A stretch of 64,000 nucleotides of DNA from Actinomycetes bacterium. Lineage in GTDB: Bacteria; Actinomycetota; Actinomycetes; Actinomycetales; Microbacteriaceae. A model generated the notes under the pieces. The model was not told the origin of the DNA, made no database searches, and saw nothing but the letters and a program-made list of their open reading frames with translations. Of this stretch, positions 1 to 64,000 are shown piece by piece. Made by a program: the position numbers and the translations under genes. The stretch lies in assembly GCA_029777095.1 (NCBI GenBank), contig JAKOTS010000032.1, positions 135,039 through 199,038 on the forward strand. Reading direction: 5' to 3'. The number at the start of each line of letters is the position of its first letter. The first letter of the stretch is position 1.

Positions 1-306
1 GTGGCCACGGCATCCTCCCGCTCGAATCACACGCTGGTCGAGATCATCTGGTCGAACAAGTGCTACGCGGGTTGGGCCAGAATCACCCGGTACGACGAGC
101 AGGTCTCGGGCAACTCGATGACCGTGGCGATTTATCCTGAGACGGCGGCGCACGGGCCCGACCGGCAGGCAGCGACCGAACCCAACGTGCAGAGCGCGTA
201 CACCACGCTCCTCGTGCGCCCGACGCCACAGACCCGATTGTGTGCCGTGGCCGTGATCACGCTGGGCGGCGAAAGCATCGACCTCGGCGAACCGCTCTGC
301 ACATAG
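1..306 (+). CDS. 3' end of a gene truncated by the window edge; DUF2690-like domain
   Basis: Open from base 1 to TAG at 304-306. Segment VEIIWSNKCYAGWARIT resembles the VELRYSxxCxAxWAR core of DUF2690, with a second Cys near the C-terminus. Confidence 0.5.
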   Translation: MATASSRSNHTLVEIIWSNKCYAGWARITRYDEQVSGNSMTVAIYPETAAHGPDRQAATEPNVQSAYTTLLVRPTPQTRLCAVAVITLGGESIDLGEPLCT

Positions 307-325
307 CTGCAGTTGCTCTCGGGTG

Positions 326-485
326 CCGGACGCTTCGTGCACTGTCCGAAGCGTCCGGAGACGTCTGACTGGGCAGTTTCGGACACCCTCCAGAGGGCGA
401 AATTGCTTCAATAGAGCCGCGGGGGGCATTGTTCGGGTGCGCGACTGGGGTGGGGACGCGCATCCGAACTGCACCCGCGGGCTAT
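326..485. repeat. Intergenic inverted repeats / long hairpins (REP-like or terminator-like)
   Basis: Perfect 12-bp IR CCGGACGCTTCG (326-337)/CGAAGCGTCCGG (347-358). Imperfect hairpin 411-485 with inner stem GTTCGGGTGCGCG (431-443)/CGCGCATCCGAAC (457-469). Confidence 0.7.
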
Positions 486-615
486 CCAGCGTTCAGGTTG
501 CGAAGGTACGCTTGTTGCACACCGGCACGAAGGCGAGCCGATGCGTTTCATTACACCTTCCGCATCTACCCGCCCGCATTCGACCGTTCGCAACGCGTCG
601 ACGCTAGGAGGCCTT

Positions 616-1356
616 ATGTCAGGCAACGCCGACCTGGTACTGCCCGACCTGACTGGCTACGACGCCGTGCTGTTCGACCTTGACGGGGTGCTCACCCCGA
701 CCGCCGCAGTGCACATGCACGCGTGGCGCGCAATGTTCACGCAACTCTTTGCCGACTGGGGCATCACGCCCGAGTACAGCGACGCCGACTATTTTGCGAG
801 CCTCGATGGCAAGAAGCGATACGACGGCGTGGCAGCGCTCCTGCGCCAGCGCGACGTCGAGGTGCCGTGGGGCAACCCCGACGACGGCCCCGAAGCCGAG
901 ACGGTGTGCGGGATCGGCAACCGCAAGAACGTGATCTTTGCCCAGATTCTGCGTGATGAGGGCGTCGAGCCCTATCCGGGATCGGTGCGATTGCTTGACC
1001 TGTTGCGAGATGTGGGCGTGCCCGTTGCCGTCGTGTCGAGCTCGAAGAACGCGGTCGAGGTGCTCACCGCGGCCAAGCTGCTCGATCGCTTTCCGATCAT
1101 CGTCGACGGGGTCGTCGCCGAGAACGAGAACCTGCCGAGCAAGCCCGCGCCCGACGTGTTCCTCGTCGCGGCCGAGCGTCTCGGCGTGAGCCCCGCGCGA
1201 GTTGCCGCGGTCGAAGACGCGATCTCTGGCGTCGCCTCGGCCGCTGCCGGCAACTTTGCGCTCGTCGTCGGCGTCGATCGCGGCACGGGGGCCGATGCCC
1301 TGCGGGCGGCAGGCGCGCACATCGTGGTCGACGACCTTGACGAACTCGTGCCGTGA
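616..1356 (+). CDS. Beta-phosphoglucomutase-family HAD hydrolase
   Basis: HAD motif I FDLDGVLT, motif II VVSSS, KPAPD and EDA motifs. AGGAGG SD at 606-611 supports ATG 616. Adjacent to a GH65 phosphorylase. Confidence 0.9.
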   Translation: MSGNADLVLPDLTGYDAVLFDLDGVLTPTAAVHMHAWRAMFTQLFADWGITPEYSDADYFASLDGKKRYDGVAALLRQRDVEVPWGNPDDGPEAETVCGIGNRKNVIFAQILRDEGVEPYPGSVRLLDLLRDVGVPVAVVSSSKNAVEVLTAAKLLDRFPIIVDGVVAENENLPSKPAPDVFLVAAERLGVSPARVAAVEDAISGVASAAAGNFALVVGVDRGTGADALRAAGAHIVVDDLDELVP

Positions 1357-1436
1357 GGCCGAGGCATCCATTCGTTTCCACTTCACATTCTTCATCGAGC
1401 AGTTTTCGACCCGCACCCGGAGGACCACGCAGTTTC

Positions 1437-3974
1437 ATGATCGATCGCGACCGCTTTCCCGCTGATCCCTGGCGCCTCATTGAGCGCCAGCACGCCGAAG
1501 AGGATTCCGGTGTCACCGAAACGCTGTTCTCGGTGGCGAATGGATACCTCGGCATGCGCGGGAATCACCCCGAGGGCCGAGGAGCCCACGAACACGGCAC
1601 GTTCATCAACGGCCTCCACGAGACCTGGCAGATTCGGCATGCCGAGCAGGCGTATGGCTTCGCCGAGGTGGGCCAGACGATCGTCAACGCGCCCGACGCG
1701 AAGGTGATGCGGGTCTACGTCGACGAGGAGCCGCTCGCGCTCGACGTTGCAGACCTGCGCCACTATGAGCGCACGCTCGACATGCGCGAGGGCGTCATGC
1801 GGCGCGACCTCACATGGATGACCCCGTCCGGCAAGCTGGTGCGCCTCGAGTTTGAGCGGCTCGTGTCGTTCGCCGAGAAGCACCTTGCGGTCCAGAAGCT
1901 CACCGTGACGGTGCTCAACGCTGACGCGCCGGTCACGATCGCGTGCCAGCTCATCAACCGTCAAGATGGCGAAGACGAGTACGGCGGGATCCCGATCCGG
2001 CGCAAGGGTGCCGCGGGATTCGACCCGCGCAGGACCGAGCGCATGCAGGAGCGGGTGCTGGAGCCCCGCGAGCACTGGCAGGAGACCGGCCGGAGCACGC
2101 TCAGCTATAAGGTGCGCCAGTCGGGGATGACGGTTGCCGTGGTGGCCGACCACATCATTGACACTGAGAACAAGTTCACCGCCCGCACCCTCGTCGAGCC
2201 CGATATCGCCAAGAACGTGTTCCGCGTGCAGGCGAAGGCTGGCGTGCCCGTAACGGTCACCAAGCTCATCAGCTACCACTCGTCGAGGGGCGCCCCGGCG
2301 CGTGAGCTCGTCGACCGCTGCCGTCGCACGCTCGACCGAGCCCAGACCGAAGGGGTCGAGGCGATCTTCGCCCAGCAGCGCGACTGGCTGGCCGATTTCT
2401 GGGAGCGCTCCGACGTGCGCATCGGTGGTGACGACTCGTTGCAGCAGGCCGTCCGCTGGAATATTTTCCAGCTCGCGCAGGCATCCGCACGGGCCGACAG
2501 CCGGGGAATCGCGGCGAAGGGTGTCACCGGCAGCGGCTACAGCGGCCACTACTTCTGGGACACCGAGATCTACGTGATGCCGTTCCTCACCTACACAACC
2601 CCGCTCTGGGCGCGCAACGCGCTCCGCATGCGCGAGTTGATGCTTCCCGCCGCACGTCGGCGCGCGTCGCAGCTGAACGAAGCCGGGGCGCTCTTTCCCT
2701 GGCGCACGATCAATGGCGAAGAGGCATCCGCGTACTATGCCGCGGGCACCGCGCAGTACCACATCAACGCGGACGTGAGCTTCGGGCTTGCGAAGTACGT
2801 GAACGCGACCGGTGACGAAGAGTTCCTTGCGGGCCACGCGATCGACATCGCCGTTGAAACGGCGCGTCTCTGGGCGACGCTGGGTTTCTGGCGTACCACG
2901 GAGCACGCAGAAGAGTTCCACATTCACGGGGTCACTGGTCCCGACGAATACACCACGGTGGTCAACAACAACCTGTTCACGAACGTGATGGCCCGCTTCA
3001 ACCTCCGGTTTGCGGCCCGCACGGTTCGCGAGCTCATGGTCGCCGATCCGGCTGCGTTCCACCGCATGGTGCAGCGCCTGCAGCTTGATCCGAGCGAGCC
3101 CGAGGCGTGGGACCGCGCGGCGGATGCGATGTTCATTCCGTATTCGGAGGCCTTCGGCATCCACCCGCAAGATGCACTGTTCCTCGAGCGCGAGGTGTGG
3201 GACCTGGCGGCGACCCCGCCCGAGCAGCGGCCCTTGCTGCTGCACTTTCACCCGCTGGTGATCTACCGGTTCCAGGTGCTCAAGCAGGCCGATGTGGTGC
3301 TCGCGCTCTTCCTTCAGGGCAACCACTTCACGCCCGAAGAGAAGCTTGCAAACTTCGAGTACTACGACCCGCTGACCACGGGAGATTCGACGCTCTCGGC
3401 GGTTGTGCAGTCGATCATGGCGGCCGAGGTGGGATATCAAGACCTCGCGCTTTCGTACTTTACGGAGTCCCTTTTTGTCGACCTCGCCGACCTGCACCAC
3501 AATGCGGCCGACGGCGTGCACGTCGCCTCGGCGGGCGGCGTGTGGTCGGCCCTCGTGAGCGGCTTTGGCGGCATGCGCGACTATGCGGGTGAGCTCACGT
3601 TTGATCCGCGACTGCCCGCTTCGTGGCCATCGCTCGAGTTTGCGTTGCAGTGGCACGGCGGGCAGTTGCGCGTCACGATTACCGCCGACACGCTGCAGCT
3701 CGTCGTCGCAAGTGGCGGGCCGGTCGAGTTCAGCGTGCGTGGTGCGTCGTTTGTTGCGTCGATGGATGCCCCAGCCATCGTGTCGCTGGCGAACCAGGGT
3801 CCGCTCATTCCGGGCGCCCCGTCGATGCGACAGTTCGAGGGTGCGCGCCGCGAAGACGGCACGATGCTGCACGCGTCGGTGCCGACGACCGCGACCCTCA
3901 CGCTCACAGATTTGGGCGCGATGGTGCAGGCCGGCGTCGCGGCGATCGGGGCGGTGAACCCTGCCGACGTGTGA
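1437..3974 (+). CDS. Glycoside hydrolase family 65 disaccharide phosphorylase (maltose/trehalose/kojibiose type)
   Basis: NGYLGMRG N-terminal motif, YFWDTE, catalytic GPDEY, KQADV. GGAGG upstream of ATG 1437. Confidence 0.92.
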   Translation: MIDRDRFPADPWRLIERQHAEEDSGVTETLFSVANGYLGMRGNHPEGRGAHEHGTFINGLHETWQIRHAEQAYGFAEVGQTIVNAPDAKVMRVYVDEEPLALDVADLRHYERTLDMREGVMRRDLTWMTPSGKLVRLEFERLVSFAEKHLAVQKLTVTVLNADAPVTIACQLINRQDGEDEYGGIPIRRKGAAGFDPRRTERMQERVLEPREHWQETGRSTLSYKVRQSGMTVAVVADHIIDTENKFTARTLVEPDIAKNVFRVQAKAGVPVTVTKLISYHSSRGAPARELVDRCRRTLDRAQTEGVEAIFAQQRDWLADFWERSDVRIGGDDSLQQAVRWNIFQLAQASARADSRGIAAKGVTGSGYSGHYFWDTEIYVMPFLTYTTPLWARNALRMRELMLPAARRRASQLNEAGALFPWRTINGEEASAYYAAGTAQYHINADVSFGLAKYVNATGDEEFLAGHAIDIAVETARLWATLGFWRTTEHAEEFHIHGVTGPDEYTTVVNNNLFTNVMARFNLRFAARTVRELMVADPAAFHRMVQRLQLDPSEPEAWDRAADAMFIPYSEAFGIHPQDALFLEREVWDLAATPPEQRPLLLHFHPLVIYRFQVLKQADVVLALFLQGNHFTPEEKLANFEYYDPLTTGDSTLSAVVQSIMAAEVGYQDLALSYFTESLFVDLADLHHNAADGVHVASAGGVWSALVSGFGGMRDYAGELTFDPRLPASWPSLEFALQWHGGQLRVTITADTLQLVVASGGPVEFSVRGASFVASMDAPAIVSLANQGPLIPGAPSMRQFEGARREDGTMLHASVPTTATLTLTDLGAMVQAGVAAIGAVNPADV

Positions 3975-4033
3975 TCTCGGGCGGGAGCGGCGGGATGCCT
4001 CGGTGTTCACAGGCCGGTGTCGGTGGCACGCCG

Positions 4034-4039
4034 TAGGCT
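4034..4039 (+). promoter_or_regulatory. -10 element (TAGGCT) of a probably leaderless dnaX transcript
   Basis: TANNNT hexamer 6 nt before the GTG start; no SD. Confidence 0.6.
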
Positions 4040-4045
4040 AGTCAC

Positions 4046-6331
4046 GTGACGACCGCACTATACCGCCGCTACCGGCCCGAGACCTTTGCCGAGATGATCG
4101 GGCAGTCGCAGGTGACCGAGCCGTTGATGGCCGCGCTTCGCGCGGATCGCGTCAACCATGCCTACCTGTTTTCGGGCCCACGAGGCTGTGGCAAGACGAC
4201 GTCGGCGCGCATCCTCGCGCGCTGTCTGAACTGTGCCGAAGGCCCGACCGACCACCCCTGTGGCGTGTGCCCGAGCTGTGTCGAGCTCTCGCGTGCCGGC
4301 GGCGGTTCGCTCGACGTCGTCGAGATTGACGCGGCGAGCCACAACGGTGTCGACGACGCCCGCGACCTGCGCGAACGAGCGATCTTCGCGCCGGCCCGCG
4401 ACCGATTCAAGATCTTCATCCTTGACGAGGCGCACATGGTGACGCAGCAGGGGTTCAACGCCCTGCTGAAGCTGGTCGAAGAGCCGCCCGACCACGTGAA
4501 GTTCATCTTCGCGACGACCGAGCCCGAGAAGGTGCTCGGCACCATTCGCTCGCGCACCCACCACTATCCGTTCCGGCTCGTGCCGCCCGGCGCGATGCTT
4601 GACTACGTCGGGCAGCTCTGCGAGACGGAGGGCGTCGTGGTGCAGCCCGGCGTGCTGCCGCTGGTTGTGCGTGCAGGTGGGGGCTCGCCGCGCGACACCC
4701 TCTCGCTGCTCGACCAGCTCATCGCCGGTTCGGGCAACGACCCGGTCGCCTACGAGCGGGCCGTTTCGCTCCTTGGCTACACGCACGGTGAGCTGCTCGA
4801 CGTCGTGGTCGACGCGCTGGGTGCGCGCGACGCGGCGGCCGCGTTCGGTGGCATCGACCGCGTCGTGCAGACCGGGCAAGACCCAAGGCGCTTCGTCGAC
4901 GACCTGCTTGAGCGCCTGCGCGACCTCATCGTGGTGGCCGCGACCGGCGAAGGGGCATCCGCTGTGCTTCGCGGTGTGCCGGCCGACGAGCTCGCGCGTA
5001 TGGGCCAGCAAGCCTCGGTGTTCGGCTCAGACGCGCTCTCGAAGGTGGCCGATCTCGTGAGCGCGGCGCTCGACGACATGAGCGGTGCCACCTCGCCGCG
5101 CCTCCAGCTTGAGCTGATGGTTGCGCGAGTGTTGACGGCGACGGGTGTTGGCGCTGGCACTGCGGGCTCCGCTGGTGCTGGCGCTCCCGCCGGTCCTGGT
5201 GGCGCGCCGCAGACAGTTGCGGTGGCTCCGGTTGCAACGACTCCGGCCGCGGTGCCTCCGGTTGCAGCGCCTTCGGCTGCAGTGCCACCGGTTGTCGCGC
5301 CCGCGGCTCCCGAGCGCACTGTTGCCGCCGTGGTTGAGGCTCCGGCGGTGCCTGCGCCGGTGGCCGAGCTTGCGCCCACGCCGACCGGCCCCGTGACCTT
5401 CGAGCGCATGCGCGAGGCCTGGCCCACGGTGCTCACTCACCTGCAAGACATCAGCCGGGCTTCCTGGCTACTCGCGAGCGGCGCACGAGTGCTCGCATTC
5501 GATGACGACGTGCTGACGTTGGCATTCCAGAGTCAGAACGATGTCGCCAAGTTCCGGCAACTTATGCGCGGCGAAGGGCCGAGCGAAGACCTGCGCACCG
5601 CGATCATCGCCGTGCTGGGGGTGCGTGTGAAATATATTGCGCGCCACGAGGCACAACGCCAAAACGACCAGACGCCGGTGCCGCGCGACGAAGACGCGCC
5701 CTCCGGCGACCCCGACCCGGCCGAATATCCGCCGTACGATGCCGGGCCGGCCGAGCGCGCAGAGGCGACCGAGGCTGCGGCCCCGGCCCCGGCCCCGGCG
5801 GGTCGGGCGCCTGCGCCGGTCGCCGTGTCGACTCACGCTCCAGCACCCGAGCGGGCGGCGCAGGCTGCTCCGGCTCCCCGTGCTGCTCCGGCAACGCAGC
5901 CCGCTCCGGCGGTGACTGCTCCGGCAACGCAGCCCGCTCCCGCGCCGACCGCTCCGGCCGTTGTCGACGGCTGGTTCGTCGCACCCATCCCCGGTGCGCC
6001 CAGCGCCGCGCTCGCGGTCGACGACGAACCAGAAGATGTGCGGCTCGGGGTTTCGGCGCGGCTCGGGGCGGCGGCATCCACCGATGGCATCGCGCTCGCA
6101 CCCGAACGCACAGAAGATGAAGACGACGATGGTGCGGGCAACCTCGACATCACGGGGCCGGGCACCGCGCCGGCGCTGCCCGATCGCGGCACGCGCCGCC
6201 CGACGGTGTCGAGTCGCGCGCCGATCTCGGGTGTGCAGCGTTACGGCGAGCCCGTGGTGCGGCAGGTGCTCGGTGCAACATTCCTGCATGACGAACCCTA
6301 CGAACCGCGCACGCGCTTCGGGGAAGGCTGA
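4046..6331 (+). CDS. dnaX: DNA polymerase III subunit gamma/tau
   Basis: [11 protein letters not shown], Walker [10 protein letters not shown]4 zinc motif, DEAHM, SRC-like TIRSRT, long Pro/Ala-rich C-terminal linker; directly before recR. Confidence 0.96.
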
Positions 6332-6336
6332 GGCCC

Positions 6337-6933
6337 GTGTACGACGGCATTGTTCAAGAGCTGATTGACGAGTTCGGGCGGCTCCCCGGGGTGGGCCCAA
6401 AGTCGGCCCAGCGCATCACCTTCCACATTTTGCAGACGCCAAACTTTGACGTCTCACGGCTGGCGCACCTGCTGGCAGAAGTGCGTGAAAAGGTGCGCTT
6501 TTGCGAGGTGTGCGGCAACGTCGCCGAGCAGGAGCGTTGCGGTGTCTGCCGCGATCCTCGCCGCAGCGGCGAGGTGATTTGCGTGGTTGAAGACGCAAAA
6601 GACGTGGCGGCGATCGAGCGCACGCGCGAGTTCAAGGGGCTCTATCACGTGCTCGGCGGCGCGATCAGCCCGATCGACGGCGTCGGCCCCGACGACCTGC
6701 GCATCACGCAACTCGTGCAACGGCTCGCCGACGGCACCGTCAAAGAGGTCATCCTCGCGACAAACCCCAACCTTGAGGGCGAGGCGACGGCGACCTACCT
6801 CAGCCGGTTGCTCACGGTGCTTGAAGTTCGGGTCACGCGGCTGGCTTCGGGCCTGCCCGTTGGCGGTGACCTCGAGTACGCCGACGAGGTGACGCTGGGC
6901 CGCGCATTTGAGGGTCGCAGGGTCGTCGGCTGA
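6337..6933 (+). CDS. recR: Recombination mediator RecR
   Basis: [11 protein letters not shown] HhH, CxxC...CxxC zinc finger, [34 protein letters not shown]. Confidence 0.97.
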
Positions 6934-7063
6934 GGCATCCGCTCACCAAAGCGTGTGGGGTCGCATGCCCGTTCGATACATGAACCGCGAGGCATGTGTG
7001 GCTCCGTAAGATAGACGATTGGGTGCAGTGCCGACCCAACCATTTTTTCGTGGGAGAGCAATT

Positions 7064-8350
7064 GTGGCGTTGATCGTGCAGAAGTATGGTGGCTCGTCCG
7101 TCGCCGATGCTGAGGGCATCCTCCGTGTCGCGAAGCGGGTCGTTGACACGCGCCGGGCAGGCCACGATGTTGTTGTCGCCGTGAGTGCGATGGGTGACAC
7201 CACCGACGAGCTGCTCGACCTTGCGGCGCACGTTGCGCCGGTGCCCGCGCCGCGTGAGCTCGACATGCTGCTCTCGAGCGGCGAGCGCATCTCGATGGCG
7301 TTGCTCGCGATGGCGATCAACTCGCTCGGGTTCGAGGCTCGCTCGTTCACCGGGAGCCAGGCGGGAATGATCACAGATGCGCACCACGGTTCGGCGCGCA
7401 TCGTCGACGTCACGCCCGTGCGCCTGCGCGAAGCCCTCGATGAGGGTGCGGTCGTCATCGTGGCTGGCTTCCAGGGCTTCAACCGCGATACCCGCGACAT
7501 TACGACGCTCGGTCGCGGTGGCTCCGACACGACCGCCGTCGCGCTTGCCGCCGCGCTCAACGCCGAGGTGTGCGAAATCTACAGCGACGTCGACGGCATC
7601 TACACCGCCGATCCCCGTGTCGTGCCGCGGGCACGCAAGATGGATCGGATCTCGAGCGAAGAGATGCTCGAACTCGCCGCGAATGGCGCCAAGGTGCTCT
7701 ACATCCGCGCCGTCGAGTTCGCACGCCGTCACGGCGTGCTCATCCACGCACGTTCATCGTTTAGCTCCAACGAGGGCACCCTCGTTATCAATGAATTGCT
7801 CAGCGAGAAGCTGAGAGCTGAAGGAGATCCCATGGAAGAGCCAATCGTCGCAGGCGTCGCTACCGACCTCAGCCACGCCAAGATCACGATCGTGGGCGTT
7901 CCCGACGTGCCCGGCAAGGCCGCCGACATCTTCACGATCGTCGCGAAGGCCGGCGCCAACGTCGACATGATCGTGCAGAACGTCTCCGCCGCAGCCACCG
8001 GTCGCGCCGACATCTCGTTCACGTTGCCCATGGCGGACGCCACGCTCGCAATCAACGCGCTCATCGCGTCGCAGGCCGAGGTCGGCTTCGAGAGCCTGCA
8101 GCACGACGACGGCATCGGCAAGCTCTCGGTCGTTGGCGCGGGCATGCGTACCAACGCCGGTGTCTCCGCGAAGCTGTTCGAAGCGCTTTCTGACGCGGGC
8201 ATCAACATCGAGATGATCTCGACCAGCGAGATTCGCATCTCCGTCGTGATGCGCGGCGACAAGCTGCCCGAGGCGGCACGCGTCGTGCACACGGCATATG
8301 GCCTCGACAGCGAGATCGACGCTGCCGTGCACGGCGGCACCGGGCGCTAG
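7064..8350 (+). CDS. lysC: Aspartate kinase
   Basis: [11 protein letters not shown] start, [12 protein letters not shown], two ACT domains ending ISTSEIRIS; upstream of asd. Confidence 0.96.
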
Positions 8351-8494
8351 CCCGAGCGCTGCCCCTGCTCGCTACCCTTCCCCGCCCTGCTTTCGGCGCC
8401 CACCCGCGCCGCGTTTCGCCGTCCGGTCCACGTGGGCCGCGGCATCCAGAGTTCGCCCGTACAATCGGGTAACCCCCAAAACCCAGATCGTTGA

Positions 8495-9586
<1,092 letters not shown>

Positions 9587-9604
9587 CGCGCAAAACTGAC
9601 GTGC

Positions 9605-9640
9605 AAGGACGGCCGCGGCATTTTGCCCGGCCGTCCTTTT
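9605..9640 (+). terminator. Intrinsic terminator after asd
   Basis: AAGGACGGCCG / CGGCCGTCCTT stem followed by T residues. Confidence 0.8.
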
Positions 9641-9739
9641 GCGTGCAAAGATTCGCAAATTTTCAGCGAATCGGATGCTTGAGCTCTTGTGGGTGTCATC
9701 GAATTTAGGTAGAAGGGCCCACGCACCTAGACTTGACGA

Positions 9740-11212
9740 GTGAAGAGAACAGTCGACGTCGTCCTCATTGGTGGCGGCATCATGAGCGCAACCCTCGGCA
9801 CCCTGATTAAGAAGCTCCAGCCAGAGTGGACCATCGAGGTGTTTGAGCGGCTTAGTGATGTTGCGTTGGAGAGCTCCAATGCCTGGAACAACGCTGGCAC
9901 TGGCCATGCGGCGCTCTGTGAGCTCAACTACATGCCCGAAGCGAGCGACGGTTCCGTCGACCCGGGCAAGGCCGTGAGCATCAACGAGCAGTTCCAGCAG
10001 AGCCGCCAGCTGTGGTCGTCGCTGATCGAGGAAGGCGTCCTCGATGGCCCCTCAACCTTCATCAACTCGACCCCCCACATGACGTTTGTGCAGGGCGAGA
10101 AGGGTGTCTCCTACCTGAAGCGCCGCTACGAGGCGCTTCGCCACGAGCCGCTTTTCGCCGGCATTGAGTACAGCGAAGACAGCCGCGTCATCCACAAGTG
10201 GGCACCCCTGCTGATGAAGCAGCGCCGCAAGGGCGAAGTCTTTGCCGCCACGCGCGTGCCCGCCGGTACCGACGTCGATTTCGGCGCGCTCACCCACCAG
10301 CTCGTTGACAACCTGCGCGAGCAGGGTGTGAGCGTGCAGACCAACACCGAGGTGCGAAACCTCCGCCGCGCCAGCGACGGCACATGGAACGTCAACTTCC
10401 GCCGCACCATCGGCAAGACGCCCGGCAGCATCAACGCGCGCTTCGTCTTCGTTGGCGCGGGCGGCTGGGCGCTCAAGCTTCTGCAGTCATCGGGCATCGA
10501 CGAAATCAAGGGCTTCGGCGTCTTCCCCATTGGCGGACAGTTCTTGAAGACCAGCGACCCGAAGATTGTCGCTGAACACCAGGCCAAGGTCTATTCGCAG
10601 GCATCCGTCGGTGCACCGCCGATGTCGGTCCCGCACCTCGACACCCGTGTCGTCGACGGCACCGCATCGCTGATGTTCGGCCCATTTGCCACGTTCAGCC
10701 CGAAGTTCCTCAAGAACGGCAAGATCACCGACATCGTCGCGCAGGTTCGCCCGTCGAACCTTGGCACGATGCTCAAGGTCGCGTTCGACAACCCGGGGCT
10801 CATCAAGTACCTCGTCACCGAGCTGCTCAAGAACCACAGCAAGAAGGTCGAAAGCCTGCGCGAGTTCATGCCGTCGGCGAAGAACGCCGACTGGGAGCTC
10901 ATCAACGCGGGCCAGCGCGCTCAGGTCATGAAGCGCGACCCGAAGACCGGGCCCGCGCTGCAGTTTGGCACCGAGGTCATCACCTCGGCCGACGGCACAA
11001 TCGCGGGTCTGCTCGGTGCTTCACCCGGCGCATCGACGGCCGTGTCGATCATGCTCGACCTGCTGGGGCGATGCTTCCCAGAACACATTGACGGCTGGAA
11101 GCCCAGCCTGCGCGAGCTCATCCCGAGCTATGGCACAACGCTGAACACCGACCGCGCGGCCGCAGAAGCCTCGATGAAGGCAACGGCCGAGGTGCTCTCG
11201 ATCAACTTGTAG
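9740..11212 (+). CDS. mqo: Malate:quinone oxidoreductase
   Basis: DVVLIGGGIMSATLG, ESSNAWNNAGTGH, GAPPMSVPHLD, AGQRAQVMK, LLGASPGAST. TAGACT -10 (9728-9733) 6 nt before GTG. Confidence 0.96.
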   Translation: MKRTVDVVLIGGGIMSATLGTLIKKLQPEWTIEVFERLSDVALESSNAWNNAGTGHAALCELNYMPEASDGSVDPGKAVSINEQFQQSRQLWSSLIEEGVLDGPSTFINSTPHMTFVQGEKGVSYLKRRYEALRHEPLFAGIEYSEDSRVIHKWAPLLMKQRRKGEVFAATRVPAGTDVDFGALTHQLVDNLREQGVSVQTNTEVRNLRRASDGTWNVNFRRTIGKTPGSINARFVFVGAGGWALKLLQSSGIDEIKGFGVFPIGGQFLKTSDPKIVAEHQAKVYSQASVGAPPMSVPHLDTRVVDGTASLMFGPFATFSPKFLKNGKITDIVAQVRPSNLGTMLKVAFDNPGLIKYLVTELLKNHSKKVESLREFMPSAKNADWELINAGQRAQVMKRDPKTGPALQFGTEVITSADGTIAGLLGASPGASTAVSIMLDLLGRCFPEHIDGWKPSLRELIPSYGTTLNTDRAAAEASMKATAEVLSINL

Positions 11213-11289
11213 CCGCGTTTTCGCGGGGGAGAGTGGATGCCGCAGCCGGGGCATCCACTGAACGTCTGTCAGTTCCGTAGAATCGGCGA

Positions 11290-11922
11290 GTGGCCAAACT
11301 CTATTTCCGTTACGGGGCGATGAACTCGGGCAAGTCGACCGCCCTTTTGCAGGCCGCGTACAACTACGAAGAGCGCGGCCAGCACGTGCTGCTCGCGAAG
11401 CCGCGCATCGACACCAAGGGTGCCGACCAGGTTTCGAGCCGCCTCGGGATGACCCGGGCCGTCGACTTTCTGATCGGCGCAAACGACGATGCCCGCGGCC
11501 TGTTTGCGGAGCACCAGGCTCGCGTGCGCGGCTCGCATGAAGAGCTCTCGGGCCTCAGCACAGGGCCGCGTGAGGTGGCGTGCTTGCTGATCGACGAGGC
11601 GCAGTTCTTGTCGCCCGTGCAGGTCGACGATCTGTTGCGGATCGCCGTGATCGATAACATTCCCGTGATGGCATATGGGATCCGCACCGACTTTCGTACG
11701 GCCGCGTTTCCAGGCTCGCGGCGCCTGCTCGAGATCGCGCACAGCCTGGAAGAGTTGAAGACCATCTGCCGGTGCGGTCGCAAGGCGCTCTTCAACGGGC
11801 GTCTGGTCGACGGTGCGTTCATCTTCGACGGCGACCAGGTTGCCATCGACGGGCAAGAAGTGACGTACGAGTCGCTGTGCGGCCACTGCTACCTCCAGGA
11901 GTCGGGCGGCCACCTCGGCTGA
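11290..11922 (+). CDS. tdk: Thymidine kinase
   Basis: GAMNSGKST Walker A, IDEAQF, GIRTDF, CxC and CxxC zinc ligands. TAGAAT -10 (11278-11283) 6 nt before GTG. Confidence 0.95.
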   Translation: MAKLYFRYGAMNSGKSTALLQAAYNYEERGQHVLLAKPRIDTKGADQVSSRLGMTRAVDFLIGANDDARGLFAEHQARVRGSHEELSGLSTGPREVACLLIDEAQFLSPVQVDDLLRIAVIDNIPVMAYGIRTDFRTAAFPGSRRLLEIAHSLEELKTICRCGRKALFNGRLVDGAFIFDGDQVAIDGQEVTYESLCGHCYLQESGGHLG

Positions 11923-12012
11923 GGTTGACCTGTTGACTGTGTTGCGGACTGCGATGCGGTCTGCGGCTGCGTCTTTGCGCGTGCCCCGCGGGGCAGCGCA
12001 TAGGCTTGGTCA

Positions 12013-13035
12013 ATGCGAGTCCTTCTCACCGGCGGTGCCGGCTATATCGGTGCCCACACGGCCGTCGCGCTCATTGAAGCGGGGCACGACGTGCTCATCG
12101 TCGACGACTTCTCTGCGTCGAGCCCGGAGGCGGTACGACGCATCGAGACGATCACGGGTGCCAAAGTGCCTGTCCTCGCGGCCGATGCCCGCGACAAGAC
12201 GGCGCTCCTCGGCTTCGTGCGCGAACACGCACCGGTTGACGCTGTCATCCATTTCGCTGGGCTCAAGGCCGTCGGCGAATCCATGGCGCAGCCCGTGCGG
12301 TACTACGACGTCAACATCGGCACGGCACTCACTGTGCTGGAGGTCATGGCAGAGACCGGCATCCACACGATCGTCTTCTCGAGCTCAGCCACCGTCTATG
12401 GTGACCCTGCGCCCGAGGCGCTGCCGCTCACCGAGGCGTCGACGACCGGCATTGACCTCGCCAACCCATATGGCAAGACGAAGCGCATGATCGAAGAGAT
12501 TCTGCGGGATGCCGCTGCCGCCGACCCGCGCCTGCAAGCCGTGAGCCTCCGATACTTCAATCCTGTCGGCGCGCACCCGAGCGGGCTGATTGGCGAAGAT
12601 CCGGTCGGGATTCCAAACAACCTCATGCCGATCCTCTCGCGCGTGGCGATCGGATCGATGCCCGGCGTGTCGATCTATGGCGACGACTACGACACGCCCG
12701 ATGGCACGGGCCTGCGCGACTACATCCACGTCACCGATCTGGCCGCGGGGCACGTTGCGAGCCTCGAGCGCGCGCGTGATGGCTATGCGATCTTCAACCT
12801 CGGCACGGGCAAGCCTGTGAGCGTACTCGAACTGATCGAGGCGTTTCGGCTCGCCAGCGGTCGCCCGATCACGGCAACCGTCGCGCCGCGGCGCGCAGGC
12901 GATGTCGCTTCGAGCTATGCCGACCCGGGCAAAGCGCGGCGCGAGCTCGACTGGAGCGCCGAATTGTCGATCGACCAGGCCTGCGCCGACTACTGGCGCT
13001 GGCAGGAGCGCAATCCGGCCGGGTATCGCGGCTGA
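12013..13035 (+). CDS. galE: UDP-glucose 4-epimerase
   Basis: TGGAGYIG, HFAGLKAVGES, FSSSATVYG, YGKTK, LRYFNPVGAH, RDYIHV. TAGGCT -10 (12001-12006). Confidence 0.96.
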   Translation: MRVLLTGGAGYIGAHTAVALIEAGHDVLIVDDFSASSPEAVRRIETITGAKVPVLAADARDKTALLGFVREHAPVDAVIHFAGLKAVGESMAQPVRYYDVNIGTALTVLEVMAETGIHTIVFSSSATVYGDPAPEALPLTEASTTGIDLANPYGKTKRMIEEILRDAAAADPRLQAVSLRYFNPVGAHPSGLIGEDPVGIPNNLMPILSRVAIGSMPGVSIYGDDYDTPDGTGLRDYIHVTDLAAGHVASLERARDGYAIFNLGTGKPVSVLELIEAFRLASGRPITATVAPRRAGDVASSYADPGKARRELDWSAELSIDQACADYWRWQERNPAGYRG

Positions 13036-13066
13036 GGTGAGTGCGCGGTCCGGGGGTCGCAACATT

Positions 13067-13334
13067 CCGAGACACAGCGTCCCCTCCGAGACACAGCGGG
13101 TGCGCGTGTGTTTCGACGTCAGCGGTGTGTTTCGCGGGGTGGTGAGGGCTGGTCGGGCGAGCGGATGCCGCAGCCCAGCGTGGTGACGGTCGGTTGGGCG
13201 AGCGGATGCCGCAGCCCAGCGTGCGGGCCAGGTTTCGGCGGCCGGGTCGGGCTCGAGACGCGGCGCTGACTCTGAGACACAGCGGGTGCGCGTGTGTTTC
13301 GGCGTCAGCGGTGTGTTTCGCGGGGTGGTGAGGG
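13067..13334. repeat. REP-like intergenic repeat cluster
   Basis: 61-bp direct repeat at 13088-13148 and 13274-13334 (1 mismatch). 28-bp direct repeat at 13155-13182 and 13196-13223. CCGAGACACAGCG at 13067 and 13086. Confidence 0.85.
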
Positions 13335-13389
13335 GCGCAGCGCAGGCCGAATGGTGCGCCCCGCGCCACGCCCGCGCACGCGGCGGCTT

Positions 13390-14226
13390 GTGTGGTCAGA
13401 CCACACCCGATACTGTGGTCTGACCACAGGGAAGGGGCACGGCATCGATACTGCAACGACGGCAACCCCAACCCCCGCTCGCGCTTGGCGCCTCGTGCTT
13501 GAGCGCATCGAGCGCGACCTCCTCGACGGCGTGCTCGCCCCGGGCGACCGTCTGTCCTCCGAGCGCGAGCTCGCGACCCAGCTCGGGGTGGGTCGATCCA
13601 GCGTGCGCGAAGCGCTCCGCGTGCTCGAGGTCATGGGCCTCATCCGCACCGGCACCGGCTCGGGGCCAAGCTCGGGCGCGATCATCATCGCGACACCGCA
13701 GGGCGGTATGTCTGCGCTCCTGCGCCTGCAAGTCGCGGCACACGGCTTCCCGCTCGACGACGTCGTGCGCACCCGCCTGGTACTCGAAACCGCCGTCGTG
13801 ACCGAACTCGCCACGGCACCGGCACCGGCCACGGCAACAACACCAGCACCGGTAGAGCCGAGCGCGCCGCCACTCGCCGCCGCCCGCGCAACACTGCGCG
13901 CGATGGATGCCACCGACCTGACCGCTGCCGAGTTCCTCGCCCTCGACGCACAGCTCCACCTCGCGCTTGCCGAGGCTTCGGGCAACACCGTCATCGCGGC
14001 AATGATGGCGGGGCTCCGCACCTCTATCGAGTCGTACGTGCAGGCGGGCGCAACTGCGCTGAGCGATTGGGATGCCACGGCCCACCGCCTGCGCCACGAA
14101 CACCACGCCATCATCGACGCAATCGATGCCCGCGACGCCGACACGGCGCGCGACCTGATCCACCACCACATCTCCGGCTATTACGCCGAAGCGGGGCTTG
14201 CCCGCGAAGTCCCACGAAAGGCATGA
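13390..14226 (+). CDS. GntR/FadR-family transcriptional regulator (LldR-like); start uncertain
   Basis: w[34 protein letters not shown] plus FCD domain (EASGN...EHHAIIDAI). Stop overlaps the lldD start. The nearest in-frame GTG lies inside the operator. Confidence 0.85.
13391..13428. promoter_or_regulatory. Tandem FadR/LldR-type operators overlapping a putative -10 (TACTGT 13411-13416)
   Basis: Palindromes TGTGGTCAGACCACA (13391-13405) and TGTGGTCTGACCACA (13414-13428) match the FadR-subfamily TNGTNNNACNA consensus. Confidence 0.85.
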
Positions 14227-15503
14227 GCATGGTCCAGCGCCAACTTCCAAACCCCGCCGAGTTGCTCGAACTGATGAAGTTCAAGAAACCCGAACTCAAC
14301 GGCCGCAAACGCCGCCTCGACAAGGCGCTCACGATTGCTGACCTTCGCACGATTGCCAAGCGGCGCACGCCGAAGGCGGCATTTGACTACACGGATGGCG
14401 CAGCCGAGGGTGAGCTGTCGCTGGCCCGTGCCCGCCAGGCCTTCGAAGACATCGAGTTTCACCCCGGCATCCTGCGCCCCGCGCCAGACGTGAACACCTC
14501 CGTCGACATCCTGGGCGGCCCGAGCGCGCTCCCGTTCGGCATCGCGCCGACCGGCTTCACGCGTCTGATGCAGACCGAGGGTGAGATCGCCGGGGCGTCC
14601 GCGGCGGGGGCCGCCGGCATCCCGTTCACGCTGTCGACGCTCGGTACGAGCTCGATTGAGGCGGTGCGCGACGCAAATGCGCACGGACGTAACTGGTTCC
14701 AGCTGTATGTCATGAAAGATCGCGAGATCTCGTACGGGCTCACGCGACGTGCGGCCGAGGCCGGCTACGACACCCTGATGTTCACGGTCGACACCCCGGT
14801 CGCTGGCGCGCGCCTGCGCGATGCCCGCAACGGCTTCTCGATCCCGCCGCAGCTCACGCTCGGCACGATCATCAATGCGATCCCGCGTCCGTGGTGGTGG
14901 TTCGACTTCCTCACCACCCCCTCGCTCGAGTTCGCCTCGCTTTCGACCACCGGCGGCACGGTCGGGGAGCTGCTCGACTCAGCGATGGACCCGACGATCA
15001 GCTTCGAAGACCTCGAGATCATTCGCGGTATGTGGCCCGGCAAAATCGTGGTCAAGGGCGTGCAGAACGTCGAGGACTCGAAGCGCCTGATCGACCTCGG
15101 CGTCGACGGCATCATCCTCTCGAACCACGGTGGGCGCCAGCTCGACCGTGCCCCGATTCCGTTCCACCTCCTCCCGCAGGTCGTGCGCGAGGTCGGCAAG
15201 GACGCGACCGTGATGATCGACACGGGCATCATGAACGGCGCCGACATCGTGGCATCCATGGCGCTCGGCGCGAAGTTCACGCTCGTCGGCCGCGCGTACC
15301 TCTACGGCCTCATGGCGGGCGGACGCGAGGGCGTCGACCACATGATCAAGATCTTGCGCACCGAGATCGAGCGCACGATGCGCCTGTTGGGCGTCGCATC
15401 GCTCGACGAACTGCACCCCGGCCACGTCACGCAGCTTGCGCGCCTGGTGCCGGTGTCGCAGTCGCTGACGGATGCCGCAACCGCAGCTGCGATCAAGGCT
15501 TAA
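14223..15503 (+). CDS. lldD: FMN-dependent L-lactate dehydrogenase (alpha-hydroxy acid oxidase family)
   Basis: [48 protein letters not shown] overlap with the regulator. Confidence 0.9.
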
Positions 15504-16288
15504 AGCGAGGCGGTCCCGGCGTTGATTGGCAGCGTCGGGATCAGTGCTTCGAGGTGCGACGCGGTCTGCTCCCAGCCCTCGACGGCGATGCTCGGCACGC
15601 CAAGCGCGAGCACCGGGTAATCGTTGCCATCGGGGTCGAGACGGTCGCCGAAGAACAGCATCTCGCCGAGCGGGATGCCGGTGTGCTCGGCGAGCTTCGT
15701 CATGCCGTAGGCCTTGTCGATGCCGTGGTGGGTGATGTCGACCGATGTCGAACCGCCGGAACGCACCTCAAGATCGGGCACGAGGGCTGCGACGGCGGCA
15801 CGCAGCTGCGACTTCTTCGCCCCGGTCGGATCCCACGCGAGCTTCGCTTCGAGCGGGGCCCGCTGACCGAGCGCCGAGAACGTGATCTGCGAGCCACGGT
15901 CTTCGAGGATGTCGCCCCAGGGCTCGTCGGCCCAGAGTCCGAGGCGGCGCGCCTCTCCCTCGACGGCGGCGCAGGCGCGCGCCTTCTCATCGTCGCTGAG
16001 CGAGTGCGCATAGATCGTCTGCAGCGAGGCGTCGGCGTCGACACGGTAGTACTGCGTGCCGCAGGTGGGCATGAGGTGGAGCGCCGCGAGCGCTGCCGGC
16101 GAGGCATCCGTCAGCCTTGCGAGCACCTGCGTGCGAAACTGCTGCACCTGACCGCCCGAGATGATGCACACTTGCACGCGCTCTGCCAGCTGCAGCAGCA
16201 ACGCGCCCATGCGGTCGCTGATTGCCGTCTTTGAGGGGGCGAGGGTGTCGTCGAGGTCGAATGCCACGAGGCGCGGTGGGGTCGTCAT
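15500..16288 (-). CDS. HAD-IIB hydrolase resembling alpha-phosphomannomutase (PMM)
   Basis: FDLDDTL motif [23 protein letters not shown]...DKAYG, FFGD...GNDYP. Confidence 0.8.
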
Positions 16289-16334
16289 GCGGCTCCAGAG
16301 GGTGTGTGCAGGGTCAGAATCGTGCGGTTTGAGT

Positions 16335-16808
16335 CTACGCGGATGGCACGCGGGGGCGAGCGGTGAGCCAGGTTGCGGCGGCCGCGAGAGCAACGCCCAG
16401 CGCCGAACCACCGACGTTGCAGAGCCAGCGCAACGGATCGGCCTCGTGCCCGGGCATTGCGGCCCACGCGATGAGCTGCAGCATGATCGTCACGACCGGG
16501 CCGATCAGCAGGCTGAGGGGCCAGGCCCAGCGGGGCAGCGTGAGGTAGGCAAAGATGCCGACAGGCACGAAGAAGATGGTTCCCCAGATCAGCGAGCGGA
16601 TGCCGGTTTGCCTCGGCAGGATGCCGGGGATCAGGCTGATCGATCCGGGGTCGGGGATGAACTCGCCGCCGGTGGTCAACACGCTCGTCTCGCTCGGGTA
16701 CGAGAGCATGCTGAGGGTCACCAAAAGAGCGACGTAGCAAAGCCCGAGTACTGCGGCAATGATCGTCGTGCGTCGACGGCGCGCCAAAAGGTGAGCCAAG
16801 TTCGTCAC
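16335..16808 (-). CDS. VanZ-like membrane protein
   Basis: About 4 hydrophobic segments; FFVPVG and CNVGGSALG resemble VanZ motifs. GTG start inferred. Confidence 0.6.
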   Translation of the reverse strand: MTNLAHLLARRRRTTIIAAVLGLCYVALLVTLSMLSYPSETSVLTTGGEFIPDPGSISLIPGILPRQTGIRSLIWGTIFFVPVGIFAYLTLPRWAWPLSLLIGPVVTIMLQLIAWAAMPGHEADPLRWLCNVGGSALGVALAAAATWLTARPRVPSA

Positions 16809-16930
16809 CCCCAAGTGCCGAATCGTGGTTGCAGAGCCCCCAAGCTCCGGTGCAAGTGTATTGCAGGCGGGGTGTTCGCACGCGGAAGATTTCGGTGCCC
16901 ACAGGCGCGATGCAGGCGGGAGCAAAAACA

Positions 16931-16964
16931 GAAGAGGGACCATCCTTGCGGATGATCCCTCTTC
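16931..16964 (-). terminator. Hairpin downstream of tRNA-Pro
   Basis: GAAGAGGGACCATCC / GGATGATCCCTCTTC imperfect stem; reads into a T-rich tract on the minus strand. Confidence 0.7.
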
Positions 16965-16969
16965 AGAGT

Positions 16970-17046
16970 TGGTCGGGGTGACAGGATTTGAACCTGCGGC
17001 CTCGTCGTCCCGAACGACGCGCGCTACCAAACTGCGCCACACCCCG
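16970..17046 (-). tRNA. tRNA-Pro (anticodon CGG)
   Basis: Minus strand CGGGGTGTGGCGCAGTTTGGTAGCGCG-CGTCG-TTCGGGA-CGACG-AGGCCGCAGGTTCAAATCCTGTCACCCCGACCA; encoded CCA. Confidence 0.97.
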
Positions 17047-17108
17047 GTGGCAACCAGTCGAGTCTACCTGATCCGCAGGCGCAGCTCGAACCACGTCGGG
17101 CCGAGTGC

Positions 17109-18086
17109 CTACGCTTCGCGTGCCACCAGCGTGAGCAGGGACGCTTCGGGCGGGCAAGCGAATCGCACGGGTGCGTAGATCGAGTGGCCAAGACCCGCGC
17201 TGACATTGAGCGCGGCGGTGTGGCCGAGCCGGTGCCATGAGCTCAGGCCGCTGGCCTGCTTCAGCGGGATGTCGCAGTTCGCGACCAGCGCACCAAAGCC
17301 TGGAACACGCACCTGCCCGCCGTGTGTGTGTCCGCCGAAGATGACATCCGCGCCAGCGCCCGTGAAGGCATCCAAGACCCGTCGGTAGGGGGCGTGCGTG
17401 ACGGCGACCGTGAGCGGGTGGGGATCGGCTTCGGGGTCAGCAAGGCCGTCGCCGTCGAGATCGGTTGAGGCCGCCTGCAACTGGTCGAAGAGGCCCGGGA
17501 GGAGATCGAGACGGTCCCAGTTGCGGTGCGCATCGTTGACGCCCACGAGGTTGACGCGCCGCCCGTGCACGTCGACCGTCGCAGCGGCGTTGTTCACATC
17601 ATGCCAACCGAGCGTCGAGGTGAAGAACGAGTCCATCGCTTCGGTGTCGAGGCGAACCTCTCGGCTGTGATTCTTCGATGGCCCGAGGAAGTAGCGAAGT
17701 GGGTTGCGCGGTGCCGATGCGAAGAGATCGTTCGAGCCGTGCACGAATGCTCCGGGGATGCCTCGAAATCCTGCGAAGGCGGCGCGGATGCCGCGCACGG
17801 CGTCGGGGTGCCCAAGATTGTCGCCGGTGTTGATGATCAGGTCGGGGCGGAGCGATGCGAGTGAGGCGATCCACGCCTGCTTGCGGCGTTGCCAGGGGGC
17901 CATGTGCACATCTGAGATGTGCAGCACGCGGATGGGCGCTGAGCCGGGCGCCAAGACGGCGACGGTGTGTCGGCGCAGCGTGTAGAGGTGGCGCTCGATC
18001 CCGATGCCCCAGACCGCGGCGGCAGCACCCACCGCCCCCACCGCCAATACGGCGGTGCGGACGGGGTGCTGGGTGCTGCTTGCCAC
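17109..18086 (-). CDS. Calcineurin-like metallophosphoesterase with N-terminal TM anchor
   Basis: HISDVH, TGDNL, GSND, VTHAP, GHTHGGQ motifs; overlaps the ponA stop. Confidence 0.9.
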   Translation of the reverse strand: MASSTQHPVRTAVLAVGAVGAAAAVWGIGIERHLYTLRRHTVAVLAPGSAPIRVLHISDVHMAPWQRRKQAWIASLASLRPDLIINTGDNLGHPDAVRGIRAAFAGFRGIPGAFVHGSNDLFASAPRNPLRYFLGPSKNHSREVRLDTEAMDSFFTSTLGWHDVNNAAATVDVHGRRVNLVGVNDAHRNWDRLDLLPGLFDQLQAASTDLDGDGLADPEADPHPLTVAVTHAPYRRVLDAFTGAGADVIFGGHTHGGQVRVPGFGALVANCDIPLKQASGLSSWHRLGHTAALNVSAGLGHSIYAPVRFACPPEASLLTLVAREA

Positions 18087-20686
18087 TACGGGCAGCTGAT
18101 CGCGTTGTAGTTGACCGAGATTTTCGCGTTGCGGCTCGCCGTGGAGCCTGCCGGAGGATCGGTGCTGGTGGCGGCACCGGCGGGCGGTGCGTTCGGCGTC
18201 ACGGTGCACTGGCCGAGCTCGGCTTTGCTAAACCCTGCAGACTGCAGGGCGGCGACCGCGTCGGCCGGGGTCTTGCCGTTGACCAGGGGAACATTCGTGC
18301 CCTCGCCGTTGCTCGGGTTGATCGTGACGGTGCTGCCACCGGCGACCTTGCCGGCGTCCGGCGACTGCGCGCCGACCGTGCCGGCTGCTTCGCCCGAGTC
18401 GACGGGGTCTCCAACGCTGACCGAGAAACCTGCCTTCTCAAGGATGCTGGTGGCATCCTCGATCGACTTGCCGATCACATTCGGGAGGTCCTTCAGGACC
18501 GGACGGGTCAGCTTGGGATCGGGCTGCGGGAAGCGGTCGCTGCCGTAGGCGGCGTTCGCTGCGCGTTGGATGGCGGGTGCCAGCTTGTGACGCACGTCCG
18601 AGAGGCGCACACCATTGACTGAGTTGTTCCAGAGAGAGACGCGATCGCGGTAGTTGCCCACCCACACAGCCGTCGCGACCTTCGAGCTCGACTCGACCAT
18701 CGCGGTGTGGAAGCTGTCGTCGGTACCGGTCTTGCCGATCAGCGGCGTGCCATCCCACGTGTTCGACGGCGTTCCGGTGCCGCTCGACATCACGCGCTGG
18801 AGCGCGTGCGCTGCGGTCGCAGCGACCTCGGGCGAAATGACCTGCTCGCAGGTGGTCTTCGGTGGCTCGATAGCTTCACCATTTGGACCGGTAATACTAT
18901 CGATGGCTGTCGGCTGGCAGTACTTGCCGCCATTGGCGACGGTGGCGTATGCCCCGGCCATCGCCATCGGCGACACGTTCTTCGAACCGAGCACGCTGGC
19001 GTACGGTGCGTTTGCGGCCTCGATCTGGTTGCCTGCTTCGTCGTACTTGTCTTTCGTGATGTCTGAGCCATCGCCGTAGCTCACTCCGAGGCGCTTGGCC
19101 ATCTCGTTGATGTCGCAGAGGTCAAGCTCGGCTGCCATCGCGAGGAAGCCGGTGTTGAGCGAGGCGGAGGTGAAGTCCATCACCGTGCCGACATTGCCGC
19201 CGGCCTTGCCAAAGTTGTTCATAAGGTCTTTGTTGACGAGGACGCCGCCGGGCTCGCACTTCGCCGAGAACTTCGGGAAGAGGCGCATCCGGCCGTTGAG
19301 TACTTCGTTGACCGAGTGCCCTTGCTCGAGCCAGTCGAGCAGGGTGAACAGCTTGTACGTCGACCCCATCGGGAACCCGCTGGATCCGCCGTAAGCGCGT
19401 GTCGTATTGAAGTTCAGTGCTGAGTACGAAGGGTCCTGCTCGATCAGCGCCAGCGACTGTGCGAAGTGCGTGTTCTGCACCATCGACAGGATGCGCCCCG
19501 TCGAGACCTCGAGCGAGACGCCCGAGGCGCCGAGGCTCATGAAGTCAACGGATGCCGGAACGTAGCGGTCCATGGCCTCCTGCGCAGGTCCTTGCACGCG
19601 CATGTCGAGGGTGGTGTAGATCTGGAGGCCACCGCGGCGGAGGAGGAGGTCACGGTCTTCCTGTGTCTCGCCAAATGCGGGGTCATTCTTGATCGACCAC
19701 GTCACGTAGTCACAGAAGTAGCCGGCGCCAGCGCTCACCGCACCGCAGCCCACCTGGGGATCGGAGATCGCTGGCACAATCGGGGCGTCGTAGGCCTCCT
19801 GGTACTGCTCCTGCGTGATCTTGCCCTCACGTAGCATCTGGCCGAGCACGTACTTCTGGCGCTGCTTCGTCTTGCTGTAGCCGTCGGCCGCGCCGTTGAC
19901 TTCACGCTCCGGGCGGTCGAGCCGGAACTCGTTGGGGTTCTGCACCATGCCGGCGAGTGCCGCTGCCTGGCCCACGTTCAGGTCTGCGGCATTGACGCTG
20001 AAGTAGCGCTGCGCGGCGGCCTGGACGCCGTAGGTCAACCCACCGAAACCGGCGATGTTGAGGTATCCGAGCAAAATATCGTCTTTGTTGTACTGCTTCT
20101 CAAGCTCGATCGAGTAGCGCATCTCTTGGAGCTTGCGGGCCATGCCCGAGGTGCCGTCGGAGGTCACTGCCTCGTCGTAGCACGCCTTCAGATCGGCGCC
20201 GGTCTCGGCGTCGGCGTTACACGCCTGCACCTGCACGTTCTTGACATACTGCTGGCTGATCGACGAGCCGCCCTGCACAGCGCCGCCCGAATACGTCTTG
20301 ATGACCGCGCGCGCCGTGCCGATGATGTCGATGCCGCCGTGCTCGTAGAAGCGCGGGTCTTCACTCGAGATGATTGCGTCGTACATGACGGTGGCGACCT
20401 GATCGAACGCGACCGGCTCGCGGTCTTGATCGAAGAAGGTCGCCATTTCGACGTGCTGGCCCTCGGGATTTGTGTAGTACATCGTGGAGGGCTGCATGAG
20501 CTCTCCGATCTCGAGGTAGCTCGGCAAACCGTTGAACATCGTGATTGCGCTTGACGCGGCTGCACCAGAAACAGCGATCGCGGGGGTCACGGTGGCGGTC
20601 ACCAGCATGCCGGCGACGACGCTCAGGCCGACGATGCCGGCCAGGCCTCCGAGCACACCGGTAGCAGTGGATTTGGGTTCGGGCAT
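18086..20686 (-). CDS. ponA: Class A penicillin-binding protein (transglycosylase + transpeptidase + PASTA domains), PonA2-like
   Basis: EDPRFYEHGGID, GGSSISQQYVKN, RKLQE, YLN transglycosylase motifs; STYK (SxxK), SLN, KTGT; C-terminal PASTA-like repeats. Confidence 0.93.
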   Translation of the reverse strand: MPEPKSTATGVLGGLAGIVGLSVVAGMLVTATVTPAIAVSGAAASSAITMFNGLPSYLEIGELMQPSTMYYTNPEGQHVEMATFFDQDREPVAFDQVATVMYDAIISSEDPRFYEHGGIDIIGTARAVIKTYSGGAVQGGSSISQQYVKNVQVQACNADAETGADLKACYDEAVTSDGTSGMARKLQEMRYSIELEKQYNKDDILLGYLNIAGFGGLTYGVQAAAQRYFSVNAADLNVGQAAALAGMVQNPNEFRLDRPEREVNGAADGYSKTKQRQKYVLGQMLREGKITQEQYQEAYDAPIVPAISDPQVGCGAVSAGAGYFCDYVTWSIKNDPAFGETQEDRDLLLRRGGLQIYTTLDMRVQGPAQEAMDRYVPASVDFMSLGASGVSLEVSTGRILSMVQNTHFAQSLALIEQDPSYSALNFNTTRAYGGSSGFPMGSTYKLFTLLDWLEQGHSVNEVLNGRMRLFPKFSAKCEPGGVLVNKDLMNNFGKAGGNVGTVMDFTSASLNTGFLAMAAELDLCDINEMAKRLGVSYGDGSDITKDKYDEAGNQIEAANAPYASVLGSKNVSPMAMAGAYATVANGGKYCQPTAIDSITGPNGEAIEPPKTTCEQVISPEVAATAAHALQRVMSSGTGTPSNTWDGTPLIGKTGTDDSFHTAMVESSSKVATAVWVGNYRDRVSLWNNSVNGVRLSDVRHKLAPAIQRAANAAYGSDRFPQPDPKLTRPVLKDLPNVIGKSIEDATSILEKAGFSVSVGDPVDSGEAAGTVGAQSPDAGKVAGGSTVTINPSNGEGTNVPLVNGKTPADAVAALQSAGFSKAELGQCTVTPNAPPAGAATSTDPPAGSTASRNAKISVNYNAISCP

Positions 20687-20804
20687 AAGATTGATCGTAG
20701 GTCACAGACCCGCGTGAAGTCCTGAGCGAATCCTGTGATGGATGCCTCAAATTCACGTCGTCGTGCCGCATGGCGGCGTCCATCTGATGCTCGAGGGAGT
20801 CAAC

Positions 20805-21026
20805 ATGACCACGTGGGAGTACTTGACCACGCCACTGCTTATTCACAACACCGCCGCGATCCTCAACAACTGGGGAAAGCAGGGTTGGGAGCTCGTGCAG
20901 GTGGTGACCGGGCCCGAGGGCGGGCTGGTTGCATACCTGAAGCGTCCGCTCGCAGACGGGGGTGAGGCAGCCAACGCTGGCCTCGCAGCCGCCGCCCAAG
21001 CGGCGAAACAATTCGAAGGAGAATGA
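20805..21026 (+). CDS. DUF4177-type small protein
   Basis: MTTWEYLTTPL...ILNNWGKQGWELVQV...AYLKRP pattern; GGGAG SD; syntenic with RidA and ponA. Confidence 0.8.
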   Translation: MTTWEYLTTPLLIHNTAAILNNWGKQGWELVQVVTGPEGGLVAYLKRPLADGGEAANAGLAAAAQAAKQFEGE

Positions 21027-21499
21027 GCATGACTATTTCGAAGCGCATGGCAGAACTCGGAATCGAGCTGCCCGAGGTTGTGGCCCCGTTGGCGGCCTAC
21101 GTCTCTGCGAAAACCAGTGGTTCACAGGTGTTCACGGCGGGTCAGCTGCCGATGGTGTCTGGTGAGCTCGAGGCAACCGGCAAGGTCGGCGACGGCCACG
21201 GCCTCGTGCCCGCGTCTGACGCGAAGGGCTACGCCCGTCAGTGCGCAATCAACGCGATCGCGGCGGCTGCCGCGGCGGTTGGCGGCGTCGATAAGCTCAC
21301 CGGCGTCGTCAGGGTCGTTGGGTTCGTTGCGGCAGATCCCACGTTCACGGCGATCCCCGGCGTGATCAATGGCGCCTCCGAGCTGCTTCGCGAGGTCTTC
21401 GGTGAAGCGGGCGCGCACGCGCGCTCGGCCGTCGGCGTTGCGGTGCTCCCGCTCGACAGCCCCGTCGAAGTTGAAGTCATCTTCGAGTTCGCTGTGTAA
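21023..21499 (+). CDS. RidA/YjgF-family protein
   Basis: YVSA..SG..VFTAGQLP, GAS..L..VFG, HARSAVGV..LP...PVEVE. Confidence 0.9.
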   Translation: MSMTISKRMAELGIELPEVVAPLAAYVSAKTSGSQVFTAGQLPMVSGELEATGKVGDGHGLVPASDAKGYARQCAINAIAAAAAAVGGVDKLTGVVRVVGFVAADPTFTAIPGVINGASELLREVFGEAGAHARSAVGVAVLPLDSPVEVEVIFEFAV

Positions 21500-21512
21500 T
21501 CAGTTTTTCGCT

Positions 21513-21561
21513 GAAAAGAGCTTCGCCCCGCGGTGGTTTGCCGCGGGGCGAAGCTCTTTTC
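21513..21561. terminator. Bidirectional intrinsic terminator between ridA and acs
   Basis: Perfect 21-bp stem GAAAAGAGCTTCGCCCCGCGG / CCGCGGGGCGAAGCTCTTTTC. Confidence 0.9.
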
Positions 21562-21608
21562 AGTTGGGCATCGAGCGCCGTTTATGACGCAGTGCGCGGA
21601 TGCCGCGG

Positions 21609-23579
21609 CTATCGCACCTGCGCGCTGATGACGCTCATCACCGAGGTGTCGGCCAGCGTCGTCGTGTCGCCAACTTCGCGGCCCTCGGCCACGTCTTTGA
21701 GCAGGCGGCGCATGATCTTGCCCGAACGGGTCTTCGGAAGCTCCTCCACGATGTAGACATCGCGCGGCCGTGCGATCGGGCCGATCTGCTCGCCGACCCA
21801 CAGGCGCAGCTCCTGCGCTAGGCCTTCGATCGAGTGCTCGGCGAGGTAGCTCTCCTTGATGATCACGAACGCCGCGACTGCCTGGCCGGTGGTCTCGTCG
21901 GCGGCGCCGACAACGGCGGCCTCGGCGACGGCCTCGTTTGCGACGAGCGCAGATTCGATCTCGGTGGTCGAGAGGCGGTGGCCCGACACGTTCATCACGT
22001 CGTCGACGCGGCCGAGCAACCAGACATCGCCGTCCTCATCGAGGCGGGCGCCGTCGCCGGCGAAGTAATAGCCCTTGTCGGCGAACTTCTCCCAGTACGT
22101 TTCGACGAAGCGATCCGGGTCTCCCCAGATGCCGCGCAGCATGGCGGGCCACGGCTCGGTGATCACGAGGAGGCCACCGTTGCCGTTGCCGACGTGCTCG
22201 CCCTGCTCGTCGACGACGTCGAGCGAGATGCCCGGGATCGGCACCTGCGCGGAACCGGGCTTGGTCTCGGCGACACCGGGGAGCACCGAGATCATCATCG
22301 CGCCCGTCTCGGTCTGCCACCACGTGTCGATGATCGGCGTCTTCTTACCGCCGATCACCTTGCGGTACCACATCCATGCCTCGGGGTTGATTGGTTCGCC
22401 CACCGAGCCGAGCAGTCGCAGCGACGACAGGTCGTACTGCTTCGGAATCTTGCGGCCCGTCTTCATGAACGAGCGAATCGCGGTCGGCGCGGCGTACAGC
22501 GTCGTGACGCCGTACTTCTGGATGATGTCCCACCAGCGGCCCGGGTGCGGGGTGTCTGGCGTGCCCTCGTACATCACCTGCGTGGCGCCGTTCGAGAGCG
22601 GCGCGTACGTGACGTAGGTGTGACCGGTCACCCAGCCGATGTCGGCGGTGCACCAGAACACATCGGTTTCGGGGTGGAGGTCGTGCGCGACCCGGTTCGT
22701 GAATGTGGCCTGGGTGAGGTATCCACCCGACGTGTGCAAGATGCCCTTCGGCTTGCCCGTCGTGCCCGACGTATAAAGAATGAACAGCGGGTTCTCTGAG
22801 GGGAACGCTTCGTATTGGTGAACATTGGATGCCGCGGGCACCACGTCGTGCCACCACAGGTCGCGACCCTCGGTCCACTCGACCTCGTTGCCGCCGCGCT
22901 TGACGACGATCACGTGCTCGACCGTGCCCTGCTCGCCCATACCGTTGTGGTCGGCGAGGGCCAGGTCGACGGCCGGCTTGAGGGCCGAAACCTTGCCCTT
23001 GCGATATCCGCCATCGGCCGTGATGACGACCTTCGCGCCGGCATCGTCGATGCGCGAACGCAGGCTGTCGGCCGAGAACCCGCCGAAGACCACGGAATGG
23101 ATCGCGCCGAGGCGCGCAACCGCGAGCATCGCGGCGATGGCCTCGGGAATCATCGGCATATAGATTGCGACGCGGTCGCCCTGGACGATGCCCAGGTCGG
23201 TGAGCACATTGGCGAGGCGCTTGACCTCGTCGGTCATCTCGGCATATGTGACGCGGCGCTCGTCGCCGTTTTCGCCCTCCCACAGCAGCGCGACGCGCTC
23301 GCCGTTGCCCGCTTCAACGTGGCGATCGAGGCAGTTATATGCGACGTTCAGCTCTCCGTCGGCAAACCACTTCGCGAACGGCGGGTTACTCCAGTCGAGC
23401 GTCTGCGTGAACGGCTTGTCCCAGTGCAGGAGCGTGCGAGCCTGGTTCGCCCAGAACTCGAGACGGTCGGCCGCCGCTTCCTCGAAGAGTTCGGGTGTGC
23501 CCACGGCCTGGGCAACGAACTTCTTCTTTGGCGCAAAACGCCGAGTTTCGTTGAGGAGGTGGTCAATTTGCGTGCTCAT
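21609..23579 (-). CDS. acs: Acetate-CoA ligase
   Basis: YTSGTTGKPKG, WCTADIGWVTGH, SVGEPINP, DTWWQTETG, GRVDDVMNVSGHRL, PKTRSGKIMRR; AAAGGAG SD. Confidence 0.97.
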   Translation of the reverse strand: MSTQIDHLLNETRRFAPKKKFVAQAVGTPELFEEAAADRLEFWANQARTLLHWDKPFTQTLDWSNPPFAKWFADGELNVAYNCLDRHVEAGNGERVALLWEGENGDERRVTYAEMTDEVKRLANVLTDLGIVQGDRVAIYMPMIPEAIAAMLAVARLGAIHSVVFGGFSADSLRSRIDDAGAKVVITADGGYRKGKVSALKPAVDLALADHNGMGEQGTVEHVIVVKRGGNEVEWTEGRDLWWHDVVPAASNVHQYEAFPSENPLFILYTSGTTGKPKGILHTSGGYLTQATFTNRVAHDLHPETDVFWCTADIGWVTGHTYVTYAPLSNGATQVMYEGTPDTPHPGRWWDIIQKYGVTTLYAAPTAIRSFMKTGRKIPKQYDLSSLRLLGSVGEPINPEAWMWYRKVIGGKKTPIIDTWWQTETGAMMISVLPGVAETKPGSAQVPIPGISLDVVDEQGEHVGNGNGGLLVITEPWPAMLRGIWGDPDRFVETYWEKFADKGYYFAGDGARLDEDGDVWLLGRVDDVMNVSGHRLSTTEIESALVANEAVAEAAVVGAADETTGQAVAAFVIIKESYLAEHSIEGLAQELRLWVGEQIGPIARPRDVYIVEELPKTRSGKIMRRLLKDVAEGREVGDTTTLADTSVMSVISAQVR

Positions 23580-23961
23580 GCGGTCTTACGCTCCTTTGCG
23601 ACGTCTCCGGGGTCGAGCTTCATTGTGAGACGTTCCCAAATCTACTCCAGGGATTCGGGTCCGTCTTGTGAGCACAAAACAATGATTTGCTGGGTGGCCA
23701 AAGTTGCGTATGCTCAAGCTCGGCCGAATATTCGATTCTGGCATCGTGACGTCCAGGTCACCCCCCTGATATGGGCGTCACATTGTGTGGCGGCATCCGA
23801 TTCCCCCCGTCGGATGCCGCCACTTCTTTTTGGCACTGGTGCGCCCTCGTTTGTGGGGCCGGGGTGCGACTGCTCGTCCACATGAAGCGCGGTGGATGCC
23901 GGCATCCACCGCAGGCGCTTTCGCACGGTGCTCCGCGGCGCCGGGCCCATAGCGTCGCCTC

Positions 23962-25152
23962 ATGACTTCAGTGTTCGTGCCGGTGCCTCGGGCCAGATCG
24001 GCGCCTGTGGCGCCTGTGGTGTCGGTTGCGGGGCCGGCGCACCGGTTCGCCGATCTCGCGGCCGCAGCGCCCATGGCACACGCAACCGACCCTGTCGCGG
24101 GCGCCGTCGCGCAGACCATCGACCCAGCGTTCACGCCGGTCCGGCGGGCACACGGCCCGGCGTTCTCAAGCCCTGCCTTCCCGACCGAGGCGTTCTCGAG
24201 ACCTGCGCCGCGGGTCTGGCGAGAAGAATTGGGTGCGCTCGCACCGTTCGCCACCGATCCCGCCGTCACCGACCTCTTTGTTAACGGCGAACAGGGGCTT
24301 TTCGTCGACCGCGGAGACGGCCCGGTGCGCGAACCGTCGTGGCAGGCCGACGAGGCTGAGGTGCGTGCGCTGGCCGTCGCGCTGATCTCGCGCGGCGGGC
24401 GACACGTCGACGAGGCGAGCCCGTGCGTTGACGTGCGGCTTGCCGAAGGCGCGCGTGTGCACGCCGTCCTGCCGCCTATAGCTCGGCATGGCACCACGAT
24501 CTCGGTGCGGGTCCCGCGGCTCGGGCGGCCGCACCTCGCCGATCTTGCCGCACGGGGAATGTTTGGTGGCGAGGTCGCAATGTATGAGTGGGTGCAGACA
24601 CAGGTTCGCGCGCGCACGAACGTGCTGATCTCTGGCGCCGCGGGTGCGGGCAAGACCACGCTTTTGGCGGCGATGTTGGCTGCGGCATCCGCCAACGAAC
24701 GCATCGTGACGATCGAAGACGTCGCCGAACTGCGGATCGATCACCCACACCACGTGTCGCTCGAGGCCCGCCAGTCGAACATCGAAGGTGCGGGCGAAAT
24801 CAGTCTCGCGAGGCTGGTGCGCGAGGCGCTGCGGATGCGCCCCGACCGGCTTGTGGTGGGCGAGTGCCGCGGGGCGGAGGTGCGCGAGCTGCTTTCGGCG
24901 CTCAACACTGGTCATTCCGGTGGTGCGGGCACGGTGCACGCAAACGGGCTGGCCGAGGTGCCCGCGCGGTTGGAGGCACTGGGCGCGCTGTGCGGACTGA
25001 GCGATCACGCTCTTGCGCGCCAAGCGGTCAGCGCGATCGGACTCGTGCTGCACGTCGAGCGCACTGACGCCGGGCACCTGCTCGCCGAGGTGGGCGTGCT
25101 CGACGTTCGTGACGGGCGCCTCGCAGTGACTGAGACGCGGCCATGGCAGTGA
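23962..25152 (+). CDS. tadA: TadA/CpaF-family pilus assembly ATPase
   Basis: SGAAGAGKTT Walker A, IEDVAEL, LRMRPDRLVVGECRG, LNTGHSG...TVHAN. Confidence 0.92.
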   Translation: MTSVFVPVPRARSAPVAPVVSVAGPAHRFADLAAAAPMAHATDPVAGAVAQTIDPAFTPVRRAHGPAFSSPAFPTEAFSRPAPRVWREELGALAPFATDPAVTDLFVNGEQGLFVDRGDGPVREPSWQADEAEVRALAVALISRGGRHVDEASPCVDVRLAEGARVHAVLPPIARHGTTISVRVPRLGRPHLADLAARGMFGGEVAMYEWVQTQVRARTNVLISGAAGAGKTTLLAAMLAAASANERIVTIEDVAELRIDHPHHVSLEARQSNIEGAGEISLARLVREALRMRPDRLVVGECRGAEVRELLSALNTGHSGGAGTVHANGLAEVPARLEALGALCGLSDHALARQAVSAIGLVLHVERTDAGHLLAEVGVLDVRDGRLAVTETRPWQ

Positions 25153-26111
25153 CGGCGACGGTGAAGGGCGCGCGCGGCGGTCGACGCCACGCAGAAGGCG
25201 CATCGGCCGCGGCGATGGCCGACACCGTGCAGCAACTTGCCGCGCTGTTGCAAGCGGGTGCGGCGCCGGCGGCGGCCTGGCGGCACCTCGCGGCCTCCGG
25301 CCTGGCACCAGAAGCGGCACCGGTCAGCGCGGCGATCGAGCGCGGCGCCAACATTCCGGTCGCGCTCCGTGCGCAGGGTGCGGCTTGGGCGGGCCTCGCC
25401 GCCGCGTGGAACCTGGCCGAGACGGTTGGCGCGCCGCTGGCCGGGGCGCTGCGCAACTATGCGGCCGCGGCGCGTGAGGGCGCACAAACCGCCGACGATG
25501 TTCGGGTCGCGCTCAGCGAACCCGCCTCGACTGCGCGCCTCATGTCGTGGTTGCCACCGCTCGGGCTGGCGCTCGGCCTCGCGCTGGGCTTCGATCCGAT
25601 CGGTGCGCTTCTGGCTGGGCCATTGGGGTGGGGATGCCTCGCCTTCGGCCTCGCCCTTATTTACACGGCGCGCAGGTGGACCGCGAAACTCGTGCGGCGG
25701 GCACAGACTCCACCGGGAATCCCGGGGCTCTATGCCGAGCTCCTTGCCGTCGCGCTCGGGGGAGGGGCGTCAATAGACCGCGCGCGGGCGCTCACTGACG
25801 CGGCCATTGCGGAGGGCGAAGAGGGTGCAGAAGGCGCTACGACCGAAACCGCACCTACGAATGCGTCCCGCGATCGCATCGACGGCATCCTCACCCTGTC
25901 GGCCAGCGCAGGCGTCCCGATCGCCGACCTGCTGCGCGCCGATGCCGAGCGCAGCCGGCGCGAGGCGCGCACGTCGGGTCGGGTGGCGGCGGCACGTCTC
26001 TCGTCGACGTTGCTCCTGCCACTCGGCGTCTGCACGCTGCCCGCATTCATGCTGCTGGGCGTCGCACCGATGGCGATCGCCGTGATGAACATGCAGGGTC
26101 TCACGCTGTGA
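25143..26111 (+). CDS. T2SSF-family Tad platform protein, apparently a TadB/TadC fusion
   Basis: Two half-domains (LLQAGAAP...ETVGAPLAGAL and LGGGAS...AGVPIADLL), TM pair in the middle, C-terminal LLLPLGVCTLPAFMLLGVAP. Confidence 0.8.
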   Translation: MAVTATVKGARGGRRHAEGASAAAMADTVQQLAALLQAGAAPAAAWRHLAASGLAPEAAPVSAAIERGANIPVALRAQGAAWAGLAAAWNLAETVGAPLAGALRNYAAAAREGAQTADDVRVALSEPASTARLMSWLPPLGLALGLALGFDPIGALLAGPLGWGCLAFGLALIYTARRWTAKLVRRAQTPPGIPGLYAELLAVALGGGASIDRARALTDAAIAEGEEGAEGATTETAPTNASRDRIDGILTLSASAGVPIADLLRADAERSRREARTSGRVAAARLSSTLLLPLGVCTLPAFMLLGVAPMAIAVMNMQGLTL

Positions 26112-26172
26112 CCGGCTGTGGCCCGACCCCAACGCGGGGGAATGCCCCGCACCCAACGAAAGGAACACCACC

Positions 26173-26367
26173 ATGTCGAATTTCCGAACCACCATCGCCC
26201 ATGCCCGCGCGGTCTTGCGTGACGACACCGGCGCCGCGACCGCAGAATACGCGATCGCCACGATGGCGGCCGTGGCATTCGCGAGCCTCCTCGTCGTCAT
26301 CATGCGCAGCGACGAGGTCCGCGGCATCCTCACCGACCTCGTTCGCAGGGCGCTCACGGTCGAATGA
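26173..26367 (+). CDS. Flp-type pilin (DUF4244-like)
   Basis: 64 aa; DDTG|AATAEYA prepilin cleavage motif followed by a hydrophobic helix. Confidence 0.85.
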   Translation: MSNFRTTIAHARAVLRDDTGAATAEYAIATMAAVAFASLLVVIMRSDEVRGILTDLVRRALTVE

Positions 26368-26765
26368 TGCGGCCGCGTCGACGCGCACTGGTCGACCGCA
26401 CGTTCGCGCTCCTGCGCGGCGACGAGGGCATGGTTGTCGCGGAGTTCGCGATCACCCTCCCCGCCGTCGTGCTGCTCCTGGCCGTTGTGCTCGGGAGCGC
26501 GGGGGTGGGGGCGCAGCACGTGCAGGTTCAGGATGCCGCGGCCAACGCCGCCCGCATGCTTGGCCGGGGCGAACCAGCGTCGGCCGCGCTCGCACTGGCC
26601 ACCCGGGTGGTGCGGGCACCCTCGCTCGACATCGACCGCGCTGAGGGCTTGGTCTGCGTCACGCTGCGCGCACCCGCGCGCATCATCGTGACGTTGCCCG
26701 TTGTGCAGGTGCGCGGCTACGCCTGCGCGCTCGACGACGGGCTGTCGGGTGACATCGCGCGGTGA
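26364..26765 (+). CDS. TadE-like pseudopilin
   Basis: DEG|MVVAEFAITLP motif, TM helix, QDAAANAAR. Confidence 0.8.
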   Translation: MMRPRRRALVDRTFALLRGDEGMVVAEFAITLPAVVLLLAVVLGSAGVGAQHVQVQDAAANAARMLGRGEPASAALALATRVVRAPSLDIDRAEGLVCVTLRAPARIIVTLPVVQVRGYACALDDGLSGDIAR

Positions 26766-26806
26766 GGCGCCCGAACTGCGAAAACGCCACAGATGAGGAG
26801 CAAAAC

Positions 26807-27133
26807 ATGGCGGGCACAGTACTTGCCGCGGCGATCCTGGTGGTCGCCGGCACGGGCGCCATCGGAATGGGGATGGTCGCTGGTGCCGCGGGCGTCTCGC
26901 AGACGGCCTCGGGTGCCGCCGACAACGCGGCCCTGGCCGCCGCAGATGTCGCGATGGGGTTGGTGTCGGGCGATCCGTGTGCCGTGGCATCCCGAATCGT
27001 TCAAGCAACGGGCGCACGCCTTGCCCAGTGCCAGGTGAGCGACGACTCGGCAGGGGTGGCCGTCACGGTCGTTGTCGATACCCGATTCGGCGCGTTTCCT
27101 GTGCGCGTCACGGCGCGTGCTGGCAACGCCTGA
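26807..27133 (+). CDS. Rv3654c-like TadE/TadF-type pseudopilin
   Basis: N-terminal hydrophobic helix, AADNAALAAA, PCAVA...CQV, C-terminal ARAG; GAGGAG SD. Confidence 0.75.
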   Translation: MAGTVLAAAILVVAGTGAIGMGMVAGAAGVSQTASGAADNAALAAADVAMGLVSGDPCAVASRIVQATGARLAQCQVSDDSAGVAVTVVVDTRFGAFPVRVTARAGNA

Positions 27134-27231
27134 TTGTGATCGTGGATGTTTGGGTCCAGAATTCTCCCAGCAAGTGGGCAAGCAGGACCTTGACGCGGTG
27201 TGTATGGTGTGCAACGAACGAAAGGACGGAT

Positions 27232-30150
27232 GTGGCCAGCACTAAGAAGCTTGTCATCGTGGAGTCACCAACCAAGATGCAGTCGATCCAGGCATACCTC
27301 GGAGACGGCTATGAGGTACTCAGCTCGGTGGGGCACATTCGCGACCTTCCAGAACCGCGCGAAATGCCGGCCGAGATGAAGAAGGGCCCGTTTGGGCGCT
27401 TCGCAGTCAACGTCGACGATGGATTCGAGCCCTATTACGAGCTCTCCAGCGACCGCGCTCGCCGCACCGTCACCGAGTTGAAGCGTGCGCTGAAAAACGC
27501 CGACGAACTCCTGCTCGCGACTGATGAGGACCGCGAAGGTGAGGCCATTGCCTGGCACCTGCGCGAAGTTCTCAAGCCCAAGGTCCCTGTCAAGCGCATG
27601 GTGTTCCACGAGATCACCGAAGATGCGATTCGTGCCGCCGTCGAGAAGACGCGCGACCTCGATTTGAACCTCGTCGACGCACAAGAAACCCGCCGCATCC
27701 TTGACCGGCTCTTCGGCTTCGAGGTTTCGCCGGTGCTGTGGCGCAAGGTCTCGCAGGGCCTCTCTGCGGGCCGTGTGCAGTCGCCCGCGATCCGTCTGAT
27801 TGTCGAGCGCGAGCGCGAGCGCATCGCGTTTGTGTCTGCCTCGTACTGGGACATCTCGACCCTCGCCGTCGCCAGCGCCTCGTCGTTCCCGGCGCGGCTC
27901 GCTCGCGTTGATGGCCGCGGCATCGCTCGCGGCGCCGACTTCGACGACAACGGTGCGCTCAAGCGCGATGTCGTTGCGCTCGATGAAGCAGCGGCCCGCG
28001 CGCTCGCCGCGGCCCTCGAAGCTGCCGGAACCGCGACCGTGAACGCGGTCGAGGCGAAGCCGCAAACCCGTCGCCCCGCCGCACCGTTTACGACCTCGAC
28101 GCTGCAGCAGGAGGCGAGCCGCAAGCTCGGCTTCACCTCGAAGCAGACCATGTCGGTGGCGCAGTCGCTCTACGAGCACGGCTACATCACTTATATGCGA
28201 ACCGACTCGTCGTCGCTCAGCACGCAGGCCATCAACGCGGCCCGCACGCAGGCCGTTGAACTTTACGGCGCCGACTCGATTCCTGAAAAGCCCCGCACCT
28301 ACGCCAGCAAGAGCAAGAACGCGCAGGAAGCGCACGAGGCGGTGCGCCCCTCGGGCGAGCACTTCCGCACGCCCGCATCACTCGCCGGCTCGTTGCATGG
28401 TGGCGAGGCGCGCCTCTACGACCTGATTTGGAAGCGCACCGTCGCCAGCCAGATGGCTGACGCCAAGGTCGAGACCACGACCGTGACGCTGCGCACCGAA
28501 GCAGATGGCAAGACCGTCGACTTCACTGCCTCCGGCACCGTTGTCACCTTCGCGGGGTTCCTCGCCGCGTATGAAGAGGGCAAGGACGAAAAGCGCGGCG
28601 ACGCCGACCAGGCCGCCGATGTGAAGCTTCCCGCACTCCAGGTTGGCGCAACCGTGCAGCTGACCGAGCTCGAGCCCAAGGGTCACGCGACCACCCCACG
28701 CGCCCGCTTCACTGAAGCAACCCTCGTCAAGGCGCTTGAAGAGAAGGGGATCGGCCGACCGTCGACCTTCTCGTCGATCATCGACACCATTCTCGGCCGC
28801 TATGTGAGCAAGCGCGGCCAGGCACTCGTGCCGAACTGGAAGGCCTTCAGCGTCGTCAAGCTGCTCGAAGACCACTTCGGCAAGCTCGTGCAGTACGACT
28901 TCACCGCCGAGATGGAGAACGACCTCGACGAGATCGCCCGTGGCGAGCGCGGCCGGGCCGACTGGCTTCACGACTGGTACTTCGGCGCTGGCGACGAGCA
29001 GGGCCTGCGCGGCATCATCGAAAATCTCGGCGATATCGATGCGCGCGAGATCAACTCGATTCCCATCACACCCGGCATCACGCTGCGCGTGGGCAAGTAC
29101 GGCCCGTTCCTCGAAGTTGTCGATCTCGACGACCCCGAAGCGAAGCCGCGTAACGTCAACGTGCCTGAAGAGCTCGCACCTGACGAGCTCACGCCCGAGA
29201 AGGCGCGTGAGCTCGCCGACGCGCCCGTGATCACCGACCGAGTCCTGGGTGAAAACCCCGAGACGGGCAAGGTCGTGCTGGTGAAGAAGGGGCGCTTTGG
29301 TCCCTACGTCACAGAGGCCGACCCCGAAGAGCCTGTCGCCGTTGACCCGGCAACGGGTGAGGTGTTGGCGTCGGTGCAGGCTGAGACATCCGCCGTGATC
29401 GAAGAACCACCCACTGACCCCGATGCGAAGCCGGCCGCAAAAAAGCGTGCACCCGCGAAGAAGAAGGATGCCGCGCCCAAGCCCCGTACCGCCTCGCTGT
29501 TCAAAGACATGAACCCTGAGGAAGTCGACCTCGACACGGCGCTGCAGCTGCTCGATCTGCCGCGACTGGTCGGTGTCGACCCCGAATCGAATGACCCGAT
29601 TCTCGCGCAGAACGGCCGCTACGGTCCGTACCTCACGAAGGGCACCGACACCCGCTCGCTCGAGGCCGAGAGCCAGATCTTCAGCGTCGACCTCGCGACC
29701 GCACTCGATCTGTTTAGCCAGCCGAAGTACGGCGCCCGCAAGGCGTCGAGCGCGCTGAAAGAATTCGAGGCTGACCCGGTCAGCGGCAAGCCGATTCGCG
29801 TGCGCGACGGCCGATTCGGGCCGTACGTCACGGATGGCACGACAAACGTGACGATCCCTCGCGGCGAGCAGCCCGACGACATTACCTTTGAGCGCGCCGT
29901 GCAGATGCTGGCCGACAAGCGGGCGAAGCCGCCGGCAGTGAAGAAGACCGCGGCGAAGAAGGCTCCGGCCAAGAAGGCGCCGGCCAAGAAGCCCGCTGCC
30001 GCAAAGAAGGCTCCGGCTGCGAAAAAGGCGCCCGCTGCGAAAACGGCTGCCGCGAAGGCGACTGCGGCGAAGGCGACAGCCGCGAAGACCACCGCAGCAA
30101 AGAAACCCGCAGCCAAAAAGCCCGCGGCGCCCGAGGCGACGGCAGAGTGA
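27232..30150 (+). CDS. topA: DNA topoisomerase I with Lys/Ala-rich C-terminal tail
   Basis: LVIVESP, SSVGHIRDLP, ATDEDREGEAI, SAGRVQS, GYITYMRTDS, GIGRPST; repeated GRFGPYV C-terminal domains. Confidence 0.97.
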   Translation: MASTKKLVIVESPTKMQSIQAYLGDGYEVLSSVGHIRDLPEPREMPAEMKKGPFGRFAVNVDDGFEPYYELSSDRARRTVTELKRALKNADELLLATDEDREGEAIAWHLREVLKPKVPVKRMVFHEITEDAIRAAVEKTRDLDLNLVDAQETRRILDRLFGFEVSPVLWRKVSQGLSAGRVQSPAIRLIVERERERIAFVSASYWDISTLAVASASSFPARLARVDGRGIARGADFDDNGALKRDVVALDEAAARALAAALEAAGTATVNAVEAKPQTRRPAAPFTTSTLQQEASRKLGFTSKQTMSVAQSLYEHGYITYMRTDSSSLSTQAINAARTQAVELYGADSIPEKPRTYASKSKNAQEAHEAVRPSGEHFRTPASLAGSLHGGEARLYDLIWKRTVASQMADAKVETTTVTLRTEADGKTVDFTASGTVVTFAGFLAAYEEGKDEKRGDADQAADVKLPALQVGATVQLTELEPKGHATTPRARFTEATLVKALEEKGIGRPSTFSSIIDTILGRYVSKRGQALVPNWKAFSVVKLLEDHFGKLVQYDFTAEMENDLDEIARGERGRADWLHDWYFGAGDEQGLRGIIENLGDIDAREINSIPITPGITLRVGKYGPFLEVVDLDDPEAKPRNVNVPEELAPDELTPEKARELADAPVITDRVLGENPETGKVVLVKKGRFGPYVTEADPEEPVAVDPATGEVLASVQAETSAVIEEPPTDPDAKPAAKKRAPAKKKDAAPKPRTASLFKDMNPEEVDLDTALQLLDLPRLVGVDPESNDPILAQNGRYGPYLTKGTDTRSLEAESQIFSVDLATALDLFSQPKYGARKASSALKEFEADPVSGKPIRVRDGRFGPYVTDGTTNVTIPRGEQPDDITFERAVQMLADKRAKPPAVKKTAAKKAPAKKAPAKKPAAAKKAPAAKKAPAAKTAAAKATAAKATAAKTTAAKKPAAKKPAAPEATAE

Positions 30151-30821
30151 CCGGCACGCCGGACCCGGCCCCGCGCCCTGTGCGCTGGGCCGGCGAAGGA
30201 CTGTGGATCACCTTCGAAGGCGGCGACGGCGTCGGCAAGAGCACGCAGGTTGCGCTCCTTGACGAGTGGCTCCGAGAGCGCGGTCGCACGGTCGTGCACA
30301 CCCGCGAACCAGGTGGCACCCCGGTCGGCACCCTCATTCGCGAGATTGTGCTGCACCACCGGGGGCACATCGCCCCCCGAGCCGAGGCGTTGCTCTATGC
30401 GGCAGATCGCGCGCACCACGTCGCCGAACTTGTCGTTCCCTCGCTCGAGCGGGGTGAAGTTGTGCTCCAGGACCGCTACCTCGACTCATCGGTCGCCTAC
30501 CAGGGCGCGGGTCGTGTGCTCGATGCCGATGAGGTGCGTGGCATCTCGATGTGGGCCGCCGGTGGGCTTCTCCCAAACCTGACGATTCTGCTCGATCTCG
30601 ATCCCTCGGTCGCGCGGCAGCGACTCGACGGCGATGACAAGCCGTTTGATCGGCTCGAGTCCGAGCAGGAGGAGTTTCACGTGCGCGTGCGCGAGGCCTT
30701 CCTCGAGCTTGCTGCCGCCGAGCCAGATCGATTCTTTGTGTTGGATGCTGCGCTGCCGGCTGATGTGATTGCACAGCGCATTCGTGCCCGCGTCGAGGGA
30801 GAGCTCGGCTCTCGGAGTTGA
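30147..30821 (+). CDS. tmk: Thymidylate kinase
   Basis: FEGGDGVGKSTQ, TREPGG, LLYAADRAHH, DRYLDSSVAYQG. Confidence 0.96.
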   Translation: MTGTPDPAPRPVRWAGEGLWITFEGGDGVGKSTQVALLDEWLRERGRTVVHTREPGGTPVGTLIREIVLHHRGHIAPRAEALLYAADRAHHVAELVVPSLERGEVVLQDRYLDSSVAYQGAGRVLDADEVRGISMWAAGGLLPNLTILLDLDPSVARQRLDGDDKPFDRLESEQEEFHVRVREAFLELAAAEPDRFFVLDAALPADVIAQRIRARVEGELGSRS

Positions 30822-30851
30822 ATGTCGTCGGCCCCGGTTAGGCTGGATGCG

Positions 30852-31997
30852 ATGAGCGCATGGGATGCAGTCTGGGGGCAAGACGAGGCAGTCGCGACCC
30901 TGCGGGGCGCGGCCGCCCCAGATGCCGCGCGCGGCATGATGACGCACGCCTGGCTCATCACCGGGCCGGCGGGATCGGGCCGATCAACGCTTGCTTCAGC
31001 GTTCGCGGCCGAGCTGATTGCCACGTCTCCTGACGACGTCGCAACGATCGCCCAGGTGCAGGCACGGACGCATCCTGACCTCACCGCGTTGCGAACCGAC
31101 CGTGTCATCATCTCTATCGCTGAGGCCCGCGAGCTTGTGCGCGGCGCGTATTACGCGCCCTCGCTCGGGCGCCACCGTGTGATCATCGTCGAAGACGCCG
31201 ACCGCATGAGCGAGCGCACCTCGAACGTGCTCCTCAAGGCGCTCGAAGAACCGCCCGAGCGCACCGTGTGGGTGCTGTGTGCGCCGAGCGACGCCGACCT
31301 CCTCCCCACCATCCGCTCGCGGGTTCGGGTCGTGCGTTTGAATGAACCCGAAGTCGCCGACGTCGCGGGCCTCATCGTGCAGCGCACGGGCGTCGACCCC
31401 GCGCTCGCCGAGCAGTCTGCACGTCACGCACAACGACACATCGGTATGGCGCAGCGTTTGGCGACAGATGCCGATGCGCGCGCCCGCCGCGAGGCAACGG
31501 TGCGTGCGGTGCTCGATCTGCGCTCGGTGTCTGACGCGGTCGATGCGGCCGGCAAGATCATCGCGATCGCCACCGAAGACGCAAAGGCGCTGAGCGCTGA
31601 CCGCGATGTGTCGGAGCGCGAGCAGATGCGTCGCAGCATGGGGCTTGTCGAAGGGGCGCCCGTGCCGCCAGCGTTCCGTTCGCAGCTGAGCGCCCTCGAA
31701 GATGATCAGAAGCGGCGTGCCACCCGCAGCCTGCGTGACGGCATCGACCGCGTCCTCACCGACTTGCAATCAGTGTTCCGCGACATGCTGATGGTCCAAT
31801 ATGGCCGTACCGAAACGCTTATCAACACTGAGTTCCAGATCGAGATCGCCGCGGTCGGCGAAGGCTGGGGGCCCGAGCGCGCGCTCATTGCGCTCGACGC
31901 CATCGCCGCCACCCGCCGCAGTCTGCAACACAACGCCGCACCCCTCCTCGCCGTCGAAAGCATGCTCGTGACTATCGCGAGCGGAAGGACACCATGA
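30852..31997 (+). CDS. holB: DNA polymerase III subunit delta'
   Basis: HAWLITGPAGSGRS, THPD, ANxLLKxLEEP-like SNVLLKALEEPP, LLPTIRSR. TAGGCT -10 (30839-30844) 7 nt before ATG 30852. Confidence 0.93.
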   Translation: MSAWDAVWGQDEAVATLRGAAAPDAARGMMTHAWLITGPAGSGRSTLASAFAAELIATSPDDVATIAQVQARTHPDLTALRTDRVIISIAEARELVRGAYYAPSLGRHRVIIVEDADRMSERTSNVLLKALEEPPERTVWVLCAPSDADLLPTIRSRVRVVRLNEPEVADVAGLIVQRTGVDPALAEQSARHAQRHIGMAQRLATDADARARREATVRAVLDLRSVSDAVDAAGKIIAIATEDAKALSADRDVSEREQMRRSMGLVEGAPVPPAFRSQLSALEDDQKRRATRSLRDGIDRVLTDLQSVFRDMLMVQYGRTETLINTEFQIEIAAVGEGWGPERALIALDAIAATRRSLQHNAAPLLAVESMLVTIASGRTP

Positions 31998-33541
31998 CCC
32001 GCGCCCACAAACCCGTTCGTCGCGGGCTCGTCGTTGCGGTGTTGGCCGCGGCATCCATTCTTCTGAGCGGATGCTTCGCAGTGCCGAGCCCCCCGTCGAA
32101 GACCCCCGACCGGGCGCCCGACGCGTCCGGGGTGAGCGCCGAGTTGCTGCCGTACTACGAGCAGGAGCTGGTGTGGGAGGCGTGCGAGGCCGGCCTTGAC
32201 TGCACGACCGTGACGGCGCCGCTCGACTGGGCCGACCCGTCCGTCGGCGAGATCGAACTTGCCGTGATTCGAAAGCGTGCGGCCGGCGGCGAACCGCTGG
32301 GCTCACTCCTGACCAACCCCGGCGGCCCTGGCGCGAGTGGCGTCGGCCTGATCCGCGATTCGGTCGACTACGTCATCGGCAAAGACCTGCGACGCAGCTA
32401 CGACGTGATCGGCTTCGATCCGCGCGGCGTTGGAGAGTCGACGGCCGTGAAGTGTTTCGACACCGCTGAGATGGACAACTACCTCTTCGGCATCGCGGAT
32501 GCCCCACGCAATTCGCCAGCCTGGATCGACGAGGTCGTCGCCAGCGGCGCCGAGTTCGCGGCGGCGTGCGAGAAGAACAGCGGCGGGATCCTGCCGTACA
32601 TCAACACGAAAAGCGCCGCGCGCGACCTCGATCTGCTCCGCGGAGTGCTCGGAGACGAGAAACTCAACTACCTCGGATTCTCGTACGGCACGTTCCTCGG
32701 AGCCACCTATGCCGAACTCTTCCCGGAGCGTGTCGGGCGTCTGGTGCTCGACGGCGCGATCGACCCTACGACGTCGTCGCTTGACGTCGGCACGACGCAG
32801 GCGCTGGGCTTCGAATCGGCGCTGCGTGCGTTCATGGCAGATTGCCTCACCACGAAGGGCTGCGCGTTCCGTGGCACCGTCGACCAGGCAATGGCCGACC
32901 TCGGGGCGCTCCTTGCTGCGGCCGAACGAAGCCCCCTGCCCACGGCGGATGGCCGTCTCGTGGGCTCCGATACGATGCTCACCGGCATCATCGCCGCGCT
33001 CTATTCGCAGGGCAGCTGGGAGTTCCTGCGCAACGCCCTCGCCGCCGCGCTCACGGGTGACGGCAGCCAGATGCTGTTCCTCGCCGATTTCTACTACAAC
33101 CGCGAAGACGGCCGATATCTTGACAACTCCACCGAGGCGTTCACCGCCTACAACTGTGTGGACTACCCGGTCGAAAACGATCCAGTCGCGATTGCGGCAT
33201 CCAATGCTCGTGTGCTCGCGGGCGCGCCGACGATCGCACCGTTCTGGGTGTCGGATGCCCCAGACCAGTGTGAGCAGTGGCCCGCACCGCCGGTCGGTAC
33301 CCGCGGCGAGATTCACGCGAAGGGCGCAGCGCCGATTCTTGTGGTGGGCACGACCAACGACCCGGCGACGCCGTACGAGTGGTCAGTCGCGCTCGCCGAA
33401 CAGCTCGATTCGGGCGTCTTGATTACTCGCGTCGGCGAGGGCCACACCGGCTATTCGCAGGGTAATGCGTGTGTGGATGCCGCGGTTGAGGCTTACTTCC
33501 TCAGCGGGAAGGTGCCCGACGGGCCGCTCCTATGTGAGTAG
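31994..33541 (+). CDS. Lipoprotein alpha/beta hydrolase (tripeptidyl-peptidase/TAP-like)
   Basis: Lipobox LLSGC, NPGGPG, GFDPRGVG, GFSYG nucleophile, DPATP, GHTGY. Confidence 0.9.
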   Translation: MTRAHKPVRRGLVVAVLAAASILLSGCFAVPSPPSKTPDRAPDASGVSAELLPYYEQELVWEACEAGLDCTTVTAPLDWADPSVGEIELAVIRKRAAGGEPLGSLLTNPGGPGASGVGLIRDSVDYVIGKDLRRSYDVIGFDPRGVGESTAVKCFDTAEMDNYLFGIADAPRNSPAWIDEVVASGAEFAAACEKNSGGILPYINTKSAARDLDLLRGVLGDEKLNYLGFSYGTFLGATYAELFPERVGRLVLDGAIDPTTSSLDVGTTQALGFESALRAFMADCLTTKGCAFRGTVDQAMADLGALLAAAERSPLPTADGRLVGSDTMLTGIIAALYSQGSWEFLRNALAAALTGDGSQMLFLADFYYNREDGRYLDNSTEAFTAYNCVDYPVENDPVAIAASNARVLAGAPTIAPFWVSDAPDQCEQWPAPPVGTRGEIHAKGAAPILVVGTTNDPATPYEWSVALAEQLDSGVLITRVGEGHTGYSQGNACVDAAVEAYFLSGKVPDGPLLCE

Positions 33542-33616
33542 CACTGTGCGCCGGTTCGCGTGGCGGCTCGCGACCCTGTAACATCGTTCCCTGTGCACGG
33601 TGCTTCGGCATTGCAC

Positions 33617-33692
33617 GCCGCCTTAGCTCAGCTGGTAGAGCAATTCACTCGTAATGAATAGGTCTGGGGTTCGAATCCCCAAGGTGGCTCCA
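33617..33692 (+). tRNA. tRNA-Thr (anticodon CGT)
   Basis: GCCGCCTTAGCTCAGCTGGTAGAGCA-ATTCA-CTCGTAA-TGAAT-AGGTCTGGGGTTCGAATCCCCAAGGTGGCTCCA, 76 nt with CCA. Confidence 0.97.
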
Positions 33693-34097
33693 ATGAATCC
33701 CGGTCTTGCTGTCGTCTCGAACGTCGCCGAGATTTTCTCGGTCGGCGGGCTGACGGTCGGAATTGCTTTGCTGCTCGCCGCGCTCGTGGCGGTCTTGTTC
33801 GACGGGACCTGGATCTCGACGCGCGCCGCAGTCGAGCATGACGAGCACGGCCCGTTGGTGCGCTGGTTTGGTGACGACGGCGCGGTGCACGCGCATGGGC
33901 TCACCCGTGCACAGTTTGCTCAGGCGCATGGTGAGGACTGGCTGCAGGTGTACTTCCGCCGCGGCGCGGCGCACCGGATGCGCCTCGAGCGTGCTTCCGC
34001 GGTAGTGCGTCTCTTGCGCCTGCTGGGCGGGATCGTCACGGGCGTTGGCGTCTTGGCCCTTGCCGTGTCGCTGATCGTGATGTTCATCGCGGCCTAG
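33693..34097 (+). CDS. Hypothetical membrane protein (N- and C-terminal TM helices)
   Basis: 134-aa ORF with two clear hydrophobic segments; ATG directly follows the tRNA CCA. Confidence 0.7.
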   Translation: MNPGLAVVSNVAEIFSVGGLTVGIALLLAALVAVLFDGTWISTRAAVEHDEHGPLVRWFGDDGAVHAHGLTRAQFAQAHGEDWLQVYFRRGAAHRMRLERASAVVRLLRLLGGIVTGVGVLALAVSLIVMFIAA

Positions 34098-34129
34098 CCG
34101 GTCCGCGTCGGGACCCCTACACTGGCCGC

Positions 34130-34723
34130 ATGGTCAAGGCACTGTTTATTGTCGACGTCCAGAACGACTTCACCGAGGGAGGGTCGCTCGGTGTCGAGGG
34201 TGGCGCGGCCGTCGCGCTGGCGATCACGCGGCATCTTGCAGCGCATCACGGCGACTACGCGCTGATCGTCGCATCGCGCGACTGGCACAGCGCGAGCGAC
34301 GACAATGGTGGACATTTCGCCACGGATGCCGCTCCCGATTTCGTCTCGACATGGCCCGTGCACTGCGTCGCCGGCACCGAGGGTGCCGAATACGATCCGG
34401 GGCTTGACCTGAGCCATATCGGCGTTCATCTGAAGAAAGGGCAGGGGATCCCGGCGTACTCGCTCTTTGAGGGTGTGACGGATGACGGCGCCGCGGTCGC
34501 CGAGCTCCTACGCGATCGCGGTGTGCTCGAAGTCGATCTCGTTGGGATCGCGACGGACTACTGTGTGCGGGCCACCGGGCTGGATGCCATCGCGCACGGC
34601 ACGCGCGTGCGCATCTTCACCGACCTGGTCGCCGGGGTTGCACCCGCCTCGAGCGAGGCGGCGCTGGCCGAACTCGCGCATGCGGGGGCGGAGCTCGCGC
34701 TCGCCGAGCCGCTCCGCGACTGA
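34130..34723 (+). CDS. pncA: Nicotinamidase/pyrazinamidase (isochorismatase family)
   Basis: VDVQNDF..GG, SRDWH, WPVHCVAGTEGA, KG...AYS.FEG, GIATDYCV. TACACT -10 (34118-34123). Confidence 0.88.
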   Translation: MVKALFIVDVQNDFTEGGSLGVEGGAAVALAITRHLAAHHGDYALIVASRDWHSASDDNGGHFATDAAPDFVSTWPVHCVAGTEGAEYDPGLDLSHIGVHLKKGQGIPAYSLFEGVTDDGAAVAELLRDRGVLEVDLVGIATDYCVRATGLDAIAHGTRVRIFTDLVAGVAPASSEAALAELAHAGAELALAEPLRD

Positions 34724-34732
34724 GCCGGTGTT

Positions 34733-34811
34733 GCCGACCCGGCCCGCGCTAGGGGCCGGCGCTGCCGACCCGGCCCGTTCTGGCGACCCGCCCTCTGCTG
34801 CCGACCCGCCC
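34733..34811. repeat. Degenerate tandem GCCGACCCG(G)CCC repeats in a convergent intergenic gap
   Basis: Copies at about 34733, 34764, 34782 (variant) and 34800. Confidence 0.7.
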
Positions 34812-36250
34812 TATTCGGCAGCGTGCCGATCGAGAAACGTGTAGACCTCGTTGTCGTCGACGCCGGGGAACGCACCTCGGGGAAGCGGCGAGAACATGTG
34901 GGTGTGTACGCGCGCACTCGGCCAGGCCTTGCCTGACCAGCGTTCTGCGACGTCGCCAGGCGGGCGGCGGCAGCAGCTCTCATCGGGGCACGTCGACACC
35001 GCACGCTGCTGGGTCTCGCGGCCGCGAAACCATCGCGCGTCGTCGAACGGGACGCCGACCGAGATCGAGTACTCGCCCGCGCCCGTCGCACCCGTTTGAG
35101 TTGAGCACCAAAACGTGCCGGCGGGAGTGTCCGTGTACTGGTACTGCTCTGTGGTGCGGTTCTGTTGCGTGAACGCCGCGCGCGCGCTCCACTTGCGGCA
35201 CACGATCTGCCCTTCGATCGAGCCCGTCACATCCTGCGGGAGGGGGAGCCCATCATTTTCGTAACCCCGGCTCAGTGCGCCGTTCTCATCGACGCGGAGG
35301 AAGTGCATTTGCATGTCGAGGTGGGAGGTCGCGAGGTTGCTCAGGCGCATGCCCGCGGAATCATGGGTGACACCGAACGCGTCGCGGAAGTCTTCCACCG
35401 CGAGGTTGCGATCCTTCTTTGCCTGCGAGAGGAAGGCGACGGCCGCGGTCTCCGGCATCAGGCAGCACGCCGCGAAGTAGTTGATCTCGAGCCGCTGTTG
35501 CAAGAAGTCGGCATAGTTTTCGGGGCGCGAATGGCCGAGCACCCGGTGCCCGAGCGCCTGCAAGGCCATTGAACGCAGACCGTGGCCGCCGGGAATCGAT
35601 GTCGGTGGGAGGTAGATGCGCCCGTTCTCGAGGTCGGTCACCGAGCGCGCCGAATGCGGCAGGTCGCTGACATACATCAACTCGAAGCCCAACCGCTCGG
35701 CCATGATCGTCACTGTGCGGTGCTTGAGCGCGCCACTGACGTGCCCCGCATCGCGAAGCTGCGCCTCGGCGAGTCGCTCGATGTCGGGCAGGTAGTTGTT
35801 GCGGGTGCGCATCATGAGGCGAAGGTCGGTGTTCGCGCGGCGCGCCTCCTCGGGGGTGGCGATCGCTTCGCGTTCGCGGCGCTGCAGCTCTCGGTGCAGG
35901 CCGAGGATCGATTCGAGCGTGTCGTCGCTGACGCCCTTCGTCACTCGCACGGGGGCGATGCCGAGGCCTCGAAAGACGCTGCTTGATTGCACGCGATCCA
36001 ATTCGATTTCGAGCGCCGCACGCCGGTTCGGAGCCGCGCCCGAGATGAGATCGCTGACATCGGTGCCGGTCGCGGCCGCAATCGCTTGGAGGAGGGAGAG
36101 CTTCGGCTCGCGTTTGCCATTCTCGATCAAACTGAGCTGGCTCCCGGCAACGCCGACGAGGGCGCCCAGCTCGTCGAGCGTCATCCCATTGCGTGTGCGG
36201 TGATGGCGAATGCGGTGACCGAGAGTCGTAAGTTCGAGCGATGTCGACAT
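34811..36250 (-). CDS. XRE-family short-chain acyl-CoA regulator (RamB/PrpR-like)
   Basis: N-terminal HTH (SQLSLIENGKREP), INYFAACCLMP, MHFLRVD..G..S, VCRKW and CPDESCC Cys motifs. TATGAT -10 on the minus strand 6 nt before ATG. Confidence 0.85.
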   Translation of the reverse strand: MSTSLELTTLGHRIRHHRTRNGMTLDELGALVGVAGSQLSLIENGKREPKLSLLQAIAAATGTDVSDLISGAAPNRRAALEIELDRVQSSSVFRGLGIAPVRVTKGVSDDTLESILGLHRELQRREREAIATPEEARRANTDLRLMMRTRNNYLPDIERLAEAQLRDAGHVSGALKHRTVTIMAERLGFELMYVSDLPHSARSVTDLENGRIYLPPTSIPGGHGLRSMALQALGHRVLGHSRPENYADFLQQRLEINYFAACCLMPETAAVAFLSQAKKDRNLAVEDFRDAFGVTHDSAGMRLSNLATSHLDMQMHFLRVDENGALSRGYENDGLPLPQDVTGSIEGQIVCRKWSARAAFTQQNRTTEQYQYTDTPAGTFWCSTQTGATGAGEYSISVGVPFDDARWFRGRETQQRAVSTCPDESCCRRPPGDVAERWSGKAWPSARVHTHMFSPLPRGAFPGVDDNEVYTFLDRHAAE

Positions 36251-36283
36251 TCTTTGATCATATCTAAAGAACCTCGTTTCTTT
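36250..36283. promoter_or_regulatory. Candidate operator between the RamB-like regulator and pckG
   Basis: TTCTTT(36250-55)-N10-AAAGAA(36266-71)-N6-TTCTTT(36278-83) in an AT-rich divergent gap. Confidence 0.45.
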
Positions 36284-36353
36284 CAGTGCCTTTTGGTGCA
36301 AACACACCCCATTTCTGACGAATTATGGAGGTACACACCGAATGGAGCTCAAT

Positions 36354-38246
36354 ATGGCCATTGCCGAGACCCTCAACCCCAGCATCGCTGGGGGCAAGAA
36401 CACGCCCCGTCCCGTTGTGAGCGCCGTTCCCGCCTATTCGGGTGCCGGCATGGACGCCCTGCGTGCGTGGGTCGATGAGATTGCAGCGCTGACGAAGCCC
36501 GCCCGCATCCACTGGGTCGACGGCTCGCGCGCCGAGAACGAGACGCTCCTTCGCGGCATGGTCGACGAAGGTCGCCTTATCAAGCTCAACCCCGAATGGC
36601 GTCCGGGTTCCTACCTGGCACGTTCGCACCCCGGCGACGTTGCTCGCACTGAGGGTCGCACTTTCATCGCATCCGAGCGTGAAGAAGACGCCGGCCCCAC
36701 CAACAACTGGGCCGAGCCCACGGCCATGCGCGCCGAGCTCGAGGGTGTCTTCGACGGCAGCATGCGCGGTCGCACGATGTACGTCGTGCCCTTCTCGATG
36801 GGTGCCGTCGGCGGCCCCCTCTCACACATCGGTGTGCAGCTGACCGACTCGGCTTACGCCGTCGTCAGCATGAGCATCATGACCCGCGTCGGCAAGGACG
36901 TCACAAAGCTCATCGCGGAGGGCGCGGACTGGGTTCGCACCGTCCACTCGGTCGGCGCACCGCTGGCCCCTGGCGAGCAGGACGTCCCGTGGCCGTGCAG
37001 CGACACGAAGTACGTCGTGCACTTCCCCGAAACGCTCGAGGTCTTCTCCTACGGTTCGGGCTACGGCGGCAACGCCATCCTCGCCAAGAAGTGCTTTGCG
37101 CTGCGCATCGCATCGGTGATTGGTCGCGACCAGGGTTGGCTTGCCGAGCACATGTTGCTCATCCGCGTGATCGACCCGAAGGGCAAGGCCTACCACGTGG
37201 CCGCCGCGTTCCCGTCGGCGTGTGGCAAGACCAACCTCGCAATGCTCCGTCCGACGATTCCCGGCTGGCACGTCGAGACGCTCGGCGACGACATCGCCTG
37301 GATCCGTCCCGGTGAAGACGGTCGTCTCTGGGCGATCAACCCTGAGGCGGGGTTCTTCGGCGTCGCACCCGGTACCGGTGAGTCGACAAACGTCACCGCG
37401 ATCGAGACGCTCTGGGGCAACACGATCTTCACGAACGTCGCGCTCCGCCCCGACGGTGACGTCTGGTGGGAGGGCCTGACCGACGAGATTCCCGCGAACC
37501 TCACCGATTGGCAGGGCAACCCCTGGACGCCGCAGAGTGGAACTCCCGCAGCGCACCCCAACTCACGATTCACGGTTGCTGCCGCGCAGTGCCCGCAGAT
37601 CGCAGAAGACTGGGATGCCCCGCAGGGCGTGCCGCTCGATGTCATCCTTTTCGGTGGTCGGCGTGCAACGAACGTGCCGCTGGTTGTCGAGGCAACCGAC
37701 TGGGCGCACGGCGTGTTCCTTGGCTCGACGATTTCGTCGGAGCGCACCGCCGCGGCGGAAGGCACGCTCGGCGAGCTTCGCCGCGACCCGTTCGCGATGC
37801 TTCCGTTCTGTGGATACAACATGGCCGACTACTTCGGTCACTGGCTCACGGTCGGCGGCAAGCTCCGTCACGACCTCGCACCGCGTATCTTCCAGGTCAA
37901 CTGGTTCCGTCGCGGCGCCGATGGCCGGTTCCTGTGGCCCGGTTTTGGCGACAACTCGCGCGTGATCGACTGGATTATCCGTCGCATCTCTGGCGAGGTC
38001 GAGTCAATCGAGTCGCCGATCGGTCGTCTGCCGAACACCGCCGACCTCAACCTTGAGGGCATCGAGGTTCCGCAGGCTGACCTCGACGAGCTGTTCTCGA
38101 TTGATCCCACGTCGTGGTTGCATGAAGCCGACCTCACCGAAGAGTTTTACGCAACCTTCGATGGCAAGGTCCCGGCGGCGCTCCAGGCAGAGCTTGCCTC
38201 GCTGCGCTACCGGCTGACGGCAGCGCAGGCCGCGGCAACGAACTAG
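36354..38246 (+). CDS. pckG: Phosphoenolpyruvate carboxykinase (GTP)
   Basis: [52 protein letters not shown]. Confidence 0.97.
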
Positions 38247-38254
38247 CGAACTCG

Positions 38255-38293
38255 AACGACAACACCCAGGGCTCTGCCCCGGGTGTTGTCGTT
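38255..38293 (+). terminator. Hairpin terminator after pckG
   Basis: AACGACAACACCC / GGGTGTTGTCGTT 13-bp stem extended by a short inner stem. Confidence 0.8.
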
Positions 38294-38334
38294 CCCCCTC
38301 GCTGGTCCGCCCGCCGCGCCTCGCCCGCCGCGCC

Positions 38335-38533
38335 TGCACCCTCCCGTTCCCCCGTCGCGAATCGCCGTGCGCGGCCGGGTTTTCGACCGTTTGCGACTGC
38401 TGAGCGAGGGGTGTGGTCGGGAGCGCACGCTGTCCGCCGCTCGCCCCGCACCGTCCGCCGTGCACCTCCCGTTCCCCCGTCGCGAATCGCCGCGTGGGGT
38501 CGTGTTTTGCGACCGTTTGCGACTGCTGAGCGA
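38335..38533. repeat. About 73-bp REP-like direct repeat pair
   Basis: CTCCCGTTCCCCCGTCGCGAATCGCCG...CGACCGTTTGCGACTGCTGAGCGA at about 38335-38408 and 38461-38533, with a variable central part. Confidence 0.85.
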
Positions 38534-38567
38534 AGGTTGGAGGGGCGGGGCGGGGTAGGGCGGGCGG

Positions 38568-40748
38568 TCAGACGAGGAGCTGGTGCTTCGCGAGTTCGCG
38601 ATACAGCGGTGTGGATGCCACGAGCTCCGAGTGCGTCCCTTGCCCCACGACGCGACCGTGGTCGAGCACCACGATGTGGTCGCTGTCGACGACGGTCGAG
38701 AGCCGGTGCGCGATCACGATGAGCGTGCGGCCAGTGGCGACGGCATCGATTGCCTCACGCATCCGCTGCTCGTTGAGCCCATCGAGCGACGATGTCGACT
38801 CGTCGAGCAGCAGGACCGGCGCGGCGGCGAGCAGCGCGCGGGCGATGGCCAGGCGTTGACGTTCGCCGCCCGAGAGCATGACCCCGTCTTCGCCGACGGG
38901 GGCGTCAAGGCCGAGTGGATTTCGCTCGAGCACCTCGCCGAGATTCACCGAGCGCAGCACCTGCTCGCACTCGACGTCGCTTGCGTCGGGGGCGGCGAGG
39001 CGCAGGTTGTCACCGATCGTGCCGGCGAGGGTCGGGGCATCCTGTTCGACATAACCCAACTGCGCTCGGAGCGTGGCGCGGTCGAGCGTGCGGATGTCGC
39101 GACCCTCGAGGAGAATCGCGCCGCCGGTCGGGTCGTAGAAGCGCTCGATGAGGGTAAGCGTGGTGCTTTTGCCGGCGCCGGAGGGGCCAACGATTGCCAC
39201 GCGTGCGCCGCGGGGGACCCGGAACGAGACGCCCTTGAGGACTTCGCCGGCAGCCGCACCGGAACCGTCGCCGGCAGAACCGGAACCGTCGCCGGCAAAA
39301 CCGGCACCAGCACCAGCACCAGCACCAGCGGACACGCTGGCCGAGGCATCCGAAATGGCGGTCGCAGCCGACGAACGCGAGGTCATGTGTGCGCTCTCCA
39401 AGAGGGCTTCCGCCTCGGCGCTTGCCGAAGCGCGCGCGGCAACGACGGCCTCGGGGTAGTGGAATCGCACGTCGACGAACTCGAGCGCGGCAGGCGCGGC
39501 GCCAGCAACAGAGGCGCCCCCAACGAGAGGCCCAACCCCAACGAGAGCCCCAACCCCAGAGTCCGTCGTGCGACGCGCGGCTGCGGCATCCGCTTCGACT
39601 CGCTTCGCGATCGCCGCGTCGTCGGCGTCTTCGTTCGGAAGATCGAGCACTTCTTGGATGCGACCGAGCGCGCCGAGCGCCTGGTTGACACTCGTGATGG
39701 CGCCGAACGTGCTTGCGAGCGGCTGGATCACCATGAATAGGAACATGATGAATGTGACGAGGCTCGCGATCGTGATGGCGCCGTCGGCGACGCGGAAGCC
39801 GCCCACACCGAGCACGACCAGGAGCGATACCTGCATCGCGATGCCGGCGACCGGCACGACGAGGGCCGAGACCTTTGCGATGCGAACGCCCACGCCGTAC
39901 GCCTCGGTGGCGAGGTCGGTCACGGCGTTCACTTCGCGGTCGGTGGCGCCCGATGCGCGGACCGTGCGAATCGAACTGACCGCACGCTCGACGCCTGAGG
40001 CAAGCTCGCCGACCTTCTCCTGCTGCTGCGTCGAAGCGACCCGGATGCGCGAGCCAAGCATGATGACCGTGAGGATCGACACGGTGATGACGACGAGGAT
40101 GAGCCCGAGCAGGAGTGGGTCGATGATCGCCATCGCGATGATCGCGCCCACAAAGAGGAGCGCGTTGCCAACCCCGTCGGCGAGGCCCTGGGTCAGCACC
40201 GCGTAGAGCAGCGTTGTGTCGGTGCCGACGCGCGAGACGAGATCGCCCGTGCGGCGGGCGTCAAACTCGCGGATGGGGAGGTGGAAGATGCGTGCGATCA
40301 GCTGTCGCCGTGACGAATAGACCACCGCCGTGCCGGTGCGCTGCAAAAGATAGTGCTGGTAGCCAGAAACGACGGACGAGATCACAACGAGGGCGATCAG
40401 CGCCCACACCAGCATCCCGAGGCCCTTGCCTTCACCGACGAGCTGAATCAGCTGGCCCACCAGCAACGGCTGGGCGAGCGACGCGGCGGCGCCAAAGATG
40501 CTGAGCACGACCACGACGACGAGGATCCGCTTGTGCTCGAAGATGAACGGCAGCAGCTGCTTGAGGCTCGCGCGGGGGCCTTCCGGTTCTTTTCCGCGGC
40601 GCCGCATGCCGCCCCCTCGACGTGGCCGACCGGTCGCCGGGGCTGTGCCACGGGCTGTACCACGGGATCGGGGCGCGGTGGCAGTCGGGTGAGCGGATGC
40701 CGCGGCATCCACTCGTGCCGAATCGGAGGGTGTGGCGGGCGAAGACAT
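38568..40748 (-). CDS. ABC exporter (fused TMD + NBD); start approximate
   Basis: GDLVSRVGTDT, Walker A GPSGAGKST, Q-loop VEQD, signature LSGGERQR, LLLDE, IAHRLST. Confidence 0.93.
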   Translation of the reverse strand: MSSPATPSDSARVDAAASAHPTATAPRSRGTARGTAPATGRPRRGGGMRRRGKEPEGPRASLKQLLPFIFEHKRILVVVVVLSIFGAAASLAQPLLVGQLIQLVGEGKGLGMLVWALIALVVISSVVSGYQHYLLQRTGTAVVYSSRRQLIARIFHLPIREFDARRTGDLVSRVGTDTTLLYAVLTQGLADGVGNALLFVGAIIAMAIIDPLLLGLILVVITVSILTVIMLGSRIRVASTQQQEKVGELASGVERAVSSIRTVRASGATDREVNAVTDLATEAYGVGVRIAKVSALVVPVAGIAMQVSLLVVLGVGGFRVADGAITIASLVTFIMFLFMVIQPLASTFGAITSVNQALGALGRIQEVLDLPNEDADDAAIAKRVEADAAAARRTTDSGVGALVGVGPLVGGASVAGAAPAALEFVDVRFHYPEAVVAARASASAEAEALLESAHMTSRSSAATAISDASASVSAGAGAGAGAGFAGDGSGSAGDGSGAAAGEVLKGVSFRVPRGARVAIVGPSGAGKSTTLTLIERFYDPTGGAILLEGRDIRTLDRATLRAQLGYVEQDAPTLAGTIGDNLRLAAPDASDVECEQVLRSVNLGEVLERNPLGLDAPVGEDGVMLSGGERQRLAIARALLAAAPVLLLDESTSSLDGLNEQRMREAIDAVATGRTLIVIAHRLSTVVDSDHIVVLDHGRVVGQGTHSELVASTPLYRELAKHQLLV

Positions 40749-40992
40749 AACGATGTTCCTAGCGTCTGCGAGGGAGCGGGGCGAAACAGTGCGAACCGCA
40801 CCTACGACCGTACTTTGTGTTGTCTGTGACGGAGGTGGCCGCGCGCGCTTTCTTGATTGAGCGGATGCCGCGGCCGCCGCGGCCGCCGCATTCAGGGAGC
40901 TTTCATGATGAATGTCCCCCCTGCTGGGTAGTGTGTGCGATACGAGCCGTCGAATCGTCCGACTCGGTATTGCATCGGATTGGGGAGGGTCG

Positions 40993-41475
40993 TTGAGCGC
41001 ATCTTCGTCGGCACATGCCGCGCCGCCGGCCCGCGGTCGTGCATTTGGGCGGCCATCGTCCCCGGTCAGGCCCGCCGTCACACAGGGCCCTTCGCGTGGC
41101 CGTGCGGTCGCCAGCAGGCTCCCGCTCCTGATCGGCGCCGGGGCCACCACGCTGAGCCTGATCTTCGCGATCGTGGTGTTGGCGTTCTTGAGCGCACCGG
41201 CGCAGTTGTTTGCGGGCTTCTCACTGCCGCTCGTCTCATCCGGTAACTGGGCGCTCAACCTCGTCGGCTACGTGCTCACGCCGCTCGTCGTCATCCTCTG
41301 CTACGGATGGGACGTGGCATGGCAGCGGGGGGCCCGGGCGCACAACCGCAACGTGGTGCTGCGCCCCGGTTACACGCGCATGCTCAAGTGGTTGATGATC
41401 ATCGGCATCGTGCTCGGTGCCTGGCACGTGCTGAACCTCGCGGTACCGCTGACAGAAGCGTGGGGGCTCGGATGA
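40993..41475 (+). CDS. Hypothetical multi-TM membrane protein, gene 1 of the tubulin-like operon
   Basis: GGGAGGG SD before TTG 40993; three hydrophobic segments; TGA overlaps the next ATG (ATGA 41472-41475). Confidence 0.75.
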   Translation: MSASSSAHAAPPARGRAFGRPSSPVRPAVTQGPSRGRAVASRLPLLIGAGATTLSLIFAIVVLAFLSAPAQLFAGFSLPLVSSGNWALNLVGYVLTPLVVILCYGWDVAWQRGARAHNRNVVLRPGYTRMLKWLMIIGIVLGAWHVLNLAVPLTEAWGLG

Positions 41476-44282
41476 GGGTGCTGAGACGAATCGTGACCGG
41501 GGCGGCGCTCGCCGCGGCGATGGTGCTGGCTCCGGTGAGCGCGCTCACCGGAGGCATTGCTGAGGCATCCGCTGCGCCCATCCAGGTGCGTCCGATGGCC
41601 GCCGCGCCCCTCTCGCAAACTGGGCAGGCCGCAATCGACGACCTCCGCACCTGCCTCGCCTCTGAAGACGTACTCAACGTCTACTATCTGATCGACAATT
41701 CACTCTCGCTTGCGCTCGAAGACGACGGCGTCACGCCGGGTACCGACCCCGAAACGGTGCGCGCCGAGATCCTTGGCAACAGCCTGCAGCAGCTCGGCGC
41801 GCTCGGCGCGGGGCACCAGGTCAACTGGGCAGCCGGGTTCTTCAGCACCGATTTCACGCCCGCCATTGGCTGGCAGGGGTGGACGTCGCAGAGCAACGCC
41901 CAACTCGCCGACTCGATTCGTGGCAAGAAGCCCGGCGGGTACACCAACTGGCTTGGGGGCCTGCGCGGTGCACAGAACGCGCTCGCGGCTCAGGAGCGCG
42001 TCGCGCCCGGTTGCCAAGTGGTCGTGTGGCTCACCGACGGAATGATGGACCTCCCAAACAACGCCGACGAAGCCCCCGCGATGGCGGCCCTGTGCGGGAG
42101 CGGGCCGAGCGATTTTGGTGTGCTCAACGCGATGCGTCAGTCGGGTACCGTCGTGCTCGGCGTGCTCCTGGCAGACCAACAGGTCAGTGCCGACGCCGAA
42201 ATCTTGCGACCGCTGGTCGAAGGCACCGGCACGGTTGGGGGCCAAGAAACCACGTGCGGACAGCAACCGATTCCGAGCACACACGTGCACGGCGCGGTGA
42301 TCGAGGCGGCCGATCCTGCCGCGCTGGCGCTCGTCTTTCTTGAACTCGCAACCCGCATTGGCGGCGGGTATCCGGCACCCCTCGCGGCCGACGGCTCGTT
42401 CTTCATCGACGCGGGCGTTGCGCGGTTTCAGTTCGTGATCGGCGGTGGCGATTGGGTGCTCGAGGCGCCCCCCGAAACCGGCCTCTCACCGATGACAGCA
42501 GCGAGTCCTTGGCCCGGTGTCAAGATCACCCCGTCCGGTAGCGCGACGGTGATCGAGGTGCCGATCGGCGAGGCGACGCAGCTCGGAAAGTGGCGATTGG
42601 ATGCCGGGGACGTCCGTGATGTGTTCCTCTTTAGCGACCTTCGCATCGTGTTCGATGCCCAGAACAAGATTGAGCTCGGTGCCGACGGCGCGGCCTCATC
42701 GACCATCGGCGGCACCGTGCAGGGCCCCGATGGCAAGCCCGCCGACCTCGCGGTTTATGGTGATGCGGCGTTTCACGCGGCGATCATCCCCGCAGACGGT
42801 TCTGCACCGATCCCGCTTGCGGGCGCTGAGGTTGATCCGACCTCGGGCACGGTGAAGATTCCGCTGCCCGCCGACATCGACTCCGCCGAGCTGCTCCTGA
42901 GTGCGTCCATCGACCCGCTGACGACGGCACCGCACGGCCTCGCGCTCGCGCCGGTGACCACGCAACAGCGGATTCCGACGGTGCTTCCCGCGTCCTTCCC
43001 CAGGATTCCCACCCTCCCCGTGAGACTTGCCGATCTCGTCGGTCGCGACGGGCTCGCGACCGGGGTGATCCGCGTCGAGCCCGCCCCCGATGGCAGCGCG
43101 ACGCAGGTGTGCACGTCGGCCGATGTCACGGTGGCAAGCGATGCCGCCGAGCGTGGGCAGACCTGGGCGTGGACCGTGGGCGAGAGCGCAACGGTCGAGG
43201 CATCCTGCATCGCGGTCCCCGCGGGCACCAGTGTCGTCGAGATTCCGATCACGGCGGCCAACAGCGTGCCGGCCGACAGCGACGTTCGCGCTTCGGTGCC
43301 GGTGACTTTCGTCTCGGCTGCGGGCGACGAAATCGTCCAGCAGGTGCCGCTGACCTTTTCTTCGACGCGTCCGCTGAATGCGGCGGCGACGGGCCTCATC
43401 GCGCTCGGGCTCCTTGTGTTGGGGGTCCTGCTCCCACTCATCATTCTCTGGATCGTTAACTGGTTGACGACCACCCTGAGCATCGCGCGCAACACGCAAC
43501 GAGGCATGCTGCCCGTGACGATCGACAGCGCCGGTGTGCGCACGAACGTCGCGATCGACGAGTCGTCGCTCGGGGCCACCGTGTTTCAGAACCGGCCACC
43601 AATCGAGCGCGAGCGCTCGATCCACGACCCCGATCTCGGGGTGCTTCGGGCCCGCGTGCCGTGGTGGCCAGTCAACGACACCTGGTTCGAAGTTGTGCCG
43701 CCCACTGGGTCGGCCATCGTGCTCGCCCGCACCAGCACTCGCGCGGGCTCGCTCGGTTCTCGAGCCAACCCCGACGACCGTGCTGTGCGCTTCTCGAACC
43801 TGCCGCTTGACTCGTTCACCGCGGTCGTGGTGAACGAAGAAGAACTCCGCCGCACGCGAAGAGGAGACGCGGTCTCGGCGCGCGTGGTGTTCTACCACCG
43901 GCCCGAGCCTGGCGTGTCAGACCAATACACCGCCAGGTTTGCCGAGCTGCAGGCCGAGTCAGACCTGCTTTCGCGCGTCGACCGGCTGCGCGAGAGCCTC
44001 GCTGCCGGCGCGGCAACGGCAACGGCAACGGCGGTAATGCCAACGGACGCGGGACGCGTACCTGCATCTGCACCCGCGCCTGAACGCGGGCGCGCGGATG
44101 CCCCGCCCCCGCGCAGCGGTGGGGGAGCCACGCCGCCGCCACCCGCGCGCGACGGCGGGGCGATCCCGCCGGGCCCCGGTGGCAACGGAGCGCCGCCCGC
44201 GCCAGGCGTTGGTGGATCGCCGCCCCCGCCCTCCCGGGGCGGCCCGCCCCCGCCGCCGCCTCCGCCCTCGCGCGGCGGGTAG
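41472..44282 (+). CDS. Membrane-anchored vWA (MIDAS) domain protein with Pro-rich cytoplasmic tail
   Basis: Signal-peptide-like N-terminus, DNSLS (DxSxS), GGYTN, VWLTDG, beta-rich middle, TM helix (IALGLLVLGVLLPLIILWIV), polyproline C-terminus. Confidence 0.88.
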   Translation: MRVLRRIVTGAALAAAMVLAPVSALTGGIAEASAAPIQVRPMAAAPLSQTGQAAIDDLRTCLASEDVLNVYYLIDNSLSLALEDDGVTPGTDPETVRAEILGNSLQQLGALGAGHQVNWAAGFFSTDFTPAIGWQGWTSQSNAQLADSIRGKKPGGYTNWLGGLRGAQNALAAQERVAPGCQVVVWLTDGMMDLPNNADEAPAMAALCGSGPSDFGVLNAMRQSGTVVLGVLLADQQVSADAEILRPLVEGTGTVGGQETTCGQQPIPSTHVHGAVIEAADPAALALVFLELATRIGGGYPAPLAADGSFFIDAGVARFQFVIGGGDWVLEAPPETGLSPMTAASPWPGVKITPSGSATVIEVPIGEATQLGKWRLDAGDVRDVFLFSDLRIVFDAQNKIELGADGAASSTIGGTVQGPDGKPADLAVYGDAAFHAAIIPADGSAPIPLAGAEVDPTSGTVKIPLPADIDSAELLLSASIDPLTTAPHGLALAPVTTQQRIPTVLPASFPRIPTLPVRLADLVGRDGLATGVIRVEPAPDGSATQVCTSADVTVASDAAERGQTWAWTVGESATVEASCIAVPAGTSVVEIPITAANSVPADSDVRASVPVTFVSAAGDEIVQQVPLTFSSTRPLNAAATGLIALGLLVLGVLLPLIILWIVNWLTTTLSIARNTQRGMLPVTIDSAGVRTNVAIDESSLGATVFQNRPPIERERSIHDPDLGVLRARVPWWPVNDTWFEVVPPTGSAIVLARTSTRAGSLGSRANPDDRAVRFSNLPLDSFTAVVVNEEELRRTRRGDAVSARVVFYHRPEPGVSDQYTARFAELQAESDLLSRVDRLRESLAAGAATATATAVMPTDAGRVPASAPAPERGRADAPPPRSGGGATPPPPARDGGAIPPGPGGNGAPPAPGVGGSPPPPSRGGPPPPPPPPSRGG

Positions 44283-44356
44283 CCGTGTACCTCGCGCATC
44301 CTGCGCCGGGCACAACTGATCTTGCACCTGACCACACCTACTCAGAAGGCGAAACC

Positions 44357-47300
44357 ATGCTTAGACCGTTCCTCATCATCGGCGTCGGCGGCTCCGGTGG
44401 AAAGACTCTGCGCGGCATCAAGTACCAACTCGAGCTCAAGCTGCAGCAGGTGGGTTGGCGCGGTGGGATCCCGGACGCATGGCAGTTTCTGCACTTCGAT
44501 ACGCCGACGGTGCAGGACGGCATCGACTATGCCATCCCCTTCCTTCCGCCGCAGGAATACAAGGGGCTGGTGAGCGCAGGGGCGACCTACGACACCGTGT
44601 ACCGCTCAATCGAGCGCGCACACGCCACGAACGCGAGCGTGCACAAAGACATCCAGCGGCAATTGCCCGACCCACAGATCGTGCGCGTCGACGTCACCAA
44701 GGGTGCCGGCCAGTACCGTGCCGTCGGCCGCGCCGTCGCGCTCTCGTCGACGAAAGAGATCGCGGCGGCGGCCCGTGCGGCGATCGGTCGCCTCGGTGAC
44801 GCGCAGGCGCTCGCGCAGCTGCAGACCCTCGGCCGCGCCCTCCGTGCGCGCGACGACGGCGCCGCATCAAGCTCGCCCACGGTCATTGTTATCTCGTCGA
44901 TCGCCGGTGGTTCTGGCGCGGGACAGTTCCTCGATGTGATCGAGGTCGTGAAGTCGACCGCGAAACAGTACCCCTGGTCGAACCAGTTCTTCAGCATGCT
45001 GTACGCGCCGGATGTGTTTGACCAGCTCCCGGTGACCGCCGGAATGCCCGGCAACGCCATCGCCGCGATCGCGGAAACGATGAACGGGTTCTGGACCGAC
45101 ACGCCCTCGCAGTCAACGCTTGAACTCCTCAAGAACCAGGGCATCGCGCCCTCGTATGGCGGGGCGATGGACAACGTCGGGGCGGCGTATCCATTCATCA
45201 TCGGGCGAAGCAACTCGAAGGTGACATTCGCCGACCAGAGTGCCGTCTACGACGCCGTCGCGACCAGCCTCACGGCGTGGATGACCGACGACCGTGTGCA
45301 AGACGAGATCACGGCCTATGCCACCGGCAACTGGCAGAGTCGGGTGGGCGCCAGCGTGCTCAGCGACGCCACTGGCCTGATGAGCCCGGCGCGCAATTCG
45401 CCGCCGTTCTCGTCGATCGGCTTTGGCCGCGTGACGCTCGGCCGCGAGAAGTTTCTTGAATACTCGGCGGAGCGCTTCGCGCGTTCCTCGGTGGATCGCA
45501 TGCTGTTTGCGCACATCGAAGACGACAAACAATTCATGCAGCGTACCGAGGAAGAGTGGGTTGCCGTCCGCGCCTCCGAGGCGTACCAGCGCTTCATCAC
45601 CGAGCTGCGCCTGAACGAAGACACCGAGGAGCACAACGACGTCGTCGACGCGCTCCGCGCCGGCGACATGATCAACAACCTGGTGGCGAGCCTCGAACAC
45701 GAGGTGCAGGCGCGCCTTGCCGATCCGGCACAGCTCGATCGCAACGGCGGGCTCGACATCAGCTCGTGGTCCGAGCGCCTGCTCATCGAATACACCTACC
45801 GTGCCCCGGCACTGTTGCTGCGTGATCAGCAGGCGCGACAGGCGAATTTGGATGCCTGGATCGCGTCGGTGCCCTCCAACATTCTGCACACGATTGCCCG
45901 CTACATCTCGAGCTCCGGGTTGCCCGTGGTCATCAAGATGTTGCACCAGCTCGAGGGCGACCTCAAGGCCGCGTCCGACAGTCTCATCGCCGAGGCGGGT
46001 ACTCGTCACGGCTGGGTCCAGCAGCTCAACTCCTTGGTGAGCCAGGAGCTGCAGTCCGCTCCCAACCAGCAGTCGATTCGTCCCGATCAAGACGCGGTGG
46101 CGGGCGCCATCGAGCGCATCGGCCAGGGACTGCGCTGGGCGAGCGAGGCAAAGCTGCGGTCCTCGGCCGCGCAGCTGATCTCGGAGCTTCGCACCGACTT
46201 CTTGGGGCCGCTGCGCCACTATTTGCAGAGCACGCTTGACGAGCTTGGCCAGCGTGCGAAGGCGCCGAAGACCAGCGATGACCGTGACAACGGGTATCCC
46301 TTCTGGCCCACGCGCGAAGACACGACCGTGCCGCGCAAGTACGAACCGGCACCGAATGAGCGGCTCCTGGTCGAGCACACCGAATACCCGACGGAGTTCG
46401 ACCGGCTCGTGCGCGCAAGCGCCGGTGGCCCTGCAACCCGCTTCGGTGACGCCATCCTTGGGGTCATCTCCGAGCTCATCGTCGGTGAGGCGCCCAACGA
46501 TGTTGACCAGGATTCCGACACGTCATGGGCCCTGGTCTCGATCAACCGCACCTGGGTGCCCTCGGTCCTGACCGACGGAACCTCCCGCACGAAGCAGGCG
46601 CCGCGCTTCGCGATGGCCGCGCAACCCGATACCTACGTGCAGCGCGCGCGTGCGTGGATGCGCCGCGAAGGTACGCCCTTCAACGCCTATGTCACCGAAG
46701 ACCTGATGACGTTCTTCGACGACGTCGAGTTGCCGCCCGACGTGTTCGGTCGCCGTCGCGAGAAGTATCGCGAGCAGCTCACGGCGGCTCTCGGCGCGAG
46801 CGAACCGCTGGTCAAGCTCAACCCGTCGCTCCTTCGGATCGTGCATGACAAGGCGATCGGTGACTCCACCGGGCTCGTGTTCAGCTCGATCCCCTTCAAG
46901 GAGGGCACCGAAATGTACGCCGTCACGAAGACGGTGCTTGGCAACATGGGCTTCTGGGATGACGCTGTCTCTGACGGTTGGTTCCATGACGCCCGTGTCG
47001 ACGGCATCGAGGTATTCGCGATGTCTGGATTCCCCTACCAGCCGATCGTGATGGATTCGGTGATGGAACCCATCGCCCGGGACTGGCTTGCCCAGTCGCA
47101 CTCGCAGGATGCCCGTGAATCGTTCTGGCAGTTCAAGAAGAGCCGGCTGCTCGAAGAAGCCATTCCGGCCGACCCGCAGGTCACGCGCGCGATGATTCGT
47201 GGCTGGTATGTCGCCAAGGCGTTGGGCTGGCTGAAAGCGCCAACCGAGACCAGCGAGCGTGGCCCGAAGCTTGGGGTGTGGGACTCGGAGCGTCGAAGCG

Positions 47301-47770
47301 ACGTGTGGTTCCCGCATCCGCTTCTGCACCCCCGGAATGCACCCGCCGCGGACTTCCCGGGCGTCGTGATGCAGTCGCTCACGATCGCTTTGGCGCTGTG
47401 CAACTCGGAAGGCTCGCTCGAGCCGCTCGCGGGCTACCAAGCGCTCAAGGCGCTCGGTGGACCACGGCTCGAGATGGCGCCCGTGCTGATGAACTGGGTG
47501 CAAAATGGCCGGGTGCCCGAAGGATCGGCGTTGCCCGACGAGGGACGTGCCGGCGGAAGCGCGGGCAGCCTCGAGTCGCGTCAGCTTGCCCTGAGCGAGT
47601 TCTTCCGTCAGCAGACCGTCGCGTTCACGGAGGGCGTCGTCAATCACGACTTCCTCGAGTCGGTGTACGACTACCCGGTGAGCTGGGAGATTCGCGACCT
47701 CATCTTGACGGCACTCGACGACCTCACCTCCTCGGTGATGTCGACGCGTGCCCCGGACACGGGCGTTTAG
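44357..47770 (+). CDS. Large FtsZ/tubulin-like GTPase (Tubulin_2 / FtsZl1 type)
   Basis: IIGVGGSGGK (cf. FtsZ IGVGGGG), GAGQYRAVGR (cf. GAGANPEVG), SSIAGGSGAG (cf. GGGTGTG signature), then an ~800-aa extension. AGAAGG SD before ATG 44357; alternative GTG at 44285. Confidence 0.88.
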   Translation: MLRPFLIIGVGGSGGKTLRGIKYQLELKLQQVGWRGGIPDAWQFLHFDTPTVQDGIDYAIPFLPPQEYKGLVSAGATYDTVYRSIERAHATNASVHKDIQRQLPDPQIVRVDVTKGAGQYRAVGRAVALSSTKEIAAAARAAIGRLGDAQALAQLQTLGRALRARDDGAASSSPTVIVISSIAGGSGAGQFLDVIEVVKSTAKQYPWSNQFFSMLYAPDVFDQLPVTAGMPGNAIAAIAETMNGFWTDTPSQSTLELLKNQGIAPSYGGAMDNVGAAYPFIIGRSNSKVTFADQSAVYDAVATSLTAWMTDDRVQDEITAYATGNWQSRVGASVLSDATGLMSPARNSPPFSSIGFGRVTLGREKFLEYSAERFARSSVDRMLFAHIEDDKQFMQRTEEEWVAVRASEAYQRFITELRLNEDTEEHNDVVDALRAGDMINNLVASLEHEVQARLADPAQLDRNGGLDISSWSERLLIEYTYRAPALLLRDQQARQANLDAWIASVPSNILHTIARYISSSGLPVVIKMLHQLEGDLKAASDSLIAEAGTRHGWVQQLNSLVSQELQSAPNQQSIRPDQDAVAGAIERIGQGLRWASEAKLRSSAAQLISELRTDFLGPLRHYLQSTLDELGQRAKAPKTSDDRDNGYPFWPTREDTTVPRKYEPAPNERLLVEHTEYPTEFDRLVRASAGGPATRFGDAILGVISELIVGEAPNDVDQDSDTSWALVSINRTWVPSVLTDGTSRTKQAPRFAMAAQPDTYVQRARAWMRREGTPFNAYVTEDLMTFFDDVELPPDVFGRRREKYREQLTAALGASEPLVKLNPSLLRIVHDKAIGDSTGLVFSSIPFKEGTEMYAVTKTVLGNMGFWDDAVSDGWFHDARVDGIEVFAMSGFPYQPIVMDSVMEPIARDWLAQSHSQDARESFWQFKKSRLLEEAIPADPQVTRAMIRGWYVAKALGWLKAPTETSERGPKLGVWDSERRSDVWFPHPLLHPRNAPAADFPGVVMQSLTIALALCNSEGSLEPLAGYQALKALGGPRLEMAPVLMNWVQNGRVPEGSALPDEGRAGGSAGSLESRQLALSEFFRQQTVAFTEGVVNHDFLESVYDYPVSWEIRDLILTALDDLTSSVMSTRAPDTGV

Positions 47771-47771
47771 C

Positions 47772-50700
47772 GTGACGCAACGGTTCTGGCCGGGCGGCAA
47801 AGCCAGTGTGATCTTGCTGCCGAGCGGCAAGCAGGGTCTCGCCGTGCTTGAGCGCGCCGCGCAATGGACCCAAATGGGTCTGCTCGGCCCGGCGCTGTGG
47901 GTGCTGCCCGAGCGGGTCTCCATCGGCACCGGCGGCCCCGCGGTCATCGGTGCAACCGTGCTGGGCGTCGGGCGTGAGCAACAACTGGTCACGCTCGAGG
48001 TCGACCTATTCGAGACCCTCGCGCGCGAAGAGCTCCGGCTCGTGCGCATGATCAAGCTGCGATCGGCGAGCGCATCGCGCGAGCTCGATGCTGAGCAAGA
48101 CGGCATCGCCGACACCGTTGCCGCAACCCTCAGCCAGTCGATGCCGATGGCGACGCCCACCGCGAATGTGGCCGACCGTGCCACCGACCTCGCTCGGGTC
48201 ACGCTCATTTGCGCCCCCAGCGAGTTTCAGTTGCAAACGCGCGTCGACTGGGCGGTCAAAGAATATGGCACGGTCGTGGTGGCCTCACCCGAAGACCGCT
48301 CGAGCCCGTGGTCAGGTGACGCGTTTGTGCGCGACAACGACCGTTTCGTCGGCTTTGTGTTGATGCACCTCGCGAGCGTTGCAGGGCTCTGGAGCGGCGT
48401 CGAGAAGGGCACCTTCGAGCTTTTCCCGAGCCAGACCTCAGGCGTCGGTAGCGTGTGGGTCTCGCGGGTCTTCCTCAACGCGGTGCTCACCGAATCGATC
48501 GGTCGACGGACCGCCGCCGGCGTGCTCGAAGAAGCAGGCCGCGCCGACTCGCTCCTGATCGATCCCAGCGTTGGATCACCACCAGAGGGCACGTTTTACA
48601 TCGACGACGGTGACGTTGCCGGGTTCACCGCAGCGATGGTCGACGCGGTGCTCTCGCTCGACGCCGCCGCGCTCGCCTTTCACCCACCCGCGGTGGTGGC
48701 CGACCCGCCGCAGCGCCGCATCGGCATCGGTGCGCAGTTCGGCAGCTTCTTCTCGTTCTCGGGTGACAAGCTCGCGGGCATGCCGCGCTGGACGTGGCGC
48801 TGGGTCACCTCGAGCACGGCTCGCTCGCTCACACGTCGCCTCCACGGCGATGACGGCACGCACGTCGTAGGCGAAGACCTCGATCAGGCATTCGATCTGC
48901 GCGACCGGCTCCTGCTGCTCGAACGCGGACGCGTCCTCGAACATGAGCAGGCCGCGCGCGCCATGATGGCTGGTCCGGTTGGCGTCGGGCAGCAGCACAC
49001 CACCCCACGCTTGTGGACCCGCCTGCGCGAGCTCGTGTTTGGCTCGCTCGACGGAAGTTCAGATCTGAGCGACCTCGGGTTCGCCGAGGTCGAGGGTAAG
49101 GTCCCGGTGTTTGGCCGGGTCAGCGATGTGTTTGAAGCACCCGACGAGCTGTGGTCGCCCCCCGACGGGGCTGCCCGGGCCGGCGGGGCGCCGATTGGCT
49201 GGCACGACATCGCGCTCGAGAACCCGCGCGCGGTGCTCGTAGAGTCTGCGGTGCGGAGCGCGAACGATCAGGAGCAGGCCGAGGCCCAGTTGACGCTTGC
49301 CCAGCGCACGGTCGCTGAGCTGCATCATCAGCGCGAGGTGGGCGAGTGGCAGAGCGTGCTCGACGGCACGATTTCGATCGCGATCGCTGAGTCTGACGCG
49401 GATGCCGCTGGCAACGGTGCTGCCGCGGCTGACGCCGCTCCGACGGCCGACGTCGTGAACGGGCCCGGCGTTTCACCCAACGACGACGACGCGGATGACA
49501 GCGACGACCGCGACGACACTGACGACACGAATGGCGTGGAGGAGAAGACCGAAACTCCCCTTACTCGGGCCGCGCTGAAAGCAGAGGCAGAAGCAGAAGC
49601 AGAAGCAGAGGCAGAAGCCGAGGCCGAAGCAGCTACCGATCCGGACACCGACACCGACATCGACAACGAAGCGGGTGTCGAACCCACGGCCGAGACTGCA
49701 ACGAGCGTGGATGCCGAGGAGCCTGGCACGCCAGCAGCAGCAGCACCAGCACCAGCCGCAGCGTCAGCACCCGCCCGCGACCCGCGCCTCGAGGCATCCA
49801 TCGCGGCTGCCGAAGCTCGACTTGCAGCGGCCGAGGCGCATGAGCGCGAAGTCGCTGCGGCGCGCATCGCGTCCGCCGCGGCGGTCGAGAGCTTCGACGT
49901 CTGGGCCGTGCGCCACGAACGCTCGTTCGTGTGGCGCCTGCTCGCACGCCTTGCACACGAGCGCCGTGGCGCCCAGGCCGCGGCCGACTCGTTCGCCCAG
50001 GGCATCGACGCGCTCGACGTGCAGAAGCCCGGCGCGCTGATTGCCCTGCGCAAGCGCTTTCACCTCACCATGCTGGTGGGCTGGCTGATCATCGTGGCCG
50101 TTGCCGCGCTCCTCATTCTGCTCCCCGTGTGGTTCGAAGACCTTCGCCCAAACGCGTCCTGGTACCCCAACGACCCGACCATCTTCACGGTGGCGGCGCT
50201 CGCCGCGGTTGTCTTGACGCTCATCGCGCTCGCGACGTACCACCGAGGTTGGTCACAGTTCCAACGGCGCATCGACCTTGCACAGGTGCATCTCACGCGG
50301 GTCTCGCAGGGCTCCGTGCACGCTCGCATCGAGGTCGCGCGCCTTGGGTCGCTGCACCGGCAGACGGTTGATTGGCTCGTGCTGCTGGCACGCGGCATCC
50401 ATCGGCCATGGCTCGTCCCCGAAGAATGGTCGCAACGGCCCTCCTATGCGGGGGCGCGCGACGCGATGCCGTTCGCGATGCAGATCGGGCAGGTGCAAGA
50501 CGAAGACCATGCGGCCGCGACCCGGCTCAAGCGCATGACGAAGGAGCGGCTTGTCGTGCGGGGCTGGCGCCAGCAAGCCTTTACGGCGCTGATCGCCGAG
50601 GTTGCCGCCGAACTCGGGCAGGGCTCGGCATCGTTCGGGCTCGCCGCGCTCGACGAGGACTTGCCGCATTCGTCGAACCACACCCGCGAGATGCTGCGCG

Positions 50701-51224
50701 AAAACATGGGCAACGAGGCCGTACTGCAGCGCGTCGCCGCACCGCGACTGCGCGAGCTGATGGCGTCGATCCAGCGCTCGGCGCTGCACGGAAGCCGCCC
50801 GCTTGTGCACCCGGTTGGCGACAACCCGCTGCGCGAGATTGCCTCCACGGACGTCGTGGGTGGGGCCGTCGAAGACCTGCCATGGGATGACTTCCTGCTC
50901 GGCTCGCTCGCCGGCCGCCGCGACCCGGTCACGCCGCTCAGCGCCGTGAGCATGTCGGAGCGGCAGGTGCAGGAGGGCTATCACGAGCACGTGCAGAGCC
51001 TGCTCGTGCTTCCGGAGCGACTCGAAGCCGACCTCGAGTTTCGGGCAGATGCGCCGGTTTCGCTCGTGCCCTACGGTGGTGGCGGCTCGGCCACGCTCGA
51101 CCTGGTGTGGCGCGTCGACCTGGCGGGGCCGCTGCCGGTGTCGGCGATCCGGTTGTGGGATGCCGCAGCCGAGCCCCCGCACGAGGGCACGGGCGTGCAG
51201 CACCGCGAAGACTCGGGGGTGTGA
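47772..51224 (+). CDS. Large hypothetical 2-TM protein with acidic/Ala-Glu linker, gene 4 of the operon
   Basis: GTG 1 nt after the previous stop; 1150 aa; two TM helices; D/E-rich and (EA)n region; GC3-rich coding pattern. Confidence 0.85.
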   Translation: MTQRFWPGGKASVILLPSGKQGLAVLERAAQWTQMGLLGPALWVLPERVSIGTGGPAVIGATVLGVGREQQLVTLEVDLFETLAREELRLVRMIKLRSASASRELDAEQDGIADTVAATLSQSMPMATPTANVADRATDLARVTLICAPSEFQLQTRVDWAVKEYGTVVVASPEDRSSPWSGDAFVRDNDRFVGFVLMHLASVAGLWSGVEKGTFELFPSQTSGVGSVWVSRVFLNAVLTESIGRRTAAGVLEEAGRADSLLIDPSVGSPPEGTFYIDDGDVAGFTAAMVDAVLSLDAAALAFHPPAVVADPPQRRIGIGAQFGSFFSFSGDKLAGMPRWTWRWVTSSTARSLTRRLHGDDGTHVVGEDLDQAFDLRDRLLLLERGRVLEHEQAARAMMAGPVGVGQQHTTPRLWTRLRELVFGSLDGSSDLSDLGFAEVEGKVPVFGRVSDVFEAPDELWSPPDGAARAGGAPIGWHDIALENPRAVLVESAVRSANDQEQAEAQLTLAQRTVAELHHQREVGEWQSVLDGTISIAIAESDADAAGNGAAAADAAPTADVVNGPGVSPNDDDADDSDDRDDTDDTNGVEEKTETPLTRAALKAEAEAEAEAEAEAEAEAATDPDTDTDIDNEAGVEPTAETATSVDAEEPGTPAAAAPAPAAASAPARDPRLEASIAAAEARLAAAEAHEREVAAARIASAAAVESFDVWAVRHERSFVWRLLARLAHERRGAQAAADSFAQGIDALDVQKPGALIALRKRFHLTMLVGWLIIVAVAALLILLPVWFEDLRPNASWYPNDPTIFTVAALAAVVLTLIALATYHRGWSQFQRRIDLAQVHLTRVSQGSVHARIEVARLGSLHRQTVDWLVLLARGIHRPWLVPEEWSQRPSYAGARDAMPFAMQIGQVQDEDHAAATRLKRMTKERLVVRGWRQQAFTALIAEVAAELGQGSASFGLAALDEDLPHSSNHTREMLRENMGNEAVLQRVAAPRLRELMASIQRSALHGSRPLVHPVGDNPLREIASTDVVGGAVEDLPWDDFLLGSLAGRRDPVTPLSAVSMSERQVQEGYHEHVQSLLVLPERLEADLEFRADAPVSLVPYGGGGSATLDLVWRVDLAGPLPVSAIRLWDAAAEPPHEGTGVQHREDSGV

Positions 51225-51475
51225 GGATCGACCCCGCCAGTGACTCCTTTCAGCCGCGGCCAACGCCCGTGTTCGCCCCGAAGAAGCGCGCGCCAAGCCG
51301 CGGCCGGAGGCGCATGATTCTCGCGGCGGTCGCGGCCGTGCTCCTCGGTATCGTCATCGGGGCATGGATCGCGGTCGTTGCTGTGCAGCGCGAGTTGGCG
51401 CAGGTGCCGGCGAGCAGTTCGCAGGCGGGCCAGGTGACCGACACGCACCCATTGCTGTGCAGTGTGACGGCGTAA
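51221..51475 (+). CDS. Small bitopic membrane protein, gene 5 of the operon
   Basis: GTGA overlap with the previous stop; basic stretch KKRAPSRGRRR followed by a ~22-aa hydrophobic helix. Confidence 0.65.
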   Translation: MRIDPASDSFQPRPTPVFAPKKRAPSRGRRRMILAAVAAVLLGIVIGAWIAVVAVQRELAQVPASSSQAGQVTDTHPLLCSVTA

Positions 51476-51485
51476 GCTGGGCCCT

Positions 51486-51923
51486 ATGGACACAGTGCTC
51501 AGCATTCTTCACGTCGCCTCGGCGGTATTTATCGTCGGGCCAATGGCAATCCTTCCAATGACGGGTCTTCGCGCCCTTCGCTCCGGCAACGGTGCGCAGG
51601 TTCGCACGCTCGCCAAGTCGACCTCGATCTTCACGTGGCTCTCGCTACTCGTCTTCGTCTTCGGGTTTGGCATCCTCGGCATGTCGGGCAAGGCATGGGG
51701 CATCAGCTTCATGACGCCGTGGATCCTGTGGTCGGTCATCCTCTATGCCCTCGCGTTCATTCTCACGATGTTCGTCGTGGCGCAGATGAACAAGGCAGCC
51801 GCAGAGGTCGACGGATCGACCCCCGGCACGAAGCCCTCGGGCTACGGCGCCATCGCGGGGAGCAGCGGCGTGGCCGCACTGCTCCTGCTGGCCGTGGTCG
51901 TGCTGATGATCTGGAAGCCGTAA
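51486..51923 (+). CDS. DUF2269-like 4-TM membrane protein
   Basis: LHVASAVFIVGP start, PWILWSVILY, C-terminal VVLMIWKP. TAAGCT -10 (51473-51478) 7 nt before ATG suggests its own leaderless promoter. Confidence 0.8.
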   Translation: MDTVLSILHVASAVFIVGPMAILPMTGLRALRSGNGAQVRTLAKSTSIFTWLSLLVFVFGFGILGMSGKAWGISFMTPWILWSVILYALAFILTMFVVAQMNKAAAEVDGSTPGTKPSGYGAIAGSSGVAALLLLAVVVLMIWKP

Positions 51924-51933
51924 CACGCACTTG

Positions 51934-51977
51934 AACGACGGGAGGGTGGATGCCGAAGCATCCACCCTCCCGTCGTT
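51934..51977. terminator. Bidirectional terminator hairpin
   Basis: Perfect 20-bp stem AACGACGGGAGGGTGGATGC / GCATCCACCCTCCCGTCGTT with CGAA loop between convergent genes. Confidence 0.88.
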
Positions 51978-51986
51978 TTCTTGGTA

Positions 51987-52466
51987 CTACGCGCCCGCGC
52001 GCAGGTCGCGCAACACCAGTGCGGTCGCGATCGCGGCGTGCGCCGACTCGCCGCCCTTGTCTTCTGCCGAGTCGGGGAACCCGGCGCGGTCGATGCCCTG
52101 CGCTTCGTCGTCGAGCGTGAGCACGCCAAACCCGACCGGCTTGCCGGTGTCGAGCGCGACGCGAGTGAGACCATCCGTCGCCGCGGCCGAGACGAACTCG
52201 AAGTGCGGCGTGCCGCCACGGATGATCACGCCGAGCGCCACCACCGCGTCAGCGCCAGCCTCAAGCGCGGCCTTTGCGGCCACTGGCAGCTCGAAGCTGC
52301 CCGGCACGCGCACGAGTGAATACGTGGCACCAGAGGCATCCAATTGCCGCACTGCACCCGCAATGAGGCCGTCAGAGATCACCTCGTGCCAGGTCCCGGC
52401 GATGATCACGACCCGGAGGCCCTTCGCGTCGATGTGTGTGCGCTCTGCTGCTCCGTGCCCGCTCAT
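51987..52466 (-). CDS. ribH: 6,7-dimethyl-8-ribityllumazine synthase
   Basis: VPGSFELP, ALGVIIRGGTPHFEFV, PVGFGVLT. Confidence 0.96.
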   Translation of the reverse strand: MSGHGAAERTHIDAKGLRVVIIAGTWHEVISDGLIAGAVRQLDASGATYSLVRVPGSFELPVAAKAALEAGADAVVALGVIIRGGTPHFEFVSAAATDGLTRVALDTGKPVGFGVLTLDDEAQGIDRAGFPDSAEDKGGESAHAAIATALVLRDLRAGA

Positions 52467-53737
52467 GCGTTGCCCTTTCGTGGCGCGCCGTCGAAGGCGT
52501 CGTTGAGTTCTTGTTCGCCGATGGTGTGGCCCATGCGCTCGCGCTTGGTGACCAGGTACTGGTGGTTGTTGGCGCCAACACCGACGAGCAACGGCACCTG
52601 CTCCACCACGTTCACCCCGAGCTCGCGCAGCTGCGCAACCTTGTCGGGGTTGTTGGTGAGCAGCCGGACGGCACCCACGCCGAGATCGCCCAGGATGCCG
52701 GCGGCCGCCGCGTAATCGCGCGAGTCGATCGGGAACCCGAGGGCAAGGTTTGCATCGACGGTGTCGAGGCCCTGCTCCTGCAGGCTGTAGGCGCGCAGCT
52801 TGTTGATGAGGCCGATGCCGCGACCCTCATGCCCGCGCATGTAGATGACGATGCCGCCTTCGGCCGCAACTGCGTCGAGTGCCGCATCCAGCTGCCAGCC
52901 GCACTCGCACTTGAGCGAGTGGAACGCCTCGCCGGTCAGGCATTCGGAGTGCACGCGCACGAGCGGCGCGTCGCCGATATCGCCCGAGATCACCGCGAGG
53001 TGATCGGTGCCGGTCTGGCGATCCTTGTACGCAAGAAAGCGGAACTCGCCGTGCGTCGTCGGCACGGTCGATTCGGCGCGCAGGCTCACGAGACGGCGGG
53101 GCGCGCCCTCGTCTTCGGTACGCGGCTCGTGCTCGTCGAGGTATTCGATGAGCTGCTCGATTGTGATGACGTGGATGCCGTCACGCTCGCCGAGCTCGAA
53201 AAGCCCCGGCATGCGCATCATGCTGCCGTCGTGGTCGACCACCTCGGCGATTGCTCCCACCGGGTGCAGACCGGCCAGGCGCATGAGCTCGACCGCGGCC
53301 TCGGTGTGACCGGCGCGGTCACGGACGCCACCATCGACCGCACGCAACGGGAGGATGTGGCCGGGGCGGATCAGGCTCGCCTGCGTAGAAGCGGGGTTTG
53401 CCAGCACGTTGAGCGTGTTCGCGCGGTCGGATGCGCTGATGCCGGTTGAATCACGACGGTCGGCGGCATCCACACTCACGGTGTATGCCGTTGAGCGCAT
53501 GTCTTCGTTGCGGGCCACCATCGGCGGCAGATCGAGAGCATCGGCGATGTCGCCGGGCATCGGTGCGCAGATGAGGCCGGAGGTCCAGCGCACCATCCAC
53601 GCGATCCACTCGGGGCTTGCGAGCTCGGCCGAAATGATGATGTCGCCCTCGTTCTCGCGGTTCTCGTCGTCAGCGACGATGACCGGTCGACCTGCCTTGA
53701 GGGCGGTGAGTGCTTCAGGAATTGTTGACAGGCTCAT
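52463..53737 (-). CDS. ribBA: Bifunctional DHBP synthase / GTP cyclohydrolase II
   Basis: DDENRENEGD, RPGHILPL, GHTEA; VRVHSECLTG, CECGWQL, EGRGIG, LTNNPDK. Confidence 0.96.
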   Translation of the reverse strand: MSLSTIPEALTALKAGRPVIVADDENRENEGDIIISAELASPEWIAWMVRWTSGLICAPMPGDIADALDLPPMVARNEDMRSTAYTVSVDAADRRDSTGISASDRANTLNVLANPASTQASLIRPGHILPLRAVDGGVRDRAGHTEAAVELMRLAGLHPVGAIAEVVDHDGSMMRMPGLFELGERDGIHVITIEQLIEYLDEHEPRTEDEGAPRRLVSLRAESTVPTTHGEFRFLAYKDRQTGTDHLAVISGDIGDAPLVRVHSECLTGEAFHSLKCECGWQLDAALDAVAAEGGIVIYMRGHEGRGIGLINKLRAYSLQEQGLDTVDANLALGFPIDSRDYAAAAGILGDLGVGAVRLLTNNPDKVAQLRELGVNVVEQVPLLVGVGANNHQYLVTKRERMGHTIGEQELNDAFDGAPRKGNA

Positions 53738-54390
53738 CGCGAGCCTCCTTCTGTGTGATTCTCAGGTGAGATGGATACATCGGGCCGCCCGAACGACAGC
53801 ATTCGCTGTACGTGACGGGCAAGAATGTCGGTTTCAAGGTTGACGGAGTCGCCAGCAACGCGCGCGCCGAGGGTGGTGGCAACGAGCGTTTCGGGAATGA
53901 GTGAGACTTCGAACCACTGCGCTGGCTCGGCTGCGGGGCTGACCGATGAGACGGTGAGCGAGACTCCGTCGACGGCGATTGAGCCCTTGTCGACGACGAG
54001 CGGCGCGAGTGCGCGATCGAGCGAGATGCGAACGACGCGCCACGCGCCGCCCTCCTCGATCGAGAGGACCGTGCCGGTGCCGTCGACGTGACCCTGCACG
54101 ATGTGGCCGCCGAGGCGATCGCCCACCGAGGTCGCGCGTTCGAGGTTGACGGCCAAGCCGACGGCCGCGGCCGAGAGTGTCGACATATCGAGCGTCTGCT
54201 GCATGACGTCGGCGGTGAACGTGTCGCCCTCGCGCTCGACAACGGTCAGGCATACGCCGCTGACCGCAATTGAGTCGCCGTGCGCGGCATCCGAAACGCT
54301 CAGGGGCGCATCGATCGTGAGCCGGGCGGCATCTGCCGTGCGCTCGATGGCCGTGATGCGGCCGAGCTCTTCGACGATTCCGGTGAACAT
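53734..54390 (-). CDS. ribE: Riboflavin synthase
   Basis: Canonical MFTGIVEE N-terminus, GVCLTV, VNLER, GGHIVQGHVDG, KGSIAVDGVSLT. Confidence 0.96.
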   Translation of the reverse strand: MFTGIVEELGRITAIERTADAARLTIDAPLSVSDAAHGDSIAVSGVCLTVVEREGDTFTADVMQQTLDMSTLSAAAVGLAVNLERATSVGDRLGGHIVQGHVDGTGTVLSIEEGGAWRVVRISLDRALAPLVVDKGSIAVDGVSLTVSSVSPAAEPAQWFEVSLIPETLVATTLGARVAGDSVNLETDILARHVQRMLSFGRPDVSISPENHTEGGSR

Positions 54391-54391
54391 A

Positions 54392-55513
54392 TCAATCGTG
54401 CCCTTCATTGGGAGTGACTTCGCTGGGACTGGGTGCGCTGGGACTGGGTGCGCTGGGACTCGGTGCGCTGGCGGTACCGCTGCGCGAGGCCGCGGCATCC
54501 GCTGGGCTCGCAATGATCAGCAGGTCGTCGCCGACGCGCTGCACCTCGCTGATGCATAGGCGGTGCGCGTCGGTGATGGTGTCGACGCCGATGTCGGTGA
54601 GCGCACCGCGCGGTCCGCCGAGCAGCATGGGTGCTGTGTAGACGAGCAGCTCATCGGCGAGGCCTTCACGAATGAATGCGCTCGCGAGCGTGGGCCCGCC
54701 TTCGACGAAGACGCTCTGGATGCCCCGCCCATACAACTCGGCAAGCACAACCCGCAGGTCTGGGCCGGGCAAGAAGATGGGCTCGCGCGGGTGCGCCCGC
54801 ACGGCCGCATGCGGGGGAACCGCGCGTGTGCCGACAACGACGGGCACGGGTTGCGTCGGAAGCAGCGCCCCGGCCGCATCGCGTGCGGTGAGGGCGGCGT
54901 CGTCGGCGAGAATCGTGCCGGTGCCGGCGATGACCGCGTGTGCGGCGGCCCGGCGGCGGTGCACGTCGGCGCGGGCTTCGGGGCCGGTGATCCACTGGCT
55001 GGTGCCGTCGGTGGCGGCCGCGCGGCCGTCGAGGCTCTGCGCCCACTTGACCGTGACGTGCGGGCGGCGGAGCCGTGCGGCGATGAGCCATGGGCCGAGC
55101 AGAGCCTCGCCCTCTTCGCGCATGACGCCGCACTCGACGGCGACACCGGCTTCGCGAAGTCGATCGCCGCCCCCGCTGGAGTCGGTGCCGGGATCGGTCA
55201 CCGAGTACACCACCCGGGTAACGCCGGCCGCGAGGAGCGCCTCGCTGCAAGGTCCGGTGTGCCCGGTGTGGTTGCACGGTTCGAGTGACACCACCGCAGT
55301 TGCGCCCTGTGCGCCGCCCGCGGGCAACGATGCGAGCGCGGCAACCTCGGCATGTGGCATCCCGACACCGAGGTGCCAGCCCTCGGCAATCACCGTGCCG
55401 TTCGCATCGAGGAGCACGCAGCCGACCTGCGGGTTGATGCCGAGCGGGCCACGACGGGCGAGGTCGAACGCGCGCACCATGGCGCTGCGTTCTGCCTGCG
55501 TGATTCCGGTCAT
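54392..55513 (-). CDS. ribD: Riboflavin deaminase/reductase
   Basis: NPQVGCV, HAE, LEPCNHTGHTGPC, KWAQSLDG, GTGTILADD, VEGG. Confidence 0.95.
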   Translation of the reverse strand: MTGITQAERSAMVRAFDLARRGPLGINPQVGCVLLDANGTVIAEGWHLGVGMPHAEVAALASLPAGGAQGATAVVSLEPCNHTGHTGPCSEALLAAGVTRVVYSVTDPGTDSSGGGDRLREAGVAVECGVMREEGEALLGPWLIAARLRRPHVTVKWAQSLDGRAAATDGTSQWITGPEARADVHRRRAAAHAVIAGTGTILADDAALTARDAAGALLPTQPVPVVVGTRAVPPHAAVRAHPREPIFLPGPDLRVVLAELYGRGIQSVFVEGGPTLASAFIREGLADELLVYTAPMLLGGPRGALTDIGVDTITDAHRLCISEVQRVGDDLLIIASPADAAASRSGTASAPSPSAPSPSAPSPSEVTPNEGHD

Positions 55514-55578
55514 CGTTCCCTCTGTCTTGAGGCACTCCGGGGTTCACGCGACGCGCTATGGGTTCACAAAGACACCCA

Positions 55579-55742
55579 CACGTGCGCCTCTCATCCGGAC
55601 TCGCGCGCAACCTGGTTGCACGCATAACCGTCGGTTCCGGAATTTCACCGGATCAGCCGTGGCGATGCGTCGAAAACGCATGGATGCCTCGGCTCGCGGA
55701 CTTTCACCGCCGGTTCGGACTCTCACCGACCCCGGAGCACGT
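55579..55742 (-). promoter_or_regulatory. FMN riboswitch (RFN element)
   Basis: Minus strand ...GGGGTCGGTGAGAGTCCGAACCGGCGGTGAAAGTCCGCGA...GATCCGGTGAAATTCCGGAACCGACGGT...AGTCCGGATGAGAG; upstream of ribD; TAGACT -10 at 55753-55758. Confidence 0.95.
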
Positions 55743-55887
55743 TACTCATCTGAGTCTAGTCGCCACGCGGGGTGGTGTTGCGTTTCGGTCACCATCTTGG
55801 GTCGCGATAGGCGGGTCGGATGCCCGCGGTTGCGAGATCGGGGATCCCCACAGAAGATGGGAGGAGGCGCAATCGAAGGGGGCATCG

Positions 55888-57669
55888 ATGACGGCAGGAC
55901 CAGTGCGAAGGCGGGGCGCATTCGCAAGGCTTGTGGAGCGACCTTCAGCGCAGGTGCTGGTCATTGGCGGGGGGATCAACGGCATCGCCACGATGCGTGA
56001 CCTCGCGATGCAGGGCATCGACGTCATGCTGATCGAGCGCGCGGACTACGTCAGCGGTGCGTCGTCGGCGTCGTCGCACATGATTCATGGCGGCATCCGC
56101 TATCTCGAAAATGGCGAGTTTCGTCTCGTGCACGAGTCGGTCACCGAGCGCAACGGGTTGCTGCAGATCGCACCGCACTACGTCAAGCCGTTGAAGACGA
56201 CCGTGCCGATCTTCTCCACGTTCTCTGGCGTGCTCAGCGCGCCGCTGCGCTTTCTCCGGCACGGCGCCGGCAAGCCGCGCGAACGTGGCGCCGTCCTCAT
56301 CAAGGTGGGCCTCGTGATCTACGACTCGTTCTCGCGGGGTGGGGGCCGCGTGCCGCGTCACGAGTTCTTGCGCCGCCGCCGCTCACTCGAAAAGCTGCCG
56401 CGGCTGAACCCCGATATCCGGTACACCGCGACCTACTACGACGCGTCGATGCACGACCCTGAACGCCTCGCGCTCGATGTGCTGCACGACGGAATGAAAG
56501 CGGGGCGCGCACCGGGTGCGCTTGGCCCTGGCGGTGCCGAGATGGGGTCGGGCGCGCTCGCGCGAGCGGCCAACTACGTTGAGGCGATCGGTGTGGATGC
56601 CGGGGGCATTCGCGTGCGCGATGTTGTCACCGGCGAGGAGGCTGTGCTGACGGCATCCGTCATCATTAATGCCTCAGGCCCGTGGACAGACCTCACCAAC
56701 GAAGCGCTGGGCCGCGACACGCACTTTATGGGCGGCACAAAAGGCTCACACATCGTGCTCGACCACCCCGAGCTGTTCGCCGCGACCGGTGGGCGCGAGA
56801 TCTTCTTCGAGCACAGCGACGGGCGCATCGTGCTGATCTATCCGCTCAACGGGCGCGTGCTCGTGGGCACCACCGACCTCGAGCACGACATGCACGACCC
56901 GATCGTCTGCACCGAAGACGAGGTTGACTACTTCTTTGGGCTCGTGCGTCACGTGTTTCCCGATATTTACGTGGATCGATCGCACATTGTGTACCGCTTT
57001 GCGGGCGTGCGGCCGCTTCCCGGGCACGGCGATCTATCGCCCGGCTTCGTCTCGCGCGACTACCGGATCGAGCGCGCGAGCCTCGCAACCACCGGCACGA
57101 CCCAGGTGCTCAACCTCATCGGCGGCAAATGGACCACATTCCGCGCCCTCGCCGAGCACCTGAGCAACGAGGCCCTTGGCATCCTGCGGGCGCAGCGGGT
57201 GTCGAGCACGAAGGGCGTTGCGATCGGCGGTGGGGCGGGGTATCCGCGCACCGAACGCGCCCTGCGCCGCTGGCTCGCAACGAACTCTGCGGGTGTGGGC
57301 CGCGAACGTGCCGCCCGCCTGCTTGCGCGCTACGGCACGCGCGCGACCGAGGTCATCGCCGCAATTTCGGCTGATGAGACAGATCGTCCGATTCGGGATG
57401 CCGCGGCCTACAGCACCGCTGAACTGCGCCATCTTGCAGCCACCGAACACGTCGTGCACCTCGACGACCTCTTGCGTCGGCGCACGAGCCTCGTCTTCAC
57501 GGGCGACGCGGGTGCCGAAACGGTGCGAGACGTGGCCGAAACGATCGCCGACACCCTCGGCTGGGACGAGGACGACATCGCACGCGAGGAGGAGGCCGTG
57601 CTGGCGATGCTCGAGCGGCAGGGGCGATATCGTGTCGAAGAAGAAGTGCCTGCGGGCGTGACAATGTGA
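55888..57669 (+). CDS. glpD: FAD-dependent glycerol-3-phosphate dehydrogenase
   Basis: [50 protein letters not shown]. Confidence 0.93.
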
Positions 57670-59204
57670 GCAGGGGTGCTGTGGCGAAGTACGTAATGGC
57701 GATCGACCAGGGCACCACGAGTACGAGGGCGATCCTGTTCACCCACGACGCGACGATCGCCGGCGTTGCGCAGCGCGAGCACGAGCAGATCTTTCCGCGC
57801 CCGGGCTGGGTCGAACACGACCCGGCAGAAATCTGGGCGAACACGCAGTGGGTGATCACGGCGGCCCTCGAAACCGCCGGGGTGCAGGCGAGCGACCTCG
57901 CCGGCATCGGCATCACAAATCAGCGCGAGACCGCCATCGTCTGGAACAGGCACACCGGCACGCCCATCTACAACGCGATCGTCTGGCAAGACACACGCAC
58001 GCAACCACTGATCGATGCACTTGCGGCGGATGCCGGTGTCGACAGGTTTGTGGCATCCACCGGTCTGCCGTTGGCGACGTACTTTTCGGCCTCGAAGATT
58101 GCGTGGATGCTCGAGCACGTGCCCGGTGCGCGTGCGGCTGCCGAGGCCGGAGACCTGCTCTTTGGGACGCCCGACACCTGGGTACTGTGGAATCTCACGC
58201 GCGGCGGCGGTGGGGATGCGGGCGCGGTGCACGCGACCGATGTGACGAATGCGAGCCGCACGTTGCTGGCCGATCTGCAGAGCCTCGATTGGTCTGATGA
58301 GTTGCTCGAGGCGTTTGGGGTTCCGCGGTCGATGATGCCCGAGATTCGGTCGTCGTCCGAGGTGGTCGGCCATGTGGTGCAGCCCGCGGCGGCGCGCGGG
58401 TTGCCGATTGCGGGCATCCTGGGCGACCAGCAGGCGGCGACCTTCGGACAGGCCGCATTTGGCGTGGGCGAGTCGAAGAATACCTACGGCACCGGCAACT
58501 TTCTGATCGTCAACACCGGTGAGCAGATCGTTCGGTCGCAGCATGGACTCATCTCGACGGTCGCGTATCGCCTCGGCGACGGTGCCGCGCACTATGCGCT
58601 CGAAGGGTCGATCGCGGTTACCGGTTCGCTCGTGCAGTGGCTGCGCGACAACCTCGGGATGTTCTCATCCTCAGACGACGTGGAGCGGTTGGCCGCCAGC
58701 GTCGACGACAACGGTGGTGCGTATTTTGTGCCGGCATTCTCTGGGCTGTTCGCACCCTATTGGCGGGCGGATGCACGTGGCGCGCTCGTGGGCCTCACCC
58801 GCTTCGTGAATCGTGGGCACATCGCCCGTGCGGCGTTGGAGGCCACCGCATTTCAGACCCGTGCCGTGATCGACGCCGCGGTGGCAGACACTGGTGTGCC
58901 GCTTCGCGAACTGCGTGTCGACGGGGGGATGACCCGCAACGGCCTGCTGATGCAATTTCAGGCCGACGTGCTCGGCGTGCCGGTCGTACGACCGAAGATC
59001 ATCGAAACGACCGCGCTCGGGGCGGCATACGCGGCGGGGCTCGCGGTTGGATTTTGGTCAGGGCTCGACGAGCTTCGCGCACACTGGGCCGAGGACCAGC
59101 GCTGGCGACCGCAGATGGCGGAGGCGGAGCGCGCGCGGCTGCTGCGCATGTGGGAGAAGGCGGTCACAAAGTCGCTGGATTGGGTTGACGACGACGTCAC
59201 CTAG
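57666..59204 (+). CDS. glpK: Glycerol kinase
   Basis: [67 protein letters not shown]. Confidence 0.96.
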
Positions 59205-59242
59205 TGCTGGCGCCTCGGGTTCGCGGGTCGTGCGCGCTCAGT

Positions 59243-59281
59243 ATCGCCGGTGTGGATCGCCGGTGTGGATCGCCGGTTTGG
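59243..59281. repeat. 13-bp tandem repeat x3 (ATCGCCGGTGTGG)
   Basis: Copies at 59243, 59256 and 59269 (last with one change), downstream of glpK. Confidence 0.85.
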
Positions 59282-59460
59282 GTGAGCGGTTGGGTGAGAA
59301 CCCGGGTGAATTCGTTAGACCGCCGAGGTTGAACCGCTTCGTGCCACCACAACATGGGAGTGTCGGGTCGCTTCGACGGCGAACGGCGAGGTGCGCGGCG
59401 GGCAACGAACGCCTCGCGAAGCCCTGGTCTTTTGGGGCGTTCGTCCGGTAGGGGAGCAGA

Positions 59461-61938
59461 GTGAACGCACGGAGCCGCTGGTCTGACGTGATTTCGGGGC
59501 AGGATCCCGCGCACGCCCGGCTCACCGTTGCCCTCGCCGTCACGACCGGGGTGCTGCTCAGCGCGCTCTTTGGCGACTTCGCGGTGCGAGTGCTGCACGC
59601 CGAAACGAGCCTCTTGTCGGTGTCGATCATGCTCTCCGTGCAGGCAGGCAGCATGGTTACCGATGCGACGGCGCCCAAGCGCACGGTCACCTCGGCGCTG
59701 CTGATCCCGGCGCTCCTGCTCTCGGTGCTTGCCGCCGCGGCGCTGTCAGTGCAACCGCCGCTTGTGAGCGCGGGGTTCATCTTGATGACCGGTGCCGCTA
59801 TCTGGGTGCGCAAATATGGCCCCCGTGCCGCGGCGATTGGGGCGATCAGCTTCATGGGCTACTTCTTCACGCTGTTCGTGAAGCCCGCACCCGACGAGCT
59901 CCTTGTCTTCTGCCTCATCGCGACCGTTGCCGCGGCTTCGCAACTGCTGATGCGCCTCGTGTTGCTGCTGCGGCGTCCGAGGCGCGAGCTTGAGGTGCTC
60001 TTGAAGGGGCTTCGCGCCGGGTCTGCGGCCGCGATCCATGCGGCGTTGCCTCCGCCGGGGCGCGTCGACGAGCGGCATTCGCTTCGCTTAGCGCTTGCTC
60101 GGCTCGACACGGTGGGTGCCGCGATTACGTCGTGGCAGGACCGGTTTCAAACCGAGCGGCACGTCGCCATCGGCAAACAGGCTCTGGCGGAGCAGGTTCT
60201 CGACGCCCGGGTCGACACCGAAGAGGCCTGCTATGAGCGTGCGCGCCACGCGCCGTCGAGGGTTGCGACGGCGTCGAAGGTCTTGCACGTCGTGAAGGGT
60301 TTGAAGGGGCCGGGTGGTTCGGACGGTTCGCCTGCTTCGGGTGCCTCGGGTGCTTCGGGCGTTTTGAGTGATTCCGGGGGTTCGGACGGTTCAGTTGCTT
60401 CGGAAGCTTCGGGCCCCACGGATGCCCCGAATTCGGCGTCGCGTCGTGAGGTAGAGCGCGCGGAACAGGCGCTGATGACGATTCTCGATGACCGGGCCGC
60501 GCCCTATCGGTATCGCGCCGCCCGCGACGTTGCGGCCGACCTGCTCCACCAGGGCGATACCCAGGACGGCGACCTCGAGGCGTATCTGCTCGCGCGCAGT
60601 GCGGTCGCCCATGCGCGTTTGCGCGACATCGACCTGTCGCATCCGCTGCACGAAAAAGCGGGCACAGCATCGGGGGGCGTGCCGGCGGCGGAAGTCGCGG
60701 CATCCGTCACTGCAGCGGGCGAGGCATCCGCGACGGCTGCGGGCGAGGCATCCGCGACGGCTGCGGGCGAGGCATCGGCGATCACCCAAGCCCGACCGGC
60801 GACGGCGCCGGCGATTGAACGGAGGCCGGCAGGGGCATCCCGATCCGGTGCGCGCAGATGGAGCTGGAAGCCGTGGCATTCGTGGGCACCGACCACTCGC
60901 ATGGCAGTACAAGCGACGATCGCAGCACTGCTCGCGGCCGGCGTTGGCGAGATGATCTCGGCCTCTCGGTGGTACTGGGCAGTCATGACGGCTTTCGTGA
61001 TCTTCATCGGCGGCAACACCCGCAGCAGCATTTTCACGCGCGCATACCGCCGCGTGGCGGGCACCGCGATCGGCATCGTCCTTGGGGTTGGCGTCGTCAC
61101 GCTGGCGGGCAGCAACAACGCCGTCTTGATTGCGATTTGCATCGTCGCGGTGTTCGGCATGCGCTACTTCGGAACGCTCAGCTACCTGTATCAGGCGATA
61201 TTCACGACCATGATGCTCGTCGCCCTGTACCGATTGCTTGGGGTGCTCGGGGGTTCGATCCTCGAGGTTCGGCTCATCGAAACGATCTCCGGCGCGGTGA
61301 TCGGAGTCCTTTGTGCGTACCTGATTTTCTCGGCTACTTCGCGTCCCGCGCTCCTCACCAAGGTCGATGCGTATTTCGATGCGCTTGACGCCCTACTCAG
61401 CGCCATCGCGGCGGGGCAGCAGCGCGATCCCGAGCGCGTCATGTCGCTCCTCGGTGCCCTCGACGACGCGCAGTCTGCGGTCGACAAGACAGTCTCGGCG
61501 ATGTCGGCGGCGTTGGCTGTGCGGGGCCCGCACCAGGGGAGCGACGCCGTCCACGACATGTTCACCGCAAGCCGGGCTGCCGCGCGTCTCGTACAGGCCG
61601 TGGTTGGCGAGCAGACACCGCAGGCAGACGAGAAGGTCGCCGAGAAGGCTCTGGGACAGGCGGTCGAAGAGGTCCGTCAGACGGCACGAGCAGCGCAGCG
61701 AATCCTGCACGGCGAGCACGTCGACGGCACCGCCGACTCAAGCGGCGCGCTCCCTCTCATCGTCGATCACCTTCGCGACGCATCGCTGCGGAGCCCGAGC
61801 TCCCTCGACGCGGTCCTGGCGCTTGCCCGCATCGACTGGGCGTTGCGCCGACTGCTCGAACACAGCGAAGCGGTCGACAAGCGATCACGCCTCGAGAAGT
61901 TTGAGCAGCTCGTGCGACCCGGCCGCGAAGACGGGTAG
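59461..61938 (+). CDS. FUSC-family membrane protein
   Basis: N-terminal TM block, second TM block with RWYWAVMTA and YRRVAGTAIG, coiled inter-domains with low-complexity inserts. Confidence 0.85.
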   Translation: MNARSRWSDVISGQDPAHARLTVALAVTTGVLLSALFGDFAVRVLHAETSLLSVSIMLSVQAGSMVTDATAPKRTVTSALLIPALLLSVLAAAALSVQPPLVSAGFILMTGAAIWVRKYGPRAAAIGAISFMGYFFTLFVKPAPDELLVFCLIATVAAASQLLMRLVLLLRRPRRELEVLLKGLRAGSAAAIHAALPPPGRVDERHSLRLALARLDTVGAAITSWQDRFQTERHVAIGKQALAEQVLDARVDTEEACYERARHAPSRVATASKVLHVVKGLKGPGGSDGSPASGASGASGVLSDSGGSDGSVASEASGPTDAPNSASRREVERAEQALMTILDDRAAPYRYRAARDVAADLLHQGDTQDGDLEAYLLARSAVAHARLRDIDLSHPLHEKAGTASGGVPAAEVAASVTAAGEASATAAGEASATAAGEASAITQARPATAPAIERRPAGASRSGARRWSWKPWHSWAPTTRMAVQATIAALLAAGVGEMISASRWYWAVMTAFVIFIGGNTRSSIFTRAYRRVAGTAIGIVLGVGVVTLAGSNNAVLIAICIVAVFGMRYFGTLSYLYQAIFTTMMLVALYRLLGVLGGSILEVRLIETISGAVIGVLCAYLIFSATSRPALLTKVDAYFDALDALLSAIAAGQQRDPERVMSLLGALDDAQSAVDKTVSAMSAALAVRGPHQGSDAVHDMFTASRAAARLVQAVVGEQTPQADEKVAEKALGQAVEEVRQTARAAQRILHGEHVDGTADSSGALPLIVDHLRDASLRSPSSLDAVLALARIDWALRRLLEHSEAVDKRSRLEKFEQLVRPGREDG

Positions 61939-62012
61939 GCGCGGCTCGCTCAGTCGGGTGGCGCGTCTGGCTCGGCCGGGGCGGTGGACTCGGCCGGGTA
62001 GCTGCGGCCAGC

Positions 62013-62582
62013 TCAGCTGGGAAGGACCTGCCACACCACCGGTGTGCGGTCATCGGTGCTCAGGATGCCGGCGATCCATTCGTCAACGCGGGTTCCGTCC
62101 TTGGCGCGCGCACCCAGGCGTACCGCGCCCTCGAACCGAAACCCCAACGAGCGGGCCACCGACGCTGACCCGACATTCCCGCCGAGGGCGCGCCATCCGA
62201 TGCGCTGCAACCCGAGCCCGTCGCTGGCGAAGCCGAAATCGATAGCCGCGCGACATGCTTCGTGGAGGAGCCCCTGGCGGCGAAACCGCGGGCTCATCCA
62301 GTAGCCGAGTTCGCCCTTGCCGTCTTCGACGGCGAGCAACGAAATCATGCCGATCAATTCATCATCGAGCCGCAGCGCCCAGGTCGCCTCGGTCCCGTCT
62401 TCCCACCGGGGAGCGACGACGCGCTCCACGAAACCGATCGCGTGCTCTCGGCGGTACGGTGAGGGCACGGTCGTCCAACGCTGCACGTCGGGGTCTTGGC
62501 AAATCTCGAAGATCGCGTCGACGTCGGCCGAAGTCGGTGCGCTGAGCTCAAGCCGCGCGGTGCTGAGGTTCACGGGAATCAC
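62013..62582 (-). CDS. GNAT N-acetyltransferase (RimJ/RimL-like)
   Basis: RWTTVPSPY, GELGYW...RRQG, GNVGSASVARSLGFRFEG. TAGACT -10 (62589-62594) 6 nt before GTG. Confidence 0.88.
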   Translation of the reverse strand: MIPVNLSTARLELSAPTSADVDAIFEICQDPDVQRWTTVPSPYRREHAIGFVERVVAPRWEDGTEATWALRLDDELIGMISLLAVEDGKGELGYWMSPRFRRQGLLHEACRAAIDFGFASDGLGLQRIGWRALGGNVGSASVARSLGFRFEGAVRLGARAKDGTRVDEWIAGILSTDDRTPVVWQVLPS

Positions 62583-62673
62583 CGGTCGAGTCTACGGCGC
62601 GCGTTTGGCCGGCGGCTACTGGGGGTCTGGCGGTGGCCCGCCGCCCTGCGATCCCTTGCCTCGTCCGGCCACA

Positions 62674-62820
62674 CGGCTCAACCGTCCGGCTACGCGTCCA
62701 TCCGCGCCCGGCTACGCGTCCCGCCCGCCCGGCTCAATGGCTCGGCTACGCGTCCCACTCGCCCGGCTCAACCATCCGGCTACGCGCCGACCCGCCCGAC
62801 TTTCGGCCACGCGGCTCACG
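62674..62820. repeat. Degenerate tandem repeats CGGCTCAA...CGGCTACGCG(T)CC
   Basis: CGGCTACGCG at 62687, 62709, 62743, 62777; CGGCTCAA at 62674, 62730, 62764. Confidence 0.8.
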
Positions 62821-62913
62821 TCAGTTCTCCTGCACAATTGACCCCGCGGGCGATGACGCACGGATTGCTCGGGCCCGAGGCATCCGGCCCCGATTTCAAC
62901 GCAGAGTTGTCGC

Positions 62914-63810
62914 ATGGATCAGCGCGTATTCACCCGGGCCGAGCTTCGTGATGCCGGGCATACGAGGGCGTCGATCGCGTCGAGGATCGCGTCCGGCGAG
63001 ATTGTGCGGGCGCGACGTGATCGTTACCTCGATGGCGGCGTAGCGCCCGAACTTGTCGAGGCGGTACGCGTCGGCGGGCGCCTGACATGCGTCTCGCTGC
63101 TCGCGCTGCACGGGGTCTTCGTGCTTGAGAGCCCGGGACTGCACGTACATTCCGGGCAGCACGCGAGCCGGCAACGCGCGCGTTGTTCCGCCGAAATCTT
63201 GCCCGACACCCCAGAACTGCTTCGCGCTCGGGAGGTGCGGCGGCATTGGAATCCGCTCATTGAACCGGTGGATGCCGCAACCCCTCATGTCGGAATCGTG
63301 GACGCGCTCGTGCATGCGGTGCGCTGCCAACCGCCGCGCGCCGCTGTCGCGACGCTTGACAGCGCGCTCAATAAGAAGCTGATCAGCCTCGAGCAACTGG
63401 ATGACGTCTTCGCGGCGCTCTCGCGAAAGTACCGGGTGTTACGCCCGCTCGTCGACGGCCGTGCTGAATCGGGCCCCGAGACGCTGATGCGCCTGCTGTT
63501 ACGTGCCCTGGGTTGCAGGGTCGAGCTGCAGGTGAGGTTCGCGGGGATTGGCCGAGTCGACCTGCTCGTCGATGGCTGGCTCGTCATCGAGTGCGACAGT
63601 CGGTCGTTCCATGAGGGTTGGGCGGCGCAGGAGAAAGACCGCGAACGTGATCTGGCCCTCGCTGCGCGTGGGTTTACGACGCTCCGGCCGACGGCGAACG
63701 CGATCATGCGGCGACCGGGCGAGGTGGCGGCCGCCGTGCGCGGATTGCTTGAGGCGCGGTCGGTTGTTCGGGGCGCGGAGCGCCCGGTCGCCCGCCACGC
63801 GCGGCCCTAA
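62914..63810 (+). CDS. AbiEi-like wHTH + DUF559/Vsr-like PD-(D/E)XK endonuclease protein
   Basis: N-terminal TRAEL..AG...I...G...R.RR..Y; C-terminal AESGPET, RVDLLVDG.LVIECD...FH, DRERD..L...GF..LR. Confidence 0.85.
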   Translation: MDQRVFTRAELRDAGHTRASIASRIASGEIVRARRDRYLDGGVAPELVEAVRVGGRLTCVSLLALHGVFVLESPGLHVHSGQHASRQRARCSAEILPDTPELLRAREVRRHWNPLIEPVDAATPHVGIVDALVHAVRCQPPRAAVATLDSALNKKLISLEQLDDVFAALSRKYRVLRPLVDGRAESGPETLMRLLLRALGCRVELQVRFAGIGRVDLLVDGWLVIECDSRSFHEGWAAQEKDRERDLALAARGFTTLRPTANAIMRRPGEVAAAVRGLLEARSVVRGAERPVARHARP

Positions 63811-63939
63811 CTCAGGAGCAGCGACACTCACTTGGGCGCCGCGACGCTAACTCAGGAAAACTGCGCGCGGAGCGCGGGCCGCCCCCGGAATTCCGCGGGT
63901 TGCTCGGGTGCGGCTACCGTTTTTCCTGAGTTAGTGTCG
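63807..63939. repeat. REP-like CTAACTCAGGA repeats and long stem-loop
   Basis: CTAACTCAGGA at 63807 and 63847, inverted TCCTGAGTTAG at 63924-63934; stem CGACGCTAACTCAGGAAAA (63842-60) / TTTTCCTGAGTTAGTGTCG (63921-39). Confidence 0.85.
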
Positions 63940-64000
63940 TTGGCCGGGTTGGCCGGGTTGGCCGGCGGGCGGGCGCGCGCGGTGCGGGTTCGCCGGGTCC

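Follow-up and report, generated by a model that had tools for sequence, protein, structure and literature searches.

GGATGCC, an over-represented heptamer of Microbacteriaceae chromosomes, resembles DNA-uptake and Chi recognition signals

Few bacterial groups are known to have self-recognition words: two Gram-negative families carry the uptake sequences USS and DUS, Proteobacteria and Firmicutes have Chi, and cyanobacteria have HIP1. The Chi sequence varies between bacterial groups, and inverted pairs of USS and DUS can serve as transcription terminators. Over-represented words may also be left by coupled methylation and repair, as by Dcm/Vsr in E. coli, a drive proposed for HIP1 as well. KOPS are recognized by their strong skew between the strands, which reverses at the origin and at the terminus, and REP/MITE-type repeats are extragenic units, tens of bases long, spread by transposition. 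Here we describe the heptamer GGATGCC (GGCATCC on the opposite strand), which has the look of an uptake-type or Chi-type recognition signal and for which we found no earlier description in Microbacteriaceae. Coding bias, a Dcm/Vsr repair drive, RecBCD Chi and KOPS are all four excluded.

The window, the whole 64,000-nucleotide stretch of Microbacteriaceae DNA analysed here, holds 102 exact copies of the word, 51 per strand, whereas 100 dinucleotide shuffles averaged 13.8 (sd 3.7) and never exceeded 27. A first-pass annotation had put the count by eye at ~95–100, and the over-representation is stronger than it estimated; all of its listed positions (1363, 2480, 2723 etc.) recur in the exact count, while its GC estimate of ~68% gives way to a measured 66.7%. 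An extended tail, GGATGCC-N-C-R-G-C-C, is found on 17 of the 102 copies. Across the 2.43 Mb genome, which belongs to the Microbacterium lineage, the word occurs 2669 times (1.1/kb; 1343 forward, 1326 reverse) and is the top-ranked of ~8000 canonical heptamers under Markov orders 1, 3 and 5, with observed-to-expected ratios (O/E) of 4.9, 4.2 and 1.35, respectively. The annotation had named equal frequency of similar heptamers as a finding that would speak against the motif; the 21 one-mismatch neighbours have O/E values of only 0.44–2.2, and none is equally enriched. The copies and the structures that they form in the window are as follows.

1–64000, both strands (51 copies each): dispersed GGATGCC/GGCATCC, 102 copies, 77 in CDS and 25 intergenic.
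11232–11259, no strand assigned: hairpin AGTGGATGCCGCAGCCGGGGCATCCACT, a convergent motif pair with copies at 11235 (+) and 11250 (−); −19.6 kcal/mol.
13150–13215, + strand: intergenic direct repeat of 41-bp period, with the extended 13-mer GGATGCCGCAGCC in each unit, at 13163 and 13204.
23787–23823, no strand assigned: hairpin whose perfect 15-bp stem holds GGCATCC ... GGATGCC; −29.3 kcal/mol.
23891–23910, no strand assigned: perfect 20-base palindrome GGTGGATGCCGGCATCCACC of two abutting inverted copies, equal to its own reverse complement.
40695–40710, no strand assigned: perfect 16-base palindrome GGATGCCGCGGCATCC, intergenic, palindrome verified.
51934–51977, no strand assigned: hairpin with a 20-bp stem, in a terminator position with convergent genes on either side; −41.7 kcal/mol.
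60690–60775, + strand: three tandem 24-bp units GGCGAGGCATCCGCGACGGCTGCG with one copy each, inside CDS 59488–61935.

Every hairpin, palindrome and repeat that had been listed earlier was verified as a structure, with one amendment: the hairpin at 51934–51977 was taken for an inverted pair and has a single full copy (51948, +), its right arm carrying only GCATCC. The hairpin at 11232–11259 is intergenic, downstream of a gene at 9740–11209 (+), and that at 23787–23823 occupies the divergent spacer between an acetyl-CoA synthetase-like gene (−) and a Tad ATPase gene (+); the CDS that hosts the tandem units encodes a FUSC_2-family membrane protein. An inverted partner within 50 bp accompanies ~5% of coding and ~13% of intergenic copies, and hairpin formation is a minority use of the word. 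A terminator role finds no support in the spacers, convergent (terminator-type) ones being no richer in the word than divergent (promoter-type) ones (1.36 vs 1.37/kb).

The other finding that had been named as speaking against the motif, loss of enrichment under a codon-preserving shuffle, was likewise not borne out: the 43 complete CDS of the window hold 76 copies compared with 21.3±3.6 (maximum 32) in 300 synonymous shuffles. Genome-wide, CDS hold 2259 copies; shuffling that preserves amino acids and codons gives 753±21, and shuffling of codon order gives 646±20. One might still attribute GGATGCC to codon usage, dipeptide content or base composition, given that the common Gly-Ile codon pair GGC-ATC-C supplies 430 of the 753 null-expected copies and makes up most copies in phages. 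Against such a reading stand both shuffles, the first rank that is kept under an order-5 Markov model, and the reading frames: each of the six frame/strand classes is enriched, from 1.3x to 19x, with the maximum in xxG-GCA-TCC despite its rare codons. Furthermore, coding and intergenic densities are nearly equal in the genome (1.08 and 1.17/kb; 1.37 and 3.22/kb in the window), and Leucobacter, of similar GC, has only 0.21/kb at the same locus. We give this interpretation next to no chance, a coding or compositional artefact being ruled out by the synonymous and codon-order shuffles, the frame analysis and the intergenic density. Flank preferences are identical between intergenic and coding copies, Asp-Ala is spelled GAT-GCC in 63% of cases after a preceding G and in 10–13% after other bases, and the word fills 21% of the positions at which the protein permits it. 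GGATGCC is a “self” word written into the chromosome at the level of DNA, neither a coding nor a compositional by-product. REP/MITE-type dispersed repeats were also rejected, as 85% of copies are intragenic and in frame and the conserved stretch spans only 7–13 bases.

The distribution of the word is family-wide but patchy. Enrichment is strong in Microbacterium (1.34/kb) and many other Microbacteriaceae genera, near background in Leucobacter, the genus g75 and other families, and coherent in level inside genera, which agrees with the earlier description of a lineage-specific, genome-wide iterated signal that seeds hairpins. Flanks around the common core differ by lineage, being Y-GGATGCC-GCRGCC in the lineage of this genome and C-GGATGCC-G elsewhere. 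Different words were found in genus g21 (GCAGGA) and in Brevibacterium (CCTCGGCG), and a dialect test for a replacement word gave none in Leucobacter, G099, G190 or G081 and one in G144. GGATGCC may be one of a wider set of lineage-specific words that includes GCAGGA, from another Microbacteriaceae genus, and possibly the Brevibacterium word. A literature search on GGATGCC, Microbacterium methylomes and AdnAB Chi yielded no earlier description, the only match with both words being a primer table.

Microbacterium phages are not enriched in the word. Five lytic ones of equal GC have 82 copies where the null predicts 63, with 56 of the 82 being plain GGC-ATC-C codons, and the temperate Microbacterium phage Min1 carries 14 where 12.8 are expected; O/E is 1.3 in phages and 3.0 in the host. 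Low-GC, island-like stretches have few copies or none, and the ribosomal-protein operon has none. The motif-dense contig C33 codes for ordinary catabolic enzymes. In an all-pairs test confined to one 23 kb region, in which genome pairs are not independent, 49–61% of GGATGCC sites were intact at 80–85% nucleotide identity, compared with 24–33% for neighbour words; this test replaced a small first comparison with L001 alone (5 of 17 sites).

Copies are spaced more regularly than random. Same-strand pairs at 50–200 bp occur at ~0.5x the random frequency and opposite-strand pairs at ~1.0x, and convergent pairs closer than 25 bp are enriched (40 vs 14.4 expected). The two orientations are balanced with respect to replication, both in bins of positive skew (470 vs 466) and in bins of negative skew (330 vs 333), and samples of complete genomes showed no polarity either; KOPS or another architecture-imparting sequence was rejected on these grounds.

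Two readings draw on this arrangement. In the first, GGATGCC would be a HIP1-like word, kept by selection as has been proposed for HIP1, to which an abundant nucleoid protein or chromosome organiser binds. Near-uniform spread over coding and non-coding DNA and regular spacing agree with this, and the word is hyper-abundant, frame-independent and more conserved than control words, the argument by which Xu et al. inferred selection on HIP1 (PMC5861425). The word is not palindromic, though, no candidate binding protein was identified, and avoidance specific to orientation is unexpected for a simple binder of double-stranded DNA; moreover, a core nucleoid function would have to be rewired repeatedly for the word to be wholly lost or replaced in the sister genera g75, g21 and Leucobacter. 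We consider this explanation unlikely.

In the second reading, the main rival to the one we favour below, GGATGCC would be a Chi-like signal read on one strand by the translocating end-resection enzyme AdnAB, and its recognition of the word would switch the enzyme from DNA degradation to the promotion of recombination; the word would thereby mark and protect resident DNA, with phage DNA lacking it. AdnAB is the only enzyme of the RecBCD/AddAB type in this genome, with AdnA and AdnB genes at 25.6–32.3 kb of contig C50. A short asymmetric word that is the top-ranked oligomer at an O/E of ~5 suits such a signal, as do its lack of enrichment in phages and the carriage of unrelated words by other lineages, as for Chi. 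Each orientation, furthermore, forms its own evenly spaced set, independent of the other, which fits a directional single-strand reader. Nevertheless, the co-orientation with replication that typifies the known Chi sequences is missing from the skew-bin counts above, and 1.1 copies per kb exceeds the typical density of a Chi of 7–8 bases. To our knowledge, no Chi is known for AdnAB. A 2026 paper on the structure of AdnAB cites Chi for AddAB and RecBCD only (PMC13000450). RecC is missing from all 151 family genomes (0/151), a finding on which RecBCD Chi was rejected; AdnA is found in 148 of the 151, motif-free genera included, and because it is near universal its phyletic distribution is uninformative. 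We accord the AdnAB reading a low, though not negligible, probability.

A methyltransferase or repair bias had been among the causes proposed by the first-pass annotation. Under such a mutational drive, near-matches would be converted to the word by a repair bias coupled to a methyltransferase that marks it. The genome does encode an orphan beta-class DNA amino-methyltransferase (C87:8304–9287; PF01555, E = 2e-44), whose closest solved relatives are M.RsrI, CcrM and M.MboIIA and whose neighbourhood consists of housekeeping genes with no adjacent nuclease, and GGATGCC offers exactly one adenine per strand. Across the family, the 12 of 151 genomes without this enzyme show a lower median enrichment (2.7x vs 5.6x; Mann-Whitney p = 2e-4), and none of these 12 reaches at least 8x, compared with 48 of the 139 with it; this signal is confounded, because the genomes that lack the enzyme mostly belong to phylogenetically remote genera. 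Within the genus the association fails: motif-poor G001, G014 and G019 carry the methyltransferase, and the genomes apparently without it are all 79–89% complete assemblies, two of them motif-rich. The enzyme is, moreover, 70–80% identical across genera whose motif load spans a 10-fold range, including g21 with its different word. It was accordingly rejected as the determinant of motif richness. The classical Dcm/Vsr form of the idea was also rejected: Vsr is missing here (PF03852 is absent from G000) and is unrelated to motif load across the family, the PCQ-type catalytic motif of C5 methyltransferases is absent in six frames, and there is no depletion among the 21 one-mismatch neighbours (transition neighbours, O/E 1.1–2.1). 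Phages, which replicate in the same cells, show no enrichment, and we know of no repair bias tied to N6-adenine methylation. We regard a methylation drive as quite improbable. The FokI and SfaNI sites noted within the word are a mere coincidence of letters, as no such enzyme was found.

By analogy, the best-fitting known kind of signal is a DNA uptake sequence similar to USS and DUS, a reading that we put forward tentatively. GGATGCC would arise by point substitutions, mostly synonymous, and would be retained by weak selection or molecular drive acting on resident chromosomal DNA via homologous recombination, a link to recombination that we infer. Some component of a Tad-pilus/ComEA/ComEC uptake route would favour word-bearing DNA, on the model of USS in Pasteurellaceae and DUS in Neisseriaceae; because word-bearing alleles would be taken up and recombined more often, the word would build up wherever proteins tolerate it. 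The window has a Tad locus with genes for the Tad ATPase, TadB/C and a TadE-like protein, and contig C127 carries comEA-comEC. ComEC, which 148 of the 151 genomes of the family encode, motif-free genera included, is too near universal to discriminate motif-rich from motif-free genomes, and the competence genes of this genome are permissive only, being universal in the family. Natural transformation that depends on Flp/Tad is known in another actinobacterium, Micrococcus luteus (PMC4322843), and a Hi-C study found that a Microbacterium population had gained a non-conjugative plasmid from extracellular DNA (PMC10257627). That plasmid was foreign DNA, which counts against an uptake sequence. DUS show a core-genome bias, are absent from recently acquired DNA, and are highly conserved and placed in permissive sites (PMC2397512), traits in common with GGATGCC that lend support to the uptake reading. 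On the other side, a dsDNA receptor that accepts either orientation does not predict the orientation-specific avoidance, and the unrelated words of other lineages (GCAGGA, CCTCGGCG) resemble Chi diversity more than DUS dialects. It also counts against uptake that we know of no uptake bias, receptor or competence phenotype in Microbacteriaceae.

Taken more broadly, the chances seem evenly balanced that GGATGCC is a selection-maintained word for a dedicated strand- and orientation-sensitive DNA-reading machine in Actinobacteria, in which case it would be the phylum's first signal for uptake specificity or of Chi type. Such a word, spanning a large actinobacterial family, would provide a handle on whether high-GC Gram-positives discriminate self-DNA during transformation, on whether AdnAB has a Chi, and on how such signals originate, spread and are replaced, since sister genera with strong, absent, depleted and different words can be compared. 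In practice, GGATGCC strongly marks resident as opposed to foreign DNA in Microbacteriaceae genomes and can help to flag islands, prophages and binning or contamination problems, and it confounds analyses of codon usage and motifs in the family.

Among described systems, the Dcm/Vsr signature (CCWGG, E. coli) resembles GGATGCC in being enriched at the DNA level independently of coding, but the effect is much larger here and is found without Vsr, a C5 methyltransferase or depleted deamination neighbours. HIP1 (GCGATCGC, cyanobacteria) is likewise hyper-abundant, frame-independent, conserved and variable among related genomes, with an orphan methyltransferase in the background; it is, however, a palindrome containing methyltransferase sites and over-represented 15–300x, whereas GGATGCC is asymmetric, ~5x over-represented and linked to a methyltransferase in a way that fails within the genus.

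Chi (GCTGGTGG for RecBCD in E. coli; AGCGG and GCGCGTG for AddAB in Firmicutes) shares with GGATGCC the form of an asymmetric top oligomer of 5–8 bases, variability between lineages, absence from phages and a spacing that hints at an orientation-sensitive reader. Unlike Chi, GGATGCC lacks co-orientation with replication, is denser than a Chi of the same length, and resides in a host with AdnAB only and no RecBCD. As for USS (core AAGTGCGGT, Pasteurellaceae) and DUS (GCCGTCTGAA and dialects, Neisseriaceae), GGATGCC differs from them in a core of just 7 bases, in a high-GC, Gram-positive host from a group without known sequence-specific uptake, in the mutual avoidance of same-strand but not opposite-strand copies, in sister genera that have no word or an unrelated one and, compared with DUS, in a weak association with terminators. 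It nonetheless shares with both a short non-palindromic core with weaker, lineage-variable flanks, ~1 copy per kb divided equally between the strands, and placement in several frames within genes as well as in spacers, with inverted pairs that form hairpins. Like USS and DUS, furthermore, it is rare in phages and recently acquired DNA, its sites are more conserved than their surroundings, and it is coherent within genera and different between them.

Exact counting yielded 102 copies of GGATGCC and its reverse complement GGCATCC in the window, 51 per strand, compared with 13.8±3.7 (maximum 27) in dinucleotide-shuffled sequence, which bears out the strong over-representation claimed in the first-pass annotation. 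Across the source assembly (2.43 Mb in 132 contigs, designated by C-numbers, 66.3% GC; the window is C109:135039-199038), 2669 copies were found (1.1/kb), and the word ranked first among over-represented heptamers under Markov models of orders 1, 3 and 5 alike (observed/expected 4.9, 4.2 and 1.35, respectively). The invariant core is the seven bases GGATGCC; the flanks are weak and asymmetric, with Y preferred 5′ and G-C-R-G-C-C preferred 3′ of the core, identically in coding and intergenic copies. The N-C-R-G-C-C tail is present on 14% of copies (18x the background rate), tailed copies number 17 in the window, and GGATGCCGCAGCC and GGATGCCGCGGCC occur 121 and 94 times genome-wide. Separately, AGCGCCT/AGGCGCT takes second place in the order-5 ranking of over-represented heptamers (961 vs 592); AGCGCC has been reported as the site of MspCY2I, a type III m4C system of a Microbacterium strain (PMC8259958).

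Coding bias was evaluated on a gene model built for this analysis (2029 genes, 86% coding, GC3 83%). Shuffling synonymous codons within each gene gave 753±21 copies in CDS genome-wide compared with 2259 observed, and 21.3±3.6 compared with 76 in the window's CDS, such that the enrichment persists under an amino-acid- and codon-preserving null; shuffling codon order gave 646±20 genome-wide. All six frame/strand classes exceeded the synonymous-shuffle null (1.3x to 19x), transcription does not tilt the excess toward either orientation (~734 GGATGCC and ~773 GGCATCC on the sense strand), and density across the whole genome is equal in intergenic (1.17/kb) and coding DNA (1.08/kb). GAT-GCC is chosen for Asp-Ala in 63% of cases with a G just before and 10–13% otherwise, GCA-TCC for Ala-Ser in 33% vs 5%, and the word fills 21% of protein-permissive positions vs 7% expected. 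The shuffles, the six frames and the intergenic density exclude a coding effect as the cause of the excess.

Density is near uniform along the genome (11.3 per 10 kb) and alike in tandem, divergent and convergent spacers (1.24, 1.37 and 1.36 copies/kb). The longest motif-free stretch, 11.6 kb at C25:99884-111521, corresponds to the S10-spc ribosomal-protein operon, from rpsJ through secY, and genes in the top decile of codon adaptation carry 0.77 copies/kb vs ~1.15/kb in other genes; the remaining gaps are low-GC, island-like DNA, namely a surface-polysaccharide cluster, an MFS transporter paralogue array and a HigA-like region. Copies are more evenly spaced than random. At distances under 200 bp same-strand pairs are depleted (z −5.5 to −3.5), with 7 vs 27.8 in the range under 25 bp, divergent pairs are in excess at 50–200 bp, convergent pairs are in excess below 25 bp (40 vs 14.4), corresponding to the hairpins and palindromes, and all opposite-strand pairs pooled fall at random expectation. 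A set of 22 Microbacterium loci reproduces the same-strand deficit (0.72 vs 1.47, p < 1e-4), as does comparison genome G106 (0.45 vs 1.14, p = 0.002), with G116 and G148 deviating in the same direction. A Chi-type signal would be read by a directional single-strand reader, which would account for this orientation-specific spacing; AdnAB is encoded in the source genome, AdnA occurs in 148/151 family genomes, motif-free ones included, and RecC in 0/151. However, the word lacks the polarity of a Chi-type signal: its two orientations are balanced in bins of positive skew (470 vs 466 copies) and of negative skew (330 vs 333), and complete-genome samples likewise show no replication polarity.

The hairpins, palindromes and repeats listed in the first-pass annotation were all found as described, but the 51934-51977 hairpin holds one full copy only. 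These and other elements are located as follows.

Window 23787-23823 and 23891-23910: two of the motif hairpins or palindromes, directly upstream of a Tad-type pilus locus.
Window 24229-26762: the Tad-type pilus locus (CpaF-like T2SSE ATPase, T2SSF protein, TadE-like protein), just upstream of topA.
Window 41493-51221: three successive giant ORFs (929, 1137 and 1138 aa); a Tubulin_2 domain (PF13809) is present in the middle ORF, and the outer two have no Pfam match.
Window 60690-60775: 24-bp tandem repeat x3 (8-residue repeat) within the gene for a FUSC_2-family membrane protein, with one motif copy per unit.
Window 63807-63935: separate, purely intergenic palindromic element with inverted GACACTAACTCAGGAAAA arms ~78 bp apart and a central palindrome of CCCGCGGAATTCCGCGGG type.
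C85:35.4-36.3, 61.4-61.9 and 65.0-65.3 kb, C109:43.9-44.2 kb, and C74, C91 and C126: further sites of the GACACTAACTCAGGAAAA-armed element.

The GACACTAACTCAGGAAAA arms number 52 in the genome, often in tandem clusters of 200–280 bp period; the element looks REP- or MITE-like, and GGATGCC is present inside some of its copies.

Classical repair drive is excluded by the lack of Vsr in the source genome (it is found in 32/151 family genomes, without relation to motif load), of any C5-methyltransferase motif in a six-frame search of the same genome, and of any depleted word among the neighbours of GGATGCC. An orphan beta-class DNA amino-methyltransferase (PF01555; nearest solved relatives M.RsrI, CcrM and M.MboIIA) lies at C87:8304-9287 between genes for a lipoate-protein ligase and an F420-type oxidoreductase, and is present in 139/151 family genomes at 70–80% identity. 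The methyltransferase link proposed earlier shows as a correlation across the family, where the 12 genomes without the enzyme are less enriched (2.7x vs 5.6x by median, p = 2e-4), but fails within the genus, where motif-poor species carry it and it is seemingly missing only from assemblies 79–89% complete, two of them motif-rich. Most genera without the enzyme are among those whose AdnA diverges furthest, a sign of clade confounding.

TopA places the source organism in the Microbacterium lineage (92% identity to a MAG, 64–70% to named species), and motif load among relatives was as follows.

Density of GGATGCC/GGCATCC in relatives
Same genus: 0.35–2.25 copies/kb, 3–28x the reversed-word control
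Microbacterium syntenic loci: 1.34/kb, 594 vs 31 control
Leucobacter syntenic loci: 0.21/kb, 73 vs 30 control
Brevibacterium syntenic loci: 0.27/kb
Dermatophilaceae syntenic loci: 0.35/kb
Family, 151 genomes: motif:control ratio 0.9–25, coherent within genera
16 other families of the order: ~0.2 copies/kb

Other motif-rich genera have the core in common, in the context C-GGATGCC-G, with the N-C-R-G-C-C tail nearly missing (0.5–2.4% of copies). No dominant replacement word was found in most motif-poor genera. In G099 (genus g75, loci L114-L118) GGATGCC is depleted (7 vs null 18.6, 0 intergenic copies), and the orphan methyltransferase is missing from this genus as well. The GGATGCC-poor G144 (genus g21, loci L124-L128) iterates a word of its own instead, GCAGGA/TCCTGC (220 vs 58 expected; GCAGGAGC, 71 vs 7), which behaves as GGATGCC does, exceeding the synonymous-shuffle null in all six frames at equal intergenic (2.26/kb) and coding (2.19/kb) density. 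In Brevibacterium CDS, CCTCGGCG/CGCCGAGG reaches 455 vs 129 under synonymous shuffling (orthologous loci L046-L076, counts non-independent), at ~1.3/kb and in several frames, and no same-strand avoidance was seen in these loci.

Five lytic Microbacterium phages (66–67% GC) carry 13–20 copies each, nearly all GGCATCC on the gene strand; their CDS hold 82 vs 63.2 under the synonymous-shuffle null, 56/82 being plain GGC-ATC-C codons, with the host's diagnostic frame xxG-GCA-TCC at 5 vs 3.6. Temperate phage Min1 holds 14 copies vs null 12.8. As the phages lie near the null, the word belongs to the chromosome and not to any DNA replicating in these cells.

Conservation was assessed by comparing 24 syntenic Microbacterium loci in every pairwise combination (~8500 motif-site comparisons). 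At ~80, 85, 90 and 95% nucleotide identity, motif sites were intact in 49, 61, 75 and 87% and one-mismatch neighbour words in 24, 32, 48 and 67% of comparisons (non-independent pairs from one 23 kb region), a gap that fades at ~75% identity. GGATGCC is a DNA-level signal, orientation-aware, chromosome-specific and actively maintained. A HIP1-like structural role is a possible alternative reading, and conservation of HIP1 has itself been argued as a sign of selection (PMC5861425).

No published description of the GGATGCC word was found in a literature search. ComEC occurs in 148/151 family genomes, and comEA-comEC is located on C127. Transformation of Micrococcus luteus is known to depend on Flp/Tad (PMC4322843), and for a Microbacterium population Hi-C evidence points to transformation by plasmid DNA of extracellular origin (PMC10257627). 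Core-genome bias, conservation and permissive-site location, described for DUS (PMC2397512), are all common to GGATGCC. Although the uptake-sequence model fits poorly with spacing that depends on orientation and with a weak link to terminators, GGATGCC failed none of the defining uptake-sequence features that were examined, and by this analogy uptake sequences, whose defining function is preferential uptake, appear to be its closest known kind.

Follow-up and report, generated by a model that had tools for sequence, protein, structure and literature searches.

Within the 64,000-nucleotide stretch of DNA analysed here (the window), four genes form a tight array on the forward strand. The first, g1 (40993–41475), starts with TTG downstream of a GGAGG and encodes ~ 160 residues with three predicted TM helices; in 48 loci a homologue is found upstream of g2, and no Pfam family matches g1. 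The g1 stop overlaps the ATG of g2 (ATGA). This second gene (41472–44282) encodes a signal peptide, an extracytoplasmic vWA/MIDAS domain, a beta-rich region, one TM helix, a cytoplasmic domain and a poly-Pro tail. The MIDAS is made up of DNSLS, T158 and D189; conservation across 57 homologues reaches 90% or more at D75, S77, S79, T158 and D189, and the g2 family profile finds vWA chains in the PDB (TRAP, ITIH4, alpha2delta and C2, best E = 1.2e-4). The third gene, g3, is the open reading frame at 44357–47770 and encodes a soluble protein of 1137 residues, which NCBI already lists as ‘tubulin-like domain-containing protein’. The true start codon is the ATG at 44357, as nearly all of 76 complete loci open with ML(R/K)PFL..GVGGSGGKT. 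One base past the g3 stop lies the GTG start of g4 (47772–51224), whose product of 1150 residues is a membrane partner composed of an N-terminal globular part of ~ 500 residues, an acidic low-complexity/(EA)n spacer, a TM hairpin (762–825), a cytoplasmic domain at the C-terminus and a tail ending in REDSGV.

The arrangement recurs in other loci. Indeed, g2 is directly upstream of g3 in 69–70 of 83 loci and g4 is present in 73 of 83, while g2, g3 and g4 occur together in about 70 of the 83 actinobacterial loci with gaps of zero to a few bases. No meaningful Pfam family was found in 47 g4 homologues, in which only scattered matches of one or two members were seen, and g4 has no match among the PDB sequences; a test of whether it is a degenerate tubulin paralogue gave no significant result. 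Furthermore, no PHROGs family matches g1 to g4, and PADLOC-DB 2.0, searched with g2, g3 and g4, gave no match to a defence-system component.

The g3 protein is a genuine, very divergent relative of FtsZ and belongs to FtsZl1 / Pfam Tubulin_2. Tubulin_2 (PF13809) is alone in the Pfam table of g3, with a match (E = 6.6e-40, 137.9 bits, gathering cut-off 27 bits) that spans residues 6–379 (44372–45493) and profile positions 1–355 of 356; in the genome search the score is 141.4 bits. PF00091 does not match g3 in the Pfam scan and retrieves only true FtsZ from the genome. The gene for this canonical FtsZ lies on another contig (G000:C55:37019-37498, E = 1.4e-48), so g3 is not the division protein.

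Modelled separately from the rest of the protein, residues 1–440 gave an AF2 model with a pLDDT of 81.8 and a pTM of 0.77. On Foldseek against the PDB, each of the top 50 matches is to a CetZ, FtsZ or tubulin structure, with a probability of 1.00; the best is 3zid_A (E = 1.4e-5) and 68 matches are found at E <= 1e-3. TM-scores to FtsZ/tubulin are low (0.27–0.46) and the rmsd is high, hence the head model is divergent or partly wrong. The alignment of g3 with actinobacterial FtsZ by hhalign places T3, T4 and T5 in register with weak statistics (E = 0.14), and sequence-profile searches against the solved tubulins in the PDB gave nothing significant, the sole sequence-level match being that of the T4 stretch with an Asgard tubulin at E = 1. 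These searches, the missing PF00091 match and a T1 loop ending in Lys-Thr would suit glycine motifs that arose by chance or are P-loop-like, given that GGSGGKT resembles Walker A, in a protein outside the tubulin superfamily. Such an origin is scarcely credible when all of the top 50 structural matches belong to the superfamily and the T1–T5 motifs are collinear with those of FtsZ. Moreover, G-x4-G-K-[ST] is not fitted, position 10 being Val, and the membership is backed by HHpred results already in print (PMC2875224) as well as by a curated Pfam family. The tubulin-like identity with retained nucleotide loops claimed in the earlier note is thus upheld, as the match in Pfam, the conserved motifs and the fold search all agree.

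Conservation in the head was followed in 77 homologues that are 32–95% identical over residues 1–440. Invariant in all 77 are G9–T17 in T1, D48 in T2, A117, R121 and G124 in T3, and S181, A183, G184, G187 and G189 in T4. The motifs first reported for this protein are correctly placed, with IIGVGGSGGK at residues 7–16 (44375–44404), GAGQYRAVGR at residues 116–125 (44702–44731) and SSIAGGSGAG at residues 180–189 (44894–44923). The first holds the T1 loop GVGGSGGKT (residues 9–17, 44381–44407), where Lys-Thr replaces the Asn-Ala of FtsZ. The second is the T3 loop, aligned by hhalign to FtsZ GAGadPevGr. The third comprises strand S4 and the T4 signature SIAGGSGAG (residues 181–189, 44897–44923), whose AGGSGAG is indeed aligned to the GGGTGTG of FtsZ by the same program. 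H46-F-D48 (44492–44500), found after strand S2 (residues 42–48) in the model and with H46 at least 90% conserved, may be assigned to T2. LYAPDVF (residues 215–221, 44999–45019) is T5-like, being aligned by hhalign to FtsZ TrPFxFEG, with F221 invariant and P218, D219 and V220 at least 90% conserved. GTP binding by g3 is likely, as predicted from the invariance of the T1–T4 loops.

As the earlier note had observed, the FtsZ T7 motif NxDxxD is not found inside the g3 domain (residues 1–400), and a loose regular expression matches only at residues 420 and 1096. The head model shows no C-terminal beta-sheet domain of FtsZ type after the H7-like helix. This helix is followed by a conserved loop of low confidence (residues 337–366, 45365–45454, pLDDT 57–67) that reads D337 ... 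PPFSSxGFGRVTLGREKF, in which G355, L361 and F366 are invariant and D337 and R358 at least 90% conserved. D337 lies opposite the FtsZ T7 region in the hhalign alignment, at low confidence, and the loop is a candidate stand-in for T7. To our knowledge, every FtsZ/tubulin GTPase relies on the next subunit, whose T7 loop completes it in trans, so the suggestion in the earlier note of a partner acting in trans does not set g3 apart. Candidates for the trans element are another copy of g3, through its conserved D337 and G355-F-G-R358 loop, or the g4 product.

To polymerise in the absence of a T7 loop and of a C-terminal domain would be without a precedent known to us. A head with neither a T7-like catalytic motif nor an FtsZ C-terminal domain could be a nucleotide-binding pseudo-enzyme, with structural GTP/GDP as in the N-site of alpha-tubulin or with no nucleotide, that does not polymerise and works as a large adaptor. 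We find this quite improbable, given that every phosphate-contacting glycine loop and K16-T17 are strictly invariant down to about 30% identity; it is on account of this invariance that a functional nucleotide cycle is favoured over a relic. If the head binds and hydrolyses GTP without T7 or a C-terminal domain, it would represent a second way for the tubulin fold to work.

The region beyond the head had been described as an unexplained, helical-looking and Trp/Phe-rich extension of ~ 800 residues without TM segments. Its helical nature is confirmed by the model, in which residues 401–1137 are 60% helix and 6% strand, and no TM segment is present in g3, where the maximum 19-residue Kyte-Doolittle value is 1.48. 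The aromatic enrichment is mild (2.5% Trp and 3.4% Phe in residues 381–1137), and seven Trp of the extension are invariant across 35 homologues. The extension models confidently (AF2, pLDDT 90) yet, searched separately, it has no structural match in the PDB or BFVD at E <= 0.001. It belongs to the standard FtsZl1 architecture (PMC2875224) and is not peculiar to g3. Both this architecture and the vWA linkage, missed by the earlier note, were already published (PMC2875224; also PMC7159879).

In the model, residues 401–640 are 81% helix and include a stalk of three long helices at about residues 468–520, 522–555 and 579–635 (45758–46261, pLDDT about 95). The C-terminal alpha/beta domain or domains (about residues 641–1129, 46277–47743, pLDDT about 75–96) carry the conserved Pro-/aromatic-rich motifs VPRKYxPAPNERLL, EPLVKLNP, FPYQPIVMDSVM, FPHPLL and YPVSWE. 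The protein ends with a flexible tail, RAPDTGV (47744–47767, pLDDT 67 in the last block of the model), whose last residues are common to the g4 tail. No catalytic motif was seen among the conserved residues of the extension. With a modelled helical stalk and alpha/beta domain, no catalytic motif and no structural match, the extension would fit a role as scaffold. Full-length g3 homologues number 598 representatives at 50% clustering (E <= 1e-30), mostly of 1100–1150 residues, and at least 120 homologues among the matches listed are nearly all of 1127–1151 residues.

The g3 protein ends in DTGV and g4 in DSGV, and this end motif co-varies between lineages. Indeed, the identity of g3 and g4 over the last four residues is 2.15 versus 0.70 in permuted pairs, a value of 2.15 being reached in 0 of 10,000 permutations, and it is still 1.57 versus 0.46 without the dominant xSG[VI] class. 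In FtsZ, the C-terminal peptide docks to FtsA, ZipA or SepF. By analogy, the short C-terminal peptide of g3 may dock the protein to a putative membrane partner, and g4 would compete for, or share, the putative docking site. The co-varying peptide is a concrete handle for experiment.

Of 201 genomes from the same bacterial family, 10 (about 5%) carry Tubulin_2, as do two of the four sampled from the genus. At the syntenic PEPCK-ABC...rib site two congeners lack the four-gene block and a third has it, and between close relatives it is present or absent as a whole. The occupancy of about 5% and the absence from the syntenic site of congeners indicate that the block is dispensable and often gained or lost. 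Microbacteriaceae with and without it at the same chromosomal site provide natural controls. In 36 of 86 loci the array has a GmrSD_C nuclease-domain gene nearby, mostly directly downstream of g4; the linked DUF1524 protein, which looks extracytoplasmic, carries a signal or TM segment, and its gene is missing from the window. NERD, SRA-McrA, PLD/helicase/DUF6361 and integrase/SLFN helicase neighbours occur, as a raw count, in 4–5 of 9 annotated neighbourhoods. The flanks within the window are ordinary metabolic and transport genes, and housekeeping flanks are seen at several other loci as well. Two genera have the locus at the same rpsO-side location, which suggests vertical inheritance.

A rival reading, which is the original proposal of Makarova & Koonin for the family (PMC2875224), is the core of a housekeeping membrane-remodelling or cytoskeletal machine, in which the head would polymerise by a new interface and shape the membrane or make vesicles, with the vWA and TM partners as anchors and no role in conflict. 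The partners of g3 are all membrane proteins, the long stalk is like that of membrane-remodelling GTPases (with an insignificant dynamin-stalk match, E = 2), and the housekeeping flanks and shared rpsO-side location point the same way. However, a family found in so few related genomes and missing from congeners at the same site, a protein in which the FtsZ polymerisation elements (T7 and C-terminal domain) were not found, and a locus with no linked ESCRT, dynamin or other remodelling genes make such a machine unlikely.

A reduced relative of the DO-GTPase/GAP1-N2 conflict systems is possible, if on the doubtful side. Here the vWA domain would sense an invader, the tubulin-like NTPase would act as an oligomerising threshold switch, and g4 or the linked DUF1524 nuclease would be the effector. 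This accords with the patchy distribution of a block present or absent as a whole, with the GmrSD_C gene adjoining in many loci and with the NERD, SRA-McrA, PLD/helicase and integrase/SLFN neighbours. However, neither of the two defining components, DO-GTPase and GAP1 (profiles PF19993 and PF20014), turned up in the operon, the genome or nine Tubulin_2-positive genomes of the same family, PADLOC gave no match, and an extracytoplasmic location of the DUF1524 protein would be unusual for an anti-phage nuclease whose gene, moreover, the window lacks. The housekeeping flanks in the window and at several other loci also weaken the case for a conflict role.

We consider it probable, taking the evidence as a whole, that g3 is an FtsZl1 member acting as the nucleotide-driven cytoplasmic part of a four-protein membrane complex, with a leaning to sensing or conflict. 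The protein is soluble and cytoplasmic, with a divergent tubulin/FtsZ-type head of ~ 380 residues, a three-helix stalk and a large alpha/beta C-terminal domain; it would bind GTP and act as a switch or self-assembling scaffold of the membrane-spanning complex, while the outward-facing vWA/MIDAS domain of g2 would bind a cell-surface or external ligand. The conserved link to this outward-facing protein suggests outside-in coupling across the membrane. Because the distribution is patchy and accessory and a nuclease-domain gene often adjoins, our preference leans to a sensing or conflict module tied to the envelope over a core cytoskeletal function. A more speculative scheme, to which we give little credence, is a trans-membrane device combining an extracellular metal-dependent vWA sensor with a cytoplasmic tubulin-superfamily GTPase that assembles or switches without the T7/C-terminal-domain mechanism, one co-evolving C-terminal docking peptide recruiting both g3 and g4. 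It would serve accessory envelope surveillance or anti-invader functions, in many relatives with a surface-exposed DUF1524 nuclease.

Compared with FtsZ, CetZ and tubulin, g3 has a head of the same fold class with collinear T1–T5 loops, and its short C-terminal peptide after a flexible end recalls the FtsZ peptide that binds membrane tethers. It differs by its AGGSGAG in T4, a T1 ending in KT, large inserts between S2 and T3, the lack of a PF00091 match, of T7 NxDxxD and of a C-terminal beta-sheet domain, and about 750 extra residues. The actinobacterial GAP1-N2 / DO-GTPase conflict systems (Kaur, Burroughs, Iyer, Aravind 2020, eLife 9:e52696; PMC7159879) resemble the present array in having one tubulin-domain protein whose C-terminal region is alpha-helical and uncharacterised, a vWA protein that is membrane-bound and contains a beta-rich region, and a proposed action near the membrane. 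In contrast, what the array has here instead is g1 and g4, neither of which matches a curated family. Of the DO-GTPases, PF19993 was the family searched; it matches the Corynebacterium glutamicum genome as positive control and has no match at E <= 0.01 in the 96.8%-complete genome. PF20014 (GAP1-M) is absent from this genome and below cut-off in the nine related Tubulin_2-positive genomes, no GAP1 family was found in the 47 g4 homologues, and no FNIII/HRDC protein was detected.

The closest likeness is to FtsZl1 (Pfam Tubulin_2), predicted computationally by Makarova & Koonin (2010, Biol Direct 5:33; PMC2875224) and, by published account, the branch of the tubulin superfamily that has diverged furthest. 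In the literature searched, we found no report of biochemistry, purification, imaging or knockout of any FtsZl1/Tubulin_2 member. The family was described as having an FtsZ-like head with nothing alignable beyond H5, a coiled coil and a helical C-terminal domain, in an operon that encodes a vWA protein with intact MIDAS and lineage-specific partners containing TM segments, and includes an actinobacterial clade (PMC2875224). Likewise, g3 has at its N-terminus an FtsZ-like domain that carries the T1 and T4 loops, without FtsZ_C or Tubulin_C and with nothing aligning reliably past H5, a long helical middle and a helical C-terminal domain, for the overall length of about 1000–1100 residues seen in the family, an adjoining vWA protein with intact MIDAS, TM partners and a coexisting ordinary FtsZ. 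Nothing in g3 contradicts membership, and the protein in this window is an ordinary member of the FtsZl1/Tubulin_2 family. New for the actinobacterial subtype are the occupancy of 5% in one bacterial family, a confident extension model without structural analogue, the fixed g1-g2-g3-g4 order and the co-varying C-terminal peptide of g3 and g4.

The open reading frame of g3, the FtsZl1/Tubulin_2 protein under study, is stop-free on translation from 44357 to 47770 on the forward strand and encodes 1137 residues. Judging from sequence conservation, its true start is the ATG at 44357, because, with few exceptions, the 76 complete related loci open with ML(R/K)PFL..GVGGSGGKT. The three loop motifs described in the earlier note were found exactly where it had placed them: IIGVGGSGGK at residues 7–16 (44375–44404), GAGQYRAVGR at residues 116–125 (44702–44731) and SSIAGGSGAG at residues 180–189 (44894–44923). 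A motif search of g3 residues 1–400 likewise returned no NxDxxD motif, as had been claimed, and the highest 19-residue hydrophobicity window of g3 is 1.48, below TM-like level, in agreement with the reported lack of TM segments. The first observation on g3 is confirmed and the interpretation attached to it is partly supported.

Pfam Tubulin_2 (PF13809) matches g3 residues 6–379 with E = 6.6e-40 and 137.9 bits (cut-off 27), and the classical Tubulin model PF00091 has no match to g3 in the Pfam scan or the genome profile search. Searched against PDB sequences, as a single sequence and as a profile, the head (the N-terminal tubulin-like domain) gave nothing significant, the top match being an Asgard tubulin at E = 1 over the T4 stretch. 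An AlphaFold2 model of residues 1–440 was built with 77 homologues in the alignment and displays a mean pLDDT of 81.8 and a pTM of 0.77. When this model was compared with the PDB using Foldseek, as the earlier note had proposed, the best 50 matches all fell within the tubulin superfamily, being CetZ, FtsZ or tubulin chains without exception, each with a probability of 1.00; the best is CetZ 3zid_A (E = 1.4e-5), 68 matches are observed at E <= 1e-3, and the TM-scores against CetZ, FtsZ and tubulin matches are low (0.27–0.46). The reading of GGSGGKT as a P-loop NTPase motif was rejected, given these tubulin-type fold matches and the mismatch of the motif to the P-loop pattern.

Among 77 sequences, which are 32–95% identical across the head, the stretch G9-V-G-G-S-G-G-K-T17 is invariant, as are D48, A117, R121, G124, S181, A183, G184, G187, G189, F221, N233, E240, G283 and G355. 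A local hhalign of the head with 30 actinobacterial FtsZ, which served for motif mapping only given its weak statistic (E = 0.14), shows T3, T4 and T5 in collinear order, pairing GAGQxR..GR with FtsZ T3, AGGSGAG with GGGTGTG and YAPDVF with the T5 PFxFEG. In the head model, H7-like helices occupy residues 294–330 and no FtsZ-type beta-sheet domain is present past them; instead, a low-confidence loop is observed with a conserved D337 and PPFSSxGFGR358. The head is a strongly diverged yet real tubulin-superfamily nucleotide-binding domain, which keeps T1–T5 but has T7 and the C-terminal domain either replaced or changed beyond recognition, and it probably binds GTP or another NTP.

The extension, the rest of g3 from about residue 401 to 1137, had been called unexplained in the earlier note; it is not peculiar to g3, as homologues share the full length end to end. 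Nearly all of the 120 homologues listed are 1127–1151 aa long and align with g3 from end to end, and when 1.84 billion representatives were searched exhaustively, 598 clusters matched g3 at E <= 1e-30, mostly of 1100–1150 aa and covered from residue 1 to ~1130. Furthermore, Pro, Trp and Phe are invariant at many positions of the extension in the homologue alignments. The separate structure search that had been proposed for this part succeeded as far as the prediction, since the AlphaFold2 model of residues 401–1137 (77 homologues) is confident, with a pLDDT of 90.3 and a pTM of 0.65, but it yielded no analogue in the PDB or BFVD at E <= 0.001. The model shows three long helices at about residues 468–635 (81% helix in residues 401–640) followed by a mixed alpha/beta region (50% helix, 8% strand), and the structures closest to it are generic bundles of long helices, ClyA/AhlB among them, at E ~ 0.1–0.5.

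g3 belongs to an array of four genes packed head to tail on the forward strand. g1 (40993–41475) has a TTG start after GGAGG and encodes three TM helices, the ATG of g2 (41472–44282) overlaps the g1 stop, and g4 (47772–51224) begins with a GTG one base past the stop of g3. The g2 protein is predicted to carry a signal peptide and a vWA domain outside the cytoplasm. The MIDAS residues of this domain, D75, S77, S79, T158 and D189, are at least 90% conserved among homologues, and the g2 profile matches vWA structures in the PDB (best E = 1.2e-4); also predicted are one TM helix and a cytoplasmic part that runs into a poly-Pro tail. The g4 protein is predicted to start with a part of ~500 residues, to continue through an acidic/(EA)n spacer and a TM hairpin, and to end in a C-terminal domain. 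Pfam searches with 47 homologues of g4 revealed no meaningful family, only scattered matches in one or two members, and PDB sequences gave coiled-coil noise only. PADLOC, NCBIfam and PHROGs assigned no family to g2–g4, nor did PHROGs to g1, the sole NCBIfam signal for g4 being a sub-threshold one for ExtQ (16 bits, cut-off 150). Across 83 Actinomycetota loci from Microbacteriaceae, Nanopelagicales, Cellulomonadaceae, Georgenia, Occultella and others, g3 is preceded by g2 in 69–70 and followed by g4 in 73, and a g1 can be detected in 48; loci without a detected partner are mostly truncated contigs or the most divergent lineages. g3, itself soluble and cytoplasmic, is obligatorily linked with three membrane proteins, of which g2 displays a MIDAS-vWA domain outside.

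Variants and neighbours of the array were also recorded. In freshwater actinobacterial lineages (L118:13361-16596; L038–L051, Nanopelagicales-type) g4 is split in two, e.g. 521 + 557 aa, its ~210-aa C-terminal domain is encoded further downstream, and g3 ends in an acidic tail (EEED, DEDED) in place of xSG[VI]. In the window, a small ORF after g4 (51107–51475), whose product has a single TM helix, lacks homologues among the 83 related loci and is probably outside the conserved module, and a DUF2269 gene (51486–51923) is common only to the window and its closest relative, L004. On the opposite strand, an ABC-transporter ORF listed at 38568–41258 (896 aa, TTG start) carries a ~240-residue low-complexity N-terminal extension overlapping g1; its Pfam domains begin at residue 247, and therefore the real start is probably far downstream, near 40600.

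We considered whether g4 could be a degenerate tubulin paralogue of g3. The full-length profiles gave no alignment in hhalign, while the N-terminal parts only aligned collinearly (E = 0.049, score 23.9). As 5 of 60 column-block shuffles reach this score (null 20.1 +/- 2.4, p about 0.08), it lies within the range of the controls and the paralogy is treated as unsupported. The aligned parts are 47793–49000 of the window (g4 residues 8–406) and 44357–45676 (g3 head), with the g4/g3 motif pairs SVILLPSGKQG and FLIIGVGGSGGK, and PWS...GLW..ELF and PWS...GFW..ELL. E174 of g4 is invariant, and D175 and R176 are nearly so.

The C-termini of g3 and g4, both predicted to be cytoplasmic, were compared at every locus. 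They are alike at the end, and the ending shifts jointly from lineage to lineage: DTGV in g3 and DSGV in g4 for the window and most Microbacterium, KSGI and NSGI in Subtercola, REFL in both for Occultella, and, at single related loci, RAFL and DAFL (L065), GDFN and ADFN (L067), EPLL in both (L070) and GGWA and EAWA (L081). In a permutation test that counted each distinct g3 tail once (27 entries), identity over the last four residues is 2.15 for the true pairs versus 0.70 for permuted ones, and 1.57 versus 0.46 without the dominant xSG[VI] class, with 0 of 10,000 permutations as high in either case. The simplest reading of this covariation is that both tails would share a common docking site.

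Within the bacterial family of the window, Tubulin_2 is present in 10 of 201 genomes, and of four genomes sampled from its genus, two carry it; the canonical FtsZ of the window's genome is encoded on another contig. The array is present or absent as a block. At the syntenic position, flanked by PEPCK/ABC transporter on one side and the riboflavin operon on the other, one congener has g1–g4 and a GmrSD_C gene, and two others have transporters only. This interval is variable within the genus (L120:10646-18218; L121:12648-18217; L122:1740-18200; window 38246–51987), containing by species ABC and MFS transporters, a GH35 beta-galactosidase, an LD-carboxypeptidase or g1–g4. Elsewhere, the flanks of the array vary: NERD, helicase or GmrSD_C; DUF222-HNH, GmrSD_C and SRA-McrA; GmrSD_C, DUF6361, PLD and helicase; integrase, SLFN-type helicase and MazG; or plain housekeeping genes. 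For the window's own site, a defence island was rejected, the congener syntenic region holding transporters without defence genes.

Of 86 related loci, 36 have a GmrSD_C gene of 200–330 aa close to the array, mostly directly downstream of g4 (e.g. L001:16544-17362; L084:16797-17405; L085:16546-17310; L119:16796-17554; L122:7049-8032, reverse strand), and the window has no counterpart of it. The gene product begins with a TM or signal segment, followed by a Pro/Ala-rich linker and a DUF1524 His-Me finger nuclease domain with a Cys end, and looks extracytoplasmic. Six loci with close copies of the array (L013, L005, L030, L070, L074 and L082) come from records assigned to Planococcus, Microthrixaceae, Chitinophagales, Luminiphilus or Bifidobacterium breve MAGs. 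The assignments look like errors of binning or contamination, as the copies are 30–88% identical to the Microbacteriaceae gene and keep the gene order of the array.

The tubulin-containing conflict systems of DO-GTPase/GAP1-N2 type (Kaur et al. 2020) differ from g1–g4 in their DO-GTPase and GAP1 genes. By profile search, neither DO-GTPase2 nor GAP1-M is found in the window's genome (96.8% complete), which led us to reject g1–g4 as such a system, while both are present together with Tubulin_2 in the control genome of Corynebacterium glutamicum; in nine genomes of the same family that carry Tubulin_2, GAP1-M never exceeds the cut-off. Tentatively, g3 might self-assemble or switch at the membrane, might be tethered there through its tail, and could serve envelope sensing or conflict instead of core cell biology.

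The closest known counterpart is FtsZl1, defined by Makarova and Koonin in 2010 with features as in g3 (PMC2875224); according to a 2023 study, 'FtsZ-like' proteins correspond to Pfam Tubulin_2, and NCBI already names the g3 homologues 'tubulin-like domain-containing protein'. In FtsZl1, H5 is the last alignable element and T6–H7 are not confidently identifiable, the protein has an extended coiled coil as well as a C-terminal domain of mostly helical structure, the operons encode vWA proteins with the MIDAS motif kept and lineage-specific TM proteins, and the protein coexists with a normal FtsZ, the actinobacterial clade being distinct (PMC2875224). No experimental paper on the family was found in the literature searched. 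g3 is an ordinary member of this published family, which is defined by computation and untested by experiment; its interest lies in the unexplored family and in the testable idea of tail docking, not in a feature particular to the window. g3 shares the family features of FtsZl1, including the vWA operon and the companion FtsZ, and the tail of g3 and g4 can be likened, as a putative docking element, to the C-terminal peptide of FtsZ.
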